Shown here: positions 1-39,448 of the stretch, one piece after another | Numbering within the stretch: the first letter of the stretch is position 1 | Layout: every line of letters begins with the position of its first letter | Program-made: the position numbers and the translations under genes | The notes under the pieces: model-generated | The model's input: the letters and a program-made list of their open reading frames with translations, nothing else | Database searches by the model: none | Told to the model about the DNA's origin: nothing | Assembly: GCA_013821615.1 (NCBI GenBank) | Contig: JACDGQ010000001.1 | Coordinates: 1-39,448 of the forward strand | Origin: Planctomycetota bacterium | Lineage (GTDB): Bacteria; Planctomycetota; UBA11346 | Direction of reading: 5' to 3' | DNA length: 39,448 bases

Positions 1-2863
1 GGACAGAGTCCCCCAAGTCTCCGCCCGAAGGTCGCCCGACCACTTGCACCAAAACCAGCACGCGACATCCTCCAACATCCGGCAAGAATTTCTGGAACTT
101 TCCGGCAAGAATTTCTGGAATCCACACCTCCAAATCGCGCTCCCATCCCTGTCGGCCAATGACAGTCAAACCTAGCTCTTCTGGGAGAAGTCGGCCATCG
201 AGGACGCACCAATCCTTATGTAGAGATCCCCCAGAGCCACGAACGCCCTGAATGCCATGATTTCGCTGGGGACGGATTCGCCACGGCAGAGGCGACCCCG
301 CGTTATTTGGTGGCTCGCCTGCTGATTCCGCATCCATCCTTTGGGAGAAATCAGTTAAATCTTCCTGCTGATGAGCGGCGCGCCATTCAGCATAAAGATG
401 CTGATATTGACGATGATGCCTACGACGCATGCGGGGAATACCGGCATATGCTAGTGTGACGTCTATTCGCACTCGAACACCAGAGCGCCGAAGAATGGCA
501 GGTACGGGTACCGCATAGACATGAACCTGATCGACCCCCACTGCAATGCCAGGAGCCGAAACCATGGTCACGCGATGCTCATCGTTGGCGATGGCGCGGC
601 TCTGATCTGGGATCCCATAACCAAGTAGGCGAATGGCTTCGGCATGACGCATCGCGTCGTTCTCTGCCCAAGCCGGCCACCTCGCACTACTAGCGATGAG
701 TGCCCTGATTGTTTGTGCAGTGAGGCTAGGATTGCTGGCCTCGATTGCGGCTGCGATCCCGGCTACTTGTGGGGCCGCGAAGCTGCTACCACTCATGCTG
801 CGGCTGACAGCGGCACGCCCATATAACGTGCTATGAGGCAAAAGTGGGCCAAGAGGATGATTGTGTCCTACGTTATTGGATGCGTCAGAAGCAAAATCAC
901 CGCCAAATGCAACGACATCAGGCTTAACCTCATCAAACCACCCAGGGCCACTACGGGCGAACGCCGAAGGCAAGTTGGGTCCAGCAATATGTTGCCATGG
1001 GGGGGACTGCCATTCTCGATAGGAAAGGGACCCAACCACCAATGCGTGCATAGCGCCTGCAGGGGAGGCGAGCCTGTGCGCATTCTGGATAAGATAGGCT
1101 GGGTAGGTGTGACCTGCGGCAAGAAGCTGTTGGATGTGCCCCGGTGGAAGATTGCCGGTGGGAACGACCATGAGCACATCCTCAGTGGCACTGAGCAGGT
1201 CAATCATGGCAGCCCAGGGATCCATGTGCCCTTGGGGGTCGAATGGCGAATCAGCACTTATCGACTGATTAAAGATGCGTGCCCCGAAACGCCGCCCGTA
1301 ATGAACGGTCGCCCAGGTTGCCACGGTGGAACAGAGCCCCGGATGAAGGTAGCCGTCATCGCTGAGGACGCGCAAGTTGAGTAACCAGCAAGGGTGGCGG
1401 CCATCTGGTTGAGCCAGGCAGTGATCGGGATGAGGATACAGAACTGCGCCGGCTACCAGGGTTCCGTGACCAGACGGCTGCACTCGATCAGCAACATCGG
1501 CATCGCCTGGCAAAAAGCTGCGGCTGACGGTGGTCAGCACAGCATCCTTTATCAGGGGGTGGTCTTCTTGAATGCCGCTGTCGATAATTCCCACGGTAGG
1601 AGCATCTTCGTGCGGTGGACCGGGAATAGGATCTGGTAGCGCCTCCGATCCGACACCGTCTCCGGCGTCGCAAATCAGAGGCGGGACTTCCTCAACGTAA
1701 ACGAGGTGAGGGTATGCTTTTAATAAGGCTTCAATTCCTTGTTTTGATAAAATTACGACGCAGCAGATTTCTTGGGGCGGTTCTGGTTCTGAGACATCAG
1801 GTTCTGTGAAATCCCAAGCATCGTAGTCATGACGAATCCCCGCCACCCGCAGTTGCCGTTGGACCTCATTGCTCGCTCGCAGGACAATCTCATCGCGCTG
1901 CTCCATTGCTTGCCGCTGCAATTCGCGCTCGCGCGCGCGACCCGCTTCAGACCGTGGCGGATTTCCTCCTGGAAACGGAGGGAGATCGGGCAGGGGAAAA
2001 CGAATCTTCCAACGACGAGGCTGATTGCCGTGCGCACTTGACGCCGATATTTTATATGCTGCAGGTAACTCTTTGGCCAACAGGTCAGCAGTAGCCGGAG
2101 GCAGTTGGGTTTCTATCTCTGCCCAATCATTTAAGAAGGGATGATCTGGTTCGTGCAGAAATCTGCCCTGGTTGCTGGAGACGAACGCCATCAACTGCTG
2201 AATGCGTTCTCGCGCAATGGCGCGCCATTGCTGAATACGTTTTTTTCGCCGACCAGCGCGGCGATATCCATGGGAATCTTGGCCTTCATCGTGTGCCTCG
2301 ATATCGCCACCACGAATTCCGGACGTTCCAATCACAATGGTAATAGAGATTTCATCAGCTTGGCCAACCTGATTTAATCGATCGGTCAAGCCAGCACCGC
2401 ACATCAGAGTTCGCCGTTGGCGTTCGTCTGCTTCGATGATCTCCCAAACCGAGGCCATTTTCTTGACGTCGCCCCGGCCAAGTGCGTCTATCTTAGCGAG
2501 TAATTCTTGAAGATTGGTGTCTTGTGAAAATGAAATGATCAACCCGTCATCAAGTTCCGCGAGAAGTTCGATTCCCTCGGCCTCCCACTTGCTGTCATCG
2601 ATGGCAGCGGGGTCGACGCGCAGAAAGAACGGTATGCCCGTGGGTAAATCTGGATAATTTTGCGAATTGACCTGTTGCCTGCCAAGCGCTCTCTGAACTC
2701 CATTCCGCAATCCCAGCGAATGTTGGTTCATGGCGGTCGGACTGGCCAAAATAGCTTTGGTTAGATCACCTGCTGGGGGACCGGGTAATCCTCTCTTTTT
2801 TTTTCGCCGTTTCCCCTGCTGTACCTGAACTAAGGGTAAATGAGGATGCGTAGAAGCTGGCAT
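1..2863 (-). CDS. Subtilisin-like S8 serine peptidase with a ~420-aa N-terminal region of unknown function (IetS-like). The 3' end runs off the left edge of the window.
   Basis: The ORF is not in the supplied track because it has no stop codon inside the window. Hand translation of the minus strand from ATG 2863 is open for 954 codons. The catalytic motifs are in frame with that ATG: TVGIIDSGI (Asp; its GTG codon starts at 1594, and 2863-1594 is divisible by 3), QPSGHGTLVAG (His) and SMSGSSFAAPQVAG (Ser; its ATG codon is at 796, also in frame). No listed minus-strand ORF in 1-2870 shares this frame. The gene starts 10 nt after the AAA+ gene stop. Confidence 0.8.
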   Translation of the reverse strand, partial: MPASTHPHLPLVQVQQGKRRKKKRGLPGPPAGDLTKAILASPTAMNQHSLGLRNGVQRALGRQQVNSQNYPDLPTGIPFFLRVDPAAIDDSKWEAEGIELLAELDDGLIISFSQDTNLQELLAKIDALGRGDVKKMASVWEIIEADERQRRTLMCGAGLTDRLNQVGQADEISITIVIGTSGIRGGDIEAHDEGQDSHGYRRAGRRKKRIQQWRAIARERIQQLMAFVSSNQGRFLHEPDHPFLNDWAEIETQLPPATADLLAKELPAAYKISASSAHGNQPRRWKIRFPLPDLPPFPGGNPPRSEAGRARERELQRQAMEQRDEIVLRASNEVQRQLRVAGIRHDYDAWDFTEPDVSEPEPPQEICCVVILSKQGIEALLKAYPHLVYVEEVPPLICDAGDGVGSEALPDPIPGPPHEDAPTVGIIDSGIQEDHPLIKDAVLTTVSRSFLPGDADVADRVQPSGHGTLVAGAVLYPHPDHCLAQPDGRHPCWLLNLRVLSDDGYLHPGLCSTVATWATVHYGRRFGARIFNQSISADSPFDPQGHMDPWAAMIDLLSATEDVLMVVPTGNLPPGHIQQLLAAGHTYPAYLIQNAHRLASPAGAMHALVVGSLSYREWQSPPWQHIAGPNLPSAFARSGPGWFDEVKPDVVAFGGDFASDASNNVGHNHPLGPLLPHSTLYGRAAVSRSMSGSSFAAPQVAGIAAAIEASNPSLTAQTIRALIASSARWPAWAENDAMRHAEAIRLLGYGIPDQSRAIANDEHRVTMVSAPGIAVGVDQVHVYAVPVPAILRRSGVRVRIDVTLAYAGIPRMRRRHHRQYQHLYAEWRAAHQQEDLTDFSQRMDAESAGEPPNNAGSPLPWRIRPQRNHGIQGVRGSGGSLHKDWCVLDGRLLPEELGLTVIGRQGWERDLEVWIPEILAGKFQKFLPDVGGCRVLVLVQVVGRPSGGDLGDSV

Positions 2864-2872
2864 GTAGGTATT

Positions 2873-3904
2873 TCAGCTATTCATCGCTATCCCATCCTTG
2901 GGCACATGTGCTATCGCACTTTCAATGTGCTTAAGGGACAGGGCTTTAATGTTACCTTCTAGCACAAAATCCTTCGCTGATTCTTCGGCAACGCGGACGA
3001 CACGCGCAGCAGACGAATGTTCGAGTGACTTTGAAATCTTCTTGAATGGAAACCCGGTTTTCAGTGGTAGATTGGAAAGGTGGAGGCGAAGCAACTGTTC
3101 GATCTCATTCAGGCCGGGCTTGGGAATCTCAATAATATCGTCAAAGCGACGGAAAATTGCGTGATCAAGACGGCTGTAAAGATTCGTCGTGGCTACAAGG
3201 AGGCCAGGGCCATCAAAACTCTCCACGAGATCGAGCAATGCATTGACCGTTCTGGCCATTTCACCAACATCCTGCCTATCGCCCGTGCGAGAGCTAGCGA
3301 TGGTATCGCATTCATCTAGGAGCAGCAGGCGCGATCCAGTCCGGCAGGCGTCGAAAATCTTGCGAAGATTGGTCGCCGTTTCTCCTAGATAGCTCGACAC
3401 AACTGCGTCAAAATGCACTTTATAGAGTTGAAGGCCAAGATTGTGCGCAAGTCGCTCCGCTCCGAGCGTTTTCCCGCATCCAGGTGGCCCGTGGAGGAGA
3501 ATTCGACGACGTGGACGAAGGCCAAATTTCGCTAATTCATCGCGGCGCGTGTATTCGGTTTCGATACGTCGGAATTGGGCATCGACTGACGATGGCAGTA
3601 CCATGGCGCTGCGCAGATTCTCTGGGTGCGCTAGCACACCGAGGAACGCACCATCCCTCGATGCTACTGGACTGCCACCAGGGCCGGAACTCACATTGGG
3701 AAGAGGTTTCAGCACCTCCGGGGCACCTACCCGTCGATCGGGGGCATCTAAGCCTTTCTCCATAATCGTTTTGAGCTCGCGCGCCACCTGAGCGTGACCG
3801 AGGCGTTCCTCATCGACCACGATGTCCTCGGCCAGACGCCGAAGATCGGGCTGGGGACTATCTGCGAGCTGGCGGATGAGGCGTCGGAGCAGGTTAACCC
3901 GCAT
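2873..3904 (-). CDS. AAA+ ATPase of the classical AAA/FtsH-Cdc48 type (IetA-like)
   Basis: Walker A is LLHGPPGCGKT and Walker B is LLLLDECD. The second region of homology reads ATTNLYSRLDHAIFRRFD. The track ORF starts at TTG 3946. The first ATG is at 3904 (MRVNLLRR...) with AGGA upstream, so I prefer 3904. Confidence 0.85.
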   Translation of the reverse strand: MRVNLLRRLIRQLADSPQPDLRRLAEDIVVDEERLGHAQVARELKTIMEKGLDAPDRRVGAPEVLKPLPNVSSGPGGSPVASRDGAFLGVLAHPENLRSAMVLPSSVDAQFRRIETEYTRRDELAKFGLRPRRRILLHGPPGCGKTLGAERLAHNLGLQLYKVHFDAVVSSYLGETATNLRKIFDACRTGSRLLLLDECDTIASSRTGDRQDVGEMARTVNALLDLVESFDGPGLLVATTNLYSRLDHAIFRRFDDIIEIPKPGLNEIEQLLRLHLSNLPLKTGFPFKKISKSLEHSSAARVVRVAEESAKDFVLEGNIKALSLKHIESAIAHVPKDGIAMNS

Positions 3905-4006
3905 GGGAGGAGCGTCCTGGACTTGGAAGCCGAGGCAATTGAACAATTGCGCTAGGCGATGGTAGGGGCCGCCACACTTGAGGAAGCAGCAAGGACTTGC
4001 GGATGG

Positions 4007-4408
4007 TCAGGATGGACAGTCTAGCGTGTAGACCCACGCCGTGCCGCTGTTCGGGGCGCTCATCACCACGAGGCACCACGACGGATCACCCGGCTGCGGA
4101 TTGTAGGCCCACTGCAACGTCGCCGATCCCGACACTAGTCCGCCGGTCGAGGCGACCAGGACACCCTTGTAGAAGCAGTCGAGCCGGTCCGGGATCGAGT
4201 ACATGTCATAGGTGATCCGCACAAGGCCGGCGGTGGGGCCGAGGCCGTGGCGGGTCTTGGTGGTGCCCTGACCGCCGCTGGCGGTGGCCTGGCCGCAGGG
4301 TTGCGGCGGGCGCTCGTCGAGCGGGCAGACGTTGCACTCCGTGACCGTCAGGCCCGAACAGGCCGAGGGTTTCAGGTCAGGACAGGTGGTGGCGGCGAGG
4401 CACTTCAC
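4007..4408 (-). CDS. Small Cys-rich hypothetical protein (133 aa from GTG 4408)
   Basis: GTG 4408 overlaps the TGA of the upstream glycosyltransferase gene (a GTGA overlap). The N-terminal third carries 7 Cys (CLAATTCPDLKPSACSGLTVTECNVCPLDERPPQPC). The rest is beta-rich (ITYDMYSIPDRLDCFYKGVLVASTGG...). I recognised no family. This is the last gene before the composition drop. Confidence 0.5.
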   Translation of the reverse strand: MKCLAATTCPDLKPSACSGLTVTECNVCPLDERPPQPCGQATASGGQGTTKTRHGLGPTAGLVRITYDMYSIPDRLDCFYKGVLVASTGGLVSGSATLQWAYNPQPGDPSWCLVVMSAPNSGTAWVYTLDCPS

Positions 4409-5517
4409 CAGCGGCCTCCGGGGCAGCGCGCCACCGGCGATCGAATGCGCTCGGCGATGACGAAACCGCACCCGCAGAGAGCGCACTGGTCGTTGCCGGG
4501 ACGGTAGCGGTCACAGGTCAAGCAGGAGGCTCGGCGGCGATCGATCTCCTCCGCTGTCGGTGGAGTTGGCCGATCGTCCAGCGGCGCCGTGTCGATTAGG
4601 TCGTTGCCCGTCTCGCGCATGACCAGCGACCGATCTGGCTCACGCAGGACAATGGTCTCGGGCTTCGTCCATCCAGGGATCGACGAGACCGAGCGGCCTT
4701 TCCAGGCGTCGATGGAACCGGGCACCACGCGCATGCGCGTGAGCATCTCCTCAATGGCGGCGATGGTTTCAGGGATGCCGCCCCAGACCGGCAGGCAGAG
4801 GCGCTGGTTCCAGCGGTGCATGTCGGCGAAGCGCATGGTTACCGGCATGCCGTCGCGCAGCACCAGGGAGCGACGCTCGTCACCGCGCTGCGGATAGAGC
4901 ACGAGTTGTGGCGTGTCCACCAGCGAGGCGAGATGCCCAATGCCGGAGTCGAGGGTCACTACCACACGTGCTCCGCGTAGCAAACGCAGCGTGCCCGTCA
5001 CCGCGTCGCCGATCGCATCGAGATCCCACGCACGCACGTCGGCAGAAACGTCGACGCTTTCGGCCCGCGATCCGGCAAGGCCGACCGTCCAACCGCGCGC
5101 TTGGATTTCGGCAGCCAGCGCGGCCCACGGCCAGCCATTCTTGGCGTCGGCGTAGGGCTTCGCGCGCGGAGCGAGGACGACGTCCACCGGATACGGCTCT
5201 GGCAGAGCGATGGCCGGCTTGGGATAGGACTCACCGTTCGGCTCCCACGCGCGGAGGTTAGCGCGTGGCCAGTGTTCCTGCGCGATGTGGCGCAGATCCT
5301 CGATGAGGACGTCCGGGCGGATGCCGTAGTCGTAGCCATCGGGATACCGGCTCATCACCGGAGCCCACAGGCGAGAGTCGGGCACGGCCGGGTACAGTGC
5401 GGCGTGCGCGGGATTCCCGCCGATGATGTCGCCGGGCTGGTAATGCACCCAGATCCACGGCAGCACATCGCGGACGAGATCGCCGAAATGACCGAACCAG
5501 GGCAGGAAGACCGTCAT
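4405..5517 (-). CDS. GT9 (heptosyltransferase-like) glycosyltransferase with a C-terminal Cys-cluster extension
   Basis: The segment VVVTLDSGIGHLASLVDTPQLVLYP and the preceding VVLAPRAKPYADAKNGWPW...GWTVGLAGS fit the GT9 ADP-heptose transferase pattern. The C-terminus reads CLTCDRYRPGNDQCALCGCG...RCPGGRW. I prefer ATG 5517 (MTVFLPWFG) because it forms an ATGA overlap with the upstream stop at 5514. Confidence 0.65.
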   Translation of the reverse strand: MTVFLPWFGHFGDLVRDVLPWIWVHYQPGDIIGGNPAHAALYPAVPDSRLWAPVMSRYPDGYDYGIRPDVLIEDLRHIAQEHWPRANLRAWEPNGESYPKPAIALPEPYPVDVVLAPRAKPYADAKNGWPWAALAAEIQARGWTVGLAGSRAESVDVSADVRAWDLDAIGDAVTGTLRLLRGARVVVTLDSGIGHLASLVDTPQLVLYPQRGDERRSLVLRDGMPVTMRFADMHRWNQRLCLPVWGGIPETIAAIEEMLTRMRVVPGSIDAWKGRSVSSIPGWTKPETIVLREPDRSLVMRETGNDLIDTAPLDDRPTPPTAEEIDRRRASCLTCDRYRPGNDQCALCGCGFVIAERIRSPVARCPGGRW

Positions 5518-6632
5518 GCGAGATACCCTCCTTCGGTTTTGCAGGCGCCCCACGTCGAGACGCTCTCCACCGTCCCATCGCTGGAGTAGCCGGCGACACT
5601 GACATTCGTGACGCGACCCTTGGGAGTGACGGTGAGCGTGAGGTCCACGCCACAGTTCGTCGTGCCGCTGGAAAAGAGCCCGGCGCGTGGAGAGATGGTG
5701 ACCGTACCGCCGCCTGCTGCTGGTGTGGTGACCGTGCCATTGGTCGTGCCGTTCGAGAGCTGACCGGCGCCGAGGTACGCCGCATTGGCAGTGCTGACCT
5801 GGATGGTGTCGCCGTAGAACAGCCGAACTCCCGTGCGCCCACCGCAGACATCCGCGGTCAGTTCATTCGAGGTCTGCCGGATGAGCGCCCCGCGCGTCGC
5901 CCAGAGCCAGGACGAGCCATCGAAGGCGAGGTTCAGATGCGCCGTGAACACGCCGACGTATTTGTTGCGGTAGGTCCAGTTCACCTGGGTCTGTGGACGG
6001 GAGAACTCCAGTGTGCTGCTGATGGTGAGCGCCGCGCCGAACTCGGGCTGGTTGGCCGCGAGCCAGGTGTTGAGGGCGCCGAGACTGCCGGCGAAGCCCG
6101 ATACGCCGGAGAGGTAATCCTGCTCATAGGTGGAGTCGGCGCCGTACTTGATCCGCTTGCGGATGGCGAGAGTCGACCGGTCCCACGACAGCGCCGCTGG
6201 CACGCGTCCGGTCCAGCCCACTCGTTGATCGCGCAGCGTGCGGACGCGCACCTTGTTGAGCACCGCACCGAGGCCAGGCAGCGTGGTCATGAGATCCGCG
6301 CCGCCGCGCTGGAGCTTAGCCTGGTTGTAGGTCGTGCTGCCGCTGACGAGGATCTCGTACTCGTCAGCGCGGTCACCGCCGGAGCGCCACGCACGCAGGC
6401 GCACGCCGGGGCGAGTGACGCCGAAGCGTGTGAGTGCGAGCGAGGCCACCTCGGCAAAGAACTCCACGTTGCCGAACTCGAACGGCATGGCAGTGGAGTT
6501 GGCGACATCGATCCACACCAGGTCGGTCCAATGGGCGGTCTCGTCGTCGTAGACCTGCCCAACGGAATTGTCGGCGGTGTCGAGCACCATCGCCACCCGC
6601 ACGCGCACGATCTGATTGAGGACCAGGGCCAT
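5514..6632 (-). CDS. Hypothetical tail or host-recognition module protein (372 aa)
   Basis: The ORF is translationally packed within the tail-fibre region. Its C-terminus is rich in Gly, Thr and Ser. I recognised no family. Confidence 0.5.
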   Translation of the reverse strand: MALVLNQIVRVRVAMVLDTADNSVGQVYDDETAHWTDLVWIDVANSTAMPFEFGNVEFFAEVASLALTRFGVTRPGVRLRAWRSGGDRADEYEILVSGSTTYNQAKLQRGGADLMTTLPGLGAVLNKVRVRTLRDQRVGWTGRVPAALSWDRSTLAIRKRIKYGADSTYEQDYLSGVSGFAGSLGALNTWLAANQPEFGAALTISSTLEFSRPQTQVNWTYRNKYVGVFTAHLNLAFDGSSWLWATRGALIRQTSNELTADVCGGRTGVRLFYGDTIQVSTANAAYLGAGQLSNGTTNGTVTTPAAGGGTVTISPRAGLFSSGTTNCGVDLTLTVTPKGRVTNVSVAGYSSDGTVESVSTWGACKTEGGYLA

Positions 6633-6641
6633 GCGGTGCTC

Positions 6642-7931
6642 CTACAGCCGCGCAAATTTGTCGTGCCAGCCGGCACCGAGGTTGCCGACCGAGACGTTGC
6701 GGGTGATGCGGGCTTCGCAGGTGGTGATCTTGCCGGTGGCCGAGACGGTGATCTGGACCGTGAGCGCGGCTTCGCCGGAGAACAGATTCCGGGTGACGGT
6801 GGTCGTGGTGCCAAAGGCAATGGTCGTCGCTGAGACGTCCCCAGCCGGCTTGGTCTGGGTGATGCTGCCCCACTCGGTGTAGTAACCGGGGACGAAGTTC
6901 CCGTAGATGATGTACCGACCGCCGGAAGCGGTGCGGTTCATGATCACCTGCTGGATGGCCACCACCGCCTGCCAGGCATCGCCGATGGGTGTGAGGAAGA
7001 CCTGGGCATAGGCTGTCTGCTCGATGGATTTCCAGCACGCTTGGCCATAGACCCGGCAGGGATAGATCGGTCCGGGCTGGTTGTAATCCGGGTCGAGATA
7101 GGTCGCCGGGTTCTGCATGAACCACATCGTGTAGCCCAAGGCCCCGTAGACTTCGCAGCCGTACTCGGCGGTTGCGGCTGTGAATTCGAGCTTGAGCGCG
7201 GCGGCGTTTTCGCTGAACCCCAGGGCTAGCGGCTTGAGCTTCAAGAAGAAGCCGAGGTTCTGGCTGGTGCTGCCGGCGGTGAGCACTTGGCCCACCGCTC
7301 CACGGAAGCCGTAGCGACCGACCCAACACGGCACCCGCAAGGGAAGCGGTGCCGCCGCGCTGCCATCCTCCGCGAGCAGCGGACTGTCCACGGTGGCTTT
7401 GGTCGCGTTCCCCGGCGCCTGGATGGTGACATCCGTCAGCGTGCTCAGGCTGTTCCCGCCGTTGGCGGTGAGCCCGGTCACCGCTAGCACCGGCCGATCA
7501 GTACCACCGCGCGTCTGCTGCCCAAGGTAGGCGTTCACCGACCGCGAGGCGAGGTTGCAGTTCCAGGCAGCGAACCCGCTCGCCGTGCTGTGCCGCCAAT
7601 CGAACCACCACCAGGTGGTGAAGACGCGGCCGACCTGCGGCGGGTTGTTCTGCGCCGATTGGACGATCGAGCGGTCGTCCGGGTTTTCCGGATCGCCGGT
7701 GCAGGAGATGCCGACCACATGCGATGGGCTGAGGTCGTACTCGTAGTGCAGCGGCGTGCCGACCGAATCACCGAACGGTTGACGGATCGCGCGGTCGGAG
7801 ATGCCCACCGTCCAGAAGCGGAAAGCTGCGGCGTTGGCCTGCTGTGGAAAATCTCCGGCCCGCAGTCCAAGGGGACGGGGTATGGTCGAACCCAAACCAA
7901 GGTCGAGGAATTGCGGCGTGGCGTCGGTCAT
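6642..7931 (-). CDS. Hypothetical tail or baseplate-region protein (429 aa)
   Basis: The ORF starts 5 nt after the tail-fibre gene stop. It has sensible composition, unlike the overlapping frames. I recognised no family. Confidence 0.5.
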   Translation of the reverse strand: MTDATPQFLDLGLGSTIPRPLGLRAGDFPQQANAAAFRFWTVGISDRAIRQPFGDSVGTPLHYEYDLSPSHVVGISCTGDPENPDDRSIVQSAQNNPPQVGRVFTTWWWFDWRHSTASGFAAWNCNLASRSVNAYLGQQTRGGTDRPVLAVTGLTANGGNSLSTLTDVTIQAPGNATKATVDSPLLAEDGSAAAPLPLRVPCWVGRYGFRGAVGQVLTAGSTSQNLGFFLKLKPLALGFSENAAALKLEFTAATAEYGCEVYGALGYTMWFMQNPATYLDPDYNQPGPIYPCRVYGQACWKSIEQTAYAQVFLTPIGDAWQAVVAIQQVIMNRTASGGRYIIYGNFVPGYYTEWGSITQTKPAGDVSATTIAFGTTTTVTRNLFSGEAALTVQITVSATGKITTCEARITRNVSVGNLGAGWHDKFARL

Positions 7932-7935
7932 CGCA

Positions 7936-10290
7936 TCACATCCACACCGGGACTTGGATGAAGAAGTCGTAGTGGGCGACGGCGGTGCCGGCCTGTCCGG
8001 TCTTCAGCACGCCACATGCGATGGTCCAGGTGCTGGGTGGAATGGTCTTCGTGCCATCGCCCTGGAGCTGCGTGGTGCTGGTGATCCAGGCCACGGCCAA
8101 GCTGGGGTACTCCGGGTAGAGCGTGATCGAGTAGACGTTCGAGCCGGTCTTGGCGGTGATCTTTCCAACCATCGCCGGATGCTGGCCGTGGCTGGTCCCG
8201 CCAGCGGCAGCGCTGTTCTTCCAGGTGCTCGTGGCCGCGTCATAAGCCAGCACCTGCTTGTCCAGCGGCGCGGTGACGGCCACATCTTCCAGCGCATCCA
8301 GGGTGTGGTTGATGAGCGAGGTGACGCCACTCTTCGAGGTCAGGATCTGCAGCGTGCCGCCGGGATTGCCCGGCAGCCGCGTCGGCGCACCGGTGGCCCC
8401 GCCGACGATCAGATCGCCGACCGTGGTCATCGGGTTGGCCAGCAGGTTGGTTACCGGATCGCCCAGGTGGTAGTCAACCCCGGCGATGGTGAGGTAGTCC
8501 TTCACCAGCTTGGCGTTGGTGACGGTGCCATCGGCGATCTTCGGTCCGGTGACGGCGTTCGCCGCCAACTCGGCGGTGCCCACCGCGTTTGCTGCGATCT
8601 GGGCGTTGGCGGTGGTGCCAGTGAGGTCGCCGCCGAGGATGTGGTCGTGCGGTTCCGGCGGGAAGGTCGCCGGAACGTTGGTGAGCTTCGCCCAGGCCAC
8701 TGAGACGACCTTGGGATCGGTGATGGCGCCATCGGCGATCTCGGCGGTGCCCACCGCGCCGGCCACGATCTGGGCGTTCGCCGTCGTGCCGGTGAGGTCG
8801 CCGCCCACCGCGTGGTCGTGCGGCGTGGGTGGGAACTGAAATGGTTTCCCGGTGACCTCGCCCCAATCGGGCCAGCGGATCGCGGTCTGCGGTGGGCCGG
8901 TGATTTTGGCCCAGGCGACGGTCACGATCTTGGCGTCGGTGATCGCGCCATCCGCCACAGCGACGGTGGTGACGGCGTTGGCGGCCAGCTTCGGGGCGGT
9001 AACCGCACCATCGGCCAGCTTGCCCGTCGTCACGGCGGCATCGGCAAACGCGCCGGTCGGGATCTGCAGCCACTGGAGCGTGCCGCCCACGCGCAGCAGG
9101 GCGCGGTCGTCGGTCGTTGCTGCGAACGCGGCCGGACGAGCCGACGCTCCGGTGGCATTGGCGAGCACGCTGGTGCCAGCTACCTCCTTCAGGTCGCCAA
9201 CTTCGAAGTCGCGGAACTCTGGCTTGGCATCCGCTCCCGACACCGGCCCAGCGAGCACCTGATGCGCGGGCACCGGGTCAGCGACGATCACGTCGCGCGG
9301 CTTCCAGCGTTCGGCAGCAGCATCCCACAACGCGGCCTGCTCATCCGTGGGCGGGACCGTGATCACATCCACATCGGTCAGGTCGGCGAAGCGCTCGGCT
9401 CCGCCACCAGCGCCGGCGCTTCCGGCGCGCACGACGCAGAGGCGATCCTGGGCATGGTGCAGGACCAGACGGCCGTTCTCGCTCGGCTTGGTCGGCGTTA
9501 GGCCACCGGGCACGCCGGGGTCGAGCCAGTAGTCGGTGTGTGGCGTCAGACCGTCCAGACAGCAGATGCCCCACAGCACCAGCAACGCGGTGTCCACGTC
9601 AGGAATGCGGCCAACCACTGCCAGGACATCGGTGGAGCCGACCACACCGGCATCCGCCAATGCCCAGGTCGCACCGGTCCAGCGCAGCACGTCGCCGACG
9701 AACCAGGCGTGATTGGTGGCGGTAACGTCCAGCACGAGATTCGGTGATCCGCCGGCAGCACCACCGGCGGGAAATTGGACGATGCCCCAGGCCACGCCAG
9801 TGCCGGGTTCTTTCCACAGGATGCGCGCACCGCCTTCGTCGCCCGTGGCCAAGCTGCCGGTCTCGTCGGTGACGATCGCCGCGAGTTCGTCCTCCTCGGC
9901 ATCGATGTCGAGGCGCATCGGCGTGACGCCGGCGACCATCGCCCGGCCGACGCCATTGGCGGCGATGGGTTCCTGCAGGATGCAGAAGCGGTTGGCGTGA
10001 TCATCCTTGTCCGGCGAGATGCCGCTGAAGGTGATGCGCTCCTGAAACGCCTGCGGATTCTCGCTCGGCAGAATGAGTGGATCGTCGAGGCCGAGCACGG
10101 CGAAGCGGCTCTGGTCGGTGCCCGAGTCGTTGCGGATCAGGACGATGCCGGGGATCGCCACTGTCATGCCACCATCGGCCGAGCGTGACTGCCGGCTGGC
10201 CTGGTAGGCCGTGGCGGCATCGACGAACGAGTTGAAGGTCTCGGCGGAGATCTTCAGCGGCTGCCCGGCCGCGACCTTGGCGAGCGTCAC
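7936..10290 (-). CDS. Tail fibre or central fibre protein with internal tandem repeats and HxH motifs
   Basis: The 784-aa ORF has repeated segments at aa ~415-598. These include short AVTxxKLA/IADGAITDxK units and two copies of FPPxPHDHxxGGDLTGTTANAQI. Its position is downstream of the tape measure and a Dit-like gene. Confidence 0.7.
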   Translation of the reverse strand: MTLAKVAAGQPLKISAETFNSFVDAATAYQASRQSRSADGGMTVAIPGIVLIRNDSGTDQSRFAVLGLDDPLILPSENPQAFQERITFSGISPDKDDHANRFCILQEPIAANGVGRAMVAGVTPMRLDIDAEEDELAAIVTDETGSLATGDEGGARILWKEPGTGVAWGIVQFPAGGAAGGSPNLVLDVTATNHAWFVGDVLRWTGATWALADAGVVGSTDVLAVVGRIPDVDTALLVLWGICCLDGLTPHTDYWLDPGVPGGLTPTKPSENGRLVLHHAQDRLCVVRAGSAGAGGGAERFADLTDVDVITVPPTDEQAALWDAAAERWKPRDVIVADPVPAHQVLAGPVSGADAKPEFRDFEVGDLKEVAGTSVLANATGASARPAAFAATTDDRALLRVGGTLQWLQIPTGAFADAAVTTGKLADGAVTAPKLAANAVTTVAVADGAITDAKIVTVAWAKITGPPQTAIRWPDWGEVTGKPFQFPPTPHDHAVGGDLTGTTANAQIVAGAVGTAEIADGAITDPKVVSVAWAKLTNVPATFPPEPHDHILGGDLTGTTANAQIAANAVGTAELAANAVTGPKIADGTVTNAKLVKDYLTIAGVDYHLGDPVTNLLANPMTTVGDLIVGGATGAPTRLPGNPGGTLQILTSKSGVTSLINHTLDALEDVAVTAPLDKQVLAYDAATSTWKNSAAAGGTSHGQHPAMVGKITAKTGSNVYSITLYPEYPSLAVAWITSTTQLQGDGTKTIPPSTWTIACGVLKTGQAGTAVAHYDFFIQVPVWM

Positions 10291-11096
10291 GAGCCGATCC
10301 CCAAGCCGGCGAACGACGCGAAGGGATAGACCTGCTCGACGTAGACCGCGATTGGCTTCTTGATCAGCACCTTGGCGGCCTGATCCACGTCATCGCCGTA
10401 CTGCACCCACAGGTAGTCCCAGCCGCGCTTCTGGATGTTGCTGATGCTGCCGACCGACAGGTTCGACCGGTTCGGCGAGGCGGCGAACTTGTAGCTGATC
10501 TCCCAGCGGTCGGTCGCGTCCAGGCCACGACGGCTGCCGCTGGCACCGAGAAAGATCACCTCGCCGGCCTGGAAGCCGCGAAACGAAAAGCTGTTCACGG
10601 CGCCGGTCAGTCCGAAGAGTGACAGCTTGTAGCCCTGGGTGACGAAGCTGGGGTCGAGGTAGTGCGTCTCCGAGAACTGGTAGACTGGAACGGTGATGTC
10701 GACGCCGGCGACGTTCTGTCCATCGTAGCCGATCGCTCCGCCGAGGGCGGTGCTCGCCGAGGGGCCGTAACGACCGACCGTCTGCAGTGACTGCGTGATG
10801 TGCTGAGTGCCGCCGCCGGTGTCGAAGGCGAAGGTCGGCTCGGGGTTGTCTTGCTGCGAGGCCTCGGCTGCCTCGTAGGTGACGGTCACCTTCCAAGTCG
10901 TCTCGTTGAGACGCTCCTCCAGCGTGATCGATTTGAGGAACATGCCGGCATAGACCGGCGGCACCTGCGCCAAGGCCAGGGCGCGAACCTCGGCCTCGTC
11001 CACCGCGTCGAGCACGACGTAGTGCATCTCGGCCTTGGGCTTGTCGCTCAGGGTCTCGGTACGGCCGGCGAAGAGTTCGTGGAGCGAGGCGGGCAT
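10287..11096 (-). CDS. Minor tail protein (position of a distal tail protein)
   Basis: The 269-aa ORF lies immediately after the tape measure gene and overlaps the next gene by 4 nt. The assignment is by position only. Confidence 0.45.
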   Translation of the reverse strand: MPASLHELFAGRTETLSDKPKAEMHYVVLDAVDEAEVRALALAQVPPVYAGMFLKSITLEERLNETTWKVTVTYEAAEASQQDNPEPTFAFDTGGGTQHITQSLQTVGRYGPSASTALGGAIGYDGQNVAGVDITVPVYQFSETHYLDPSFVTQGYKLSLFGLTGAVNSFSFRGFQAGEVIFLGASGSRRGLDATDRWEISYKFAASPNRSNLSVGSISNIQKRGWDYLWVQYGDDVDQAAKVLIKKPIAVYVEQVYPFASFAGLGIGS

Positions 11097-11098
11097 GG

Positions 11099-13414
11099 TT
11101 ATCCAAACACCAGTTGGCCGTCCTCGGCAGCGCGCAGCAGTTTCTGGGTATTCTTGGCCGTCTCTTCCGACGCCTTCGCGGTGCGTTCACCGGTGCTGTC
11201 GCCGACACCGAGCTGCCCGATCGCGGCGGCATTGAACGAGCCGGTCACGTCGAGCTTCTGCGCCGCCACGTCGAGCGTCTCGGGCATCCGCGCGAGCTGG
11301 TCGGTGAGCGCCGACAGGTCGGGCAATCCCGTGGCAGCGGGATCTGGAGTCGGCGGGTTGTTGTCGCCCGCGCCGGACATCCGTTCGGTGACCTTGGTGC
11401 GCTGCTGACGCGCCTCGGCCAAGGCCGCGTCCAGTTCCGCGCGTGCCGCATCCACGCCACCGTCACGTTGGGTGAGCTTGTCGGTGAGATCTTGCGAGAG
11501 GCCTTGCAACACCGACTGGCGATCGGCCTCGATCGAGGCGACGCCCTGGTCGCGCGTCTGGCTGCGCTGCGCCCGGCGATCATCCACCGCCTGGTTGTCC
11601 GAGGTCGTCTGCTGCTCGACAGTCAAGGTCAGGCCTTGGTCGGCGATCCCCAGCAGTTCCAGCAGGCTCGCCAGTTTGCTGGCGATGGAGCCGACCGCGT
11701 CGTTCCAAAGCTTCGTAATGCCACCGACCACTGCGTCCCAGGCATCAGCGATGCTGTTCACCACCGTCCAAAACACCTCTTGGACGCCGAACCAAGTCGT
11801 GGCGAAGATTTTGGCAAAGCCGGCAATCGCCGCGTCCCAGAAGTTCAGCAGGAAGCTGGTGCCGCGCTCCCACTCCAGCTTCAACGTCGCCCACACGATC
11901 TTGGCCGCGAGGCCGATATCGCCGGCCGCCAGCGCATCAGCGATGCCACCCCACGCCGCGACCGCGTCGCCTTCCAGCGTCTGGAATCCCGCGCCGAGCA
12001 GCCCGAGTGCCTGCTGGCCGGTCTGGGTCTGCGTGACGATCACCACGCCGAGCGCCACCACGCCAGCGATCACCGCCGCCATCGGCGTCAGTAGCGATCC
12101 AAGAACGCCGCCGAGAAAGATGAACGCCGCTCCTGCCGCGCTGGCGATGGATGCGAGTACGCCCAACCCGGTGCCCACCGCTGACGCGGTGATGCCGAGG
12201 GCGACCAGTCCGAGGCCGACGCTTCCCAGCACCACACCGAGGCCGAGCAGTCCGACCACCAAGCCCTGGTTGCGATCAATCCATCCACGCAGGCCGACCA
12301 GAAACGTCGTCACCGCCTGGGCTGCGTTCAGCAGCGTCGGCGCGAGGGCGCTGCCGATCGCCGTGGCCAGGCCGCCCACCGTGGCGGCGACCCGATCCCA
12401 CGCATCGGCGAGCGCGCCTGCGGCTTCCACTTGGCCGGCGGTCATGCTCGCACCGAGACGACGCGCCTCGCTGCGGAGCGCATCGAGATCCTGAATGACT
12501 GGCAACAGCTTGGTGCCTGATTTTCCGAGCACCGCCATCGCCGCTGCGGCTCGTGCCGTCGGATCGGGAATGCGACGAAGGGCTGTCGCCACCGCCAGAA
12601 ATTGCTGCTCAGGCGTGAGCGCCTTGAGGCGATCCGCCGACAGGCCGAGGCCAGCGAACGCGGCGCGGGTCTGATCGCTCGCGCCGAGCACGGAGGACAG
12701 CGACTTGGTGAGGCCGGACAACGCGCCCTGGGCGGTGGTGAGCGCGCTTGCATCCGGTGCCGGTACAGCCGTCGGTGGTGGCGATCCCGCCGCTGCTGGC
12801 GCAGCGCGGCCAACAGTGGGTGCGCCCACGGCGGCCAACGCTGCACCCAGCCGCTTGGTGTCGCCAGCGATCAGCGCCAACCGTGCGCCGGCTTCGCCCA
12901 ACACCGACACCGCCAGCGCCGCGCGCTTGCCGGGATCCGCGATGCCTGCCAAGGCTGCGGCCACTGCCTGCACGGCACCTGCTGGACCGGCTGCGGCGAG
13001 ATCTTCTGCCTTCAGCCCGAGTGCGCCGAGCGCCTCGATGGCGGCCGGTGCATCGGCTCCGAGATCACCGAGACGCTTCTGCAGGATGCGGACCGACGCT
13101 TCGACATCGTCGAGCGACGCGCCGGATAACCCGGCGGCGTACCCCAACTCGGACAGTGTCTGCACCGGCACGCCGGTGCGCTGCGCCATTTCGGTGAGCG
13201 CGTCACCGGTCTCGGCGAAGTGCTTGGTCGCCAAGGCCAGCGGCGCCAGGATCGCCGCACCGGCGGCGGCTACCTGGGTGCCCAGCGTCCGCACCGACGT
13301 GCCGAACGCCTGGAGCTTCCGCTGCGCGGAGCGCAGACCGGCGGCGAGTTTGCTGTCGTCGGCGGTCAACTCGACGTAGGCGCGCCCGGCGCGGATGCCT
13401 CCGGCGCTGGCCAC
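11099..13414 (-). CDS. Tail tape measure protein
   Basis: The 771-aa protein is Ala/Gly-rich and largely helical. Its N-terminal motif is typical of tape measure proteins (GRAYVELTADDSKLAAGLRSAQRKLQAFG ... LTEMAQRTGVPVQTLSELGYAAGLSGASLDDVEASV). It has a central hydrophobic stretch and sits after the tail chaperone genes. Confidence 0.85.
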   Translation of the reverse strand: MASAGGIRAGRAYVELTADDSKLAAGLRSAQRKLQAFGTSVRTLGTQVAAAGAAILAPLALATKHFAETGDALTEMAQRTGVPVQTLSELGYAAGLSGASLDDVEASVRILQKRLGDLGADAPAAIEALGALGLKAEDLAAAGPAGAVQAVAAALAGIADPGKRAALAVSVLGEAGARLALIAGDTKRLGAALAAVGAPTVGRAAPAAAGSPPPTAVPAPDASALTTAQGALSGLTKSLSSVLGASDQTRAAFAGLGLSADRLKALTPEQQFLAVATALRRIPDPTARAAAAMAVLGKSGTKLLPVIQDLDALRSEARRLGASMTAGQVEAAGALADAWDRVAATVGGLATAIGSALAPTLLNAAQAVTTFLVGLRGWIDRNQGLVVGLLGLGVVLGSVGLGLVALGITASAVGTGLGVLASIASAAGAAFIFLGGVLGSLLTPMAAVIAGVVALGVVIVTQTQTGQQALGLLGAGFQTLEGDAVAAWGGIADALAAGDIGLAAKIVWATLKLEWERGTSFLLNFWDAAIAGFAKIFATTWFGVQEVFWTVVNSIADAWDAVVGGITKLWNDAVGSIASKLASLLELLGIADQGLTLTVEQQTTSDNQAVDDRRAQRSQTRDQGVASIEADRQSVLQGLSQDLTDKLTQRDGGVDAARAELDAALAEARQQRTKVTERMSGAGDNNPPTPDPAATGLPDLSALTDQLARMPETLDVAAQKLDVTGSFNAAAIGQLGVGDSTGERTAKASEETAKNTQKLLRAAEDGQLVFG

Positions 13415-13704
13415 TACGGACGCGCCTTGGGTTGGATGCCCGCCGCATCCAGGTTGCGATAGTAGTCGAGCGTCGGCTCATCCAGCGCGACCATGCCTTG
13501 GAGTCGAGCCTCGCCGGGCAGCCAGCCGCCTTTGCCATCGGGCAGCACCACCTGGATCGGTCGGTCATCCACGATCCGGGCAGGCGTGCCCATTTGCGCC
13601 CAGACCACTTCACGGGACAGGGCCACCCGTTCGGGAAAGATCCCGCAGCCGGTCAGGGCGAGCGAGACGATCAGCAGCAGGAGCGAGAGGGTCGTTGATC
13701 GCAC
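13414..13704 (-). CDS. Lipoprotein (96 aa)
   Basis: The N-terminus MRSTTLSLLLLIVSLALTGC is a signal peptide with a lipobox (LTGC). The stop overlaps the tape measure GTG start by 1 nt. Confidence 0.65.
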   Translation of the reverse strand: MRSTTLSLLLLIVSLALTGCGIFPERVALSREVVWAQMGTPARIVDDRPIQVVLPDGKGGWLPGEARLQGMVALDEPTLDYYRNLDAAGIQPKARP

Positions 13705-13798
13705 GGGCGGTCTCCGTTCGGACAGGGTTGAAGACGTCGAGGAAGAGCCGCGCGATGCCGACGAGTGCCGGCACCAACGCGGAGATGATGGCGGCCAT
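13610..13798 (-). CDS. Possible small N-terminally anchored membrane protein (62 aa)
   Basis: The N-terminus MAAIISALVPALVGIARLFL is hydrophobic. The ORF starts 1 nt after the upstream gene stop. It overlaps the lipoprotein gene by 95 nt in another frame. Whether it is coding is uncertain. Confidence 0.3.
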   Translation of the reverse strand: MAAIISALVPALVGIARLFLDVFNPVRTETARAINDPLAPAADRLARPDRLRDLSRTGGPVP

Positions 13799-13799
13799 G

Positions 13800-14099
13800 T
13801 CAGCCTCCCGTCTTCGGCTGACTCCCTGCGGTTTTCACCTGGGCGCGGGCAGCGGTGTAGCCGAGCGCGGCCAGCACCGACAGAACGCCACCGATGATCT
13901 GGGCGACGATGCCGCCGTCGTGGATGGCGCCGCTCGCCATCACGACGCCGAGCAGCGTGGCGATGCTGGAGAGCCAGAACTCGGTGGTCTGGATGCCCGG
14001 CTTCGGCGGGACAGTGGCCGGGGTCGACGCGGCACCGGAATCCGGAGCGGCATCCTGGGTCCGGGTGATGATGTGGGTGGTCTGGTCGTTGGCGGGCAT
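13800..14099 (-). CDS. Two-TM membrane protein (99 aa, holin-like topology)
   Basis: I chose ATG 14099 (MPANDQ...) because the longer track ORF 13800..14396 has an Arg-rich, implausible N-terminus. Two hydrophobic helices are present: FWLSSIATLLGVVMASGAI and IVAQIIGGVLSVLAALGYTA. Confidence 0.55.
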   Translation of the reverse strand: MPANDQTTHIITRTQDAAPDSGAASTPATVPPKPGIQTTEFWLSSIATLLGVVMASGAIHDGGIVAQIIGGVLSVLAALGYTAARAQVKTAGSQPKTGG

Positions 14100-14101
14100 G
14101 G

Positions 14102-14326
14102 TCAGGTTCCTGTGGTTGGGGGTGAAGAAACAGCAGACACGAAGAGATCGCGCAGGACGGTGAGATCCCGCGTGCGCGGCACGGACTCGCGCGCGTGGTC
14201 GGGATGGAAGTCCGCCGGGGTGTAAGCCCGGTGGCGTTTGGGATCGCGGTGGCAGTTGGCGATCAGGGCCATCAGCGTGGCGGTGTGATTCCACCGCGAC
14301 GCGTCGGCTCCCGCCGCCATCGCCAC
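14102..14326 (-). CDS. Candidate -1 frameshift extension of the tail assembly chaperone (gpT-like part of a G/GT pair)
   Basis: This frame is -1 relative to the upstream chaperone ORF and stays open well upstream of the chaperone stop at 14341. The sequence ...WNHTATLMALIANCHRDPKRHRAYTPADFHP resembles the T-part motif seen in many siphovirus GT proteins. The position directly before the tape measure region also fits. Confidence 0.5.
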   Translation of the reverse strand: MAMAAGADASRWNHTATLMALIANCHRDPKRHRAYTPADFHPDHARESVPRTRDLTVLRDLFVSAVSSPPTTGT

Positions 14327-14340
14327 CAGTTCCCGCAGGG

Positions 14341-14829
14341 TCAGGCCGCCGGCATCGGTTCCGGCGGCGCCGGCGAGTCGCCAGATGAGATCCCACGCGG
14401 AGGTGCGGCGAATGCGGCCTGCACCGCCGCCGCCAGCTCCGGGCTGTCGAGTCTGAGTTCGGCCGCCGCCAGCGCCTGACGCTGCCAGGCGTTCAGCTTC
14501 TCCAGCGCCTTGGTCAGCACCCGGCGCTTCGGGCTCGGGAAAAAACCGACGAGACCCTCCAGCAGCGCGGTGGTTGCGGCGTCGATGACGTCGCCGGCGA
14601 GCGCGCGGCCGAAATCGCCATCGTTGACCTGCTTGGCTTCGGCCTCGGGGCGGATGACCGCGAACAGCACGTCGCAGAGCAGCACCGGGTCTGAGATCAG
14701 GCGATCGATGAGTGTGCCACCGGCCACGTCGAGCAGATCGACGTTGGTGGTGTTGCGCACCCGACGCACGGTGTCGACTGTGATATTGATGGTCCAGACG
14801 CGGCCGGTGGTATCGGTGAACGTGGGCAT
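14341..14829 (-). CDS. Tail assembly chaperone (gpG-like)
   Basis: I chose ATG 14829 (MPTFTDTTGRVWTINITV...), giving 162 aa. The gene lies between the major tail protein and the tape measure. The track ORF 14341..15147 has an implausible N-terminal extension that overlaps the major tail gene. Confidence 0.6.
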   Translation of the reverse strand: MPTFTDTTGRVWTINITVDTVRRVRNTTNVDLLDVAGGTLIDRLISDPVLLCDVLFAVIRPEAEAKQVNDGDFGRALAGDVIDAATTALLEGLVGFFPSPKRRVLTKALEKLNAWQRQALAAAELRLDSPELAAAVQAAFAAPPRGISSGDSPAPPEPMPAA

Positions 14830-14849
14830 GGGAGTTTTCCTGACGAGGA

Positions 14850-15299
14850 TCAGAGGGTGATCCACGCCGGGGGCGTGGCGGAATAGCCGGGCTTGGCAGT
14901 GACTTTCACCAACGCCGCCTCTTCCAGCGGCTGGGTGAACTCCATGTTGGTGATCATCGCATCGCAGCTCAGGCCCTGGGTGCCGTTGGTGCCGGAGGCG
15001 GGAATGAGTCCGTCGAGCACGCGCAGGCCGATGACCGCGTTGGCGAAATACGCCGTGCGGATGGCGGTGAAGCCGGCGTCCGCAGTGTCGTAGATCATCT
15101 CGAACTCGATGTTGCCGCTCTTGAGCGTGGCGAGGCTGGCCTTCCACCCGTTGTTGGCGCGCGTGGTGACATCGGCATCGCCACCCTCGATGGTGAGCGT
15201 CACGTCCTTGGCGTTACCCAGGATGGTCCAGGCGTTGGCCGACGCCTGGCCACCGGTCTTGTAGTAGAGCTTGCAGTCGAGGCCGAGTTTGGCGGGCAT
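14850..15299 (-). CDS. Major tail protein (TP901-1/phi13-like family pattern)
   Basis: The 149-aa sequence is MPAKLGLDCKLYYKTGG...WTILGNAKDVTLTIEGGDADVTTRANNGWKASLATLKSGNIEFEMIYD. This matches the conserved pattern of that major tail family. Confidence 0.8.
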   Translation of the reverse strand: MPAKLGLDCKLYYKTGGQASANAWTILGNAKDVTLTIEGGDADVTTRANNGWKASLATLKSGNIEFEMIYDTADAGFTAIRTAYFANAVIGLRVLDGLIPASGTNGTQGLSCDAMITNMEFTQPLEEAALVKVTAKPGYSATPPAWITL

Positions 15300-15311
15300 G
15301 GATGGATTCCT

Positions 15312-15746
15312 TCAGCGGATGGAGTTGCGCCAGTGCGGCGGCAGACGTGGCACCTCGGCGTCGAAGGCCGGGCGCATGAACGGACGGGGCCGGTAGTGGG
15401 CGAGGTAGCTGCGGCCCCAGCGGCTGCGCGTCGCGGTGCCGCCATATTCCAGCAGCGGCGGTGTGTCGCCTTGGCCCTTGTTGAGTCGTACCGGGCCGAT
15501 CACCACCGAGCGGCGATCCCGGTCCCACGCGAAGTACAGATGCTGGCGCAGCAGGCCGACGTGCGACGACGGCGGCGAACCAGGCGGGCTGGGATTCGCG
15601 CGCGGTCGGATCGAGGTCTTCGCCCGCTGCCGGACGAAGGCCCCGAAGCGCGACAGCACCTTGCGCTCCGCGACCGTGGTGGCGTTTTGCACCACCGCCC
15701 GGTCGAAGAATCCGGCCTTCGCCTGCTTCAACGTCAGTCCGATCAC
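15312..15746 (-). CDS. Tail completion or neck protein (HK97 gp10-like by position and weak pattern)
   Basis: GTG 15746 forms a GTGA overlap with the upstream stop, giving 144 aa (VIGLTLKQAKAGFFDRAVVQNATTVAERKVLSRFGAFVRQRAK...). Confidence 0.45.
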   Translation of the reverse strand: MIGLTLKQAKAGFFDRAVVQNATTVAERKVLSRFGAFVRQRAKTSIRPRANPSPPGSPPSSHVGLLRQHLYFAWDRDRRSVVIGPVRLNKGQGDTPPLLEYGGTATRSRWGRSYLAHYRPRPFMRPAFDAEVPRLPPHWRNSIR

Positions 15747-16282
15747 GGACCGACTCCCACACCCTGGATCACGATCGACGAGCGCGGCGGCCCTGGCCAG
15801 ATCTGCGCCAAGAGCGGCCCGTTGTTGCGGAGTTCGACGTGCATGATTTCGCCCGGCGAGAGCTGAACGAGGTGCGACGCCTGGGCGCTGATCGGGAAGA
15901 GCTGCTGACTGGTGAGCACGAAGGACTGCTCGTTCTCCACGATCTGCGAGTTGCGCATGAAGCGCAGGCTGATGCCGCCGGTTTGCGCACCAACCGGCTG
16001 GAACAGCAGGTTCACCTGGAAGAGGTAGGTGCCGGGCAGCGGCGGCTGGAAGCGCCAGATGGCCCCGGTCCGGATGGACTGGTGCGAATCCACCTCGACC
16101 ACGCCGAAGTCGAGCGGCTGCCAGATGCCCGGTGGCGGCACGGGCAACGGTGGCAGCACCGCGCGTGCGTACACCGCGAGCGCCGACGTTGCGGGATCGA
16201 AGCCGCCTGGCGGACCCGGAGGACCGGGCGGTCCCTGAATGCCGCCGCCGTTGCCGACCGAGCCGATGTTGCCCATCACCAT
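15743..16282 (-). CDS. Collagen-like triplet plus C1q/TNF-like jelly-roll candidate (179 aa)
   Basis: ATG 16282 gives MVMGNIGSVGNGGGIQGPPGPPGPPGG. This is followed by ~140 aa with a beta-sandwich-like pattern (WRFQPPLPGTYLFQVNLLF ... ISLRFMRNSQIV ... GEIMHVELRN). Confidence 0.55.
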   Translation of the reverse strand: MVMGNIGSVGNGGGIQGPPGPPGPPGGFDPATSALAVYARAVLPPLPVPPPGIWQPLDFGVVEVDSHQSIRTGAIWRFQPPLPGTYLFQVNLLFQPVGAQTGGISLRFMRNSQIVENEQSFVLTSQQLFPISAQASHLVQLSPGEIMHVELRNNGPLLAQIWPGPPRSSIVIQGVGVGP

Positions 16283-16533
16283 GTGCCACCCACCACGGTC
16301 ACGCGACCGCCGAATTGGCCGCGCACACGCAGGTCGGCCAGGTTGATACGAGGAAAGCTGTGCCACTCCCCAGGCTGCCACGGCACAGCGTCGCCGAGGT
16401 CGCCCTCGAACTCGATCGGGCCGGGGTTGGTCGGCAGGGCGAGGACATCGACGGAGGCGACTTCCTCCTCCAGCGCCGAGCAGGGTTGCCACTGCGGAGT
16501 GACATCGATCACCCGTTGGACGAGGTTGTTCAT
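16276..16533 (-). CDS. Hypothetical head-tail module protein (85 aa)
   Basis: The start forms an ATGA overlap with the upstream gene. The composition is acidic and plausible for a protein. Confidence 0.45.
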   Translation of the reverse strand: MNNLVQRVIDVTPQWQPCSALEEEVASVDVLALPTNPGPIEFEGDLGDAVPWQPGEWHSFPRINLADLRVRGQFGGRVTVVGGTW

Positions 16534-16961
16534 CGCGTCTCCCAGGAGCGGTAGGTCACCACCAGCAAGCTGGTGAACTGCCGCAGTTCGTTGAGGTGCT
16601 CGTGGGCGACGAGCGGCGCGTGTTCGGCTCCGACCCAGGACAGGCCAGTGATGACCAGCGGGGTGTGCGCGAGATGCAGCGCGAGGCGCTCGACCAGCGC
16701 TTCGAGCGGATCGAGATCCGTGGCGGCATCGGAGGTCAGCCGCTGCTGCACCGCGATCTCGATGCGGTGGTCATGGACCAGCAGATCCCGTGCGGCCGGT
16801 GCGATGGTGCGCCCAGCGGGCACCACGGTGACGCGCAGCGCCTCCATCTCGGTCAGGTCGGCCAGCGGCAACCATGACCGTCCGGCCTGCACCGGGATCG
16901 GACCCGGCACCGAGGCGAGCACCGCCACCACGGCGTCGGCGATCTCAGCGGTCGTTGCCAT
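16530..16961 (-). CDS. Head-tail joining or tail terminator-like protein (143 aa)
   Basis: The assignment rests on position in the connector block and plausible composition. I recognised no family with confidence. Confidence 0.45.
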   Translation of the reverse strand: MATTAEIADAVVAVLASVPGPIPVQAGRSWLPLADLTEMEALRVTVVPAGRTIAPAARDLLVHDHRIEIAVQQRLTSDAATDLDPLEALVERLALHLAHTPLVITGLSWVGAEHAPLVAHEHLNELRQFTSLLVVTYRSWETR

Positions 16962-17274
16962 GAATGGCTCCTTCCGTGACGGCGGTGATCCGGCGGCGGG
17001 TGGGCTCTTCGTTTGCCTCTAGCCAGGTGGCCATGCGCTCCATCGCGGTGGCGTTACGCTCCAGGGTCTTCACTAGCGTCTCGCGGATCCAGCGCTGCTG
17101 GGCGTCGATGGCGGTGGCCATGCGCTTCTCGCGCTGGTGGTCGCGCCACAGAACGTAGGCAACGACCACACCGGCGAGTCCCCACTGCGCCCACAGCGCA
17201 GGCTCGGGCGCATCCATCGGAACCGCTGCGGCGAGCAGCCCGATCATCGCGGTCTTGGCCAGGGTTTCGATCAC
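16945..17274 (-). CDS. Two-TM membrane protein with a charged helical C-terminus (holin-like, 109 aa)
   Basis: GTG 17274 forms a GTGA overlap with the upstream stop. Hydrophobic segments are TAMIGLLAAAVPM and WGLAGVVVAYVLW. The tail is charged (RDHQREKRMATAIDAQQRWIRETL...). Confidence 0.45.
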   Translation of the reverse strand: MIETLAKTAMIGLLAAAVPMDAPEPALWAQWGLAGVVVAYVLWRDHQREKRMATAIDAQQRWIRETLVKTLERNATAMERMATWLEANEEPTRRRITAVTEGAIHGNDR

Positions 17275-17663
17275 AGGGTCTCCGTCTTCACGAGCTTGGT
17301 GTGGATGCGGTAGCAGGCGCGGTTCGGGTCTGACCACCGCCACACCGGTTCGTGGCCGGGAGCGATGACCTCGTAGTGATGGCGCGTCGTCGTGTCGTCT
17401 TCGATCACTCGGTCACCGCGCTGCGGCTGCTGGAAGGCAGGCAGTGCGGCGAGATCGGTGGCGGCGATGAGGAAGTCGCGCGCCTCGATCCGTTCGGTGA
17501 TCCCCGGCCCGACATCGAGCCGGAATATGGTCGTACCCACCGTGGCGGAGGCAGGGACCTCCTGAGTGGCACGGCGATAGCGGACTGGCTTGGTGAGGAA
17601 CTGCTGGCGTTGCCGCTCCAGCCAGGCCAGGCCCTGTCCCAGGACATCAGCGAGAACGTCCAT
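17271..17663 (-). CDS. Head-tail adaptor or head closure protein (130 aa)
   Basis: The gene follows the DUF2190 gene. Its size and pattern are typical of connector proteins. Confidence 0.45.
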   Translation of the reverse strand: MDVLADVLGQGLAWLERQRQQFLTKPVRYRRATQEVPASATVGTTIFRLDVGPGITERIEARDFLIAATDLAALPAFQQPQRGDRVIEDDTTTRHHYEVIAPGHEPVWRWSDPNRACYRIHTKLVKTETL

Positions 17664-17670
17664 GCCGTCC

Positions 17671-18003
17671 TCAGTGGTTCAGCCGCACGCGCACCGTGGT
17701 CGCGGTGTCGAGGGCCTCGGCGGCGGCGATGCCGATCGGCAGCACGCCGATGAGCGCCCCGTCAATTCCCGCGCGCTGGCCAGCGGGATCCCAGAACAGG
17801 CGCCTGCCCTGGGCGATCAGCAGACCGGGCGCGCGCGGCACCTCGAACACGCCGCACATGGCCAGGCTGCCGAGGCTGCCAGCGGGGATGGCGCGGTGGG
17901 CGATGCCGATGGCATCGCCGATCACCACCACCGATCCCACCGGCAGATCGGCCGCCGGAATGTGATCGAGGTACTCGCCGTCGTGGATGAAAGTCGCAGG
18001 CAT
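17671..18003 (-). CDS. DUF2190-family phage head-associated protein
   Basis: The sequence is MPATFIHDGEYLDHIPAADLPVGSVVVIGDAIGIAHRAIPAGSLGSLAMCGVFEVPRAPG...LFWDPAG...TTVRVRLN. This matches the DUF2190 pattern, a family often mis-annotated as a RecA/RadA-like recombinase. Confidence 0.75.
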   Translation of the reverse strand: MPATFIHDGEYLDHIPAADLPVGSVVVIGDAIGIAHRAIPAGSLGSLAMCGVFEVPRAPGLLIAQGRRLFWDPAGQRAGIDGALIGVLPIGIAAAEALDTATTVRVRLNH

Positions 18004-18068
18004 GGATCAGCTCCGATTCAGGGAAGGTGTGGGGATAGACCGGGCCGAGGTGTACGCCTCTCGTTTTC

Positions 18069-19709
18069 TTACGCTTCGCCCTTGGCCTTCAGGCCGGCGC
18101 GCGGCTCCTGCAGAGCGACGCCGAAGTCGTGGTAGCCGCGCATCTGCACGCCGAGGGTGGCGAAGTCGGCCTCGGCGGTTTCGATCACCGGCGCTTCCTG
18201 GCCGTTGAGGAAGACCACCTCGATGGCCGGCAGGTCGTTGGGATCGGCCAGCAGATACCACGCCTTGGACGAGTTGCCGGGGTACTGCGGATTCGACAGG
18301 TAGCGGCTGATCTCGACGCGGAACTTGCCCTGGTGCGGGTTGGCCACCGGGTACTTGGCGTTGGCCGTGGTCTCGCGCAGTTCCAGCGACTTAAACAACT
18401 GGGTGCCGATTGCGGAGAGCGACGGCGGCGCCAGCACGATCGCCGGCATGACGCCCAGCGGCTTGCCGTCGGGATCGACCTGCTCGAGGAAGGCCTGCTC
18501 GGCCTTGGTCAGCCCGTCGATCGACAGCGCGGTGTCGGCGCCGGTGAGGAGATTCTTGTTCGCGGCGGTGAAGAACGCGGCGTGGTTCAGGAACACGGTC
18601 CAGAACACGTCGTTGATCTTCAGGCCGGCGCCGCGCCCGAGCTTACGCGGCACCAGGGTGATCGCGCCGAGGTCGTCGTTGATCAGGTCACGCCGATCGA
18701 TCGAGAACGGCATGTTCAGGCAGCGGGCGATCTCGTTGAGGATCTCGTGTTTGAACTCGCCGTAGGTGGTCGTGGGCTGCTCGGCCCGCATCTGCTCCAT
18801 CTTCCAACCGCCGGGCATCGTCAGCAGCGCGCGCTTCTCCAACTCAATGGTGTCCATCGGTTCGACCTGGTCGGCCTCACCTCCGGCCGGCGCGTCGGTG
18901 TAGACGATGCCGGCGTAGTCGGCGGCAGTCTCGGCCGCCGCGATCACCGCCAGGGTGTAGCGACGCAGTTGTGCGAAGAGCGGAATGGCTGGCGTGATCT
19001 CCGGCACGCCCCGGCGCTGGCCCGGTCGGTCGGGACGGAAAAGATGGATCATCGACGCGACCGGGATGCGGTCGTAGTCCTGGCGCATCGAACCGCGTGG
19101 GCTGCCCGGATGCTCCGTGAGGACATGGTACTCGACCGCGTTCCCGGCCGCATCAAAGACGATGCCGTCGACGGCGTTGACCGGCAGCGACGCGACTCCC
19201 GGCGTCGATACCTGATCCGCCTCGATCAACTTGAGGTCGAGTTGCACCGGCGTGGCGAGCGCAGCGTTCGAGGTCAGCAGCGCGAAGGCCTCGCCGTCCT
19301 CCGCCATCGCAACGCGCATGCAGCGCAGCTTCTCAGCCAGATCGACCGTGCGCGCCCAATCGACGAAGGACCGTTCGATGAAGCGCGCATCGTCGCCGCT
19401 GATGCCCATAAGCTGCAAGCGTGGCCCAGTGCCGACGCAGTCGTTGGCAAGCGTGAGCACGATGCCGCGCGCGTAGCTGTTGTTGGCGACCTCGTAACGG
19501 GCACGGTTACGGAGGGTCCGGCGGACGGCCGGCGACGCCGCAGCGTCAGCCGAGAGCCCGTCCGCCAGTGCCCAATGTCTGCGATTGTCATGGTTGGTCT
19601 GGGCCGCGTCGTAGCGGGCGCGGACCACCGTTCGCCGCCCCCCAGGAGCGGCGGCACGCGTGCGGCCGATGGCGCGAACGCCCTCGATGAGCCGACCGAC
19701 GATGCTCAC
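18069..19709 (-). CDS. Chimeric ORF joining a lambda-family portal N-terminal ~340 aa in frame to the C-terminal ~205 aa of a Mu gpT-like major head protein. It is probably a deletion remnant.
   Basis: The N-terminus RYDAAQTNHDNRRHWALADGLSADAAASPAVRRTLRNRARYEVANNSYARGIVLTLANDCVGTGPRLQ is the lambda-type portal signature, and this similarity runs to ...EILNEIARCLNMPF. After that, SIDRRDLINDDLGAITLVPRKLGRGAGLKINDVFWTVFL parallels the gpT segment I recall from Haemophilus FluMu (ISRDDFEDDNLGIYAPIFQEMGRSAAVQPDELIFKLL). The C-terminus ...FATLGVQMRGYHDFGVAL is also capsid-like. The GTG start overlaps the gpW-like stop. Confidence 0.7.
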   Translation of the reverse strand: MSIVGRLIEGVRAIGRTRAAAPGGRRTVVRARYDAAQTNHDNRRHWALADGLSADAAASPAVRRTLRNRARYEVANNSYARGIVLTLANDCVGTGPRLQLMGISGDDARFIERSFVDWARTVDLAEKLRCMRVAMAEDGEAFALLTSNAALATPVQLDLKLIEADQVSTPGVASLPVNAVDGIVFDAAGNAVEYHVLTEHPGSPRGSMRQDYDRIPVASMIHLFRPDRPGQRRGVPEITPAIPLFAQLRRYTLAVIAAAETAADYAGIVYTDAPAGGEADQVEPMDTIELEKRALLTMPGGWKMEQMRAEQPTTTYGEFKHEILNEIARCLNMPFSIDRRDLINDDLGAITLVPRKLGRGAGLKINDVFWTVFLNHAAFFTAANKNLLTGADTALSIDGLTKAEQAFLEQVDPDGKPLGVMPAIVLAPPSLSAIGTQLFKSLELRETTANAKYPVANPHQGKFRVEISRYLSNPQYPGNSSKAWYLLADPNDLPAIEVVFLNGQEAPVIETAEADFATLGVQMRGYHDFGVALQEPRAGLKAKGEA

Positions 19710-19909
19710 GCCGCCCCCGGAGGGACGAGTTTGCTGATGACGATGCCCTTGCCCCGCGACCGCACCGCGCGCTTGGCCGCCAGGTAACGGTCGGCGGCGA
19801 TCTGGTCGGGCAGGCTGTGCTGCTCGACCGATCCAGCATCGCCCTGGGCCTTCTTGGGACCCTGGGCGTTGTGCTCGATTGCCTGCTCGGTTGGGGTTGG
19901 GTCGGGCAC
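19706..19909 (-). CDS. gpW-like small head-tail joining protein
   Basis: The 67-aa ORF lies between the terminase and portal genes. Its C-terminus RSRGKGIVISKLVPPGAA resembles the lambda W tail (RRRGPAGFYV). The start is GTG with GAGGAA 8 nt upstream. Confidence 0.5.
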   Translation of the reverse strand: MPDPTPTEQAIEHNAQGPKKAQGDAGSVEQHSLPDQIAADRYLAAKRAVRSRGKGIVISKLVPPGAA

Positions 19910-19927
19910 CGTGGAGTTCCTCTATTC

Positions 19928-19966
19928 ATTACTCCCCGCCGACCCCGGATTTTTGTCGCGCGGTTC
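19928..19966 (-). promoter_or_regulatory. Copy X of the repeated element, between the TerL stop and the gpW-like start
   Basis: Read on the minus strand it is GAACCGCGCGACAAAAATCCGGGGTCGGCGGGGAGTAAT. It shares the blocks CGACAAAAA and TCGGCGGGGAGTAAT with copy Y at the same spacing, give or take 1 nt. Confidence 0.45.
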
Positions 19967-19970
19967 TGAT

Positions 19971-22241
19971 CTACCGCCGTTCACTGCGCATTGCCGACAA
20001 CTTCAGACGAGACTTTGGAACACCGCTCAGCTTGACGTCGGTGCTGGGCAGACCGACGCCAAGCATCGACGCGCCCACCGCGCATCCGACGACTCCATCG
20101 AACCAATGGTTATCGAATCCTTCGGGCCGCAGGCGCCACTCATCGACCACGCGTCCACGACCTTCGGTCCGCACCCGGTACTCGGCGGTCAGGTGTTCGG
20201 CGATCAGGCGATGCCGCTCCGGATCATGACCTGGAAGCGACAAGCAGCCGGGATCACCCATCGGCACCGCGAGGCGGGTGTGGATGAACGACTTCCAGTG
20301 GTTGGTGTCGTAAAGCAGATGGCGGACGGTGTGCCTGCCGACCACCGCTGGGATGCGCCAATGGAGACCCGTGCGATCGCCGCGTTTGCGGCGGTACTCG
20401 GTGAATGGAATCGACGCTGCGCCGACGAAGCGGCCGTGGCTGGGCGTGATGAGCGCGGTGTGCGGCGACTGCCGGCAGAATTGGTACACCACGTCGGTGC
20501 TCTGACCCCAATTCGCATCGATCAGCAAGCGCTCGATGGTCAACTCAGCTCCATCGTCCCGGCACCAACGCCGTCCCATCAACTGGCTGGTGGCCGCTTC
20601 GAGGCCGGCGTAAATCTGTCCTTCCAGACCGGCGCCCTTGGTGGCCGCCGCCATGGTGATGCGCAGATCCCGCAGGGTGTAATAGGTCCGGCGCTGGTCC
20701 GGCCAGGTTCCGTAGTCGAGGACGTAGCCGGTGAAATCATCACTCCAGCCGCACACCACCCAGAACAGCGCCTTCTGCTGCACGTCGATGAAGGCCGTGA
20801 GGTGGCTGGCATCGAGCGGCACCACGCCGCGCTCGTGACCGTTGATCTTTGCCATGATCAGATCTGCGGTGAGTGCATCGTTTTCCTCGCTGACCTCGGG
20901 CAGCGGCTGGTTCTGGTACTCGGCCCAGAATGCCACTTCGCCCTGGAGCTTGAGATTCATTGCGTGTTGGAGCGCTGAGACTTCGTCGTGGTTGTAGCGC
21001 GCCTCCCAGGCGACGCGGGCACCGGCATCCATCTCGACGCGGTGGGCCACGTAGTACGCGGTGGCATCCGCCAGTCCGCGCCCAGCACGCATGCCGTCAC
21101 CACGCAACTTGGCGTATTCTTCCCAGCGCTTCGTCGCCGTGGGGAAGCTGTAGACCATCTGCGTCCGCTCACCGTTCCATTCCGGATGGAGGTTCCGGTC
21201 GAGAATCCGGTCGGCCATGTCGGCTGGCCGAATCACCGTGCAGGGCATCATCCCAGCGATCTTCTTGCCGGGACCAGCCAAGCCGAGGACCGCACCAGAC
21301 AAGATCGCTTCGCGGTGCTGGCACTGACTTGGTGAGCGTGCGCTCTCGTCGGTCTGTGGATCGTCGAGGACGACAAGCGATGGACGCACCGCACGGCCAT
21401 CCGGCCGCTTGAACTTCATCCCACGGATGCGACCGGTGATGCCGGCCACCTTGATGATCGCTCCGCTGGCTTTCGATCCTGGGATGGTGGGAAGAATGAT
21501 CTCCTTGGCGGTCCAACCGATGTGCGTGCGGCTGCCTCGGAAGAGCTGGCCGTTGGCGCGGTGGGAGATGCCCTCCAAGGCGTGGATGGGATAGACCGCC
21601 TCGGGGAAATCCGCGAGCAGCAGCTCGTTGATCTCCAACTCGGTCTTCAGCGAATCCAGCATGTCCGAGGCGTGCTGTTCATCGGAGCCGATGAGGCAAA
21701 CGAACTCACGGTGCCCGTAGAGGATCGCCCACAGGCAGGCGCATTCTGCGATTGTGGTTTTTCCGGATCCGCGCGGCATGGCGAGCGCGAACAGGCCGCC
21801 TTGCAGGACGGACTCTTCGACCTTGGCGATGACACGCAGGTGATCTTCTGACCAGCCGAGGTGGAAGACCTCTGGAAAATAGGATTCGCAGAACGCACGA
21901 AAGCTGCGCTCGGCAGTCGCCCGACGCGGCGGGTTCTCTACCGGCGGCAGGTCACCGATGTCGCGGCCCGACTCCGACTTCAAGCGGTCGCGGTCGGCAG
22001 TCGCTTCGCGGTGCGTGGCGTAGCCGCCATCGGGTATGCGCTGCGCCGCTGGTGCATGCACCTGGTCCATGAGCCACGCCAAGTAGCGCAGAAGGTCAAC
22101 ACTGCGGCCGTCGCCGATGCGGAAGCCCGCGCGCGTGCGGTGGCGATGGAGCTGCCGCTCGGAGATGACTGCTCCGAGCGCCGAGCTGTTGAGCAGCCGC
22201 GCGAGATCGGCCGGCTTGAGGTGATGTGGATCAACCGGCAT
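19971..22241 (-). CDS. Terminase large subunit (GpA-type)
   Basis: Walker A is AMPRGSGKTT and Walker B is LVVLDDPQTDES. The C-terminal nuclease region reads LIDANWGQSTD ... GFDNHWFDGVVGCAVGASMLG. I prefer ATG 22241 (MPVDPHH). The first ~60 aa look like a Nu1-type winged-helix segment. Confidence 0.9.
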   Translation of the reverse strand: MPVDPHHLKPADLARLLNSSALGAVISERQLHRHRTRAGFRIGDGRSVDLLRYLAWLMDQVHAPAAQRIPDGGYATHREATADRDRLKSESGRDIGDLPPVENPPRRATAERSFRAFCESYFPEVFHLGWSEDHLRVIAKVEESVLQGGLFALAMPRGSGKTTIAECACLWAILYGHREFVCLIGSDEQHASDMLDSLKTELEINELLLADFPEAVYPIHALEGISHRANGQLFRGSRTHIGWTAKEIILPTIPGSKASGAIIKVAGITGRIRGMKFKRPDGRAVRPSLVVLDDPQTDESARSPSQCQHREAILSGAVLGLAGPGKKIAGMMPCTVIRPADMADRILDRNLHPEWNGERTQMVYSFPTATKRWEEYAKLRGDGMRAGRGLADATAYYVAHRVEMDAGARVAWEARYNHDEVSALQHAMNLKLQGEVAFWAEYQNQPLPEVSEENDALTADLIMAKINGHERGVVPLDASHLTAFIDVQQKALFWVVCGWSDDFTGYVLDYGTWPDQRRTYYTLRDLRITMAAATKGAGLEGQIYAGLEAATSQLMGRRWCRDDGAELTIERLLIDANWGQSTDVVYQFCRQSPHTALITPSHGRFVGAASIPFTEYRRKRGDRTGLHWRIPAVVGRHTVRHLLYDTNHWKSFIHTRLAVPMGDPGCLSLPGHDPERHRLIAEHLTAEYRVRTEGRGRVVDEWRLRPEGFDNHWFDGVVGCAVGASMLGVGLPSTDVKLSGVPKSRLKLSAMRSERR

Positions 22242-22470
22242 GGCCGCCTTCCCGGTGCGCGAGATCACGCACCAGCCAAGCGCCATAGGCGATGAGGTTG
22301 ATGGTGGCATCAGCGTTCTGCGGTGCGCCTGCCGCGAGGTCTGCGCGCACCGTGTCCACCGAGGCCTGCCGCGAGCCGCTGCGCTTCAGCAGCAGGACCA
22401 CGGCCTCCACCGACAGGGCGGTGAGACGGGCTCCGCCGGCATCCGGGGCGTTGGGCTTATCAAGTACCAT
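22231..22470 (-). CDS. Possible terminase small subunit or DNA-recognition protein (79 aa)
   Basis: ATG 22470 gives MVLDKPNAPDAGGARLTALSVEAVVLLLKRSGSRQASVDTVRADLAAGAPQN...INLIAYGAWLV. The HTH-like pattern is similar to the N-terminus of TerL. The ORF overlaps the TerL start by 11 nt. Confidence 0.4.
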   Translation of the reverse strand: MVLDKPNAPDAGGARLTALSVEAVVLLLKRSGSRQASVDTVRADLAAGAPQNADATINLIAYGAWLVRDLAHREGGHAG

Positions 22471-22501
22471 CAGCACCTCCGTGGACCGGGCCGGTTCGCT
22501 G

Positions 22502-22591
22502 ATGATGCACCGACCCCACGGTGCCGGACTCAACTGGATGTGGCCGATGTGCATCGGTAACACGAACCGGAGTCACCCACGGAAACGCCCC
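22502..22591 (+). repeat. Copy A of a duplicated 90-nt module preceding an accessory gene
   Basis: The copy contains ATGATGCACCG, an 18-nt variable stretch, then CAACTGGATGtgGCCGATGTGCATcGGTAACACGAAC and 24 further nt up to ATG 22592. Copy B has the same layout exactly 504 nt downstream. Confidence 0.9.
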
Positions 22592-22954
22592 ATGACCGAC
22601 GCCGCCCAAATCCCTGCCACTACCCCCGCCGCCGAAGCCGCTGGGGTGGTGTTCCGCTCCTTCACCCGCGAGGACTGGCACGGCTTCGCCGGCGCCGAGC
22701 GCTTCGCCGACGGCTCGGAGCCCTTGGCCGCCGAAGGACGCGCCACGCTCGCGGCCAAGCGCGCGTGGTTCGTGATCCTCGATGCTACCGGCGGATGCCT
22801 GATGATCGAAGACGACCCGCAGAACGACTTCGGCGGCTACTGCCTTCACCACGCGTTCGCCTCGCCCGCCGACGCCGAGGCCTGGTTCCGCGCCAAGGTC
22901 GGCACCCCGGCCCACCTGCTCGACTTCCTGATGGCCGGCTTCGCCGCCGTCTGA
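22592..22954 (+). CDS. Hypothetical accessory protein A (120 aa, or 150 aa if it starts at ATGATG 22502)
   Basis: The plus-strand frame has sensible composition (MTDAAQIPATT...FRSFTREDWHGFAGAERF...CLMIEDDPQNDFGGYCLHHAFASPADAEAWF). The overlapping 700-aa minus-strand ORF is Arg/Gly-rich junk. I recognised no family. Confidence 0.6.
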   Translation: MTDAAQIPATTPAAEAAGVVFRSFTREDWHGFAGAERFADGSEPLAAEGRATLAAKRAWFVILDATGGCLMIEDDPQNDFGGYCLHHAFASPADAEAWFRAKVGTPAHLLDFLMAGFAAV

Positions 22955-23005
22955 GCCACAGGGAAAAGTACTACCAGCGAACGTGTTCCGCCGATCACCA
23001 ACAGC

Positions 23006-23095
23006 ATGATGCACCGGTTTTTCACAGCGAAACGCAACTGGATGACGCCGATGTGCATGGGTAACACGAACAGCAGTACCCAACGGAAACCAACC
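23006..23095 (+). repeat. Copy B of the duplicated 90-nt module
   Basis: The copy contains ATGATGCACCG, an 18-nt variable stretch, then CAACTGGATGacGCCGATGTGCATgGGTAACACGAAC and 24 further nt up to ATG 23096. Confidence 0.9.
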
Positions 23096-23638
23096 ATGGC
23101 CAAGCGCCCAACCACCCACTCCACCACCCCGACCGCCGCGCCCACCGAGCGCGACGCGGTCATCGCCAGCATCGCCCAGAGCCACCTTGGTCTGGAGACC
23201 ATGGAGAGCCGGAACCAGGACCGCCTCGATTTCCAAGAGCACTCGTGCCTGTCCATCCGCGACGCCCTGCGCGCAGCCTTCGACGCCGGCCGGAAGTCCA
23301 CCCGTCGCCCTGCGCGCACGGCCACTGCGATCGTGGGCGACCTGGTGCTGACCAGCGCGAAGCCCACCGACGGAACGCCCGGCTGGGCCACCGGCCGGGT
23401 CGGCGCCTTCCGCTTCTGCGCCAAGGTCTACGCCGGGCACGCCCTGGTGCCTTCCTACGAGATCGGCCGCAGCCGGATCTCGAAGCTCGAGCTGCGCCGC
23501 CTCGACACCGACGCGGTTGCCTACGCCTGGGATCGCGGCCTCGACATCCCGGCCGCCGACACCGCCGCGCAGGCTGCGGTGGACTCGCTGGCCAAGCACC
23601 TCGCCGAACACCTCTACGGAGCAGCCAGCGTCGGCTGA
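23096..23638 (+). CDS. Hypothetical accessory protein B (180 aa, or 210 aa from 23006). Its N-terminal domain resembles a short domain recurrent in plasmid and phage polyvalent or anti-restriction-associated proteins.
   Basis: The segment ERDAVIASIAQSHLGLETMESRNQDRLDFQEHSCLSIRDALRAAFDAG matches, from memory, the IAxxHLGIETLETRNSDSLDFHEVxVWxxxxALEAAYxAG pattern (DUF6900-like, unverified). A second domain reads FRFCAKVYAGHALVPSYEIGRSRISKLELRR. Confidence 0.55.
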   Translation: MAKRPTTHSTTPTAAPTERDAVIASIAQSHLGLETMESRNQDRLDFQEHSCLSIRDALRAAFDAGRKSTRRPARTATAIVGDLVLTSAKPTDGTPGWATGRVGAFRFCAKVYAGHALVPSYEIGRSRISKLELRRLDTDAVAYAWDRGLDIPAADTAAQAAVDSLAKHLAEHLYGAASVG

Positions 23639-23649
23639 CCCATCACCCA

Positions 23650-23678
23650 CCCGGCCGGAATTCCTCCGGCCGGGTTTC
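23650..23678 (+). terminator. Rho-independent terminator-like hairpin after accessory gene B
   Basis: CCCGGCCGGA-attcc-TCCGGCCGGG forms a perfect 10-bp stem and is followed by TTTC. Confidence 0.6.
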
Positions 23679-23701
23679 ACCACTGCATCACGGAGATTCC
23701 C

Positions 23702-24106
23702 ATGCCCAGCGCCCGCAAACCCACCACCGCCAAGGCGAGCAAAGCCAAGATCAGCACCAAGCCGAAGAACCGGAAGGCCAAGGCCCAACCGAAGCCCGAG
23801 GCGGCGGTCGTTCCCGCCGTTGAACTCCAGGCTGCGGTGCCGCCCGCTGCCGGCCCCGACGCGCCAGCGGGCGCCAGTAAAACGCTCTCTGGCCTGGACG
23901 CCGCCGCGATCGTACTGCGTGAAGCGAGCGCGCCGCTGAACGCCCAGGACCTCGTCGGCCTCATGCTCGAACGCGGCCTCTGGAAGACCGAGGGCAAGAC
24001 CCCGGCCGCGACGATCTACGCCGCGATGATCCGTGAGATCCGGTCCAAGGGTTCGACCAGCCGGTTCCTCAAGGCGGATCGGGGCCGCTTCGCCGCTGTC
24101 GGCTGA
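23702..24106 (+). CDS. HARE-HTH domain protein with a Lys/Ala-rich histone H1-like N-terminus
   Basis: The N-terminus is KPTTAKASKAKISTKPKNRKAKAQPKPE. The C-terminus LSGLDAAAIVLREASAPLNAQDLVGLMLERGLWKTEGKTPAATIYAAMIREIRSKGSTSRFLKADRGRFA fits the HARE-HTH (HB1/ASXL/restriction endonuclease HTH) pattern. GGAG lies 8 nt upstream of the ATG. Confidence 0.7.
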   Translation: MPSARKPTTAKASKAKISTKPKNRKAKAQPKPEAAVVPAVELQAAVPPAAGPDAPAGASKTLSGLDAAAIVLREASAPLNAQDLVGLMLERGLWKTEGKTPAATIYAAMIREIRSKGSTSRFLKADRGRFAAVG

Positions 24107-24120
24107 GAGCACCACCACGA

Positions 24121-25365
24121 TCAGACGCTTCCTGCAGCCCCGGCTTCCGCCGGGGTCTGCTCGTTCATGGCGGCGGCGATGCGATTGGCCTGCTTGCCGG
24201 TGAACTGCTCCCAGCGCTTCACGATCACATCGCAGTAGCGCGGATCGAGTTCCATGAGCCGGGCGTGGCGTCCAGTTTGCTCGGCAGCGATGATGGTGGT
24301 GCCGGAACCGCCGAATGGATCGATGACCACGCCGCCAGGCGCGCAGGAATTTTGCACCAGGTAGAGGAACAGCGGCACCGGCTTCATCGTCGGGTGCTCG
24401 CCGTTGCGGCTCGGCTTGTCGAACTCCAGCACCGTGGTCTGGCAGCGGTCCGACAACCAGGTGTGGCCGGCGCCATCCTTCCAACCGTAGAGGCACGGCT
24501 CGTGCTTCCATTGGTAGTCCTGGCGACCGAGCACCAACGACGACTTCACCCAGACCAAGCACTGGCGCACGGTCAGACCGATCTCGGCGCAGGCCCCGCG
24601 CACGGTCAGTCCCTCCGAGTCGGCGTGCCAGCAGTAGAACGCACCACCGGCGCGCAGCACCGCGACTGAGGTTCCGAGGCTGGCCACAAGGAACTTCCGG
24701 TACGAGGCATCGTCCATGTCGTCATTGGCGATGGTCATCGCCGCGTCGGTGCCGCCCTCGTAGGCGACGTTGTACGGCGGATCGGTGAGCAGCAGATCGG
24801 CGTGGCCACCGTCCATCAGTCGCGCGATGTGATCTGGCTCGGTGCTGTCGCCGCAGAGCAGCCGGTGATCGCCGAGCACCCACAGGTCGCCGGGCTGCGT
24901 GAGGGTCTGCCCAGCATCGGGAACCGGCGGGATCTCATCGGGATCGGTGAGGCCCTCGCGCACACCAGGGTCGAGCAGCTTCGCCAATTCCTCCGCATCG
25001 AAACCCAAGGTGGCGAGATCCAGATCGAGATCGCTGCCCTCGATTGCCTTCAACTCGATGCCGAGCTTCTCCAGATCCCACTCCGCGATTTCGGCGGTCT
25101 TGTTGTCGGCGATGCGCAGCGCGCGGATCTGGTCGGCGGTCAGTTCAACCGCGACATGGACCGGCACCTCGGTGAGGCCGAGCTGCTTGGCAGCGCGCCA
25201 GCGGGTGTGGCCGATGACGATCACGCCGTCGCCATCCACGACGATGGGCTGGCGGAAGCCGAACTGGCGGATGCTCTCGGCCACGGCCGGCACCGCATCG
25301 TCGTTCTGGCGGGGGTTGTTCGTGTAGGGCCGGATGGAGTCGATGGGCCGGAATTCGATGTGCAT
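24121..25365 (-). CDS. ParB-like nuclease domain fused to an N6-adenine/N4-cytosine DNA methyltransferase
   Basis: I chose ATG 25365 (MHIEFRPIDSIRPYTNNPRQN...IVIGHTRWRAAKQLG), which starts the ParB/Srx domain. The methyltransferase motifs are LLLTDPPYNVAY (motif IV) and VIDPFGGSGTTIIAAEQTGR (motif I). No restriction partner is present in the window. Confidence 0.9.
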   Translation of the reverse strand: MHIEFRPIDSIRPYTNNPRQNDDAVPAVAESIRQFGFRQPIVVDGDGVIVIGHTRWRAAKQLGLTEVPVHVAVELTADQIRALRIADNKTAEIAEWDLEKLGIELKAIEGSDLDLDLATLGFDAEELAKLLDPGVREGLTDPDEIPPVPDAGQTLTQPGDLWVLGDHRLLCGDSTEPDHIARLMDGGHADLLLTDPPYNVAYEGGTDAAMTIANDDMDDASYRKFLVASLGTSVAVLRAGGAFYCWHADSEGLTVRGACAEIGLTVRQCLVWVKSSLVLGRQDYQWKHEPCLYGWKDGAGHTWLSDRCQTTVLEFDKPSRNGEHPTMKPVPLFLYLVQNSCAPGGVVIDPFGGSGTTIIAAEQTGRHARLMELDPRYCDVIVKRWEQFTGKQANRIAAAMNEQTPAEAGAAGSV

Positions 25366-25526
25366 GTGGTGGTCCTGGTCAGGGGTGGCGGGGCTGGTCG
25401 GCGGGCAGCCGGACAACCTGGGGAAAGTGACTCGAACTCGGTGGCTGTTCCCTTGGGCAAGGAGGAAGCCATTCGGCGGGGGAGGACCCGTTGATCTGTC
25501 GATCATTTCGACAGTCGATCAGCCGT

Positions 25527-25726
25527 GTTTCCCATCGCTCGTTGCCCGTCTGTTTCCCATCTCGGGGAAACGCAGGTGGGAAACATCGCTGCCCCGTTTC
25601 CCGTTTCCCACCTCTGCGCCCTATAGGGCGCGCAGAGGAGTGGGAAACAGTCTCGGGAGGTACGGGTTTGAGGGTGTTTCCCACTTCCAGAACGAGGTGG
25701 GAAACAGAGGTGGGAAACAGGGAAAC
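25527..25726. repeat. Iteron-like array of about 12 copies of GTTTCCCA / TGGGAAAC around a large imperfect palindrome
   Basis: Forward copies lie at 25527, 25552, 25596 (partial), 25603 and 25676. Reverse copies lie at 25564 (partial), 25577, 25641, 25698, 25711 and 25720 (partial). The palindrome CCTCTGCGCcctatagggcGCGCAGAGG (25611-25638) is flanked by inverted motif copies. The array lies between the primase-helicase stop (25732) and the methylase start (25365). Confidence 0.85.
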
Positions 25727-25731
25727 AGGCT

Positions 25732-27963
25732 TCATGCGTTGGCCTTTCCTGTTGCAGATTTCGCCATGCGCAGTGCCTCGCTGGCGGTGGTGGTGCGACA
25801 ACCGGCCAAGGCCATGAGTTCACGAACCGACAGGTCCGGGTTCTCATGAGCGAGTCGCAGCGCCTTGTCCTCGGGTGACTCGACCTGGCTGCCGGGCAGG
25901 CCGACCATGCGCATGCCCCGTGGTCCTTCCCAGGCTTCGACGCCCCCGTCGCGGTCCTCGATGAGGCCGTCGATGGCCAACTCCACATCGCCCTTCCGCA
26001 ACCGTGGATTGGCCTTCCGCACGGTGGCGACCACCAGGTCGCAGGCCGCCCGGAGCGATCGTGGGCCTTTGGCCAGCACCTCGGCAAGCGCCTCCTGAAT
26101 GGCGCTGGGATCGACGGTGGGCGTGCCTGCTTGGCGATTGGCGTCGAGCGAGGCGTAGTCCTCACCAGCAACTGCCCACACGATACGAGGCACGTCGCTC
26201 GCGCCGTCGGTGAACGGATCGGGCCAGTGAAAGCGCCAGGTCCATCCGTTCTCGTCGATCTTTCCCAAGTTGGACTTCACGACGCGGAACCAGCGCTCGC
26301 CGTCCTGCATGCCCTTATCGAGCATCGTGGCGACGCGCACGCCGGCCGTCATCTGCGCCGAACCGGCGATCGCATCCATGGGATCGCCGTCGCCTTGACC
26401 GGTCTTTCGCAGGTGCGCCACGACCACGACGGCGGCTCCGGTCTGCCGGGCCAGACGAGTGAGCGCATCGAGCAGCAAGCGGACGTCCTGCGCGGCGTTG
26501 GCATCGGTGCCGGCCGGAGCGAAGGCAGCGAAGGTATCGACCACGATCAAATCGAAGGCGCGAGCCGTGGTCGCTTCGACCAGCAGGTGGACATGCGCGG
26601 CGAGATCGATGGGCGAGCCGGTCGCCGTGTTGGCGAACACCGACCAGCACACGCGCGAGAGGTCGGCCTTGGCGGCCCGCAGGCGTGGCAGCAGGACGCA
26701 GCTCGCGTCGTCCTCACGGGCCAGGAGCAGAACCTTCCCCGGCGGATGGATCGTGCCGTCCGGCATCGACTGACCTGCTGAGACGCGAGCGGCGAGATCG
26801 CAGATCAGGAACGATTTACCCAGGCCCTGTTTGCCGCCGATCAGCGATAGCATTCCGCGTGGCATGACGCCCGGCCACAGCCAGGCGATCTCGCGTTCGG
26901 GCGTTTCCGCGAAGGTTTGAAGATCGAAGGTCAGGAGTGGGGCGGTTGCTGCTGGTAGCAAACCAGAGAGATCCACGTCGCCGACGGGCTGAGGCGCGGC
27001 CCCGTAGCCGCTGCGCCGCAACTCGGTGGCAGCAGCCTGGAAGTCACCGTGGTGCTCAAGCAGGGCGTAGGCGGCGAATGGACTGTAGGCGCGGCTGGGT
27101 TCGAAGGGTGCGGCGTTGGACGAGAAGACATACAGCACCCCGTCCTTCAGCGTGGCGGACGTCGAGTTCATCTTGCCTGGGCGACACCAGTGCTGGTTCG
27201 CGCCGTCGTGGGCCAGCGACCAGCCGTGGTGCTGCAGCAACGCGCCGAAATCCGCACGCCGGTTGAAGTCATCGCCGGGCCGCTCGCCATCCACGACGAC
27301 ACCCGGCTGCGGATCCACCGGTTCCGGCAGGATCGCGTTGATCGCCCAGGCGCAGCGCAGGAGGACGTCGCGTTCGGCAGCGGTGAGCACGGGCAGCGCC
27401 GTGAACTCGCCCTGCATGAGCTGGTAGCCGGTTGACGGCGCGCACAGGAACAGCCCGCCTTCGCCGCGCGTCTCGATCATGGTGAGCACGATGTGCCAGC
27501 GGCCGTCACGGTCCTTGCGCGGCTTGTAGCTCTTGCCGAAACGCATGACCTCCGCCGGACTGTCCAAATCCTCGCGGCGCTGGGCGAGCTTCAGGTTGCC
27601 GCACACCGGTTCAGTGCAGCGATAGACGACGTGCCAGCCGCCCGATGGACTGGTCTCCACCACCAAGCGATCGAGCAGGCCCGGAACCTCAGCGTTGACC
27701 AGCGTCGACCACGCCGTGAACGCCTCGCCCGCGCAATCGAAGTCGATGAGTTCCAGATTTCCCGAGACGGCACCACAGATCAGACAGCACGCTGGATGCG
27801 AGTTGGCGAACCATGCCTCGACCTCGGCCGCTGTCGGTAGCCGCGACTGGTAGTCCTTCCAGGTGCCGACGGCCGGACGCTTCTCCGGCATGCGTGCGGG
27901 AAGCACGCAGAGGCCGGCGGCCTGGTAGGCACGCGCTGCAGGAGCGAGAACGCCAAGGTGCAT
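25732..27963 (-). CDS. Bifunctional primase-polymerase (prim-pol) / RecA-fold (AAA_25, RepA-like) replicative helicase
   Basis: The N-terminus AGLCVLPARMPEKRPAVGTWKDYQSR...GNLELIDFD...VETSPSGGWHVVYRC fits the prim-pol domain. The central segment SLIGGKQGLGKSFLICDLAARVS (Walker A) ... FDLIVVDTF (Walker B) ... VVVVAHLRKTG fits the helicase domain. Confidence 0.85.
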   Translation of the reverse strand: MHLGVLAPAARAYQAAGLCVLPARMPEKRPAVGTWKDYQSRLPTAAEVEAWFANSHPACCLICGAVSGNLELIDFDCAGEAFTAWSTLVNAEVPGLLDRLVVETSPSGGWHVVYRCTEPVCGNLKLAQRREDLDSPAEVMRFGKSYKPRKDRDGRWHIVLTMIETRGEGGLFLCAPSTGYQLMQGEFTALPVLTAAERDVLLRCAWAINAILPEPVDPQPGVVVDGERPGDDFNRRADFGALLQHHGWSLAHDGANQHWCRPGKMNSTSATLKDGVLYVFSSNAAPFEPSRAYSPFAAYALLEHHGDFQAAATELRRSGYGAAPQPVGDVDLSGLLPAATAPLLTFDLQTFAETPEREIAWLWPGVMPRGMLSLIGGKQGLGKSFLICDLAARVSAGQSMPDGTIHPPGKVLLLAREDDASCVLLPRLRAAKADLSRVCWSVFANTATGSPIDLAAHVHLLVEATTARAFDLIVVDTFAAFAPAGTDANAAQDVRLLLDALTRLARQTGAAVVVVAHLRKTGQGDGDPMDAIAGSAQMTAGVRVATMLDKGMQDGERWFRVVKSNLGKIDENGWTWRFHWPDPFTDGASDVPRIVWAVAGEDYASLDANRQAGTPTVDPSAIQEALAEVLAKGPRSLRAACDLVVATVRKANPRLRKGDVELAIDGLIEDRDGGVEAWEGPRGMRMVGLPGSQVESPEDKALRLAHENPDLSVRELMALAGCRTTTASEALRMAKSATGKANA

Positions 27964-28298
27964 CAGTTCCGTTCCGGATCCTGGGCAGTGAGCGGGAACG
28001 GAAGCACGATGGTCTCGGCGGTGGTGCTCTCGTAGATGCTGCGCAGGCGCAGCACGAACAGGTGACCGTCACGGCAGCGGAAGGTGATGCCGATGGCCGA
28101 GCCACCTTCGACCGGCGGTGCTGTGGGATCGAGGCGCACGCCATCACGATCGACGCACATCGCACCGCGCTGGCCTGCGAGCGAGATGCTGTCGAGTGCG
28201 ATAGGCGCGACGTGTTCGTTGCGGCAGACGGGACAGCGGAGCTGGCCACGGCGAGGTTCCGGGGCGGAGGCGTGGATCGTGGCGATGGTGATGTGCAT
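27963..28298 (-). CDS. Hypothetical protein (111 aa), possible Zn-ribbon
   Basis: The sequence contains CPVC ... C ... RCRDGH. The ORF is translationally coupled to the primase gene by a 1-nt overlap. Confidence 0.5.
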   Translation of the reverse strand: MHITIATIHASAPEPRRGQLRCPVCRNEHVAPIALDSISLAGQRGAMCVDRDGVRLDPTAPPVEGGSAIGITFRCRDGHLFVLRLRSIYESTTAETIVLPFPLTAQDPERN

Positions 28299-28310
28299 GC
28301 GGATTCCTCG

Positions 28311-30008
28311 TTAGAAGGGCGGCTCGTCGTCGTAGGCGGATGGCTGGAGCGCAGTGGAAATGGTCGGCTCATCCCGATCATCGCCCGGCTCGCGCGATGT
28401 CGGCTGCGGGCCGAACCGGTAGTCGGTGATGCGCTCGAAATCCTCGCCTGCGACGGTGCGGACCGTGATGTGGGTCGTCGGTGTCAGGGCGCCGTCATTG
28501 CCCAGACGGCAGGCTTCGGCGGCGGTGGACGGCACCGGTTCACGACTGCGTGCTCGCCACCACGCTTCAGCTTTTCCGCGCGCGAAGCCGGTATGCTCGA
28601 AGCAGACCCACTCCTTCTGGTAGCGGTTCAGGCCGATCTCGTATTCGACGCGCAGCGACTTGGGGGCATCCAGCAGCGCACCGCGCTTCTGATGAACCGC
28701 GAAGAACGTGTCGCGGATCACGTACTCAGTGGTCGTGACCTGACCCGACAACACGCCGGCTGACGACGCCTCGCGTTCGTGCTGGTCGCGCTCGGGCGGT
28801 GGGAATTGAAATCCACACTGCGGACAGGTGGCGAAGCCAGCAGCGATCACCGCCTGACACTGCGGACATTCCTTGGCCGGAGCCTGCCCGCCGTCGCGCC
28901 CATCTTTCTCGGTGATGGAGATGGCATCCACCGGGCCGTGCCGCAGCACGTTGCCACCGAAGTCGAGCACCAAGCAGTCGCTTTTGCCTGGCGCTAGGCG
29001 GAAGCCGCGCCCGACCATCTGGTAGTAGAGCCCAGCCGACATGGTCGGACGCAGCAGGGCCACGCAGTCCACCTGGGGTGCATCGAAGCCGGTGGTGAGC
29101 ACCGCGACGTTGACCAGGTAGCGCAATTCTCCGCCCTTGAAGCGGGCGATGATGCGATCGCGTTCGCCATCAGGCGTCTGACCAAAGATGCAGGCGACTT
29201 CCACGCCATGGATCGAACGCAGCACCTCAGCGACGTGCTCGGCATGCGTCACCCCAGCCGCGAAGAGGAGGCAGGCCTTGCGTTCGCGGGTCTGTTCGAC
29301 GATCTCGCTGCAGGCTGCGCGCACGAGGTCGTCGGCATCGCACAGGCGTTCGACTTCCTCGGCGACGAACTCGCCGGCACGGATATGCAGGCCTGTCGTG
29401 TCGGCCTTGGCCTTGCCCGCCTTGCTTATCAGCGGCGAGAGGAATCCGTCGCGGATCAGCTCCTTCACGCCGACTTCGTAGCAGACGTGGTTGAGGATGT
29501 TGTCCGGCCCGCAGATCGCTCCGTCCTTGAGCCGAAACGGCGTGGCGGTCAGACCGATGACGCGCAGATGGGGATTCACCGCCTGCGCATCGCGCAGGAA
29601 GGTCTGGTACATGCCCTCGCCTTCTGGGGGAATGAGATGCGCCTCGTCGATGAGGACGATGTCGAAGCGACCAAGATCACAGGCCTTCTGGTACACCGAC
29701 TGGATGCCGGCGATGATCACCGGGTGATCGAGATCGCGGCGCTTCAGACCGGCGGAGTTCACACCCACCAGAAGTGGCGAGAGAAAGCGCGCCGCCTGGC
29801 CAGCGTTCTGGTCCACCAGCTCCTTTACATGGGTGAGCACGAGGATGCGCCCATTCCAGCGCTCCACGACATCGGCGCAGATGCGGCCGACGATGACGCC
29901 CTTGCCACCACCCGTGGGGATGACGACGCAGGGGTTGTCCTCGCGGGCCGACAGGTGCCCGTAGACGGCGGAAACCGCCGCCTCTTGGTAGGGTCGCAGG
30001 GTGACCAT
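28311..30008 (-). CDS. SF2 DEAD/DEAH-box DNA helicase with an internal Zn-ribbon
   Basis: The helicase motifs are VVIPTGGGKG (I), VLIDEAH (II), GLTATP (III) and QMVGRGFR (VI). The Zn-ribbon reads CPQCQAVIAAGFATCPQCG. Confidence 0.85.
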   Translation of the reverse strand: MVTLRPYQEAAVSAVYGHLSAREDNPCVVIPTGGGKGVIVGRICADVVERWNGRILVLTHVKELVDQNAGQAARFLSPLLVGVNSAGLKRRDLDHPVIIAGIQSVYQKACDLGRFDIVLIDEAHLIPPEGEGMYQTFLRDAQAVNPHLRVIGLTATPFRLKDGAICGPDNILNHVCYEVGVKELIRDGFLSPLISKAGKAKADTTGLHIRAGEFVAEEVERLCDADDLVRAACSEIVEQTRERKACLLFAAGVTHAEHVAEVLRSIHGVEVACIFGQTPDGERDRIIARFKGGELRYLVNVAVLTTGFDAPQVDCVALLRPTMSAGLYYQMVGRGFRLAPGKSDCLVLDFGGNVLRHGPVDAISITEKDGRDGGQAPAKECPQCQAVIAAGFATCPQCGFQFPPPERDQHEREASSAGVLSGQVTTTEYVIRDTFFAVHQKRGALLDAPKSLRVEYEIGLNRYQKEWVCFEHTGFARGKAEAWWRARSREPVPSTAAEACRLGNDGALTPTTHITVRTVAGEDFERITDYRFGPQPTSREPGDDRDEPTISTALQPSAYDDEPPF

Positions 30009-30346
30009 CAGGCGACCTGGGTGCGCCGGCGATACGCTTGGTGACGCCGGACGGCGTGGCCACCCGGCAGCTTGCAGTCGAGCACCGCCTGGGCTTGGTC
30101 GTTGGTGACTTTTCCGCTGTCATCGACCAGGTGGTAGCACCGCGCCGCAGCGCGCATGACTGCGTCGAAGCCGTGGACTTGGAGCAGGTTGTTCCAGCCT
30201 TGGCGCTGCACCGATCCCGGCTCGCCGAGGTCGGCCAGCAGTCCGAGGAAATGGAGTGACGTCTCGTCGATTGCGTGGCGCTCGGGCAAGACTGGATGGG
30301 CGCGGCGGATGCCGTCAGCGTCGAGGAAAGGCGTGCTGTCGCTCAT
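30008..30346 (-). CDS. Hypothetical protein (112 aa)
   Basis: The ORF has ATGA-type overlaps on both sides. I recognised no family. Confidence 0.45.
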   Translation of the reverse strand: MSDSTPFLDADGIRRAHPVLPERHAIDETSLHFLGLLADLGEPGSVQRQGWNNLLQVHGFDAVMRAAARCYHLVDDSGKVTNDQAQAVLDCKLPGGHAVRRHQAYRRRTQVA

Positions 30347-30834
30347 GGGCGTTGCTCCAGAAGGCGGCCGTACTCGGCCAGACAGAGGGCGTCGGCGATG
30401 CCGTCGTGCGGAACGCGGCAGCCGGGAAGGACGAGATCAGCGGTCGGCCAGCGACTGGTGCAGAACTGCACTGCGCCGGCCTTGTCATGCGGCAGGCCCA
30501 AGAGCACCCGCTTCTTCCAAATCGTGGATGGCACCAGGACAACCGAGGCGCCGAGCGCGGCACAGACGCCGCGCACCATGCCCCAACCGGTGCCGAACTT
30601 GAACGTCGAGGCCACGCCCTGCTTGGGCATGGAGCTGACCTTCTCCACGCAGACCCGTCCGATGTCTTGATGGTTATCGAGACAGCGCAGGGATCTCAGC
30701 AGGTCGGCCAAGCCGGCGGGATGGACCTCGCCGCCGGCCACCGGCATGGGCCATAAGCCCACGACGGCGCCGGCGTGATCGAGGGCGGCCACTCCACCAA
30801 TGAGACCGGGATCGATGCCGATGGTGAGGTGCAT
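30343..30834 (-). CDS. RuvC-like Holliday junction resolvase
   Basis: The sequence shows MHLTIGIDPGLIGGVAAL (the first acidic motif) and, later, VPHDGIADALCLAEYG. This is the typical phage RuvC-fold pattern. Confidence 0.7.
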   Translation of the reverse strand: MHLTIGIDPGLIGGVAALDHAGAVVGLWPMPVAGGEVHPAGLADLLRSLRCLDNHQDIGRVCVEKVSSMPKQGVASTFKFGTGWGMVRGVCAALGASVVLVPSTIWKKRVLLGLPHDKAGAVQFCTSRWPTADLVLPGCRVPHDGIADALCLAEYGRLLEQRP

Positions 30835-30843
30835 GCCGGCGCC

Positions 30844-31311
30844 TCAGCCTTTCCGCAGCCAGGGCGGCGTGGCGGTGCCGCCGGGAGCACCAGCCTGTTG
30901 CGGCACACCAGCCGCCGCATCCTTCTTGGTCCAGGCGGTGACCTCGTTGGTCATCTCGCCGTTGTCCTCGCGCTTCTTCAACTTCACAGTGACGGTCATC
31001 GGCAGGTTGTGCAGCTCGGCCGAATCCTTGGGCTGCATCACGCCGATCGCCCGGCAGACGGCTGACAGTTCGCCACGGGCGATCTGCACGGTCTGGGCGC
31101 TGGTGTGCTGGAGCGTGTGGCGAGACCACAGCTTCCGCCCCTTGTGCTCGCCATCGAGAATCTGGTATTCGAGTTCGAGGTACTGCCCCGCGCCGTTCTT
31201 GGTCGGCTTCATCTCGCTGGCCGTGACGGCAGCGACGTACTTGCCGGCCGGGACCGGATCTTTTCCGGAGCTGGGCTCGACCTGGTTGGCATCGAAGTTG
31301 AGAGTGGCCAT
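30844..31311 (-). CDS. DUF669-family phage protein (ssDNA-binding-like)
   Basis: The sequence is MATLNFDANQVEPSSGKDPVPAGKYVAAVTASEMKPTKNGAGQYLELEYQILDGEHKGRKLW. This matches the DUF669 pattern, and the gene is adjacent to the AAA_24 gene, as is usual. Confidence 0.65.
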   Translation of the reverse strand: MATLNFDANQVEPSSGKDPVPAGKYVAAVTASEMKPTKNGAGQYLELEYQILDGEHKGRKLWSRHTLQHTSAQTVQIARGELSAVCRAIGVMQPKDSAELHNLPMTVTVKLKKREDNGEMTNEVTAWTKKDAAAGVPQQAGAPGGTATPPWLRKG

Positions 31312-31330
31312 GGGTGGTTCCTTGGTTGTT

Positions 31331-32116
31331 TCAGCGGTTGGTGGAGGGGACGGTGGTGCTGGCTGCGGCGATCGCGTTGTTGGCAGTGAGGTGCTTGGCG
31401 AACTCCGACCACGCGAGCGGCAGTTCGTCGGGCAGGTTCAGGCGGTTCTTGGCGAGATGGCTGGGACGCTCGGTGGCGCGCAGCACGCGCTCGCCGGAGC
31501 CCAAGCCCTGGACGCGCTTCTGGTTGAAGCCCTCGTCGGTGGCCTTGGTGAAGACGCGGTAAGTGGCGAAGAGGACTTCGTCGCACCACTCCGACACGAG
31601 AGCAGTCGCAGTCTTGTGCAGGCGCGGCACGTAGCGGTCGTAGGCTTCGGTCTCGGGATTCTCGAAGCGTTCGATGCGGGCGTGGGCGATGAGGATCACC
31701 GTCATGCCCCGGTGCTCACGTAGCGCGGCGAGTCCATCGAGCACGTCGCGCCAGTGCGTGAGGGCGAAGGTGTAGCCCTTGCCGTAGCCGATGTCCTCGA
31801 TGGTAGCGACTTGGCGCGTGGCGCAGACCTTGGCCCAGATCAACCGCTCCAACCAGTCGAGCGAATCGATGACCACGCTGCGATACGGATGATTCTCGCT
31901 GTAGAGCGCACCGAGCGACTGCATGAATTCGTCGAACGACTGCGCGACGGGAAACTTGTGGCAGTCGATCTCGCCGAGGCCGTCCTCGGTCTGGAGAACC
32001 ACGGGCGACGGCGCACACGTGGCGAAGGTGGACTTCCCGATTCCGGCAGTGCCGTAGACGAGCAGACGACGCGGACCCGACTTGGCGCCGGTGATGATGG
32101 AGGTGAGCAAGCTCAT
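31331..32116 (-). CDS. AAA_24 family ATPase (Sak4-like RecA-fold recombination protein)
   Basis: I chose ATG 32116 (MSLLTSIITGAKSGPRRLLVYGTAGIGKSTFA), which contains Walker A. Walker B is VVIDSLDWLE. The track ORF 31331..32308 has an implausible N-terminal extension. Confidence 0.8.
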   Translation of the reverse strand: MSLLTSIITGAKSGPRRLLVYGTAGIGKSTFATCAPSPVVLQTEDGLGEIDCHKFPVAQSFDEFMQSLGALYSENHPYRSVVIDSLDWLERLIWAKVCATRQVATIEDIGYGKGYTFALTHWRDVLDGLAALREHRGMTVILIAHARIERFENPETEAYDRYVPRLHKTATALVSEWCDEVLFATYRVFTKATDEGFNQKRVQGLGSGERVLRATERPSHLAKNRLNLPDELPLAWSEFAKHLTANNAIAAASTTVPSTNR

Positions 32117-32169
32117 AGGGCTGGTCCTCGAAGGGCTGAGAGTGACTGGAGTGGCTGGTTGGTCGTGAG

Positions 32170-33006
32170 TCAGGCGAGGTAGTCGAAGCTGCGGGTCTGC
32201 TCGTAGCCGGTCGGCCAGCAGTCCTGCGCGCGACAGACCTTCAGCCGCTCGATCGCAGCGAGGTTCTCCCGCGCAGCGGCGTCGAGGACCTGATCGGAGA
32301 AGCGCCACACGCCGACGCGATACGGTTCCTTCTTCTCCACCGCGATGACGTGGACCTCCGGCTTGCGGCCGGTGACCTGGGCAAGTACCGCGCGGTAGAA
32401 CGCGAGCTGGTGCGCGTAGCCGAATGAGCGCGCCTGCAGCTCAAAGTAATCGAGATCGTCGATGGTCTTGAGATCGACGATTCCGCGCTCGGGATGTGTC
32501 CAGTCGATGCGGATCTGTGACGGCAGACCGGCGAACTCGGCGCGCACCACTCCTTCGCCTTGGCCTTCAGCGATGAGCGACGTCGCCACGTCGTGCTCGC
32601 GCACCGCACGGGTGAGGCGATCGCAGAGGTCAGCGGTGTCCTGACTGATCGCCGGCTTGCCGATGGCTGCCGCCCATTCGGCATACGCCTTGGTGTCCTG
32701 GCCGAATGATTTACCGGTCTTCGGATTGATCGGGCCACCGATGGCGAAACGACGGCGGAACTCGGTCTCGCCTTCCAGTACACGGCAGTGAGCGGCGCGG
32801 CCGACGACAAACGCGGCCCGCTCTTCCTCGACGATCAGACCGAGTTGCTTGTTGCGATAGAGACGCGGATTCTTGCGGAATTCCGTCAACGCATGGCTGG
32901 AGAGGTGATCCTTGCGGCGAGCGGCGTAGGTCGCTTCCGGTTCAGTGATCAGAGCCGACGTGAAGGGCTGTGCAGGCGAAGACGACCAAGCGGCAGGCAA
33001 AAGCAT
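32170..33006 (-). CDS. PD-(D/E)XK (Cas4/RecB-like) nuclease
   Basis: The sequence ...QIRIDWTHPERGIVDLKTIDD...YAHQLAFYRAVL fits the D...(D/E)xK...QxxxY pattern. It is the first gene of the leftward early operon. Confidence 0.65.
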   Translation of the reverse strand: MLLPAAWSSSPAQPFTSALITEPEATYAARRKDHLSSHALTEFRKNPRLYRNKQLGLIVEEERAAFVVGRAAHCRVLEGETEFRRRFAIGGPINPKTGKSFGQDTKAYAEWAAAIGKPAISQDTADLCDRLTRAVREHDVATSLIAEGQGEGVVRAEFAGLPSQIRIDWTHPERGIVDLKTIDDLDYFELQARSFGYAHQLAFYRAVLAQVTGRKPEVHVIAVEKKEPYRVGVWRFSDQVLDAAARENLAAIERLKVCRAQDCWPTGYEQTRSFDYLA

Positions 33007-33071
33007 GATGAGGTCCTGCGAGCGATGCGGCCGATCTGCTGGAGCGCAGAACTGGGATCGTCTCTCATGGG

Positions 33072-33109
33072 ATTACTCCCCGCCGAGCTGCCTTTTTTGT
33101 CGTGCGTTC
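33072..33109 (-). promoter_or_regulatory. Copy Y of a repeated ~38-nt element, a candidate promoter of the leftward replication operon
   Basis: Read on the minus strand it is GAACGCACGACAAAAAAGGCAGCTCGGCGGGGAGTAAT, ending 66 nt upstream of the nuclease ATG. A near-identical element (copy X) lies at 19928-19966. Confidence 0.45.
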
Positions 33110-33121
33110 ATCACCGCAGCC

Positions 33122-33223
33122 CTGTGTCCCCAGGGTCACAGGACTGCGACAGGACTCTGTCCCCGCTGCACAGGTCGCGGGGACTTCTCGAACAGGTTCT
33201 GCGATAGCGCCGTGTCCCCGCTG
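33122..33223. promoter_or_regulatory. Operator-like repeats in the divergent early control region
   Basis: TGTCCCCGCTG occurs at 33158 and 33213, 55 nt apart. An inverted partial copy GCGGGGAC lies at 33177 and forms an 8-bp inverted repeat with 33159-33166. TGTCCCCA occurs at 33125. CACAGGAC and GACAGGAC occur at 33137 and 33148. Confidence 0.4.
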
Positions 33224-33291
33224 TTGGCGTGAGGTGTCGCTCGTTCCGCCGGCGCGTTGCCGGTCGGGACATCAACCCGAGCGAGCCAGCC

Positions 33292-33810
33292 ATGTCCGAT
33301 AGCGTCACCATCACCATCAACACCTACGAAGGCGTCCTGCCTCTCTGGGCACATGAACTCACCCAGGTCTATGCCAAACGGCTGGGATACCGTCCCGACG
33401 AAATCGACGACGGTCTTCAGGAAGTGGCGATCGCCTTCGCCAAGTACCGCTTCGATCACACGCGAAATACCGGTGCCTGCGAACGCACGGCGCAGACCGC
33501 CCTGATCCGCAACGTGCTGCAGAAAGTCCAACGTGGTCAGGTGCGCTACACGCAGCGCCTGGAGTGCCTCCGCGCCGAGCCCCAGCGCCCCGAGGCTGGA
33601 CCCGACACGGTGGCCCAGCACGAACTGTGGCAGGTGGTGGCGGCGATGCCCGAGCCCGACCGCGAGATCTGCTTGCGGCTCGCCGCCGGCATGAACACCC
33701 ACGCGATCGCCAAGGAACTCGACATCGGCTGGTACACGGTGAAGCGCGGCATGGAGCGCATTAGGACCAGCTTCGCCGAAGCGGGCATCGATAGCGGACT
33801 CTTGGCCTGA
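33292..33810 (+). CDS. ECF-like sigma-70 family factor (regions 2 and 4)
   Basis: Region 2 reads LQEVAIAFAKYRFDHTRNTGACERTAQTALIRNVLQKVQR. Region 4 with its HTH reads ELWQVVAAMPEPDREICLRLAAGMNTHAIAKELDIGWYTVKRGMERIR. ATG 33292 is in frame with the track ORF 33229..33810. Confidence 0.65.
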   Translation: MSDSVTITINTYEGVLPLWAHELTQVYAKRLGYRPDEIDDGLQEVAIAFAKYRFDHTRNTGACERTAQTALIRNVLQKVQRGQVRYTQRLECLRAEPQRPEAGPDTVAQHELWQVVAAMPEPDREICLRLAAGMNTHAIAKELDIGWYTVKRGMERIRTSFAEAGIDSGLLA

Positions 33811-33811
33811 C

Positions 33812-34081
33812 ATGCTCCAGCATCATTCCGCTCCGCCGGAACCGGCAGACATCACTGGATGTCCGCCGGAGTCCCGGCAACAGATGAAGGACCAAGGGGC
33901 GAATCCTCGCCCCTTGGCGGATGCCTGGATCAGCGACGACCTCCTTGCGGAAGCCATCGCCGTCTGGTCCCGGCTCTACCGCCGACCGATCGGCAAGGAG
34001 GAAGCCGTGGAAATGCTGCAGAACGTCAAACGCGCAGGCGAGGTGATCTACCGAATCGCTCGGGAGCAGGCTCAACCATGA
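33812..34081 (+). CDS. Hypothetical small protein, possibly a recombination directionality or regulatory factor by position
   Basis: The stop overlaps the recombinase ATG (an ATGA overlap). A shorter start at MKDQG (33884) is possible. I recognised no family. Confidence 0.4.
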   Translation: MLQHHSAPPEPADITGCPPESRQQMKDQGANPRPLADAWISDDLLAEAIAVWSRLYRRPIGKEEAVEMLQNVKRAGEVIYRIAREQAQP

Positions 34082-35613
34082 AGGTGCTGATCTGGACACG
34101 TGTCAGCTCCCGAGAACAGCGCGAAGGCTATTCCATCGACGCGCAGATGCGGGTCTGTCGTGAACGGGCCGAGCGGCAGGGCTGGACGGTGCTCCGCGAG
34201 TTTCAGGTTGCCGAGTCAGCCAAGCGCGGCGCCGAACGACTCGCCTTCAACGAGATGTTCGCGTGGGTGCGGAGGAACGCGAAACGGGAAGGCCTGGAGG
34301 TCATCCTCGCCCACAAGCTCGACCGCGTCTGCCGCAACATGAAGGACGCAGTCCGCCTGCAGGAATTGGAGGACCAATGCGGGGTCAAGCTGGCCTTCGT
34401 CGACAACCAGTTCGGCACCGGCGCATCTGGGGTGCTGTCGTTCAACGTGATGGCGGCAGTGGCGCAGTATTACAGCGACAATCTCCGGTCGGAGGTCCTC
34501 AAGGGTATGGAGGAGAAGATCCGCCAGGGCTGGCCGATGGGCCGGGCGAGCTACGGCTACAAGAATGTTCCCGACAGGTCCTGCCCGGTGGTGCCTCATC
34601 CCGAGAAGGCCAAGACCGTGGTGCAGATCTTCGACTGGTTCTCGACCGGCCAGTACACCCTGGATGCCCTGGGTGACCGCTTGCTCGCCGAGGGCCATGA
34701 GTTCCGGACGACCTACCCTCGGTTCAACCGCACCGCCTTGGCCTACATCCTCCACAACCGGGGGTACATCGGCGAGATCGTCCACCGGGGGGTCTCACAC
34801 GTCGCCAAGTTCCAACCGCTGGTCTCACGGACGACGTTCGATGCCTGCCAGGTGGTGCTGAAGGGACGCAACCGCCGTTCATCCACCCCAGACCTGCCCT
34901 ACCAAGGCGGCGTCTTCCGGTGCGCCCATTGCGGGGCGATGATGACCGGCGAGCGGATCGTCCGCCGGCACAACGACGGCACCGAGGCGCGCCACGTCTA
35001 CTACCGGTGCGCCAACAACGCCCCGCCGGCGGAGCACCCGAAGGTGCGCTGGAAAGCCGCCGACCTGGAAGCTGCCGTTGTCGCCGAGTTGGAGACCCTG
35101 CGCATCCACGACGAAGGACACGCCCAGTTGATTCGCAGCACCCTCAAGGCCGCCTTTGCCGACGTGGCCAAGGCTGAGGAGGATCGCCGCCGCGTTTTGT
35201 TGAAACGCCAAAGCGAGTTGAAGGGGAGACTGGATCGACTGCTCAACGCCTACCTCGAAGGGGTGATCGAGCAGGCTCCGTTCTCGGTCAAGCAGGGCGA
35301 GCTTCGTGTGGAATTAGCCGATATTTCCAGGCAACTTGAGGAGCGGCCGACCTTCGATCCCAAGCGCGGGGAACTGGCCCTGGGGCTCTTCGACTTCATG
35401 CAGAACGCCGCGAATCTGTGGCGGCGTTCAAACATGGAGCAAAGGCGTGAGCTTTTGGCTGCGATAGCTTTGAACCGCAATGTTAGCGACGTAAAGCTTG
35501 TGCTAGAAAAGAGAAAGCCCTTCGACATTGCTGTCGAAGGGCAAGTATTCCATTTTGGTCGGACCGACAAGATTCGAACTTGCGACCTCTACCACCCCAA
35601 GGTAGCGCTCTAA
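34078..35613 (+). CDS. Large serine recombinase (integrase)
   Basis: MKVLIWTRVSSREQREGYSIDAQ carries the catalytic Ser motif of the resolvase domain. The recombinase domain (WPMGRASYGYKN) follows. The Zn-ribbon reads CAHCGAMMTGE...YYRCAN, and a coiled-coil region follows it. The last 58 nt are antisense to tRNA-Pro (...RTDKIRTCDLYHPKVAL). Confidence 0.9.
   Translation: MKVLIWTRVSSREQREGYSIDAQMRVCRERAERQGWTVLREFQVAESAKRGAERLAFNEMFAWVRRNAKREGLEVILAHKLDRVCRNMKDAVRLQELEDQCGVKLAFVDNQFGTGASGVLSFNVMAAVAQYYSDNLRSEVLKGMEEKIRQGWPMGRASYGYKNVPDRSCPVVPHPEKAKTVVQIFDWFSTGQYTLDALGDRLLAEGHEFRTTYPRFNRTALAYILHNRGYIGEIVHRGVSHVAKFQPLVSRTTFDACQVVLKGRNRRSSTPDLPYQGGVFRCAHCGAMMTGERIVRRHNDGTEARHVYYRCANNAPPAEHPKVRWKAADLEAAVVAELETLRIHDEGHAQLIRSTLKAAFADVAKAEEDRRRVLLKRQSELKGRLDRLLNAYLEGVIEQAPFSVKQGELRVELADISRQLEERPTFDPKRGELALGLFDFMQNAANLWRRSNMEQRRELLAAIALNRNVSDVKLVLEKRKPFDIAVEGQVFHFGRTDKIRTCDLYHPKVAL
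35501..35541 (-). terminator. Intrinsic terminator-like hairpin 15 nt downstream of the tRNA-Pro 3' end, lying inside the recombinase ORF
   Basis: On the minus strand CCCTTCGACA-gcaa-TGTCGAAGGG forms a perfect 10-bp stem. It is followed by CTTTCTCTTTTCT. Confidence 0.6.
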
Positions 35614-35634
35614 TCCAGGCTGAGCTACGGTCCG
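35556..35634 (-). tRNA. tRNA-Pro (anticodon GGG) with encoded CCA
   Basis: I folded it by hand as CGGACCG TA GCTC AGCCTGGATTA GAGC G CTACC TTGGGGT GGTAG AGGTC GCAAG TTCGAAT CTTGT CGGTCCG A CCA. All four stems pair. U33 and G37 flank the GGG anticodon, and the T-loop is TTCGAAT. Confidence 0.9.
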
Positions 35635-35680
35635 ATGCGAGGGTTGGGTTTTTATGAAGTTAGCGGGGCTTGGTCAATGG

Positions 35681-38600
35681 TTATTCCTTGGCGGCCAGCG
35701 CCGGGGTGGGCGTCGCGGCGGTGGAAGCCGGGTCGAGCGGCGCGTTTGAACGTTCCGCGGTGTCCAAGGTCGGCGCGCGCGGCACCTGGTCGGTGAGGGC
35801 GCCGGCGGCACCGCCTCCGCCGCCAAAGGTCCTCCGCCACCATGCCGAGAGATCGTCGAACAGTGTATACGCCACCGGGGTGACCAGCAGCGACAGCAGC
35901 AGGCTGAGCGCCTGGCCGCCGACGATGACGCGCGCCATGGCGGCGCGGCGGCCCGATCCGGGGCCTTCGCCGAGGGCGATCGGCACCATGCTGGCGATCA
36001 GCATCAGGGTGGTCATCAGGATCGGGCGCAGGCGCACGCGGTTGGCCTCGATCACCGCCCACAGCCGGCTGCGCCAGGCGGGATCGTGGCGGCCGACCCA
36101 GGCCCACCAGCGGCCAGCGCCGGTCGGATCGGCATAGGCGGCGGGCAGCAGTCCGGGCTCGCCGCGCAACCGCGCGCGCAGCACGTTGGCGTAATCGACC
36201 TGCAGGATGCCGTTCTTCTTGACGATGCCGAAGAGCAGGAAGATGCCGAGGATCGAGTAGATGGTCAGCGGCTGGCCGAGCAGGATCAGCGAGATCAGCG
36301 CGAAGGGGATGGTGACCGGCACCGCGAGCAGGATCGCGATCGGCATCACGAAGCTCTCGAACTGCGCGGCCAGCACCATGTACATGAACACCAGCGACAG
36401 GCCAAAGGCGAGCAGGAAGCCCTGGTTGGCCTCGACCTGGACCTTGGCGCGGCCGCCGGCGACCAGGCGGTAGTCGGCGGGCATGCCGACCGCGGCCCCG
36501 GCCGCGACGAAGGCCGCGGCGGCCTCGCTGGTCGGGATGCCGTTGAGGTTGGCGACGATGCTGATCTTGCGCACGCGGTTGTAGCGGTCGATCTGCGCCG
36601 GGCCGCGCGCCTCGGTCAGGGTGGCGATGCTGGCCAGGCGCACCGGCGGGCCCCTGGTGGAGGGCACGGTGAGCGCCTCGAGCGCAGGCACGCCGTCGCG
36701 GTCCGGCCCGCGCGCGCGCAGCCACACGTCGTAGAGCTCGCCCAGGCGTGCGTCCTTGAAGTCCGAGACCACTTCGCCGCCGACCAGGGTGCCGAGCGCG
36801 CGCGCGGCGGCCTGCACCGACACGCCCTGGTCGCTGGCGCGCTCGCGGTCGATGACCACGCGGATCTCAGGCTTGCGCAGGGCCAGGGTGGTGTCGACGT
36901 CGCTGAGGTCGCCACGCAGGCGCAGCTTCGCGACGATCGCGTCGGCGTAGGCGCCCAGGCGCTCCAGGTCGGGGCCGACCAGCGCGAACTCGACGTCGGC
37001 GTTGACGCCACCGCTGCCGCCGGATGCGGGCTGGATGCTGGTGCGCAGGTCGGGCCAAGCGGCGACGATGGCGCGCGCGCGCGTCATCAGGTCGGCCTGG
37101 GTGAAGCGCCGCCCATCCGCCCCTGGCTGCCGCTGCAGCAGGTCGACCAGGCGCACGTAGATGGTGCCCTTGGTGACCTCGCCGGCGGCCTTGGTGATGC
37201 GCCCCGAAGTGTCGCCGATGGTGGTGAGCAGGTCGACGACCTCGGGCTGGGCGCGCAGGCGCGCCTCGAGCGCGCGGAAGGTGGCGTCGCTGCGCTCCAG
37301 CGTCCAGCCGGGTGGGGTGGTGATGGCGATCTCGAATTCGCTCTGGTCCTCGGTGGGCACGAAGTCGACGCCGGCGATCGCCGCCAGACCGGGGAAATCG
37401 AGCCAGGCGAGGCGCTGCTGCGTGGCCGCGTCGCCGAACGCCAGCCACCTGCCGAACGGCAGCGGGAACAGCAGCAGCGCCACCGCCAGGGCCATGGTCA
37501 TCACCAGCGCGCGCCGGCGCAGCGCCCAACGCAGCGCGGCCAGGTAGGGCCGCTCGATCCAGCGCCCGTAGAGCCCGCCGCTGTGGTGGTCGGCGCGCCC
37601 GCCCGGCGGCGCCGGCTTCAGCTTGAGGAAGCGCGACGCCAGCATCGGCGTGAGCACGAAGCTGACCAGCATCGAGACCAGGATCGCGACCGCCATGGTG
37701 ATGCCGAAGGAGTGGAAGAAGCGCCCCACGCGCCCGCTCATGAAGGCCACCGGCAGGAAGATCACCACCAGCGACAAGGTGGTCGCCACCACCGCCAGGG
37801 CGATCTCGCGGGTCGCGCCGAGCGCCGCGTCCCAGGCGCTGACGCCCTTCTCCTCCATCCAGCGGAAGATGTTCTCGTTCACCACCACCGCGTCGTCGAT
37901 GACCACGCCCACCGCCATGACCAGGGCGAGCATGGTGATGTTGTTGAGCGTGAAGCCCAGCCAGCCCATGACCATGAAACTGGCGATCAGCGAGATCGGG
38001 ATGGACAGCGAGGCGATGATCATGGTCCGCCAGTCGCGCAGGAAGAGCAGGATCGAACCCGCGACCAGCAGCGCGCCCAGGAAGAGGTGCTTCTCGATCT
38101 CGTGCAGCGAGCCGCTGATGAACACCGACTGGTCGCGGATCAGGGTGAAGCGCAGGTCGGTGCGCCCGTCTTTGCGGAAGCCCTCGGCGATTCCGGCGAG
38201 CCTGGCCTTCACCCGCGCGATGACGTCGATGGTGTTCGTGCCGCTCTGCTTCTGGACGACCAGCAGCACCGCGTTCTGCCCGTCCAGCCGGCCCACCGAG
38301 CGGGGCTCCTCGATGCCGTCGGCGACGGTGGCGATATCGGCGATGCGCACCGGCTGGCCGGCCTTCTGCGCGACGATGACGTCGGCGAAGCGCGCGGGAT
38401 CGGTGATGCGCCCCATGGTGCGCAGGATCGGCTCGCGTCCCGCCTGGTCGACGCGCCCACCGGGCGACTCGACGTTCTGGCCCTGCAGCCCCTGGCGGAC
38501 CTGGTCGATGGACAGGCCGTAGGCCTCGAGCCGCGCCGCGTCGGCGGTGATGGTCACCGCGCGGCGCTGGCCACCGACCAGTGACACCGCACCGACGCCG

Positions 38601-39103
38601 TCGACGCTGCTGAGCACGTCCTGGACCTGGCGGCGCGCGATCTCGGTGACCTCGCGCAGGCTGCGCTGGCCGTCGACGGCGACGGTCAGCACCGGCGCGG
38701 CGTCGAAGTCGAACTTGTCGATGATCGGCGCCTGGGTGCCGGTGGGCAGCGCCGCCAGCACGGTGTTGATCTTGCCCTGGACCTCCTGCTGGGCGATGTC
38801 GCGGTTCTTCTCGAGCAGGAAGACGATCGTCACCGACGAGATGCCCTCCTTGCTGGTGCTGCGCAGCTCGTCGATGCCGCTGATGGTGTTGACCGCGTCC
38901 TCGATGACCTTGGTGACACCGGTCTCCATCTCCTCGACCGAGGTGCCCGGGCGGGTGGTGGTGACGATCACCACCGGCAGGTCGACGTTGGGCATCAGGT
39001 CGACGCCGATGCGCGCGAACGCGATCAGGCCGGCGACCACCGGGAAGAGCAGCAGCATGCAGGCGAACACCGGCCGGCGGATGCACAGCTCCGGCAGGTT
39101 CAC
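35681..39103 (-). CDS. RND efflux transporter permease subunit (AcrB/HAE1-like)
   Basis: The 1140-aa protein starts MNLPELCIRRPVFACMLLLF. It has typical 12-TM RND blocks (VVIDDAVVVNENIFR, FLRDWRTMIIASLSIPISL) and two large periplasmic loops. It sits in the very high-GC host-like block. Confidence 0.9.
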   Translation of the reverse strand: MNLPELCIRRPVFACMLLLFPVVAGLIAFARIGVDLMPNVDLPVVIVTTTRPGTSVEEMETGVTKVIEDAVNTISGIDELRSTSKEGISSVTIVFLLEKNRDIAQQEVQGKINTVLAALPTGTQAPIIDKFDFDAAPVLTVAVDGQRSLREVTEIARRQVQDVLSSVDGVGAVSLVGGQRRAVTITADAARLEAYGLSIDQVRQGLQGQNVESPGGRVDQAGREPILRTMGRITDPARFADVIVAQKAGQPVRIADIATVADGIEEPRSVGRLDGQNAVLLVVQKQSGTNTIDVIARVKARLAGIAEGFRKDGRTDLRFTLIRDQSVFISGSLHEIEKHLFLGALLVAGSILLFLRDWRTMIIASLSIPISLIASFMVMGWLGFTLNNITMLALVMAVGVVIDDAVVVNENIFRWMEEKGVSAWDAALGATREIALAVVATTLSLVVIFLPVAFMSGRVGRFFHSFGITMAVAILVSMLVSFVLTPMLASRFLKLKPAPPGGRADHHSGGLYGRWIERPYLAALRWALRRRALVMTMALAVALLLFPLPFGRWLAFGDAATQQRLAWLDFPGLAAIAGVDFVPTEDQSEFEIAITTPPGWTLERSDATFRALEARLRAQPEVVDLLTTIGDTSGRITKAAGEVTKGTIYVRLVDLLQRQPGADGRRFTQADLMTRARAIVAAWPDLRTSIQPASGGSGGVNADVEFALVGPDLERLGAYADAIVAKLRLRGDLSDVDTTLALRKPEIRVVIDRERASDQGVSVQAAARALGTLVGGEVVSDFKDARLGELYDVWLRARGPDRDGVPALEALTVPSTRGPPVRLASIATLTEARGPAQIDRYNRVRKISIVANLNGIPTSEAAAAFVAAGAAVGMPADYRLVAGGRAKVQVEANQGFLLAFGLSLVFMYMVLAAQFESFVMPIAILLAVPVTIPFALISLILLGQPLTIYSILGIFLLFGIVKKNGILQVDYANVLRARLRGEPGLLPAAYADPTGAGRWWAWVGRHDPAWRSRLWAVIEANRVRLRPILMTTLMLIASMVPIALGEGPGSGRRAAMARVIVGGQALSLLLSLLVTPVAYTLFDDLSAWWRRTFGGGGGAAGALTDQVPRAPTLDTAERSNAPLDPASTAATPTPALAAKE

Positions 39104-39448
39104 GACTTGGGATCCCCTGCGCCGGCGGCAGCGACCGGGGCGAGCGGCTGCGCCGGGGCCGCGACCTTGACCGTCACCGCGACGCCGCTGGCCAGCCTGC
39201 TGGTGCCGGACACCACCAGCTGCTCGCCGCCGGCGAGGCCGCTGCGCACCTCGACCTCGTCGCCGACACGGGCGCCGATCTCGACCGGCAGCTCGCGTGC
39301 GAGGCCGCCCTCGACGGTGAAGACTTTCGTCACGCCCGCGAAGGCGATGATGGCGTCGGCGGGCGCCAGCAGCACGCTCTCGACGCGCGTGCGGATGACG
39401 CCGTGCGCGAAGGCGCCCGCGCGCAGCGCGCCGGCGGCGTTCGGCACC
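39100..39448 (-). CDS. RND membrane-fusion (periplasmic adaptor) protein, C-terminal part only. The 5' end lies beyond the window.
   Basis: The segment ...FAHGVIRTRVESVLLAPADAIIAFAGVTKVFTVEGGLARELPVEIGARVGDEVEVRSGLAGGEQLVVSG is the typical beta-barrel/MPD end of HlyD-family adaptors. The stop overlaps the permease start. Confidence 0.8.
   Translation of the reverse strand, partial: VPNAAGALRAGAFAHGVIRTRVESVLLAPADAIIAFAGVTKVFTVEGGLARELPVEIGARVGDEVEVRSGLAGGEQLVVSGTSRLASGVAVTVKVAAPAQPLAPVAAAGAGDPKS

Follow-up and report, generated by a model that had tools for sequence, protein, structure and literature searches.

Two-gene modules in which the gene of an AAA+ ATPase, IetA, precedes that of an S8 protease, IetS, are the closest described counterparts of the locus studied here; an anti-phage IetAS system was reportedly described by Gao et al. 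in 2020, and another, from B. cereus, is said to have been tested by Stokar-Avihail et al. IetAS initially became known as a toxin-antitoxin system for plasmid stability on pTiC58, and the island SGI1 is stabilised by a homologue (PMC13069673, PMC5006074). The subtilisin-like IetS-type protease is toxic when left unchecked and is neutralised by the AAA+ protein IetA; protease activity is essential, while the mechanism is unknown (PMC13069673, PMC5006074). The tested IetAS systems protect against phages by abortive infection (PMC13069673; bioRxiv 2022.08.27.505566), which SPbeta yosG, a phage protein, can trigger (bioRxiv 2022.08.27.505566).

The locus analysed here opens a stretch of 39,448 nucleotides, in the following called the window, and shows the IetAS arrangement: ietA and ietS are adjacent and co-directional, in this order, with nine untranslated bases between the ietA stop codon (2873-2875) and the ietS start codon (ATG at 2863). 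In profile searches, IetA matched the PADLOC model PDLC02196 IetA (1.3e-60; residues 6-328 on model positions 7-315 of 374) and IetS the model PDLC02198 IetS (1.3e-60; residues 408-850 on model positions 241-697 of 795). The top NCBIfam matches were IteA_antiphage for the ATPase (5.5e-50) and IteS_antiphage for the protease (1.2e-27), and the Pfam family AAA was matched by IetA at 3.4e-27. An earlier note, made from the letters of the window, had described an AAA+ ATPase with the motifs GPPGCGKT and LLLDECD, followed closely on the same strand by an S8 subtilase with an intact Asp/His/Ser triad, and had likened the pair to IetAS. All of this is borne out, and the PADLOC and HMM searches that it proposed file the pair under IetA/IetS, not under a housekeeping protease or chaperone family. 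Both genes nevertheless score below the NCBIfam equivalog cut-offs (170.6 bits against 510 for IteA and 96.5 bits against 900 for IteS), by which neither counts as an orthologue of the experimentally validated systems. Since these scores lie so far under the cut-offs, any transfer of function from tested IetAS systems is an extrapolation. Judged by sequence, the pair belongs to a divergent IetAS subfamily and is not orthologous to the tested systems, and the locus is a further, divergent copy of an already known two-gene module.

Table 1. Features of the ietA-ietS locus and its borders (window positions).
Feature	Position	Strand	Description
IS21-family tip	1-126	- (inward from TG 126-125)	Right terminal inverted repeat; recognised by repeats and homology break
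Direct repeats of IS tip	101-120, 78-97		Two identical 20-nt copies
ietS remnant	127-2863	-	First 912 of the 959 codons of an S8 protease (toxin) gene
IetS C-terminal beta-sandwich, truncated	128-616	-	Residues 750-912; without final beta-strand and C-terminal helix
IetS Peptidase_S8 catalytic domain	617-1603	-	Residues 421-749; PF00082, 2.2e-30
IetS catalytic codons	1580-1582, 1466-1468, 782-784	-	D428, H466, S694
IetS oxyanion codon	1151-1153	-	N571
IetS N-terminal region	1622-2863	-	Residues 1-414; labelled Y4kK_N in Pfam; built of alpha/beta modules and long helices
ietA	2873-3904	-	Intact 343-aa classical AAA+ ATPase from ATG; antitoxin partner
IetA Walker B	3305-3325	-	LLLDECD, residues 194-200
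IetA Walker A	3467-3490	-	GPPGCGKT, residues 139-146; K145 at 3470-3472
Cassette leader	3905-3999	-	Upstream of ietA; common to other cassette copy; boundary about 3999
133-aa gene	4007-4408	-	phrog_26008; last of co-directional string; GC3 0.86

Besides the Walker motifs, IetA carries a pore loop (S170-S-Y-L-G-E175) as well as TTN (residues 239-241) and RRFD (residues 252-255), and these motifs are invariant across 21 homologues. Its nearest solved structures are the D2 domains of Cdc48/p97. Because the aromatic pore loop is conserved and the protein resembles Cdc48 and PAN, IetA probably acts as a hexamer that threads proteins and would restrain or remodel IetS.

In IetS, the catalytic residues D428, H466 and S694 and the oxyanion residue N571 are invariant in the aligned homologues, and the best Foldseek matches are subtilases. 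The N-terminal region, about 420 residues that the earlier note could match to nothing, turned out to be family-specific: It has a weak precomputed Pfam label (PF27160, Y4kK_N), is common to 556 protein clusters in a profile search, and is directly followed by Peptidase_S8 in eight out of ten sampled members. A 302-position profile of this region stretches over residues 4-413 of the window protein, whose N-terminal region exceeds that of most relatives by about 110 aa. The structure prediction proposed earlier gave an AF2 model with a pLDDT of 79, for which the PDB offered no fold match below E = 0.25. This alpha/beta region is probably a regulatory or sensing part of the protease.

The pair is contained in a cassette (127-3999) that clearly stands out in composition, with a GC content of 55.3% compared to 67.4% in 4000-5553, 66.4% in 5554-35555 and 71.2% in the host genes; GC3 is 0.51-0.54 in the cassette genes and 0.80-0.96 outside. 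This upholds the low-GC block noticed before and a context of horizontal acquisition beside a prophage. The same cassette of 3.9 kb recurs in two further metagenomic contigs, L004 (96.5% identity) and L003 (94.9%), with different flanks. According to blastn, homology to L004 starts at position 1704 of contig L001, which corresponds to window position 3999, i.e., 95 nt upstream of ietA, and the homology between L003 and L004 ends precisely with the ietS stop codon. In the leader, one copy of a 23-nt direct repeat (TTCCAAGTCC...) marks the cassette edge and a second one immediately precedes the ietA ATG; a sigma-70-like promoter was not found there.

Upstream of ietA, the cassette adjoins a tight co-directional string of prophage genes, which runs from the tail-fibre gene (7936-10290, 6642-7931, 5514-6632, 4405-5517, 4007-4408; 4-nt overlaps) to the 133-aa gene, whose stop codon lies 7 nt before the cassette start. 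PHROG matches in the prophage are to tail fibre and tape measure. A position beside a prophage end near a tRNA had been suggested for the pair. The prophage end is confirmed, but the sole tRNA, a tRNA-Pro (35556-35634), lies at the integrase end of the prophage, about 31.6 kb from the pair, which is situated at the opposite, tail-fibre end. An att repeat that would place the cassette inside or outside the prophage was not found. The AcrB-adjacent site is an integration hot spot, since in a relative it is occupied by a different integrase element.

The ietS frame is open from its ATG to window position 1, comprising 954 codons and no stop, and in contig L001 the same frame is open for 1105 codons. 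However, only the first 912 codons encode IetS, while codons 913-954 arise from reading on into a terminal repeat of IS21 type. Four sister alleles (P0034-P0037; 91-93% identical) end normally, one of which, P0036, amounts to 959 aa if read from the start codon of the window ietS. In the alignment, the window protein departs from these alleles and from the homologues P0002 and P0003 exactly after codon 912 (...GWERDLE): Sister alleles and 52%-identical homologues continue as GWERDLE-AQLPYTLVVSMEA... to their stop codon, while the window reads GWERDLE-VWIPEILAGKF.... Homology to the intact alleles on the DNA level ends at position 127, such that the natural last 47 codons and the stop codon are absent; the coding sequence is incomplete (912 of 959 codons), and a C-terminus kept by all relatives is replaced by the IS. 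The family consensus retains the lost segment. An AF2 model of P0002, a full-length homologue, shows a C-terminal domain made of strands in 771-933 and a helix in 940-951, and the breakpoint falls just before strand 924-933 (pLDDT about 93).

The earlier observation of an open frame of more than 954 codons without a stop in 1-2863 was correct, but the contig end is not the whole explanation, as the giant size and the missing stop go back to disruption of the gene. Likewise, extending the sequence leftward was possible, as L001 adds 453 bp beyond the window end; instead of the remaining protease, these contain IS read-through, a terminator hairpin and then the 3' end of istB (L001 6153-5941, minus strand; Pfam IstB_IS21, 9.4e-14, model positions 183-235 of 238). 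Apart from two bases inside the terminal repeat R1, window and L001 agree in this region.

Each end of an IS21 element contains two or more direct repeats with a spacing of 23 bp and a terminal CA (PMC10122671). The element found here opens with TG exactly at the ietS breakpoint and carries two identical repeats, TTCCAGAAATTCTTGCCGGA, 23 bp from start to start. The window contig ends 126 nt into the element. The final gene ahead of the right end is istB, whose C-terminus reads toward the tip, with 363 nt between istB stop codon and tip (counted on L001). In terminal TG/CA, repeat spacing and position of istB, the element thus resembles IS21 and IS5376; unlike these, it is known from 579 bp at one end, which do not include istA, the gene of the DDE transposase, and neither a left end nor the ietS 3' remnant nor a target duplication (4-8 bp in the IS21 family) was found. 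The IS is taken to be multi-copy; end-motif scans of GTDB genomes, JGI metagenomes and plasmids revealed no second copy.

We consider it probable that the ietA-ietS cassette was horizontally acquired by a prophage-bearing Planctomycetota-like genome and that ietS was then interrupted by an IS21-family element, which likely disabled the system. The cassette would have landed 7 nt past the last gene of the tail-fibre string. The subsequent insertion after codon 912 would have cost ietS its stop codon and the protein its last beta-strand and terminal helix, leaving a frame that continues into the IS for 193 junk codons or more. Given a dN/dS of 0.13-0.19 for ietS and 0.12 for ietA, and with neither internal stops nor other lesions, this insertion appears to be recent. 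With the last strand and helix of its C-terminal domain replaced by read-through, the protease, i.e., the toxin, is most likely misfolded and inactive, leaving ietA as an intact orphan. Against this, subtilases are known in which the C-terminal domain is dispensable. If IetS is indeed inactive, the locus would be a recently disabled defence or addiction module, and the live defence candidate proposed at first is more likely a disabled remnant.

What the intact cassette did is a related question. That it served mainly as an addiction (post-segregational killing) module stabilising the prophage or island, with defence being secondary, is a minority view that we still take seriously: IetAS was initially recognised through plasmid stability on pTiC58 and a homologue stabilises SGI1, and the cassette sits where an integrated element ends, at the AcrB-adjacent hot spot. 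Both roles are compatible, however, as tested IetAS systems also defend by abortive infection, and the sequence does not discriminate between them.

It is improbable that the junction of ietS and IS is a chimera of metagenome assembly, in which the assembler jumped into a repeated IS while the true genome has an intact 959-codon ietS. All sequences are metagenomic, the contig ends within a repeat, the two base differences between window and L001 in the first terminal repeat suggest collapsed IS copies, and the junction contigs (window, L001, L002) may share one sample or sequencing run and would then not be independent replicates. Yet the break matches the transposon tip to the base, TG being followed by R1 and R2 at a distance of 23 bp, as transposition yields. 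A k-mer mis-join needs sequence common to ietS and IS, of which none is visible, and the same junction is present in L001, from an NCBI metagenome assembly, and in L002, from Logan.

We give very little credence to a larger, functional IetS of more than 1100 aa with a novel C-terminal extension, cut merely by the contig end. The open frames of 954 and 1105 codons would suit such a protein, but the extension is rich in Arg, Gly and Pro, has no homologue, and overlaps istB on the opposite strand as well as the IS21 terminal repeats; at 62-65% GC, long open frames are expected by chance alone. Moreover, all relatives, including the 91-93% identical alleles, end at most about 50 residues past the breakpoint, with a conserved strand that is absent here.

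Hardly credible at all is a housekeeping chaperone/protease of the proteasome-ATPase-like or FtsH-like quality-control type in place of a mobile defence or toxin-antitoxin pair, for although IetA matches PAN, Cdc48 and FtsH models and is structurally closest to Cdc48/p97, these matches score lower than IetA/IteA and are confined to the generic AAA module, the low-GC cassette occurs in three unrelated contexts, the patterns applied to 185,579 GTDB species representatives retrieved no relative, and disruption by an IS argues against an essential role.

Returning to an acquired and then interrupted cassette, the lineage of IetS proteins of about 960 aa, made up of the window copy, the four metagenomic alleles and a Spiribacter MAG protein, may conceivably form a distinct IetAS subtype, whose enlarged N-terminal region might sense a different trigger and which would spread as a minimal cassette with exact ends and no recombinase of its own. 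We regard this as speculative and rather doubtful; if true, it would reveal an unrecognised route by which defence cassettes move between mobile elements.

Among known systems, the IetAS modules of Agrobacterium pTiC58, Gao et al. and B. cereus share with the window pair the operon of AAA+ and S8 genes on one strand, the location on or next to a mobile element, and intact ATPase motifs and catalytic triad; the PADLOC IetA model is matched over its full length and the IetS model over protease and C-terminal domain. In contrast, the N-terminal 414 aa of the window IetS do not align to the PADLOC and NCBIfam models, where matches begin at model positions 241-243, and the window copy, residing in a Planctomycetota-like MAG, reaches 171 of 510 and 97 of 900 bits in NCBIfam and lacks 47 ietS codons. 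SgiAT (S026/S025) of Salmonella Genomic Island 1 likewise pairs an IetA-like antitoxin with an IetS-like toxin and stabilises the integrated mobile element that carries it (PMC5006074). It is intact and experimentally toxic and neutralised, while the window copy is interrupted; the two are likened by description, not by sequence.

The ietHAS system (Liu-DS4; PMC13069673) extends the same core ATPase-protease pair by an SNF2 helicase, whereas no helicase adjoins the pair in the window. In L003, which holds an intact sister allele, a DUF3670-SNF2 helicase is encoded 1.3 kb downstream, separated by two small ORFs, outside the conserved cassette and with a different GC content. A three-gene system finds no support here.

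On the protein level, Y4kK_N S8 peptidases (PF27160; Spiribacter salinus MAG, Nostoc, Chryseobacterium) share the domain order, with the family-specific N-terminal region first, the S8 domain next and the C-terminal beta domain last, and the full-length Spiribacter protein is 51-53% identical to the window IetS. Most of them have 830-880 aa, while the window protein and a few close relatives have about 110 N-terminal residues more. Tk-SP (3afg), KP-43 (1wmd) and furin-type subtilases agree in the fold of catalytic domain and C-terminal beta-sandwich (Foldseek 2e-20 to 3e-17), but they are secreted or processing enzymes with 13-19% identity, no ATPase partner and no counterpart to the N-terminal 414 aa.

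The protease gene ietS is open on the minus strand from its ATG at 2863 to window position 1, i.e., over 954 codons with zero stops. Position 1 is also a contig end, the window being one complete contig (39448, the longest listed in the cluster record). An in-frame stop within 1-2863, which the earlier note had named as evidence against its own reading, does not occur. The same note reported a stopless ORF of more than 954 aa; the open frame stands, but its giant size is explained by an IS21 insertion, as the intact relative P0036 is complete at 959 aa. An exact look-up of IetA found L001, a contig of GCA_020064125.1, which equals window 1-5702 with eight mismatches and reaches 453 bp past window position 1. 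This leftward extension had been proposed as the way to the full protease. The frame is indeed still open (1105 codons), but the added part is Arg/Gly/Pro-rich junk and holds IS sequence instead of a native protease end.

Four IetS alleles of the same 90% cluster (P0034-P0037, 91-93% identical), together with the Spiribacter MAG homologue P0002 (969 aa, 52% identical) and a further homologue, P0003, continue past ...GWERDLE with ...LPY(T/A)LV...E..G...PIYAE... and then stop. Window IetS departs from them directly behind E912 and reads VWIPEILAGKF... from there. In the DNA, homology with the intact sister cassettes on the metagenome contigs L003 and L004 stops at L001 5574-5576, which corresponds to window 127. 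From window 126 outward, the sequence opens with TGTGGA; then comes TTCCAGAAATTCTTGCCGGA, a 20-nt direct repeat in two copies (101-120 and 78-97; 23 bp start to start; chance expectation zero matches). Beyond the repeats, L001 carries a GC-rich hairpin with a perfect 13-bp stem; a T-run accompanies it on the istB strand, and we read it as a putative terminator. At 363 nt from the IS tip follow the 70 final codons of a gene that is directed at this tip and matches Pfam IstB_IS21 (9.4e-14, model positions 183-235 of 238). This architecture matches exactly the published description of IS21 ends, whose terminal inverted repeats comprise at least two direct repeats (L1/L2, R1/R2) 23 bp apart and a terminal CA (PMC10122671). 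We conclude that an IS21-family element inserted in ietS after codon 912, that window 1-126 is its right end, and that the "giant ORF" reads through into it over codons 913-954.

In the IS-end region, window and L001 differ at two bases, 109 and 112, both within repeat R1; along with the stop of the contig 126 nt into the element, this fits a multi-copy, assembly-breaking IS. For the IS end, a DNA search of PLSDB plasmids gave one irrelevant 40-nt match only, and exact-pattern scans of GTDB genomes and JGI metagenomes for its motif gave 0 matches each; neither a full IS copy, nor the IS left end, nor the ietS 3' remnant was recovered from these three sources. Elsewhere in the overlap with L001, five of the eight mismatches fall in 12 nt (5589-5600), close to where the GT9-like gene meets the upstream gene; they may represent micro-heterogeneity or a small recombination patch.

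Could the ietS/IS junction be an assembly chimera? We consider this quite improbable, since the break falls, to the exact base, at a canonical transposon tip, and since the same junction recurs in one NCBI metagenome contig and one Logan contig, both from other assemblies. A genuine protein of more than 1100 aa was rejected, because the extension is Arg/Gly/Pro-rich, the istB end lies in the same DNA and the relatives stop normally. Insertion of an IS21-type element thus remains our reading of the open frame.

The consequences for the protein were read from an AlphaFold2 model of full-length P0002 (pLDDT 82, pTM 0.87). It starts with alpha/beta modules and long helices, which make up the N-terminal region (about residues 1-420), continues with a subtilase domain and closes with a C-terminal beta-sandwich, whose strands lie within 771-933 and are followed by a helix at 940-951. 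Foldseek identified subtilases with a C-terminal beta domain as best PDB matches (ProN-Tk-SP 3afg, 2e-20; KP-43 1wmd), along with furin and PCSK9. Mapped onto this model, the ietS breakpoint immediately precedes the final strand (924-933, with a pLDDT near 93), so that window IetS lacks this strand and the helix and has at least 193 unrelated residues in their place. The truncation would be expected to disturb the folding of the C-terminal domain and probably that of the whole enzyme, and we regard loss of IetS function as likely.

The lesion is recent, because window ietS contains no other stop or frameshift and its pairwise dN/dS (0.19 versus L004, 0.13 versus L003) is close to the value of 0.125 between the two intact alleles. 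The corresponding value for ietA is 0.12. Most likely, the locus is now inert, a remnant in which ietA is intact but orphaned.

Upstream of the broken gene, the arrangement is as first described, an AAA+ ATPase gene followed by a protease ORF on the same strand, with nine bases between the ietA stop and the ietS ATG. The ietA product of 343 aa, or 357 aa if the alternative TTG start at 3946 is used, has a Pfam AAA match (3.4e-27) and carries GPPGCGKT at residues 139-146 and LLLDECD at 194-200. Among 21 aligned homologues, mostly about 335 aa long and taken from more than 4000 matches, Walker A, Walker B, the sensor-1 TTN, the RRFD arginine-finger and the SS[YF][LF]GE pore-loop motif are invariant, a set characteristic of substrate-threading classical AAA+ machines. 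The solved structures closest to IetA in a PDB sequence search are Cdc48/p97 D2 domains; the search returned only Cdc48/p97 and generic subtilisins, and no solved IetA or IetS. A 23-nt direct repeat (TTCCAAGTCC...CTCC) is present in two copies spaced 74 nt apart, one on the outermost margin of the cassette and one immediately ahead of the start of ietA (about 3980-3999 and 3905-3927 on the minus strand of the window; 178-200 and 252-274 in L004). It could be an autoregulation operator or a recombination site.

IetS itself matches Pfam Peptidase_S8 (2.2e-30, residues 421-749), and the catalytic residues D428, H466, N571 and S694 are invariant among the aligned homologues, in good agreement with the S8 subtilase and intact Asp/His/Ser triad claimed before. 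The N-terminal half, for which no match had been recognized, does belong to a family: its 414 aa bear a weak precomputed Pfam label, PF27160 (Y4kK_N), and a profile of the region matched 556 clusters in a set of 1.84 billion representative proteins. Most full-length members have 830-880 aa, and Peptidase_S8 follows directly in eight of ten sampled. As the 302-position profile covers residues 4-413, the window lineage has about 110 extra N-terminal residues. Modelled by itself (pLDDT 79, pTM 0.75), the region gave no significant Foldseek match in the PDB, none being better than E = 0.25. It is a family-specific fold, and from its position we infer a regulatory or sensing role. Outside the window, the search of representatives also returned two IetS-family proteins, P0322 (651 aa) and P0383 (639 aa), which keep the N-terminal region and the C-terminal domain around a shrunken middle part without a Pfam S8 match and without DSG, GHGT or GTSxA motifs; by sequence, they look like pseudo-protease relatives.

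The family assignment proposed in the earlier note was corroborated. The PADLOC models of IetA (nearly the whole protein covered) and IetS (residues 408-850 on model positions 241-697 of 795) both match at 1.3e-60, and the best NCBIfam matches are the anti-phage IteA (171 bits) and IteS (97 bits) models, scores which lie far beneath the equivalog cut-offs of 510 and 900 bits. The pair belongs to a divergent IetAS subfamily and is not an orthologue of the tested systems. A housekeeping protease/chaperone pair, the placement the note had regarded as fatal, was rejected in view of the IetAS profiles, the three unrelated flanks and the lack of a confirmed GTDB relative.

The cassette behaves as a unit. 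As noted before, it is a block of lower GC than prophage and host genes, with 55.3% (127-3999) versus 67.4% (4000-5553), 66.4% (5554-35555) and 71.2% (host genes), and GC3 is 0.51-0.54 versus 0.80-0.96 elsewhere. Homology between window and L004 begins 95 nt upstream of the ietA ATG (window 3999), that between L003 and L004 stops exactly at the ietS stop codon, and the flanks of the three copies are unrelated. Searches with the IetS alignment identified no confirmed relative in GTDB species genomes and, with the neighbouring GT9-like protein as additional query, nothing in IMG/VR viral contigs; cassette DNA had zero matches in PLSDB plasmids. In L004, two tandem 18-nt repeats (TGYCTGGCCYCCTATTAT, 143-178) abut the cassette upstream and a 38-nt repeat in four copies lies downstream (4269-4466); both could belong to another mobile element, as its ends or binding sites.

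Features of the window outside ietS, in window coordinates
Feature	Position	Strand	Remark
ietA	ATG 3904, stop 2873-2875	-	343-aa ORF
Tail-fibre gene	7936-10290		
Tape-measure gene	11099-13414		
Portal	18069-19709	-	546 aa
Large terminase	19971-22310		
ParB-methylase	24121-25506	-	ParB-N / N6_N4 DNA methylase fusion
Primase-polymerase / helicase	25732-27963	-	Prim-Pol + AAA_25
Second helicase	28311-30008		
Serine recombinase	33859-35613	+	
tRNA-Pro(GGG)	35556-35634	-	
RND efflux pump	35681-39103		host gene

The prophage spans about 30 kb, and the pair is found at its tail end (see the table). The tRNA, which had been placed near the pair, lies 31.6 kb off at the opposite prophage end, where the serine recombinase ORF overlaps it by 58 nt. 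The cassette begins 7 nt past the stop of a 133-aa gene, the last in a packed co-directional string (4-nt overlaps) from the tail-fibre and tape-measure genes. In our judgement, this same-strand position right after the late operon is consistent with phage-carried cargo. Across the whole window, the tRNA-Pro/att region has chance-level short matches only, as expected for a serine-recombinase phage. The portal ORF combines Phage_portal_2 (lambda-type, 6.8e-53) and Phage_capsid_4 (9e-27), and an ORF of equal length lies on the opposite strand (18129-19787); such equally long opposite-strand ORFs are typical of high-GC DNA. The closest phages to the terminase in INPHARED are only 26-28% identical, hence uninformative on the host and indicative of a poorly sampled phage group. 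A Planctomycetota-like host is indicated by the RND pump, whose best named relatives (63-65% identity) come from MAGs of Tepidisphaeraceae, Phycisphaerales and Planctomycetes. No empty site was identified: an exact look-up of the 133-aa protein returned only the same two contigs, and of the contigs of host relatives, L005 (94% identical) ends at the pump-adjacent site, while L006 (RND pump 82% identical) holds a tyrosine-integrase element there (13756-23001). Since this element differs from the window prophage, the site is apparently a hot spot for integration.

IetAS came to light as a toxin-antitoxin pair stabilizing plasmid pTiC58, with IetS as protease toxin and IetA as ATPase antitoxin, and a homologue stabilizes the island SGI1; phage defence requires protease activity, ietA mutants were not constructible, and the anti-phage mechanism was still stated to be unknown in 2026 (PMC13069673, PMC5006074). 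One B. cereus system acts by abortive infection triggered by the SPbeta protein YosG (bioRxiv 2022.08.27.505566). Given that its pore loop is conserved and its AAA module resembles Cdc48/PAN, IetA would probably be a hexameric threading machine holding IetS inactive; a phage-derived signal would release IetS, and the freed protease would degrade essential proteins. Addiction and defence are mutually compatible roles that sequence does not distinguish.

As a member of IetAS, this pair is new and divergent, and it is probably disabled. It leaves the present understanding of the family unchanged, and its uses are modest. The range of IetAS now takes in a Planctomycetota-like host as well as a subfamily whose expanded N-terminal region is unlike any solved fold; this subfamily is worth including in work on IetS control. 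For a stopless ORF at a contig edge, a mobile-element junction should be looked for before the ORF is named a giant. Finders of the PADLOC type would probably call this locus IetAS despite its broken toxin gene; thus, defence-system counts from MAGs can include dead copies.

A three-gene system of the ietHAS type was rejected, as the window pair has no adjoining helicase. On L003 (4115-9049), two small ORFs lie downstream of the intact sister cassette, then come genes for a 900-aa DUF3670-SNF2 helicase (PADLOC ZorD/DpdE/DrmD-like, 1e-115) and a 359-aa protein; this helicase recalls the ietHAS variant, yet it sits outside the conserved cassette. Finally, the window represents a probable natural toxin loss, in which an IS hit the toxin half of the pair and left the antitoxin ATPase intact, as would fit the toxicity reported for IetS.

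What the first reader, a model, noticed from the sequence alone, without database searches (positions are those of the whole stretch)
4007..35613. Prophage retains complete replication, packaging and tail modules but lacks capsid, protease, endolysin and repressor
**What is present.** Every ORF in the ~31.6 kb element is intact and tightly coupled, with many ATGA/GTGA overlaps.

**What is missing.**
- There is no full major capsid gene.
- There is no prohead protease or scaffold gene.
- I recognised no endolysin.
- I recognised no CI/Cro/Ant-type repressor.

**Control functions.** The only recognisable ones are an ECF-like sigma factor and a large serine recombinase on the opposite strand.

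**Interpretation.** This fits either a recently crippled prophage or an element maintained for another role. Candidates are a tail-only particle, carriage of defence or anti-defense cargo, or helper-dependent mobilisation.
Basis: inference. Interest (0 to 1): 0.6.

Follow-up and report, generated by a model that had tools for sequence, protein, structure and literature searches.

The report
Prophage crippled by one head-gene deletion
This is an otherwise intact temperate tailed phage in a planctomycete genome that lost its capsid-making genes in one ~1.9 kb deletion, which fused the portal gene to the capsid gene; the "missing" lysis and repressor genes are unrecognisable in its intact relatives too, so it is an ordinary, recently disabled prophage.

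Summary
The window is a whole 39.4 kb contig of a fragmented Planctomycetota MAG. Positions ~4007-35600 hold a lambda-like siphophage next to tRNA-Pro.

**Capsid, protease and scaffold: confirmed missing, one cause.** ORF 18069-19709 is a chimera of portal aa 1-335 joined at nt 18705|18704 to the last 211 aa of the capsid protein.
- All 61 relatives with both flanks carry 1.7-2.2 kb at this point.
- That segment encodes the portal C-terminus, a head-maturation protease, the scaffold linker and the capsid N-terminus.
- The closest relative (~90% nt on both sides) carries the portal C-terminus, protease and scaffold there; its capsid N-terminus lies in an assembly gap.
- Every other gene is full length. 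dN/dS of the two chimera halves (~0.09) equals that of neighbouring genes, so the lesion is young.

**Endolysin and CI/Cro: not losses.** Pfam and PHROGs on every ORF, plus AlphaFold/Foldseek on the two largest unknowns, found none. None appeared in a fully syntenic relative without the head deletion either, or among the 20 conserved extra-gene clusters I inspected in ~160 related loci.

**Control genes.** The family uses a phage sigma factor and a conserved antisense HARE-HTH gene.

**Rival readings.** I found no support for a tailocin, a satellite or a domesticated element.

The parts
4007..4486 (-). Last late gene (g159). Its C-terminal ~100 aa form a widespread repeat or binding domain. 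The true start is probably internal.
   Evidence: It matches phrog_26008 at 5.6e-11. There are 995 homologs, and the domain is often repeated in 800-1800 aa surface proteins carrying Calx-beta or Por_Secre_tail domains, with one NlpC/P60 fusion. Homologs are the last late gene seen in C135, C253 and G004:C1.
4405..5517 (-). Glycosyltransferase family 9-like protein with a Cys-rich C-terminal module.
   Evidence: Pfam Glyco_transf_9 at 7.7e-9. The C-terminus matches phrog_13558. Relatives carry other glycosyl- or methyltransferases in this slot.
5514..6632 (-). Unknown all-beta late protein (g372), presumably a tail-tip or host-recognition component.
   Evidence: No Pfam or PHROG hit. It has 29 same-length homologs. 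AlphaFold2 gives pLDDT 70 and an all-beta model. No fold match in PDB or BFVD, with TM<=0.2.
6642..7931 (-). Unknown late protein (g429) with a beta-sandwich C-terminal half, presumably a tail-tip or host-recognition component.
   Evidence: No Pfam or PHROG hit. It has 25 homologs. AlphaFold2 gives pLDDT 59, with the C-terminal half above 80. No PDB fold match.
7936..10290 (-). Tail fibre or Tal-like protein (784 aa).
   Evidence: It matches the PHROG tail fibre family phrog_892 at 5.9e-17. Its N-terminal ~265 aa are conserved just after the Dit-slot gene in 76 loci.
10287..11096 (-). Distal-tail-protein slot gene (269 aa).
   Evidence: It sits between the tape measure and Tal genes and is conserved in 83 loci. 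It has no family hit, so the assignment rests on position.
11099..13414 (-). Tape measure protein.
   Evidence: It matches phrog_8462 at 2.5e-34 and 16 further PHROG families, most annotated as tape measure protein.
13414..13704 (-). Small lipoprotein (signal peptide ending LTGC).
   Evidence: Read directly from the sequence. It is conserved in 4 loci. C135 has a lipoprotein with a C-terminal TM segment in the same slot.
13800..14099 (-). Small membrane protein (99 aa).
   Evidence: Read from the sequence. It is conserved with the lipoprotein in G002:C20.
14105..14829 (-). Tail assembly chaperone G, with the frameshifted G-T extension.
   Evidence: The G part is conserved in 99 loci. The T domain lies in the alternative frame at 14401-14138 and is 53% identical to the C135 homolog.
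14850..15299 (-). Major tail (tube) protein.
   Evidence: Pfam Phage_tail_2 at 1.3e-8 and phrog_1407 at 7.7e-14.
15312..15746 (-). Tail completion / Neck1 protein.
   Evidence: It matches phrog_5 at 6.4e-5 and is conserved in 104 loci.
15743..16282 (-). Collagen-repeat plus C1q-like accessory protein in a variable slot.
   Evidence: A GPPGPPGPPG repeat is visible in the sequence. There is a weak Pfam C1q hit at 0.009. C135 has fibre-like genes in this slot.
16276..17343 (-). Three small connector-region genes of 85, 143 and 132 aa. The last is a small membrane protein.
   Evidence: They are conserved in 26, 87 and 15 loci respectively. None has a family hit.
17271..17663 (-). Head-tail joining protein.
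   Evidence: Pfam Phage_H_T_join_3 at 1.3e-38.
17671..18003 (-). Head cement / decoration protein.
   Evidence: Pfam Phage_cement_2 at 2.8e-20 and phrog_122 at 1.1e-14.
18069..19709 (-). Portal::capsid chimera of 546 aa. Portal aa 1-335 occupy nt 19709-18705, and the last 211 aa of the protease-scaffold-capsid protein occupy nt 18704-18069. The deletion junction is at 18705|18704.
   Evidence: Pfam Phage_portal_2 covers aa 49-337 (profile positions 10-326 of 354) and Phage_capsid_4 covers aa 335-541 (profile positions 82-261 of 262). PHROG portal and 'major head and protease protein' families match the same two halves. Relatives carry 1.7-2.2 kb at this point. The junction sequence is shown.
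19706..19909 (-). gpW-slot small head protein (67 aa).
   Evidence: It lies between the terminase and portal genes and is conserved in 82 loci. It has no family hit.
19971..22241 (-). Large terminase, gpA type.
   Evidence: Pfam GpA_nuclease at 3.3e-23. Full-length homologs of 48-96% identity occur in 80 genome loci.
22231..22470 (-). Small gene upstream of the terminase (79 aa), possibly a small terminase subunit or DNA-binding subunit.
   Evidence: It is conserved in 38 loci and has no family hit. The function is inferred from position.
22592..24106 (+). Opposite-strand cassette of three genes: a 120-aa unknown, a DUF6900+DUF7678 protein, and a Lys-rich HARE-HTH DNA-binding protein (23702-24106).
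   Evidence: Pfam hits at 2.8e-17, 2.1e-13 and 1.3e-12. The HARE-HTH gene is conserved on the antisense strand in 45-57 loci. A 70-nt repeat precedes the first two genes (D6).
24121..25365 (-). ParB-N plus N6/N4 DNA methyltransferase.
   Evidence: Pfam hits at 2.7e-22 and 3.5e-10.
25732..27963 (-). Primase-polymerase plus AAA_25 replicative protein.
   Evidence: Pfam hits at 1.6e-34 and 1e-12.
27963..30346 (-). A 111-aa unknown, a DEAD/ResIII helicase (28311-30008) and a 112-aa unknown.
   Evidence: Pfam ResIII at 2.7e-18 and Helicase_C at 9.6e-17.
30343..33006 (-). Recombination module: RuvC-like resolvase, DUF669, AAA_24 ATPase and a PD-(D/E)XK exonuclease.
   Evidence: phrog_1770 at 8.3e-26 and phrog_412 at 1.4e-44. 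Pfam DUF669 at 2e-20, AAA_24 at 1.3e-52 and DUF3799 at 3.1e-28.
33292..33810 (+). Phage sigma-factor-like regulator.
   Evidence: phrog_1740 'RNA polymerase sigma factor' at 4.4e-9. There is a weak Pfam Sigma70_ECF hit. Sigma-like genes occur in other family members.
33812..34081 (+). Small ORF (89 aa) coupled to the recombinase start.
   Evidence: Its frame and a 4-nt overlap with the recombinase ATG are visible in the sequence. It has no family hit.
34078..35613 (+). Large serine recombinase (integrase). Its last 58 nt overlap tRNA-Pro.
   Evidence: Pfam Resolvase, Recombinase and Zn_ribbon_recom. phrog_95 integrase at 4.4e-76.
35556..35634 (-). tRNA-Pro(GGG), the integration target at the right end.
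   Evidence: Found by ARAGORN. Homology to same-genus genomes starts at 35553/4.

Best explanation
The element is a temperate, lambda-like siphophage of an uncultured Planctomycetota host. A large serine recombinase integrated it at tRNA-Pro.

**Gene plan**
- On the + strand: sigma-like regulator, small ORF, recombinase.
- On the - strand, early operon: exonuclease, AAA_24, DUF669, RuvC, helicase, prim-pol, ParB-methylase.
- On the - strand, late operon: terminase, gpW-slot gene, portal, protease-scaffold-capsid, cement, connectors, tail, glycosyltransferase.
- On the + strand, between the two operons: a three-gene cassette.

**The lesion**
One illegitimate deletion of ~1.9-2.0 kb, with only 2-5 nt of microhomology, removed four things:
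- the last ~168 codons of the portal gene;
- the head-maturation protease;
- the scaffold linker;
- the capsid N-terminus, including the first ~81 positions of the capsid domain.

The deletion joined the two reading frames into a 546-aa chimera.

**Inferred consequences**
The prophage cannot build procapsids, so it cannot make virions. I infer that it can still excise, replicate and assemble tails.

**Age**
The lesion is recent. Nothing else is broken, and the chimera halves show the same strong past purifying selection as their neighbours.

**Endolysin and repressor**
The lack of a recognisable endolysin or CI/Cro repressor is a property of this poorly known phage family. It is not damage to this copy.
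For: **The chimera**
- Pfam and PHROGs split ORF 18069-19709 into portal (aa 1-337) and capsid C-terminus (aa 335-541).

**The missing segment in relatives**
- blastn gives a clean break at 18705|18704. Extra DNA at that point: 2012 bp in C577 (same MAG), 1930 bp in L001 and L002, 1964 bp in L003, ~2079 bp in L067.
- The same holds in the fully syntenic contig G001:C135.
- In 61 of 61 loci with both flanks the segment is 1681-2166 nt.
- The segment encodes a head-maturation protease (phrog_3244, 3e-16), a scaffold linker and the capsid domain from profile position 7. It also encodes the portal C-terminus.

**The closest relative**
- L097 is 88-91% identical on both sides of the junction. It carries the portal C-terminus, protease and scaffold.

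**Integrity of the rest**
- Nearly all other genes align over (near-)full length to C135 homologs.
- The chaperone frameshift domain is intact.
- dN/dS is 0.09-0.11 for the portal part and 0.09 for the capsid part. TerL gives 0.08 and g143 gives 0.09.

**Uniqueness**
- The chimera is alone in its 90% cluster.

**Endolysin and repressor**
- No lysin or CI/Cro family matches any ORF.
- None appears among the extra genes of C135.
- None appears among the 20 conserved extra clusters I inspected around TerL and Dit in ~160 loci; 10 of these (with two C135 extras swapped in) were also scanned with Pfam.
- g372 and g429 are all-beta with no lysozyme or amidase fold.
- The g159 domain is a repeat domain of large surface proteins.
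Against: - The source is a 69%-complete, 832-contig MAG that also holds related phage fragments.
- **The in-frame junction is unexplained.** I treat it as chance (about 1 in 3), but it could reflect selection for the chimera.
- **The low dN/dS is ambiguous.** It is equally compatible with a chimera that is maintained.
- **Excision, replication, tail assembly and host killing are all inferred.** None was observed.
- **Non-detection is not absence.** An unrecognised endolysin or repressor may be present.
- **The element's full extent is unknown.** The left end, attL, is not in the window.
Confidence: 0.8

Rival explanations
1. The junction is not biological. It is an assembly or binning artefact, or it represents only a minority deletion variant in a population whose dominant prophage is intact.
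For: The source is a fragmented MAG of 832 contigs with 68.8% completeness. Several related phage fragments sit in the same bin. A 29-nt stretch just before the junction is identical between the window and C577.
Against: The two sides of the junction share no k-mer-length repeat. Only ~2-5 nt of microhomology is present, so a de Bruijn assembler has no path between them without reads that span the junction. The contig has no Ns. Both sides are about equally close to one relative, L097 (91% and 88-90%), as expected for a single parental genome.
Confidence: 0.08
2. The head-less prophage is maintained rather than decaying. It might be a helper-dependent element packaged by a co-resident relative's capsids. 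Alternatively, the in-frame portal::capsid chimera might interfere with head assembly of related superinfecting phages.
For: The same MAG holds a related head module that is intact, C577, with 77% aa identity in portal and capsid. It also holds other related modules. The chimera is in frame and shows low dN/dS. Two other portal::capsid chimeras with different junctions exist in public data, P0035 and P0049.
Against: No other genome shares this junction. Nearly all of the low dN/dS predates the deletion. Fusion proteins are only detectable when in frame, which is an ascertainment bias. Co-residence in one cell cannot be shown from a MAG bin. There are no expression data.
Confidence: 0.07
3. The element is a domesticated tail-only particle, an F-type tailocin-like bacteriocin.
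For: A complete flexible-tail module remains next to a destroyed head module: tube, G/GT chaperone, tape measure, Dit-slot gene, Tal or fibre, and two unknown tip proteins.
Against: Terminase, gpW-slot gene, cement, head-tail joining, the full replication module and the integrase are all intact. Known tailocin loci lack these genes (established knowledge of R- and F-type pyocins). There is no dedicated lysis cassette. The deleted form is not conserved in other genomes.
Confidence: 0.03

Closest known systems
Defective (cryptic) prophages produced by internal deletion, such as the lambdoid remnants DLP12, Rac and Qin of E. coli K-12. For reviews of 'grounded' prophages see PMC6379469 and PMC7744054, which I cite by title and abstract only.
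   Same: It is an integrated temperate tailed phage that has lost genes essential for virion formation while keeping many others. Deletion is the usual route of decay.
   Different: Here there is a single lesion in an otherwise complete genome, and it forms an open portal::capsid chimera. The host is an uncultured planctomycete, and the phage family has no cultured member (best TerL identity to any GenBank phage is 28%).
Phage lambda head-gene module: terminase gpA, gpW, portal gpB, protease gpC / scaffold Nu3, decoration gpD, capsid gpE.
   Same: The order matches: gpA-type terminase (PF20454), a 67-aa gene in the gpW slot, then a lambda-family portal (PF05136), followed by protease/scaffold/capsid functions and a decoration or cement protein.
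   Different: In this family the protease, scaffold and capsid are one ~685-720 aa ORF (phrog_4523 'major head and protease protein'), and the cement gene follows it. The capsid is Pfam Phage_capsid_4 / Mu gpT-like. In the window copy most of this ORF and the portal C-terminus are deleted.
F-type tailocins (F-pyocins).
   Same: What it could work like: on induction, a lambda-like flexible tail would be made without a head.
   Different: It is not a member. Packaging, head-accessory, replication and integration genes are retained. There is no tailocin-type lysis or regulatory cassette, and the arrangement is not conserved.
Phage satellites (PICI, cf-PICI, P4-like).
   Same: It might depend on another phage's capsid genes, and a related phage sits in the same bin.
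   Different: It is ~31 kb and carries its own terminase, complete tail genes and a full phage replication module. It has no recognisable capsid-redirecting or helper-sensing genes. The defect is a fresh deletion, not a designed gene set.

Membership tests
Functional temperate Caudoviricetes prophage | Integrase next to an attachment site. | tested here: met
   A large serine recombinase is present (Pfam Resolvase, Recombinase and Zn_ribbon_recom; phrog_95 at 4.4e-76). It abuts tRNA-Pro. Homology to relatives starts at the tRNA 3' end.
Functional temperate Caudoviricetes prophage | Complete portal protein. | tested here: not met
   Only aa 1-335 of ~503 are present. The Pfam profile is covered over positions 10-326 of 354, against 10-354 in the intact relative P0002.
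Functional temperate Caudoviricetes prophage | Complete major capsid protein, with a maturation protease and scaffold. | tested here: not met
   Only Phage_capsid_4 profile positions 82-261 remain. The protease (phrog_3244) and scaffold are found only in relatives' extra segment. tblastn finds no second copy in the window.
Functional temperate Caudoviricetes prophage | Large terminase and a complete tail module. | tested here: met
   TerL is full length against 80 homologs. Tube, G/GT chaperone, tape measure, Dit-slot gene and Tal/fibre are all full length against C135.
Functional temperate Caudoviricetes prophage | Recognisable lysis cassette (holin plus endolysin). | tested here: inconclusive
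   No lysin family matches any ORF. None was seen in relatives either, in the C135 extra genes or the conserved clusters I inspected. Small membrane and lipoprotein genes are present.
F-type tailocin | Tail genes without head, packaging, replication or integration genes. | tested here: not met
   Terminase, gpW-slot gene, cement, head-tail joining, the replication module and the recombinase are all intact.
F-type tailocin | Locus fixed and conserved across strains of the host clade. | tested here: not met
   The deletion junction is unique among 61 loci and in the protein collection. Same-genus genomes show no recombinase or late-gene matches in the ~3 kb loci examined around tRNA-Pro.
Phage satellite (PICI / cf-PICI / P4-like) | Small element (~5-20 kb) lacking most virion genes, with helper-exploiting functions. 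| tested here: not met
   The element is ~31.5 kb, with full tail, terminase and replication modules. No satellite-type genes were recognised.
Lambda-family portal (Pfam PF05136) | Match over the whole profile above the gathering score. | tested here: inconclusive
   The score of 180.5 bits is well above the cut-off of 32.9. The match stops at profile position 326 of 354, and the ~140 residues that follow the domain are absent.

The most novel reading that the evidence does not exclude
The in-frame portal::capsid chimera is not debris. It is an expressed decoy that poisons procapsid assembly of related superinfecting or co-resident phages, which would give the host a reason to keep the head-less prophage. 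Three observations are compatible with this:
- independent portal::capsid chimeras occur in other members of this phage family;
- an unrelated lineage has a portal break at the same CLNMPF site;
- related phages with intact head genes sit in the same MAG.

A second, separate possibility is that this whole planctomycete phage family uses a non-canonical lysis or release system. That would explain why no endolysin is recognisable in any member.
Probability: 0.05. Interest if true: 0.7.

Novelty: new member of a known kind. Interest (0 to 1): 0.25.

Why it matters
The main result is a clean negative. An apparently odd gene complement (tails and packaging but no head, lysis or repressor) reduces to two ordinary causes.
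- One fresh deletion accounts for the missing head genes.
- Poor annotation of an uncultured phage family accounts for the missing endolysin and repressor.

The case has modest further value.
- It is a well-documented example of the first step of prophage decay: a single lesion in an otherwise intact genome.
- It comes with a family-level gene map, based on ~160 loci, for a widespread siphophage group of Planctomycetota and their PVC relatives.
- That family has a fused protease-scaffold-capsid gene, a phage sigma factor, and no recognisable endolysin or CI-type repressor. The last two points are worth an experimental look.

Tried and rejected
**Searches for annotated or cultured relatives**
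- megablast of 24 kb against GenBank phages gave no relative.
- TerL tblastn against the same set gave at most 28% identity, so no annotated cultured relative could be used to locate lysis genes.

**att repeats**
- Direct-repeat search for att duplications within the window found none.
- blastn-short of the tRNA 3' end against the whole MAG found no second copy. attL is unassembled.

**Read evidence**
I therefore did not attempt read laying.

**Hunt for an endolysin or repressor**
- Pfam on all ORFs, then a second pass at E<=1 on the small unknowns.
- PHROGs on the unknowns, regulators and several structural/recombination genes.
- PDB sequence or profile searches for the sigma-like protein, g372 and g429. 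These gave only a FixJ HTH hit at E=0.5 and a GH12 beta-sandwich hit at E=0.02, both insignificant.
- AlphaFold2 plus Foldseek (PDB, BFVD) for g372 and g429 gave no fold match.
- A search of g159 against 1.84 billion representatives, with Pfam on its multidomain homologs, shows a binding-type repeat domain, not an enzyme.
- Clustering of all extra ORFs around TerL and Dit in ~160 loci, with representatives of 20 conserved clusters read by eye and 8 scanned with Pfam (plus two extra genes of C135). This gave methyltransferases, glycosyltransferases, a Hint-domain protein, a cytosine methylase (by eye), an amidoligase (by eye), a sigma factor and RM cargo. No lysin appeared.

**Inter-phage recombination as the origin of the junction**
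- I considered this because identity to L001 drops from 87% to 70% across the junction.
- I rejected it as unnecessary, because L097 is equally close on both sides.

**L093/L094 downstream DNA**
- I tested whether it is a farther part of the phage, which would mean a larger deletion from the same site. tblastx found no homology.

**Spurious ORF**
- The 700-aa ORF 22460-24562 was rejected as an antisense artefact.

Full report
**Context**

The window is the whole of contig C576 of a MAG of 4.3 Mb and 832 contigs, with GC 68.9%. The MAG scores 68.8% completeness and 1.2% contamination. Terminase relatives lie almost entirely in Planctomycetota and other PVC MAGs.

Composition splits the window into three parts:
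- a low-GC left flank (1-4000, GC 0.51-0.58) with a subtilase and an AAA ATPase gene;
- the phage block (~4007-35600, GC ~0.66, GC3 0.8-0.9);
- a host flank with an RND pump (GC3 0.96).

tRNA-Pro(GGG) lies at 35556-35634 on the minus strand.

**Gene map**

I picked reading frames by GC3 periodicity, then scanned every ORF with Pfam and most with PHROGs.

On the + strand, from the right end:
- a sigma-like regulator (33292-33810; phrog_1740, 4.4e-9);
- an 89-aa ORF;
- a large serine recombinase (34078-35613).

On the - strand, in transcription order (coordinates fall):
- the early operon: PD-(D/E)XK exonuclease, AAA_24, DUF669, RuvC-like resolvase, helicase, prim-pol/AAA_25, ParB-methyltransferase;
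- a 79-aa gene, gpA-type terminase and a gpW-slot gene;
- ORF 18069-19709;
- cement protein, head-tail joining protein and three small connector genes;
- a collagen/C1q-like accessory gene, Neck1 and the tail tube;
- the G/GT chaperone, whose frameshift domain is intact;
- a small membrane protein, a lipoprotein and the tape measure;
- a Dit-slot gene, a Tal/fibre protein and two unknown proteins (429 and 372 aa);
- a GT9-like glycosyltransferase and a final small gene (g159).

Three genes at 22592-24106 are on the + strand: an unknown, a DUF6900+DUF7678 protein and a HARE-HTH protein. The 700-aa minus-strand ORF across them is an antisense artefact.

**The head defect**

ORF 18069-19709 matches two families.
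- Residues 49-337 match the lambda-family portal profile, positions 10-326 of 354.
- Residues 335-541 match Phage_capsid_4, positions 82-261 of 262. PHROGs agrees.

A second contig of the same MAG, C577, carries a related phage. There the two halves are separate genes 2.0 kb apart.

blastn places a clean break at window 18705|18704. Extra DNA at this point is:

| Relative | Extra DNA |
|---|---|
| C577 | 2012 bp |
| L001 and L002 | 1930 bp |
| L003 | 1964 bp |
| L067 | ~2079 bp |

In all 61 loci that contain both flanks, the projected segment is 1681-2166 nt. Family-wide, the portal is ~489 aa and is followed by a ~685-aa ORF.

In C577 that ORF is 720 aa.
- Its N-terminal part hits 'head maturation protease' (phrog_3244, 3e-16).
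- A Pro/Thr/Ala-rich linker follows.
- The capsid domain starts at residue 423.
- The window retains only the part from residue 511 onward, and only portal residues 1-335 of ~503.

The junction reads ...CTGAACATGCCGTTC|TCGATCGATCGGCG.... Intact portals continue ...GTTCAAYATCGCGGC, and the capsid side in C577 reads ...CTCATGCTCTCCATCGACCGC. The microhomology is therefore only 2-5 nt.

The closest relative, L097, is 91% identical on the portal side and 88-90% on the capsid side. It contains the portal C-terminus, protease and scaffold, interrupted by an N gap that hides the capsid N-terminus. A simple internal deletion in one genome suffices to explain the window.

**Age**

- Nearly all other genes align over (near-)full length to their homologs on the fully syntenic 40,960-bp contig G001:C135; the tape measure aligns in two pieces and the sigma-like gene found no match there.
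- Pairwise dN/dS against L097 or L098 is 0.09-0.11 for the portal half and 0.09 for the capsid half. TerL gives 0.08 and g143 gives 0.09.
- Essentially all divergence therefore accrued while both genes were under selection.
- The chimera has no other member in its 90% cluster.

**Is it real?**

The two sides share no repeat long enough for a k-mer assembler to join them, and there are no Ns. I therefore take the junction as real, with about 90% confidence. It may represent only one strain of a population.

**Endolysin**

- No lysozyme, transglycosylase, amidase or peptidase family reached E<=0.01 in any ORF. A second pass at E<=1 on the small unknowns also found none.
- All coding capacity of useful size is accounted for.
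- C135, which lacks the head deletion, has the same gene set. Its extras are fibre-like proteins, a VapBC-like pair, small + strand genes, and a lipoprotein with a C-terminal TM segment. None is a lysin.
- I clustered every extra ORF within 10 kb of TerL (80 genome loci) and 10 kb downstream of the Dit-slot gene (80 IMG/VR loci) and inspected representatives of 20 conserved clusters. They comprise methyltransferase, MptE-like and DXD glycosyltransferases, a Hint-domain Ser/Gly-rich protein, a cytosine methylase, an amidoligase, sigma factors and restriction-type cargo. No lysin appeared.
- The g159 domain is a ~100-aa repeat found up to seven times in large surface proteins.
- g372 (pLDDT 70) and g429 (pLDDT 59, C-terminal half good) are all-beta. 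They have no significant fold match in PDB, and g372 none in BFVD either.
- No cultured phage is close enough to help.

The missing endolysin is thus a family-wide blind spot. Small membrane and lipoprotein genes embedded in the structural operon (16945-17343, 13800-14099, 13414-13704) are the only lysis-like features. One paper reports non-lytic 'chronic' release of an unrelated phage from a cultured planctomycete (PMC10945688). I note it only as context.

**Repressor and control**

- No CI/Cro/Ant family was found.
- The sigma-like gene is a family trait. Sigma-like genes occur in C135, L008, L018, L020, L034 and L068.
- Two near-identical sites lie upstream of the late and early operons on the minus strand, starting at 19966 and 33109. 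They read GAAC-N5-CGACAAAAA-N9/10-TCGGCGGGGAGTAAT. That they are promoters is an inference.
- The Lys-rich HARE-HTH gene is antisense to the structural genes in 45-57 loci. It is my best candidate for a lysogeny-expressed regulator; this too is an inference.

**Boundaries**

- Homology to same-genus genomes starts at 35553/4, the tRNA 3' end. G008 has a different terminator after its tRNA. Phage DNA therefore reaches the tRNA.
- No second copy of the tRNA 3' end exists in the MAG, so attL is not assembled.
- g159 is the last late gene. Host-like genes follow it in G004:C1. McrBC-like genes follow it in C135. A recombinase plus two ParB-like genes follow it in C253. The subtilase/AAA pair follows it in the window.

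**Rival readings**

- **Tailocin or satellite:** the retained terminase, head-accessory, replication and integration genes contradict both.
- **Helper dependence or a decoy role for the chimera:** these remain open but unsupported. The MAG holds other related modules: C577 (head), C253 (tail), and C241, C678 and C680 (replication). Two other in-frame portal::capsid chimeras with different junctions exist, P0035/L095 and P0049/L096. Only in-frame fusions can be found this way.

**Verdict**

This is an ordinary, recently disabled prophage and a new member of a known kind.

Noticed in passing
L093 nt ~1238 and L094 nt ~1139 (JGI metagenome contigs); equivalent to window 18705-18708: A separate lineage has its portal gene broken within 0-6 nt of the window's junction, after ...NEIARCLNMP(F). 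About 50 nt shared by the two contigs follow, and then unrelated genes with no Pfam hit. Either this conserved stretch is a recurrent breakpoint or the match is coincidence.
   Followed up: partly
L095 4538-6541 (GCA_964526295.1) and L096 2426-3721: These are two other in-frame portal::(protease-)capsid chimeras, of 667 and 431 aa, with different junctions. L095 also has a Fic gene and an acetyltransferase on the opposite strand beside the head genes.
   Followed up: partly
window 2-3946: A low-GC subtilase (S8) plus AAA ATPase pair lies directly downstream of the last late gene. An earlier follow-up in this scan calls it an IetAS-like defence pair. In relatives the same slot holds McrBC-like genes (C135 113-2784) or restriction/helicase cargo (clusters 18 and 20). 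This looks like a cargo hotspot at the end of the late operon.
   Followed up: partly
window 22528-22597 and 23032-23101; also C135 ~25900 and L097 4148-4217 / 4598-4679: A ~70-nt module is repeated in front of different + strand accessory genes and is conserved between phages. It can be read as a shared peptide, MMH.FFTAK.NWM.PMC.GNT. It may be a leader, a signal or a regulatory element.
   Followed up: no
window 19928-19966 and 33072-33109 (minus strand): Near-identical 38-nt sites precede the late and early operons. They are candidate promoters for the phage sigma factor.
   Followed up: partly
window 13414-14099 and 16945-17343; C135 11835-12416: Small membrane and lipoprotein genes lie inside the structural operon. 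In C135 the slot between the chaperone and tape measure genes holds one lipoprotein with a C-terminal TM segment, which resembles a unimolecular spanin. They could act in lysis or in superinfection exclusion.
   Followed up: no
G000 contigs C577, C253, C241, C678, C680: The same MAG holds fragments of at least one or two further related phages, at 60-85% aa identity. They include a head module that is intact. No second terminase was found, though the MAG is only 69% complete.
   Followed up: partly
L181 (G011:C77) and L184 (G015:C243) near tRNA-Pro: Partial copies of 27-32 nt of the tRNA-Pro 3' end lie within a few hundred nt of the tRNA in same-genus genomes. They look like scars of other integrations, which suggests the tRNA is an integration hotspot.
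   Followed up: no
L004 3458-5196; cluster 53 (L008, L022, L031-L033, L040, L075): Some relatives carry an insertion between the terminase and the gpW-slot gene. In seven loci the insert is a ~430-500 aa gene that reads as a DNA cytosine methyltransferase (not scanned with Pfam).
   Followed up: no
window 15743-16282: A collagen-repeat plus weak C1q-like gene sits in a variable slot of the connector region. C135 carries Gly-rich and fibre-like genes in the same slot, which may encode head or neck fibres.
   Followed up: no

Follow-up and report, generated by a model that had tools for sequence, protein, structure and literature searches.

A probable 1.9-kb deletion fusing portal and capsid genes in a planctomycete prophage, with its portal end at a recombinase target site of related phages

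The window analyzed here is an entire contig of 39,448 nt (C576) from a Planctomycetota metagenome-assembled genome (MAG), and it carries phage genes in the order large terminase (TerL), portal::capsid, cement, connector, and tail tube. Its central feature is a single open reading frame in which the beginning of a portal gene runs on, in frame, into the end of a protease/capsid gene. The genes and sites at the locus are as follows.

17271..17663, minus strand: head-tail joining protein of 130 aa, intact (PF25138, E = 1.3e-38)
17671..18003, minus strand: cement/decoration protein of 110 aa, intact (PF09956), collinear with L008 and free of indels
18069..19709, minus strand: in-frame portal::protease-capsid chimeric ORF of 546 aa (ORF list, Pfam, PHROG, NCBIfam)
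18069..18704, minus strand: capsid part of the chimera, aa 336-546 plus the stop codon (PF25209 profile 82-261/262; NF045541 model 429-633)
18704..18705, minus strand: putative deletion junction, ...ATGCCGTTC|TCGATCGATCGG..., placed by DNA alignments to intact relatives
18705..18710, minus strand: CCGTTC, matching nt 1-6 of the 8-bp core CCGTTCAA, at which serine-recombinase elements insert in related portals (attB core)
18705..19709, minus strand: portal part of the chimera, aa 1-335 (PF05136 profile 10-326/354; 98% aa identity to the L008 portal over 335 codons)
19706..19909, minus strand: 67-aa gene upstream of the portal, in the position of lambda W and overlapping the start of the chimera (no family match; conserved in L001, L008, and L009)
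19971..22310, minus strand: TerL of 779 aa, intact (PF20454, phrog_38; 94% aa identity to the L001 TerL)
33859..35613, plus strand: the prophage's own large serine recombinase, adjoining tRNA-Pro
35556-35634, minus strand: tRNA-Pro, at the right end of the prophage
35681-39103: AcrB, a host pump, in the host flank

The serine recombinase, tRNA-Pro, and AcrB at the right end mark the element as an integrated prophage, and the host-side flank matches the tRNA-Pro loci of 28 of 30 family genomes. The element is a siphovirus-like prophage of this MAG, which amounts to 4.3 Mb in 832 contigs (median, 3.9 kb) and is 69% complete, so that an intact copy may have escaped binning. The bin also contains a second, related phage, C577, which is intact. 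As the first-pass annotation had stated, the genes flanking the chimera are undamaged, with TerL, cement, and head-tail joining proteins at full length, and the window holds no further capsid of this family.

That annotation had divided the 546-aa protein into a lambda-family portal of about 340 residues and a C-terminal portion parallel to Mu gpT-like major head proteins, and separate profiles for the two halves identify a portal and a capsid, respectively. Among Pfam families, Phage_portal_2 (PF05136) matches aa 49-337 (profile 10-326/354, E = 6.8e-53, 180.5 bits against a cutoff of 32.9), the NCBIfam model portal_lambda (TIGR01539) matches aa 43-341 (model 7-326/457, 102.7 bits against a cutoff of 172.7), and PHROG assigns the first part to the portal group phrog_21. 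The portal part thus comprises about the N-terminal two-thirds of a lambda-family portal, but the switch of domains lies at aa 335|336 (...CLNMPF|SIDRRD..., window 18705|18704) and not at ~340. Like the genes of lambda-family portals, among them lambda gpB, the chimera follows TerL and a small gene in the W position, and its alignable region spans the model up to position ~326; it differs from them in lacking the last ~130 positions of TIGR01539. Measured against intact portals, which are 502-507 aa long, the missing C-terminal portion amounts to 167-172 aa: where CLNMPF-N(I/V)AAGNSSGYNYASGRLDHQ and some 165 further residues are expected, the window reads CLNMPF|SIDRRDLINDDLG. NVAA or NIAA occupies the breakpoint position in 99 of the best 120 portal matches, and intact portals run on beyond it as ...CLNMPFNIAAGNSSGYNYASGRLD; the intact sequence following the breakpoint is also given as ...TTCAACATCGCGG. 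When used as the query, the portal half retrieves ~7,000 portals, 480-510 aa in length, whose alignments extend over just 62% of the chimera, and the sole match to the chimera in a PDB sequence search is a portal chain (8gtd_A, E = 3e-6).

The capsid half is matched by Phage_capsid_4 (PF25209; aa 335-541, profile 82-261/262, E = 9e-27), with a weak Mu-like_gpT match nested within the same span (E = 1.4e-4), and by the NCBIfam model scaf_prot_MCP2 (NF045541; aa 335-544, model 429-633/634, 130 bits against a cutoff of 525). In PHROG, it corresponds to the last third of “major head and protease” proteins (phrog_4523, 440-643/644; phrog_133, 462-667/668). Both NCBIfam scores fall under their full-length cutoffs because each half is a fragment, as expected. 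The C-terminal 211 aa, then, score as a capsid, in line with the gpT-like assignment made initially, and not as the C-terminus of a portal; they are 98% identical to the C-termini of P0121 (679 aa) and P0122 (676 aa), and a search with this half alone returns proteins of 650-715 aa, the best of them at the same 98% identity. They represent the end of a protease/scaffold/capsid protein of 676-679 aa whose first 465-468 aa are deleted. The chimera therefore shares with such fusion proteins (NF045541, phrog_4523, phrog_133, and PF25209) their C-terminal third and differs from them in lacking the first two-thirds, i.e., the protease, the linker, and the N-terminus of the capsid. This is apparent from the profile coordinates: the capsid domain is incomplete (PF25209 positions 82-261 only, compared with 7-261 in intact P0121), and the N-terminal prohead protease and linker are missing (NF045541 positions 429-633, compared with 62-633 in P0121). 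By these profiles, the chimera appears to be a truncated member of the lambda-family portals (PF05136/TIGR01539); it qualifies neither as a functional portal, the defining C-terminal part being absent, nor as a functional protease/capsid fusion, whose defining N-terminal part is absent.

Intact relatives share the gene order TerL, 67-aa gene, portal (502-507 aa), protease/scaffold/capsid (676-709 aa), cement, and head-tail joining; the collinear loci include L008, with 94-96% nucleotide identity to the window, L009 and L010, with 91-94%, and also L001 and L003. In these relatives of the window phage, protease, scaffold, and major capsid are encoded by one long gene. The original proposal that the portal C-terminus, the protease/scaffold, and the capsid N-terminus were lost is accurate as to the parts, but since the latter functions belong to a single gene, it is two adjacent genes that were fused. 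Alignments of the window with L001, L003, L008, L009, L010, and C577 all break at 18705|18704. Across the junction, the DNA reads ...CTGAACATGCCGTTC|TCGATCGATCGGCGTGAC..., whereas the intact portal continues past the breakpoint with AACATCGCGG, and the intact capsid gene of L008 reads ...GATGCTT|TCGATCGATCGG at the capsid-side breakpoint. The short self-repeat once suspected of mediating the deletion has to be abandoned, in that TCGATCGATCGG (18693-18704) is native capsid sequence in intact L008. A 3-nt TTC microhomology was likewise dropped: an L008-like parent (CTT|TCG) yields a blunt joint with 0 nt of microhomology, and the maximum, reached if the Leu codon is CTC, is 2 nt.

Sized against intact relatives, the deletion comes to 1,882 nt relative to L009 (missing stretch 1603-3484, where the portal starts at 598 and the capsid gene at 2090) and to 1,906 nt relative to L008. 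Both lengths equal 1 mod 3, so that the overlapping genes, which are offset by +1, are brought into one frame and a single 546-aa ORF results. With the removed stretch went the C-terminal third of the portal, the protease, the linker of the scaffold, and ~95 residues from the start of the capsid domain; lacking these parts, the chimera is predicted to be unusable either as a portal or as a capsid, and the prophage to be unable to build its own heads.

Several lines of evidence bear on the age of the deletion, which had been ascribed at first reading to a recent event or possibly to selection for the chimera. Relative to intact L008, dN/dS is 0.043 in the portal part and 0.051 in the capsid part, with values of 0.02-0.13 in neighboring genes, and the 2,434 nt downstream of the junction align to L008 without an indel. 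Changes polarized with outgroups number 32 synonymous and 3 nonsynonymous on the window branch and 29 and 4, respectively, on the L008 branch, which indicates that nearly the whole of the branch was passed as working genes under purifying selection. From the substitution counts, we estimate that <5-8% of the window branch can postdate the deletion. Given intact genes on either side and no relaxation of constraint in the chimera, the deletion is regarded as recent, and its recency accounts for the clean frame without requiring selection for the chimera. Of the two suggestions, recency is thus upheld by dN/dS and by the polarized counts, but selection is not, the chimera being a singleton and the ratio on the L008 branch being the same.

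Full-length homologues of the chimera are not common in intact phages: among 5.8 billion proteins, the window's own is the only one, forming a cluster of one member on one contig, and a degenerate pattern for the junction gave 0 matches in JGI metagenome contigs and 0 in IMG/VR viral contigs. Matches to the two halves occur in 58 of 400 other genomes of the phylum, where portal and capsid matches are always separate, and at all 24 other loci in these genomes that have both genes on one contig, 1.6-2.1 kb lies between the parts. None of the four same-genus genomes searched contained a match to the chimera. In these collections, the chimera is a one-off. Two more in-frame portal::capsid fusions, P0035 on L013 (junction at aa ~136) and P0049 on L014 (aa ~100), emerged from a search able to detect in-frame events only, and they show that portal::capsid deletions recur in decaying copies.

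We consider it very probable that the window contains a real deletion allele of an integrated prophage, in which ~1.9 kb would have been lost between portal codon 335 and protease/capsid codon ~466-469, the length of the loss (1 mod 3) matching the two frames to produce one hybrid ORF. It is conceivable instead that the phage is intact and that its portal and capsid genes were wrongly joined in the contig, because of a chimeric read or because paths were collapsed, or that a minority allele was taken as the main path: the whole window is one contig from a short-read-like, fragmented MAG with a related phage (C577) in its bin; furthermore, the portal side of the junction ends a very conserved block of DNA, where assembly graphs branch, and the junction was found in no other assembly searched. 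We nevertheless judge such an artifact to be very unlikely. With no more than 2 nt in common, the two sides offer no shared k-mer for a de Bruijn misjoin; conservation of the capsid gene extends upstream past the junction, such that the capsid side is no graph hub; and 18-20 kb of contig lies on either side. Moreover, the two genes are joined in frame, divergence from L008 is equal on the two sides (94.1% and 95.6% identity), and the MAG contains nothing nearly identical to the lost 1.9 kb, for which the only match is C577, at 73-79%.

We give even less credence to the view that the chimera is selected and functional, for example, as a dominant-negative decoy that poisons the head assembly of related superinfecting phages. 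Such a role could be read into the in-frame junction, the retention of the portal start and of translational coupling to the upstream gene, the low dN/dS, the existence of the fusions on L013 and L014, and the presence of the intact related phage in the same bin. However, one-third of deletions are in frame by chance, recency fully accounts for the low dN/dS, given that the intact L008 branch has the same ratio, and the three fusions, recovered by a search confined to in-frame events, have three different junctions (aa ~100, ~136, and 335); the chimera itself has no conserved relatives with this junction, the same-genus genomes included. Even when pooled with any other origins, an artifact and a selected, functional chimera remain unlikely in comparison with a real deletion allele.

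The portal-side breakpoint of this deletion allele coincides with the point, portal codon 335/336, at which ~10-kb elements are inserted in relatives. Three database portals (P0069, P0093, and P0055) end at the breakpoint residue, and in L011, L012, L015, and L017/L028, ...ATGCCGTTC is joined to a common motif of ~30-40 nt, AAGnnGGGCGTTCAAGAGGCGG..., downstream of which there is a Prim-Pol/D5 primase (L017/L028) or a fragment homologous to the AAA_25 gene of L025 (L012). The portal C-terminus as the sole query recovers many fragments of 155-170 aa, with at least 10 clusters starting ..HVFRSPFN or ..SVS(R/W)TPFN. Both ends of an element are present in L036, which consists of the portal 5' part, CCGTTCAA, a 9,923-bp insert, CCGTTCAA, the portal 3' part, protease/capsid, and cement. 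The insert has genes for an HTH_17 protein and a primase of the P4 family (TIGR01613, E = 1e-85) and four unknown genes, and abutting its right end is a large serine recombinase of 606 aa with a weak XisF/Ccr match; joining the flanks in silico leaves the portal frame unbroken. The 8-bp core CCGTTCAA is found in attB of the intact loci L001, L003, L008, and L009 and in both attL and attR of L036. In a second sample, a 93% identical recombinase lies beside the portal 3' part, and L047 has a variant attR.

Element-adjoining portals are scattered over the portal tree (FastTree, read without branch supports), and this polyphyly suggests repeated integration and argues against a single ancient insertion as the sole explanation. 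Two other accounts of the portal break site were set aside: a ribozyme or intron, with no Rfam match in L011 or L012, and an assembly-hub artifact, which fits at most L029 (a 72-nt tip), given that L036 has both ends with 9.9 kb between them. The element of L036 is similar to the serine-recombinase intervening elements of Bacillus subtilis (skin/SpoIVCA and SPbeta/SprA in spsM) and Anabaena (fdxN/XisF) in splitting a gene at a fixed codon, in having a terminal large serine recombinase and a flanking 8-bp repeat, and in that its in silico removal restores the frame. It is distinguished from them by the nature of the split gene, a phage portal inside a prophage, and by an excision that is predicted from sequence; the comparison pertains to the elements in relatives, as the window has no such element. 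The P4-type primase, another difference, likens it to P4-like satellites. No report of an element targeting a phage portal gene was found in the literature searched, which does not in itself prove novelty, and the elements that split the portal seem to form an undescribed, satellite-like family by which the portal gene of the helper is held hostage.

The portal-side end of the break in the window is inside the att core (CCGTTC|TCG). It is plausible, though less likely than not, that the deletion is the scar of a conflict between the prophage and a hyperparasitic element, whose recombinase would have cut at the TC of CCGTTCAA, after which the element and 1.9 kb would have been lost; a break made by the recombinase or an aberrant excision at the att core might, with the same reservation, have been the portal-side trigger. 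A cut at the TC crossover dinucleotide would be expected to leave a CCGTTC| end, a random end falls within the 8-bp core of a ~1.5-kb gene only ~0.5% of the time, and another odd joint occurs at the same nucleotide in L029. These points notwithstanding, we lean toward an ordinary illegitimate deletion, by replication slippage or end joining, whose position on the att core is coincidental. Neither the window nor the MAG (69% complete) contains an element copy, recombinase, primase, or end motif; homologues of the L036 recombinase are present in only 4 of 401 genomes of the phylum, all of another family, and in 0 of 23 of the window's own family; and the other fusions of the phage family break elsewhere. 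In addition, the capsid-side site is not att-like, with 16-17 of 48 positions matching (mean, 12.4; SD, 3.1) and a rank of ~220-430 among 4,364 positions, which leaves its interpretation as a pseudo-att site unsupported. The window's own integrase was also rejected as the cause, being only 26% identical to the L036 recombinase in a window from which CCGTTCAA is absent. The sequence CGTTCAA at 35425 lies ~80 nt from the start of host similarity near 35504, and the att region of this integrase is without the portal core.

That internal deletions inactivate prophages is textbook knowledge, and the chimera is on that account a further instance of a known process. The window is like cryptic prophages in being integrated, with integrase, replication, terminase, and tail genes intact, and in having an internal deletion, recent and with no other decay, that removes essential head functions; it is unlike them in that the deletion is in frame, so that a single long hybrid ORF is left in place of truncated pseudogenes, and in that the portal end is on a recombinase target site. 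It offers a clean, datable case of prophage disarming, in which one 1.9-kb deletion hits portal, protease, scaffold, and capsid together and spares the rest. The coincidence of breakpoint and target site is the part worth following, the chimera itself being ordinary prophage decay otherwise: the breakpoint led to serine-recombinase/primase elements that repeatedly occupy one portal codon in planctomycete prophages. Should induction trigger their excision, the elements would amount to a prophage-in-prophage switch or a satellite, and the window could represent that relationship gone wrong. For annotation more generally, the chimera is a warning that a “portal” of normal length may conceal a capsid fragment.

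Related prophages carry an element of ~9.9 kb in the portal gene, inserted at codon 335/336 and flanked on both sides by the 8-bp repeat CCGTTCAA. It is seen end to end on the contig designated L036:

L036 (JGI Ga0484953_004809), 96-10026: portal-inserted element, ~9.9 kb

It encodes an HTH_17 protein and a P4-family primase, has four unknown genes besides, and ends in the gene for a large serine recombinase of 606 aa; taking the element out in silico restores the portal ORF. The element is also present on contigs L047, L011, L012, L015, and L017/L028, and it occupies polyphyletic portals; a satellite or an intervening element that has the phage portal gene as its target is a possible identity.

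The left-end motif of these portal-splitting elements (AAGnnGGGCGTTCAnGAGGCGGTCTTTT...) occurs in five copies in one Planctomycetota MAG (G402, VGZC01; loci L019-L023), as follows:

C36, 38522: motif copy
C56, 29937: motif copy, an internally deleted derivative of 245 nt
C71, 11543, minus strand: motif copy
C33, 43648, minus strand: motif copy
C43, 6665: motif copy

The left flanks of the five copies are unrelated, one copy lying immediately 5' of an rsmB-like gene, and their right sides are shared in part only; an element end, a promoter, and a MITE are all three candidates for what these copies represent.

Portals are also broken at or near the att core in other sequences. On contig L029 (JGI Ga0180433_10129787, 2055-2127), the break falls at the same nucleotide as in the window, between ...ATGCCCTTC and TACCACGTC..., and joins the portal to the interior of a TPR-like gene in antisense orientation, with the contig ending 72 nt beyond. 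The att core could have given rise to an aberrant joint a second time here, or the joint could be an assembly tip. A widespread arrangement with a 3' fragment of the portal, for which the collection lists 64 blocks, is found in Phycisphaerae MAGs:

L037/L038/L039, 7475-12494: tyrosine integrase, PDDEXK nuclease, small HNH gene, 166-aa portal 3' fragment, protease/capsid (670 aa), and three cement-domain genes, in that order

Here, the portal break precedes the att core by ~17 nt; the stop of the small HNH gene overlaps ...TGCCTGAAC, the portal 3' fragment begins MPFN, and TerL and the 5' part of the portal are absent from the vicinity of the arrangement.

We detected two more in-frame portal::protease/capsid fusions among the relatives, with differing junctions:

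L013 (GCA_964526295.1), 4538-6541: in-frame fusion, 667 aa, portal aa 1 to ~136
L014, 2426-3721: in-frame fusion, 431 aa, portal aa 1 to ~100

On L013, a Fic gene separates TerL from the small gene ahead of the fusion gene, which is followed by an acetyltransferase. A further relative (L002, ENA scaffold_12455, 5356-10174) matches the window at 86-91% nucleotide identity over the TerL-portal region and at 87-90% over the capsid C terminus and the head-completion genes beyond. The 1.9-kb region is present in L002, its portal is split into 330 and 170 aa, and ORF calls return the capsid only as a 179-aa fragment and no TerL ORF; this locus is one more copy in decay, or else it was poorly assembled. 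In a genome from the same bacterial family as the window's (G360, C99:1324-1443), 40 aa that are 100% identical to the C terminus of the chimera (aa 507-546) stand alone and are a tiny capsid remnant.

The MAG containing the window also holds an intact second head module, whose nucleotide identity to that of the window is 75-82%:

G000, C577, 1-8855: second phage head module (portal, protease/capsid, cement)

If this module resides in the same cell as the window prophage, head proteins could be supplied in trans.

Relative to L008, the intact close relative, the window has a sharp mosaic boundary at 16271: identity is 94-96% over 19933-16271 (the 67-aa gene through the 85-aa gene) and falls to 68-70% in the tail genes past the boundary (9127-15775). 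The far end of the contig contains the following:

Window, 2-3946: low-GC AAA ATPase/subtilase gene pair

The first 126-134 nt of the contig (window 1-133) are found again terminally on contigs C365, C206, and C85 (98.5-100% identity) and, therefore, represent a repeat that broke the assembly. At the opposite end (35400-35640), host similarity to the empty tRNA-Pro loci of two related genomes (G360 and G407) begins near 35504. The 3' end of an integrase related to the window's lies at the same tRNA-Pro in another genome (G411, C289:15279-15515), and thus, the site has been used repeatedly by this integrase family.

Follow-up and report, generated by a model that had tools for sequence, protein, structure and literature searches.

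A repeated promoter-like module preceding each of two unrelated accessory genes in a prophage

Two copies of a 90-base repeat stand exactly 504 nt apart in a prophage island adjoining terminase genes, within the 39,448-nt stretch of DNA that was analysed (the window), and each copy ends at the ATG of a plus-strand gene. The repeat probably represents a promoter with possible operator sites and a 5' untranslated region, duplicated in a way that would give each accessory gene its own transcription unit. Confidence in this reading is moderate, since the -10 element lacks its usual final T and the transcription start was placed by geometry. The module is most likely a fairly ordinary device, namely a prophage promoter with a short untranslated leader copied before two unrelated accessory genes, and it gains interest from a related phage whose self-cleaving hammerhead ribozymes occupy the same gene junctions. 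The phage host is apparently a planctomycete.

The module, its neighbours and its copies

The island and the adjoining terminase genes are organized as follows:

19971 to 22241, minus strand: large terminase gene of the lambda gpA type, its start overlapped by the stop of the putative small terminase gene
22231 to 22470, minus strand: putative small terminase subunit, named by position only and without a family hit, divergent from copy A
22502 to 22590, plus strand: module copy A, a predicted cassette of promoter and leader, in the gap that separates gene A from the divergent putative small terminase gene
22591 to 22954, plus strand: gene A, 120 aa, no family match
23006 to 23094, plus strand: module copy B, the identical type of cassette, at the junction of genes A and B
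23095 to 23638, plus strand: gene B, 180 aa, precomputed Pfam matches DUF6900 and DUF7678
23650 to 23677, plus strand: conserved GC hairpin CCCGGCCGG-N7-CCGGCCGGG followed by TTT, 3' of gene B
23702 to 24106, plus strand: gene C, the last gene of the island, with a lysine-rich N-terminus and a HARE-HTH domain (PF05066, E = 1.3e-12)

Pairwise alignment of both modules reproduced in full the two-copy layout given in the initial annotation. Read 5' to 3', the identical parts are ATGATGCACCG (11/11), CAACTGGATG (10/10), GCCGATGTGCAT (12/12) and GGTAACACGAAC (12/12), separated by 18, 2 and 1 variable nt, respectively, and followed by a partly conserved tail up to the ATG. Copy A fills nearly all of the 120-nt divergent gap that extends to the putative small terminase gene (start at 22470), as had been described. 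The 25-nt core has 2 matches in the window against 0.00 expected (100 shuffles), a repeat search of the window returned the module pair as family D6 (70 nt, 81% identity), and an nhmmer profile detected these two copies only. The sub-motifs GATGTGCAT and ATGATGCAC show no enrichment elsewhere in the window. The hairpin 3' of gene B was found behind all gene B homologues, with both arms varying, and gene C follows it without a module in front.

Twenty distinct module copies occur on related contigs, about 12 in all, that come from phages, MAGs or metagenomes. Pattern scans located the module on 2 IMG/VR contigs, on 6 contigs of 5 MAGs (among 185,579 species genomes) and on 4 metagenome contigs, with 2-3 copies per genome in this lineage. 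The counterpart of copy A is kept beside the terminase in L001, L002, L007, L012, L015, L016 and L018, and orthologous internal copies of copy B are present in L001, L002, L015 and L016. At least five unrelated small gene families stand behind the module, always in the same orientation and with a Shine–Dalgarno sequence and ATG at its end. A dispersed repeat of the REP or MITE kind, named earlier as an identity that would lessen the interest of the module, does not fit, given the few copies (two in the 39-kb window) and the fact that every one lies in the same phage context and orientation. A blastn search of GenBank phages with the module gave no match, and a direct-repeat search in 8 relatives revealed no analogous module, the hammerheads of L025 being the sole exception. 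The earlier statement that no described element matches the module holds for its sequence, which is matched neither in Rfam nor in GenBank phages, but not for the kind of element, which is ordinary.

The position of copy A, directly beside the putative small terminase gene at its start, and the lambda gpA type of the large terminase raise the idea of a DNA packaging signal, that is, a cos site or terminase-binding repeats, and GATG indeed occurs five times in the module. However, the other copies lie 0.5-2 kb away, within the accessory island, and all copies are tied to a downstream ribosome-binding site and ATG on the strand opposite to the terminase genes, which makes a packaging role highly improbable.

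Promoter-like elements and their counterparts in related phages

The following elements can be recognized within the module:

22502 to 22524, plus strand: upstream block ATGATGCAC with a type-specific inverted repeat, about -70 to -47 from the predicted start, a candidate regulator site
22507 to 22524 (copy A, GCACCG-N6-CGGTGC) and 23017 to 23033 (copy B, GTTTTTC-N3-GCGAAAC), plus strand: inverted repeats
22535 to 22540 (copy B 23039 to 23044), plus strand: -35-like hexamer TGGATG, aligned with TTGATG of the relatives and matched by their weight matrix
22544 to 22557 (copy B 23048 to 23061, imperfect), plus strand: near-palindrome CCGATGTGCATCGG inside the -35/-10 spacer, a possible operator
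22558 to 22563 (copy B 23062 to 23067), plus strand: invariant -10-like hexamer TAACAC, preceded by GG, at a 17-bp spacing
22571 to 22572 (copy B 23075 to 23076), plus strand: invariant AG, the putative transcription start by geometry only (columns A83 and G84 of alignment A2)
22581 to 22584 (copy B 23085 to 23088), plus strand: Shine–Dalgarno sequence GGAA, 6 nt ahead of the gene A start codon

The reading of the module as a promoter or 5' leader, one of two offered initially, was supported and sharpened by the relatives, as its invariant blocks match a promoter-like element that related phages carry at this position. All 19 distinct full aligned copies have GGATG and TAACAC unchanged, with a spacer of 17 bp and no indel. 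At least 17 distinct large-terminase relatives carry a single TTAATTGCC-TTGATG-N17-CTKAAT/TAACAT/TAACTG in the same divergent position and orientation, 12-75 nt before a Shine–Dalgarno sequence and ATG. At equal spacing, their -10 position is occupied by GG and TAACAT, TAACTG or CTKAAT. In L024, L048 and L057 the element reads CTTGATG or CTTGGCG, N14-15, GGTAAC, where the window has CTGGATG-N15-GGTAAC. When a weight matrix was built from the relatives alone, the two module sites ranked 15th and 16th, not top, among 78,840 window positions.

The hexamer TGGATG matches TTGACA at 3/6 positions and TTGATG of the relatives at 5/6, and TAACAC retains T-12 and A-11, with C at -7. Both hexamers thus match the E. 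coli consensus at 3/6 positions, so that a generic promoter scan found no site in the module; planctomycete promoter rules are poorly known, and a literature search for such rules in planctomycete hosts found no promoter consensus. Neither the precise register of the -10 element nor the sigma factor is certain, because TAACAC has no T at -7 and CTKAAT, common in the relatives, has no A at -11 in the register of the module, where these bases are usual. By eye, sigma-54 was rejected, the GG-to-GC spacing being 15 or 9 instead of 12, and neither sigma-28 nor sigma-32 fits. An ECF-like arrangement, GRAAC (alignment columns 37-41), N15, CGAT, is a possible alternative. There is little space for another promoter, since copy A leaves only about 30 nt, including the ribosome-binding site of the terminase gene, for a separate plus-strand promoter, and in L001 the stop of gene A is followed by the start of copy B after 8 nt.

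Each module would then act as a self-contained plus-strand expression cassette. It would consist of a sigma-70-type promoter (-35 TGGATG, 17-bp spacer, -10 TAACAC), with transcription likely to begin 8-9 nt past TAACAC at the invariant AG, and a leader of about 20 nt, predicted to be unstructured, with a Shine–Dalgarno sequence before the ATG. Copy A would be this lineage's version of the single promoter of the relatives, facing away from the terminase into the accessory island, and the stretch from about -70 to the ATG would have been copied before further accessory genes in this lineage. With the cassette placed before each of them, genes A and B would each have their own transcript.

A plain promoter does not account for the conserved 5' block ATGATGCAC or for the spacer block. 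The former with its inverted repeat, and the spacer CGATGTGCAT, may be regulator-binding sites, or they may have been kept alike by gene conversion. The palindrome at 22544-22557 was confirmed, with the imperfect CCGATGTGCATGGG as its counterpart in copy B. Its suggested role as an operator is possible but gains no support from symmetry, as only 9/19 copies have the G-C pair needed to complete it and the block is absent from the functional-looking copy L018_B.

Mosaic copies, in which an A-type interior is joined to a B-type 3' part (L016_A) or the reverse (L015_B), suggest gene conversion, which may inflate the apparent constraint. The similarity could accordingly be mainly historical, the product of recent duplication and gene conversion, with the module serving at most as a homology patch for cassette swapping and its ribosome-binding site as the only functional part; the genes after the module do vary between phages. 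This is rather improbable, as the 18-nt interior has fully diverged between copies whereas the flanking blocks are identical, and as copy A falls on the site of the promoter that distant relatives conserve. Moreover, L018_B, the most diverged copy, has lost the spacer block but retained both hexamers and a downstream gene.

Coding potential and RNA structure

The other initial proposal was that the module encodes a shared 30-aa N-terminal tag. With ATGATG as the translation start, it would either extend both proteins by a conserved N-terminus or specify a leader peptide of its own, about 30 aa long. Both window modules are indeed free of stops and run in frame into the downstream gene (ORFs 22292-22954 and 23006-23638), and an ATG at the module start is kept in all copies (as ATGATG, ATGATT or ATGAGG). 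However, chance open frames are common at 68% G+C, and the variation among homologous modules, for which a check of 3-nt periodicity had been proposed, shows no such periodicity. In the ATGATG frame, entropy hardly differs between the three codon positions (0.532/0.544/0.530), whereas gene A (0.52/0.53/0.85) and gene B (0.71/0.64/0.86) have the expected third-position excess. The blocks are invariant as nucleotides, and synonymous change is almost absent. As noted at the outset, no Shine–Dalgarno sequence precedes ATGATG in the window, whereas GGAG or GGAA stands 6-9 nt before the downstream ATG in 100% of copies, and a public gene call also starts gene B at that ATG. Finally, L012 has an in-frame TAA between module and gene, and the frame is broken in L014 and L018_B, where the distance to the ATG is 1 nt shorter. 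On these sequence comparisons, the coding reading appears largely refuted and retains hardly any probability.

The module also lacks a conserved RNA structure. In Rfam 15, the only match in the whole window at the gathering threshold is a tRNA at 35559-35634, with none at the module; at E <= 10, positions 22300-23300 and 23500-24200 yielded nothing relevant, the best values over the module (E 2.8-6.8) being noise. The type II hammerhead (RF02276, gathering threshold 37 bits) was absent from the window even at E <= 10, while L025, the positive control of this search, scored 48.6-61 bits. The RNAalifold consensus fold reached -1.0 kcal/mol on the plus strand and -2.8 on the minus strand, with no consensus structure; the modules folded no better than shuffles (z-scores -0.65 and -0.15), and per-copy minimum-free-energy folds on both strands disagreed between copies. 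In the ATGCAC/GTGCAT stem and the CCGAT/ATCGG hairpin, not a single pair had changed on both sides. The covariation check on homologous modules, likewise proposed earlier, thus gave no compensatory changes, and the sole covarying signal in a mutual-information scan was the dichotomy of A-type and B-type copies.

In related phages, equivalent internal junctions hold type II hammerheads, three copies in L025 (48.6-61 bits) and one in L024, standing 28-37 nt before each ATG; an Rfam search of 17 relatives found a ribozyme in L024 only. The first island position of the hammerhead phages carries a promoter without a ribozyme.

This syntenic slot, shared with the verified-type hammerhead II motifs of a relative, invites the thought of a new self-cleaving ribozyme class standing in the hammerhead's stead at the gene junctions of this lineage. 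CTGATGA and CGAAAC are both present in some copies, and Weinberg et al. reportedly found new ribozyme classes in such neighbourhoods in 2015. Attempts to parse a type I, II or III hammerhead through these two motifs were rejected, as the core is not kept across copies, with CATGATG in internal copies, CAGATGA in L001_A and no GAAA in those of the A type, and as neither stem II nor stem III could be drawn. Together with the lack of an Rfam ribozyme match at E <= 10, of compensatory changes in the stems and of a fold energy distinct from shuffles, this leaves a new ribozyme class very unlikely.

The module could instead be transcribed, from ATGATG or upstream, as a 5' leader or as an RNA element between cistrons, and be a site of protein or RNase binding or processing. 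Its role would be the same as that of the hammerheads of the related phage, namely cistron separation or regulation. The hammerheads at equivalent junctions and the nearly constant distance from module to ATG are consistent with this, as is the similarity of the module 5' end CTGATGATGCACC to the hammerhead 3' end CTGATGATGGCAGCC. Additionally, [CG]ATGAT at the module 5' end is a possible -10 element, with CGTGTG or GGTGTG exactly 23 nt upstream in five internal copies. However, the upstream CGTGTG is absent from terminase-adjacent copies, secondary structure and covariation are not conserved, the strictly invariant positions follow the -35/-10 geometry and the promoter of the relatives, and copy A occupies the promoter site of those relatives and not the ribozyme site. 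A leader RNA element is, on balance, unlikely. There is also a slim chance that the module, beyond being a promoter, contains an undescribed RNA-level processing or regulatory element that replaces the type II hammerheads of the related phage at the same junctions, possibly as a new self-cleaving motif or as the target of a phage-encoded factor.

Implications and comparison with known systems

Should the promoter reading be correct, the start codons of genes A and B would be those at 22591 and 23095 instead of ATGATG, and each accessory gene could be annotated as a separate transcription unit. It would also provide a promoter motif, TTGATG/TGGATG, N17, TAACAY/CTKAAT, for an uncultured, probably planctomycete-infecting phage group.

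The closest counterpart is the sigma-70-type divergent promoter of the relatives (L024, L029, L048, L057, L058 and others), which shares the position and orientation of copy A and is likewise followed by a short leader, a Shine–Dalgarno sequence and an ATG. The -35 element is TTGATG there and TGGATG here, the spacer of 16-17 bp ends in GG, and the -10 element is TAACAT or TAACTG as against TAACAC. The relatives have one copy per genome, compared with 2-3 in this lineage, and a TTAATTG element just 5' of the -35, in place of which this lineage has ATGATGCAC, the inverted repeat and the conserved spacer block.

Phage morons are accessory genes with their own promoter and terminator, found in lambdoid phages. 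As with morons, the genes described here are small accessory genes of varying identity beside prophage structural genes, each apparently with its own promoter. Unlike in morons, successive genes share one and the same promoter and leader sequence, and the terminator-like hairpin after gene B has no clear counterpart after gene A in the window. In L001, gene A is separated from the next module by only 8 nt.

The start-associated sequences of Cluster K mycobacteriophages, SAS and ESAS (Pope et al. 2011, PMC3203893), are also phage-specific, kept in one orientation and tied to the start codons of non-structural genes from several families; they include the ribosome-binding site and, in some copies, an inverted repeat upstream. 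SAS measure 13 bp, occur 10-20 times per genome and are thought to act in translation (PMC3203893), whereas the module measures 90 bp, occurs in 2-3 copies, has promoter geometry and is dissimilar in sequence.

Type II hammerheads flank single genes in prophages (RF02276; Perreault et al. 2011, PMC3088659). Those of L025 and L024 occupy the same junctions, beside the same kind of small genes, and probably likewise yield single-gene mRNAs. Unlike them, the module has no hammerhead core, three-stem fold or Rfam match, and it is also present at the first position of the island. Related phages appear to obtain a separate mRNA for each accessory gene by two routes: a promoter cassette repeated before each gene, or a polycistronic RNA cut by hammerhead ribozymes. 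This comparison bears on the open question of the purpose of prophage hammerheads (Perreault et al. 2011, PMC3088659).

The repeated module and its prophage setting

Both copies of the module are real and lie where the initial annotation had placed them, 504 nt apart, and pairwise alignment of the copies reproduces the described block layout exactly. Copy A begins at 22502 and copy B at 23006, and each ends directly ahead of an ATG, that of gene A (22591) and that of gene B (23095) respectively. A 25-nt core occurs twice in the window (0 expected from shuffles), and a profile built from all known copies matches only A and B there. Two types of the 18-nt segment regarded as variable occur, distinguished by their inverted repeats (GCACCG-N6-CGGTGC vs GTTTTTC-N3-GCGAAAC), which lie in different registers, and the module contains five GATG motifs.

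The window carries a prophage, in which genes A, B and C form a short plus-strand island flanked by methyltransferase and terminase genes.

Features of the prophage
19971-22241, minus strand: large terminase, lambda gpA-type
22231-22470, minus strand: small ORF, putative small terminase subunit by position only
24121-25506, minus strand: ParB-methyltransferase
33859-35613: serine integrase, adjoining a tRNA
35559-35634: tRNA, next to the serine integrase
minus strand: lambda-type portal
replication genes, part of the prophage
plus-strand island: gene A, 120 aa
plus-strand island: gene B, 180 aa
plus-strand island: gene C, HARE-HTH

The host is probably a planctomycete, because a flanking AcrB-type gene has planctomycete proteins as its nearest matches (at most 60% identity) and two carrier MAGs are labelled Planctomycetota. 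Elsewhere in the window, a 546-aa minus-strand ORF (18069-19709) matches a lambda-family portal over residues 49-337 and a phage capsid family over 335-541, which could reflect a fusion, a mis-joined frame or domain misassignment. Positions 1-4000, with an AAA ATPase gene at 2873-3946, have a G+C content of 51-58% vs 63-72% in the rest of the window and may mark either a separate insertion or the second boundary of the prophage. At 8504-9050, a long minus-strand ORF (7936-10290) contains a family of 37-nt direct repeats (five copies, 70-100% identity) as well as a 130-nt repeat; these probably encode repeated protein modules of a tail or fibre protein.

Pattern scans located the module on few contigs only, namely two from IMG/VR, six from five MAGs and four from metagenomes; querying with the large terminase brought in one further locus, L018. 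Of the 20 distinct copies collected in this way, 19 are full length. All are in the same orientation and, with the exception of locus L012, all end within a few nucleotides of an ATG. In each phage one copy abuts the small terminase gene and the others precede further small genes, the downstream genes belonging to at least five unrelated families. The module is confined to the closest relatives, with large terminases at least 84% identical.

Coding capacity and RNA structure

The proposal of a shared N-terminal peptide is contradicted by codon-position variation, Shine–Dalgarno placement and broken frames in relatives. In the ATGATG frame, variation is flat across codon positions (0.532/0.544/0.530), without 3-nt periodicity, unlike genes A and B, which show a third-position excess; in nucleotide sequence the conserved blocks hardly vary. 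Every copy has GGAG or GGAA ahead of the downstream ATG, ATGATG has no such sequence in front of it, and the downstream ATG is also where gene B begins in an independent gene call. L012 has an in-frame TAA between module and gene, and in L014 and L018_B the ATG lies one base nearer, breaking the frame. Judged by these comparisons, the module is not coding.

Nor is it a structured RNA. Rfam gave no match over the module even at E <= 10, minimum free energy folds vary from copy to copy, and RNAalifold on 19 copies returned no consensus fold (-1 kcal/mol; -2.8 on the opposite strand). Folding energies equal those of shuffles (z-scores -0.65 and -0.15). Changes in the ATGCAC/GTGCAT pairing and in the CCGAT/ATCGG palindrome are all disruptive, with none compensatory.

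Promoter match in relatives

In about 50 relatives, the divergent gap preceding the small terminase gene was inspected. A single sigma-70-like promoter directed into the island is present there in at least 17 distinct relatives: TTAATTGCC-TTGATG, a 17-bp stretch with GG at its end, then CTKAAT/TAACAT/TAACTG, with a Shine–Dalgarno sequence and ATG 12-75 nt downstream. The module in the window reads CTGGATG-N15-GGTAACAC, and the related loci read CTTGATG-N15-GGTAACTG (L024), CTTGGCG-N15-GGTAACTG (L048) and CTTGATG-N14-GGTAACAT (L057). With a weight matrix built from the relatives only, the module sites rank 15th and 16th among 78,840 window positions. GGATG, TAACAC, the 17-bp spacing and an AG 8-9 nt past TAACAC are invariant in the module; L018_B, the most diverged copy, has its spacer block replaced and both hexamers kept. 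Copy A leaves no space for another plus-strand promoter, and in L001 copy B starts 8 nt past the gene A stop.

A generic promoter scan did not detect the module, whose hexamers match only 6/12 positions of the E. coli consensus. The module -10 has no T at -7, and the -10 register is ambiguous in the relatives; an ECF-type promoter using other module blocks is possible.

It is moderately probable that the module is a promoter cassette, in which a promoter is followed by a short leader without structure. This agrees with the earlier promoter-or-leader suggestion. Transcription would start at about 22571 and 23075, giving a 5'UTR of about 20 nt. The promoter would be ancestral at the terminase-divergent position and, in the window lineage, would have been copied before further accessory genes. 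Two further conserved blocks, ATGATGCAC together with the inverted repeat (about -70 to -47) and CGATGTGCAT within the spacer, may bind a regulator. Alternatively, since there are mosaic copies (L015_B, L016_A), gene conversion may be what keeps these blocks alike.

On the minus strand at 33320, TTGATG-N17-GGACAT is the fifth-best match of the relatives' matrix; it precedes the next minus-strand genes, lying inside a minus-strand ORF (33136-33813) about 180 nt short of the stop, and could be another phage promoter of this type.

Five internal copies in four phages (window/L015/L016, L002_B, L002_C, L009_B, L010_C) have additional sequence in common ahead of the module (22955-23005 in the window): at exactly 23 nt before [CGA]ATGA[TG]G stands CGTGTG or GGTGTG, and the first three also have GATYACYAAC. 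This sequence is lacking in L001_B, L017 and L018_B. In the same stretch of the window, a hairpin is flagged as terminator-like on the minus strand (22995-22973). A perfect 8-bp GC hairpin at 24137-24156 (GCCCCGGC-TTCC-GCCGGGGT), overlapping the ParB-methyltransferase 3' end about 30 nt beyond the stop of convergent gene C, is probably a terminator, perhaps serving both transcripts.

Hammerheads at equivalent junctions and known systems

In L025, a related phage (large terminase 65% identical), the promoter occupies the first position of the island and the internal junctions carry three type II hammerhead ribozymes, 28-37 nt before each ATG (48.6-61 bits vs a gathering threshold of 37).

Type II hammerheads (RF02276)
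L025, 2636-2699, minus strand
L025, 2947-3013, minus strand
L025, 3279-3351, minus strand
L024, 3397-3460, minus strand, single

Together these score 46.6-61 bits and lie between successive small accessory genes, at the junctions that carry the promoter module in the window lineage; their stems I and III vary among copies with pairing retained. Perreault et al. 2011 (PMC3088659) described arrangements of this kind in prophages and suggested that the ribozymes release single-gene mRNAs by cutting long transcripts. The synteny lends a small probability to an RNA-level role for the module, which the structural evidence opposes, and Rfam scans found no ribozyme in the window lineage.

The module 5' end CTGATGATGCACC (22499-22512) resembles the hammerhead 3' end CTGATGATGGCAGCC of L025, which may be a ribozyme relic or coincidence. 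A GC-rich hairpin 3' of gene B (23650-23677, CCCGGCCGG-N7-CCGGCCGGG, then TTT) follows every gene B homologue with changes in both arms, and the next gene comes without a module. It is like stem I of the L025 hammerheads with the catalytic core absent, and may serve to stabilise the mRNA or as a partial terminator.

Nearest in kind to the module are ordinary phage promoters and moron-type units; Cluster K mycobacteriophages offer a looser analogue in their start-associated sequences (PMC3203893). The module is an undescribed sequence family of an already known kind of element.

Follow-up and report, generated by a model that had tools for sequence, protein, structure and literature searches.

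A leader-associated gene cassette beside a ParB-methyltransferase fusion in a Planctomycetota prophage, with a possible role in establishment or counter-defence

The window, the whole 39,448-nucleotide stretch of Planctomycetota DNA analysed here, contains a prophage in which three plus-strand genes (g1, g2 and g3) stand between the terminase genes and a ParB-methylase fusion. The locus is an accessory-gene slot, variable in content, in a lineage of temperate phages that probably infect Planctomycetota. Our tentative reading is that the cassette is an establishment or counter-defence set tied to the methylase and built of units in which a common leader precedes an ORF; both its function and the timing of its expression are what we infer from comparison with related loci and known systems.

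The slot and its neighbours

The three genes are divergent from a small-terminase-like gene and the large terminase gene (TerL), and convergent with the ParB-N6/N4 methyltransferase gene. An earlier note on this DNA had described a lone plus-strand block in a minus-strand prophage body. With GC3-filtered ORFs this holds from ~4 kb to ~33 kb; the lysogeny end is likewise on the plus strand (sigma-like gene, 33229-33810; serine recombinase, 33859-35613). The note's gene calls, duplicated leader, hairpin and adjoining ParB-methylase were all borne out.

TerL (19971-22310, minus strand) is of the lambda gpA type (Pfam GpA_nuclease, 3.3e-23; PHROG 38, 'terminase large subunit'). Judging from relatives, where the gene is called at 754-761 aa, its true start probably lies near 22241 and would overlap the stop of the upstream small gene. 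The latter (22231-22470, minus strand; 79 aa) occupies the small-terminase position, has a GC3 of 0.79 and a GGAGG ribosome-binding site, and is called at the same place in relatives at 78-79 aa or as a longer 107-aa version. Pfam and NCBIfam returned no family for it. The divergent intergenic region between this gene and g1 measures 121 nt and contains the first leader copy.

On the other side lies the fusion of ParB_N with an N6_N4 DNA methyltransferase (24121-25506, minus strand; PADLOC MTase_II, 6.5e-130). It has the exact architecture of the phage ParB-CTPase-fold/N6_N4 methyltransferase fusions described previously and, like them, sits within a prophage (PMC12704722). Such fusions are enriched in prophages, but the earlier note's description of them as a classic anti-restriction device was overstated, since the literature goes only as far as 'perhaps in anti-defense'; an adjacent DUF6900/HARE-HTH cassette is not described there (PMC12704722). 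The host prophage is probably defective; part of its portal and capsid genes is missing, and the cassette is nonetheless intact. A blastn search with the cassette against 50,697 phage records gave no match.

About 15 neighbourhoods were inspected for synteny. The order terminase, DUF6900 gene, HARE-HTH or DUF3489 gene, ParB-methylase recurs in both Planctomycete-type and lambda-like phages. The pair of g2 and a HARE-HTH gene beside the ParB-methylase was found in many relatives; the trio whose co-occurrence the earlier note had wanted checked is not a fixed unit. While g2 and the winged-helix gene are rarely missing, g1 is optional and it and further ORFs come and go, other ORFs filling its place. 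The link to the methylase has exceptions: one locus (L033) has g2 with neither HARE-HTH gene nor methylase, and another (P0056) has HARE-HTH and g2 with no methylase nearby. A toxin-antitoxin pair (RHH+PIN) lies within the slot in L030 and L032, and a Fic gene together with a ParD-like gene beside it in L044. Ten further cassette ORFs of relatives gave nothing significant in Pfam.

The three proteins and the hairpin after g2

The product of g1 (22592-22954, plus strand; 120 aa) belongs to an uncatalogued family with the motif PFTxxDWxGFAGAExFxDGxEP. The earlier note had recognised no family in it, and Pfam, NCBIfam and PADLOC likewise gave none; PHROG 9866 matched only weakly (E=0.0087). A profile search placed g1 in a family of 659 clusters. 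Pfam found nothing in ten larger proteins that contain the g1 domain. The AlphaFold model of g1 has a pLDDT of 89.

g2 (23096-23638, plus strand; 180 aa) consists of DUF6900 (PF21841; aa 19-68, 63.4 bits against a cut-off of 24.1) followed by DUF7678 (PF24726; aa 97-169, 51 bits against 27). The GRSRISKLE stretch previously singled out in the second domain contains the family-invariant ISK motif (I128-S129-K130), and this C-terminal domain was modelled with a pLDDT above 90. The suggestion that the N-terminal domain is a module of polyvalent or anti-restriction-associated proteins stood in part. DUF6900 does occur in plasmid establishment neighbourhoods: on Burkholderia plasmids a standalone DUF6900 gene adjoins genes annotated as antirestriction protein, ParB, DUF932, DNA methyltransferase and LPD7. 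The 120 best-scoring DUF6900 proteins, on the other hand, are all standalone proteins of 54-108 aa, none of them a segment of a polyvalent protein. The family comprises at least 1279 protein clusters, and our literature search found no paper that mentions it.

g3 (23702-24106, plus strand; 134 aa) joins a Lys/Ala/Pro-rich tail to a HARE-HTH winged helix (PF05066; aa 66-131, 48.4 bits against a cut-off of 25.9), in agreement with the earlier description of a HARE-HTH protein with a histone H1-like N-terminus. Its own ribosome-binding site, also as described, is a GGAG at 23692-23695, 6 nt before the ATG; this is its sole expression signal, there being no leader copy. We take the DUF3489 protein of L042 to be a winged helix on our own reading, g3 having been assigned by Pfam, and BLASTP detected no similarity between the two. 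Like established HARE-HTH proteins (PF05066; Aravind and Iyer 2012; PMC6591016), g3 passes the Pfam threshold and adjoins an N6/N4 DNA methyltransferase; the domain has been reported as a reader of N6-methyladenine (PMC6591016). Unlike them it is small and standalone, with a histone-H1-like basic tail and no nuclease or other effector domain.

At E<=0.1 the Pfam matches of g1-g3 were limited to DUF6900, DUF7678 and HARE-HTH, and NCBIfam gave nothing. Neither Pfam at this threshold nor PADLOC at E<=1 returned an anti-restriction or defence family. Sequence searches of the PDB with g1, g2 and g3 found nothing, nor did fold searches at E<=0.001 with the g1 and g2 models against the PDB and the g2 model against BFVD. 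The best fold matches were uninformative (human p32, E=0.076; Bacillus phage G gp67, 1.1e-3). These searches brought out no sequence similarity of g1-g3, and no fold similarity of g1 or g2, to characterised anti-restriction or anti-defence proteins such as ArdA, ArdB/KlcA, ArdC and Ocr.

A GC-rich hairpin (23649-23675, plus strand), whose 11-bp stem closes a 5-nt loop, begins 10 nt past the g2 stop codon. It is kept in eight loci, with compensatory changes at 6 of 14 predicted pairs and a consensus energy of -25.7 kcal/mol. The 'strong hairpin terminator' announced for this position is thus a conserved GC-rich stem-loop, but it has no U-tract (TTTCACC follows the stem here, CTTCACC or CATCACC in relatives) and was passed over by the terminator scan. 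For both reasons 'terminator' is an interpretation only; the element is likely to act as a terminator, an attenuator or an RNA-stability element.

The leader

The duplication ahead of g1 and g2 is real, with 70 nt at 81% identity between 22528-22597 and 23032-23101, and similarity reaches 5' to ATGATGCAC at 22502 and 23006. The window has two copies of a 36-nt core, where 100 shuffles lead one to expect none. Copy 1 (22498-22591, plus strand) is a 'first-position' variant with the palindrome GCACCG-N6-CGGTGC; copy 2 (23001-23095, plus strand) is an internal variant with TTTC-N5-GAAA. In the window and 15 related loci we collected 24 distinct copies of this ~95-nt leader, with the sequence blocks ATGATGCAC, GGTAACAC, CAACTGGATG, CGATGTGCAT and GGTAACACG. 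The palindromic variant is found among them only as the first, terminase-proximal leader, with g1 or g2 downstream. Although mentioned only in passing by the earlier note, the leader is the best-documented feature of the cassette.

The copies precede five unrelated ORF families. Leader pairs within a genome are 70-93% identical, whereas the coding sequences after them cannot be aligned. The 3' end carries an SD-like GGAG or GGAA 7-8 nt before the ATG, and the distance from the GGTAACAC block to the ATG is 28 nt in 26 of 31 copies (27 or 31 nt in four, and 37 nt in the uncertain L014). We did not count the 560-aa ORF downstream of the L014 leader as a family, since it resembles a spurious antisense ORF. 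Each genome uses the leader for one to three genes, all in one slot. In the prophage, the motif and its parts are absent from all other intergenic regions, so no regulon ties the leader to a known factor. In more distant relatives the duplicated leaders are different ones: that of L037 measures 66 nt, with 83% identity, and L042 has a copy with the palindrome ATGAAGCGTTCAT. Lineage-specific promoters or operators would be expected to show this pattern.

The pattern of variation indicates that the leader is constrained as nucleotides and not as codons. Mean column entropy at codon positions 1, 2 and 3 is 0.58, 0.50 and 0.52, without relaxation at the third position; GGT and AAC are invariant in all 24 copies, wobble base included, and the variable codons change radically. 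We consider the leader most likely to be a portable module combining a promoter or operator with a translation start. Scanning found no sigma-70-like hexamers in it, and a sigma-54 promoter was dismissed by eye (GG-GC spacing of 15 against the required 12). An ECF-like promoter, AAC-N15-CGAT, is a speculation, its spacing being 1-3 bases short of the usual.

It is very improbable that the leader works as a structured RNA, be it a riboswitch, an attenuator or an antitermination site, or as a single-strand promoter of the hairpin type, such as Frpo of plasmids. Local hairpins can form (GCACCG/CGGTGC in the first-position variant; TTTC/GAAA, with two G-U variants, in the internal one), and the repeated position upstream of genes resembles that of Frpo repeats. 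Rfam, however, had no match for the leader at gathering or E<=10 thresholds; the whole window gave only a tRNA at gathering thresholds, and the cassette only chance-level matches at E<=10. The RNAalifold consensus energy was a mere -1.3 kcal/mol without compensatory pairs, a three-helix hand model (ATGCAC/GTGCAT, TTTC/GAAA, GGGTA/TACCC) showed covariation no higher than controls, and folding z-scores of -1.8 to +1.4, as RNA or DNA, were no better than those of shuffles. We rejected a structured cis-regulatory RNA because both an Rfam match and covarying structure are absent, and an Frpo/ssi promoter because folds did not exceed shuffles and the scan gave no sigma-70-like sites. The leader also differs from Frpo in having neither the long hairpin nor the -35/-10 hexamers (PMC11541004).

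Scarcely credible is translation of the leader into a 30-residue extension (MMHR..NWM.PMC.GNT..) common to the N-termini of the downstream proteins, for instance a capsid-targeting or secretion signal on varied cargo. In its favour, 21 of 24 distinct leader copies are free of stops and keep the frame of the gene that follows, ATGATG hardly varies, and the reading frame called for at least ten g2 homologues runs through the leader. Against it, the constant frame follows from the constant length, the codon-level pattern described above is not that of a coding sequence, three copies have a broken frame (TAA in L014, a -1 shift in L018 and L035), and a ribosome-binding site precedes the downstream ATG while none consistently precedes ATGATG. 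Codon-position entropy and broken frames led us to reject a coding leader, including a T4 CTS-like one.

T4-type internal-protein loci have a conserved 5' capsid-targeting segment that is translated and cleaved. They share with the present slot a conserved 5' segment common to unrelated small ORFs in a hyperplastic locus, where it probably aids cassette exchange by recombination; the codon analysis argues against translation here, which sets the leader apart. Another parallel is the start-associated sequence (SAS) of cluster K mycobacteriophages, 13 bp with an optional pair of 17-bp inverted repeats before 11-19 genes per genome (Pope et al. 2011, PMC3203893). The leader resembles SAS/ESAS as a conserved non-coding motif right before start codons that spans the ribosome-binding region and is repeated in one genome; it differs in length (~95 nt), in its unrelated sequence, in serving one to three genes of a single slot and in belonging to another phage group (PMC3203893). 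Its fixed short distance to several starts makes it start-associated by analogy, not by membership.

Possible roles of the cassette

In the window, g1 and g2 each form a leader-ORF unit. On our tentative reading the leader is an expression module that is not translated and whose sequence is under constraint; a promoter and/or operator would most likely fill the 5' two-thirds, and the 5' UTR with the GGAG site the 3' third. As one leader precedes unrelated ORFs, it may double as a homology patch for swapping them. The hairpin after g2 may limit or stabilise the transcript ahead of g3. The constant core would be a DUF6900(-DUF7678) protein and a DNA-binding winged-helix protein (in this prophage a HARE-HTH domain joined to a basic tail), next to the ParB-methylase, and g1 would be optional cargo. 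We suppose that this core acts on DNA while the incoming element establishes; it might, for example, cooperate with the methylase to protect or mark the DNA of the phage. Against this, none of g1-g3 matches a known anti-defence or defence family, and an intact cassette in a probably defective prophage would also fit genes retained for the lysogen's benefit.

Such retention is what a moron-type cargo would predict. Phage morons, a concept of Hendrix and colleagues, are reportedly independent promoter-gene-terminator units inserted between phage genes. The cassette would then be expressed from the repressed prophage and benefit the lysogen (superinfection exclusion, defence or stabilisation), and the leaders would be constitutive promoters insulated from lytic transcription. 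We regard this, the main rival, as doubtful, although several features point to it. The cassette runs counter to the lytic operons on either side, has leaders of its own and is provided with a hairpin after g2; its content differs among close relatives, as that of morons does, toxin-antitoxin and Fic genes occupy or adjoin the slot in relatives, and it has outlasted the partial loss of portal and capsid genes. Moron-like signals at the cassette amount to a conserved upstream leader and a conserved hairpin; promoter hexamers and a U-tract were not found. No PADLOC defence model matches the cassette. It departs from morons in that the leader is reused for several ORFs per genome and that the DUF6900 and winged-helix genes keep their position across distant, very different phage lineages, with DUF6900 also found on plasmids. 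This persistence makes the core look like a core mobile-element function, not sporadic cargo.

It is rather unlikely that the cassette is a regulatory module, in which phage transcription or packaging, for example the late operon that begins in the 121-nt region, would be governed by g3 and the small, helical DUF6900 protein, with the leaders as operators. The DNA-binding domain of g3 would suit such a role, as would the placement of leader 1 in the intergenic region of the small-terminase-like gene with its position-specific palindrome and the palindromic element in the L042 leaders. But DUF6900 is also present on plasmids without packaging genes, the leader motif is confined to the cassette, and HARE-HTH domains are associated more with the reading of DNA modification than with operator-binding repression (PMC6591016).

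The establishment reading has a more specific form. In the leading regions of conjugative plasmids, anti-defence islands bring together toxin-antitoxin genes and orphan methylases with Frpo promoters that occur repeatedly (Samuel and Burstein 2024, PMC11541004). The present slot resembles them in its small, mostly uncharacterised genes, its orphan methylase, the toxin-antitoxin genes and the repeated promoter-type element before several genes, and DUF6900 occurs in such plasmid neighbourhoods. The differences are that ours is a double-stranded DNA phage and that it has no known anti-defence gene. As a long shot, the cassette may be to a phage what the leading region is to a plasmid, lying next to cos at the virion end that enters first and read inward from the leaders as early promoters. 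HARE-HTH would recognise a methyl mark or coat DNA, and DUF6900-DUF7678 would target or block host DNA-directed defence, with self-marking together with the ParB-methylase. If so, DUF6900 would be an establishment factor common to phages and plasmids.

Should the broader establishment or counter-defence reading hold, DUF6900, DUF7678, the g1 family and the small HARE-HTH protein would be compact, widely conserved candidates for functions by which phages and plasmids establish themselves or counter defences, and all of them would be linked with the ParB-methylase fusions that are common in prophages but unexplained. The leader itself would offer a portable expression element of natural origin, from phages of a phylum in which little is known of promoters, and an example of a repeated non-coding module that organises gene exchange in a phage accessory slot.

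Cassette genes and their prophage setting

The window (65.8% G+C) carries a prophage with head and tail genes; its portal is of lambda type and its large terminase of gpA type. It also encodes a helicase, a Prim-Pol/AAA_25 protein, and DUF669, AAA_24 and DUF3799 proteins. At its end a large serine recombinase (Resolvase, Recombinase and Zn_ribbon_recom domains; 33859-35634 including the tRNA overlap) overlaps a minus-strand tRNA (35559-35634). The prophage's attachment end probably lies here, and a host AcrB-type gene (35681-39103, GC3 0.96) lies beyond it. Between ∼4 and 33 kb the cassette is the one exception to a minus-strand orientation of all convincing genes (ORFs with GC3≥0.78), and within this scope its description in an earlier note as the only plus-strand block holds. 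A minus-strand ORF at 18069-19709 (546 aa) is an in-frame portal-capsid fusion. Its portal residues 1-337 share 77% identity with the portal (494 aa) of the related locus L030, and its last ∼210 residues match residues ∼470-680 of the L030 capsid protein (680 aa) at 68% identity. The fusion lacks ∼1.9 kb, and the prophage is therefore probably defective in head assembly.

All three cassette ORFs were confirmed on the plus strand: g1 (22592-22954, 120 aa), g2 (23096-23638, 180 aa, with its start at 23096) and g3 (23702-24106, 134 aa). On one side lies a divergent gene of 79 aa (22231-22470) in the position of a small terminase, on the other a convergent ParB_N plus N6_N4 methyltransferase gene (ParB-methylase; 24121-25506). 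g1, for which the earlier note recognised no family, belongs to no catalogued one (nothing from Pfam, PADLOC or NCBIfam), and g3, preceded by its own GGAG, joins a basic, Lys/Ala/Pro-rich N-terminal tail to a HARE-HTH domain (aa 66-131). g2 consists of DUF6900 (aa 19-68) and DUF7678 (aa 97-169). Apart from these Pfam domains of g2 and g3, PADLOC, NCBIfam and Pfam yielded nothing for the three proteins, and PDB sequence searches with each were empty. Structure prediction, suggested previously as a check, gave AlphaFold models of g1 (pLDDT 89) and g2 (pLDDT 77, C-terminal domain >90) that had no PDB match at E≤0.001; g2 also had none in BFVD.

A profile search placed g1 in a family of 659 clusters at 50% identity that has no Pfam entry. 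Its members are mostly standalone proteins of ∼100 aa, and sometimes C-terminal or tandem domains of larger ORFan proteins. The domain (PFT..DW.G.AGAE.F.DGSEP) is C-terminal in P0257, P0271, P0344 and P0355 and in tandem in P0271, and these larger proteins contain no Pfam domain. One distant member lies among small genes adjoining DUF932 in an unrelated phage (n=1). In the related locus L003 (2021-2647, minus strand) a g2 gene retains the leader and DUF7678 while another N-terminal domain replaces DUF6900, which indicates domain swapping at the g2 N-terminus.

Two further spacers contain repeats. In the 225-nt spacer between the Prim-Pol and ParB-methylase genes (25507-25731), GTTTCCC/GGGAAAC recurs ∼11 times, in either orientation, and these repeats look like iterons of an origin or binding sites of the ParB domain. 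Repeats of GTGTCCCC/GGGGACA, which look like operators, occupy the divergent spacer 33090-33230 between the replication operon and a 193-aa gene (33229-33810).

A duplicated leader upstream of g1 and g2

The leader that g1 and g2 had been said to share is real. Over the 70 nt that run up to and through the start codon the two copies share 81% identity, similarity extends 5′ to ATGATGCAC at 22502 and 23006, and a 36-nt core occurs twice in the window versus 0 in 100 shuffles. IMG/VR, GTDB (one genome per species) and JGI metagenomes were scanned for exact patterns, and all fetched loci were then searched with an nhmmer profile. Across 15 related loci this recovered 24 distinct full-length copies, at most three in each; leader-bearing MAGs were mostly labelled Planctomycetota. 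The leader comprises four near-invariant blocks, ATGATGCAC, AC.CAACTGGATG, CGATGTGC.T.GGTAACACG and CAGTACCC(C)AACGGAG, with variable stretches between them, and its GGAG lies 7-8 nt before the ATG.

Five unrelated ORF families follow the leader. Two are those of g1 and g2, and the others encode an acidic protein of 105 aa, one of 110-122 aa and one of 85 aa; a further ORF, in L014, is doubtful. Some relatives carry a third copy before an extra ORF (L004 9235-9329, minus strand; L040 9803-9897; L009 7496-7539, interrupted by the contig end). Leaders of the same genome are 70-93% identical, and their coding sequences are unalignable. Among the 24 copies the palindrome variant GCACCG-N6-CGGTGC occurs only in the first, terminase-proximal leader, before g1 or g2 alike, and therefore the 5′ part of the leader tracks position rather than gene. 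The weaker relative L033 has only the 3′ part (GGGTAAC...AAACGGAAG...ATG). Two distant loci lack this leader and carry unrelated duplicated elements in the same slot between the terminase and ParB-methylase genes. In L037 the element is 66 nt long, has copies that are 83% identical (7708-7773 and 8341-8406), and precedes g2 and the gene after it; in L042 it is 21 nt long with 90% identity (6956-6976 and 7203-7223), contains the palindrome ATGAAGCGTTCAT, and precedes DUF6900 and the gene after it.

Most leader copies are stop-free in the frame of their gene, and gene callers often ran g2 homologues through it (MMH..FTA.LNWM.PMC.GNT...). This frame is constant because the distance to the ATG is constant (28 nt). 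Translation as an N-terminal extension was rejected on several grounds: mean column entropy is 0.58, 0.50 and 0.52 at codon positions 1, 2 and 3; all 24 of 24 copies have the same GGT and AAC, wobble base included, in a genome with gene GC3 of ∼0.85; variable codons shift radically (for example W/R/L/P/Q); and in three copies leader and ATG are parted by a TAA (in L014) or by the loss of one base (in L018 and L035). The constraint acts on nucleotides, not codons. Nor was a structured RNA detectable: RNAalifold gave −1.3 kcal mol−1 with 0 compensatory pairs, a hand-drawn three-helix model performed no better than controls, and no Rfam family matched. Single-sequence RNA and DNA folds were ordinary, which also speaks against a hairpin promoter.

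These exclusions leave a cis element that is sequence-specific and has a ribosome-binding site at its end. We conclude that its 3′ third serves as 5′ UTR and translation start; the 5′ two-thirds, we infer, are probably a lineage-specific promoter and/or operator. A scan found no recognisable sigma-70 promoter in the leader, and the motif was found nowhere else in the prophage, giving no wider regulon. The 193-aa product of 33229-33810 has a weak, sub-threshold ECF-sigma match (E=0.0056), which may or may not be relevant to the leader.

The strong hairpin terminator described after g2 stood in part: an 11-bp GC-rich stem-loop (23649-23675), 10 nt beyond the stop codon, is found in eight loci with 6/14 predicted pairs kept by changes on both sides, but no U-tract follows. 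It may act as a terminator or attenuator of the U-tract-poor type, or stabilise the RNA end. Between g1 and the second leader, a terminator-like minus-strand hairpin (22973-22995) followed by TTTTC could stop antisense transcription through the cassette; with two terminator-like hairpins found versus 1.0 expected, it is within chance.

The slot and DUF6900 in other genomes

Among the inspected neighbourhoods of g1 and g2 homologues, g2 and a HARE-HTH gene are nearly constant and g1 is optional; the trio, whose co-occurrence had been suggested as a check, does not form a fixed unit. L003 and L040 have g1, g2 and HARE-HTH; L030 and L032 have g2, HARE-HTH and an RHH/PIN toxin-antitoxin pair; L004, L035 and L040 carry extra leader-ORF units besides; and in L037 HARE-HTH precedes g2. 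In L033, g2 stands alone with Prim-Pol directly after it. This sole relative without the ParB-methylase also lacks HARE-HTH, a single case that fits a link between these two genes.

Standalone DUF6900 proteins (63-70 aa) fill the first slot position in two further settings. A Planctomycetales bacterium ZRK34 prophage and a metagenome contig have DUF6900, two small ORFs, HARE-HTH, a 118-aa ORF and ParB-methylase, in this order, and in wastewater lambda-like phages (GpA_ATPase terminase, ClpP, HDPD, Phage_cap_E) DUF3489, by our reading also a winged helix, replaces HARE-HTH. On Burkholderia plasmids 60-aa DUF6900 genes adjoin DNA methyltransferase, ParB, DUF932, an annotated antirestriction protein and LPD7/LPD29 proteins. 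A profile search found DUF6900 in at least 1279 clusters, the best-scoring 120 all being standalone. The literature search found no paper naming DUF6900, and the Pfam domains of g2 are known as DUFs only.

Candidate roles of the cassette

The favoured, though tentative, reading is a contextual one, in which the g2-g3 core together with the methylase would serve establishment or counter-defence, because DUF6900 and a winged-helix gene are kept beside the ParB-methylase in unrelated phages, plasmid DUF6900 adjoins methylase and ParB genes, toxin-antitoxin genes occur in or beside the slot, and the upstream element is repeated. In lambda there is precedent for cos in the spacer beside the small-terminase gene (TerS). 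If cos lies in the TerS-g1 spacer here, the cassette would lie at the last-packaged, first-entering end and be read inward, and its reversed orientation would be explained.

HARE-HTH is a reported reader of N6-methyladenine (PMC6591016), and prophages are enriched for ParB-N6N4 methylase fusions, whose role is described as ‘perhaps in anti-defense’ (PMC12704722). In plasmid leading regions, anti-defence islands bring together repeated Frpo promoters, orphan methylases, toxin-antitoxin genes and numerous uncharacterised small genes (PMC11541004); the cassette resembles them in the adjacent methylase, the toxin-antitoxin genes in or beside the slot and the repeated upstream element. Morons and mycobacteriophage start-associated sequences are, with these Frpo islands, the nearest analogues of cassette and leader. 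Moron cargo expressed from the lysogen is a less likely rival to the favoured reading, and a module that regulates the adjacent late operon is less likely still. The cassette is of a known kind, an island of accessory or anti-defence genes whose expression elements are repeated. While its function and mechanism are putative, the finding is well documented and supplies testable candidates.
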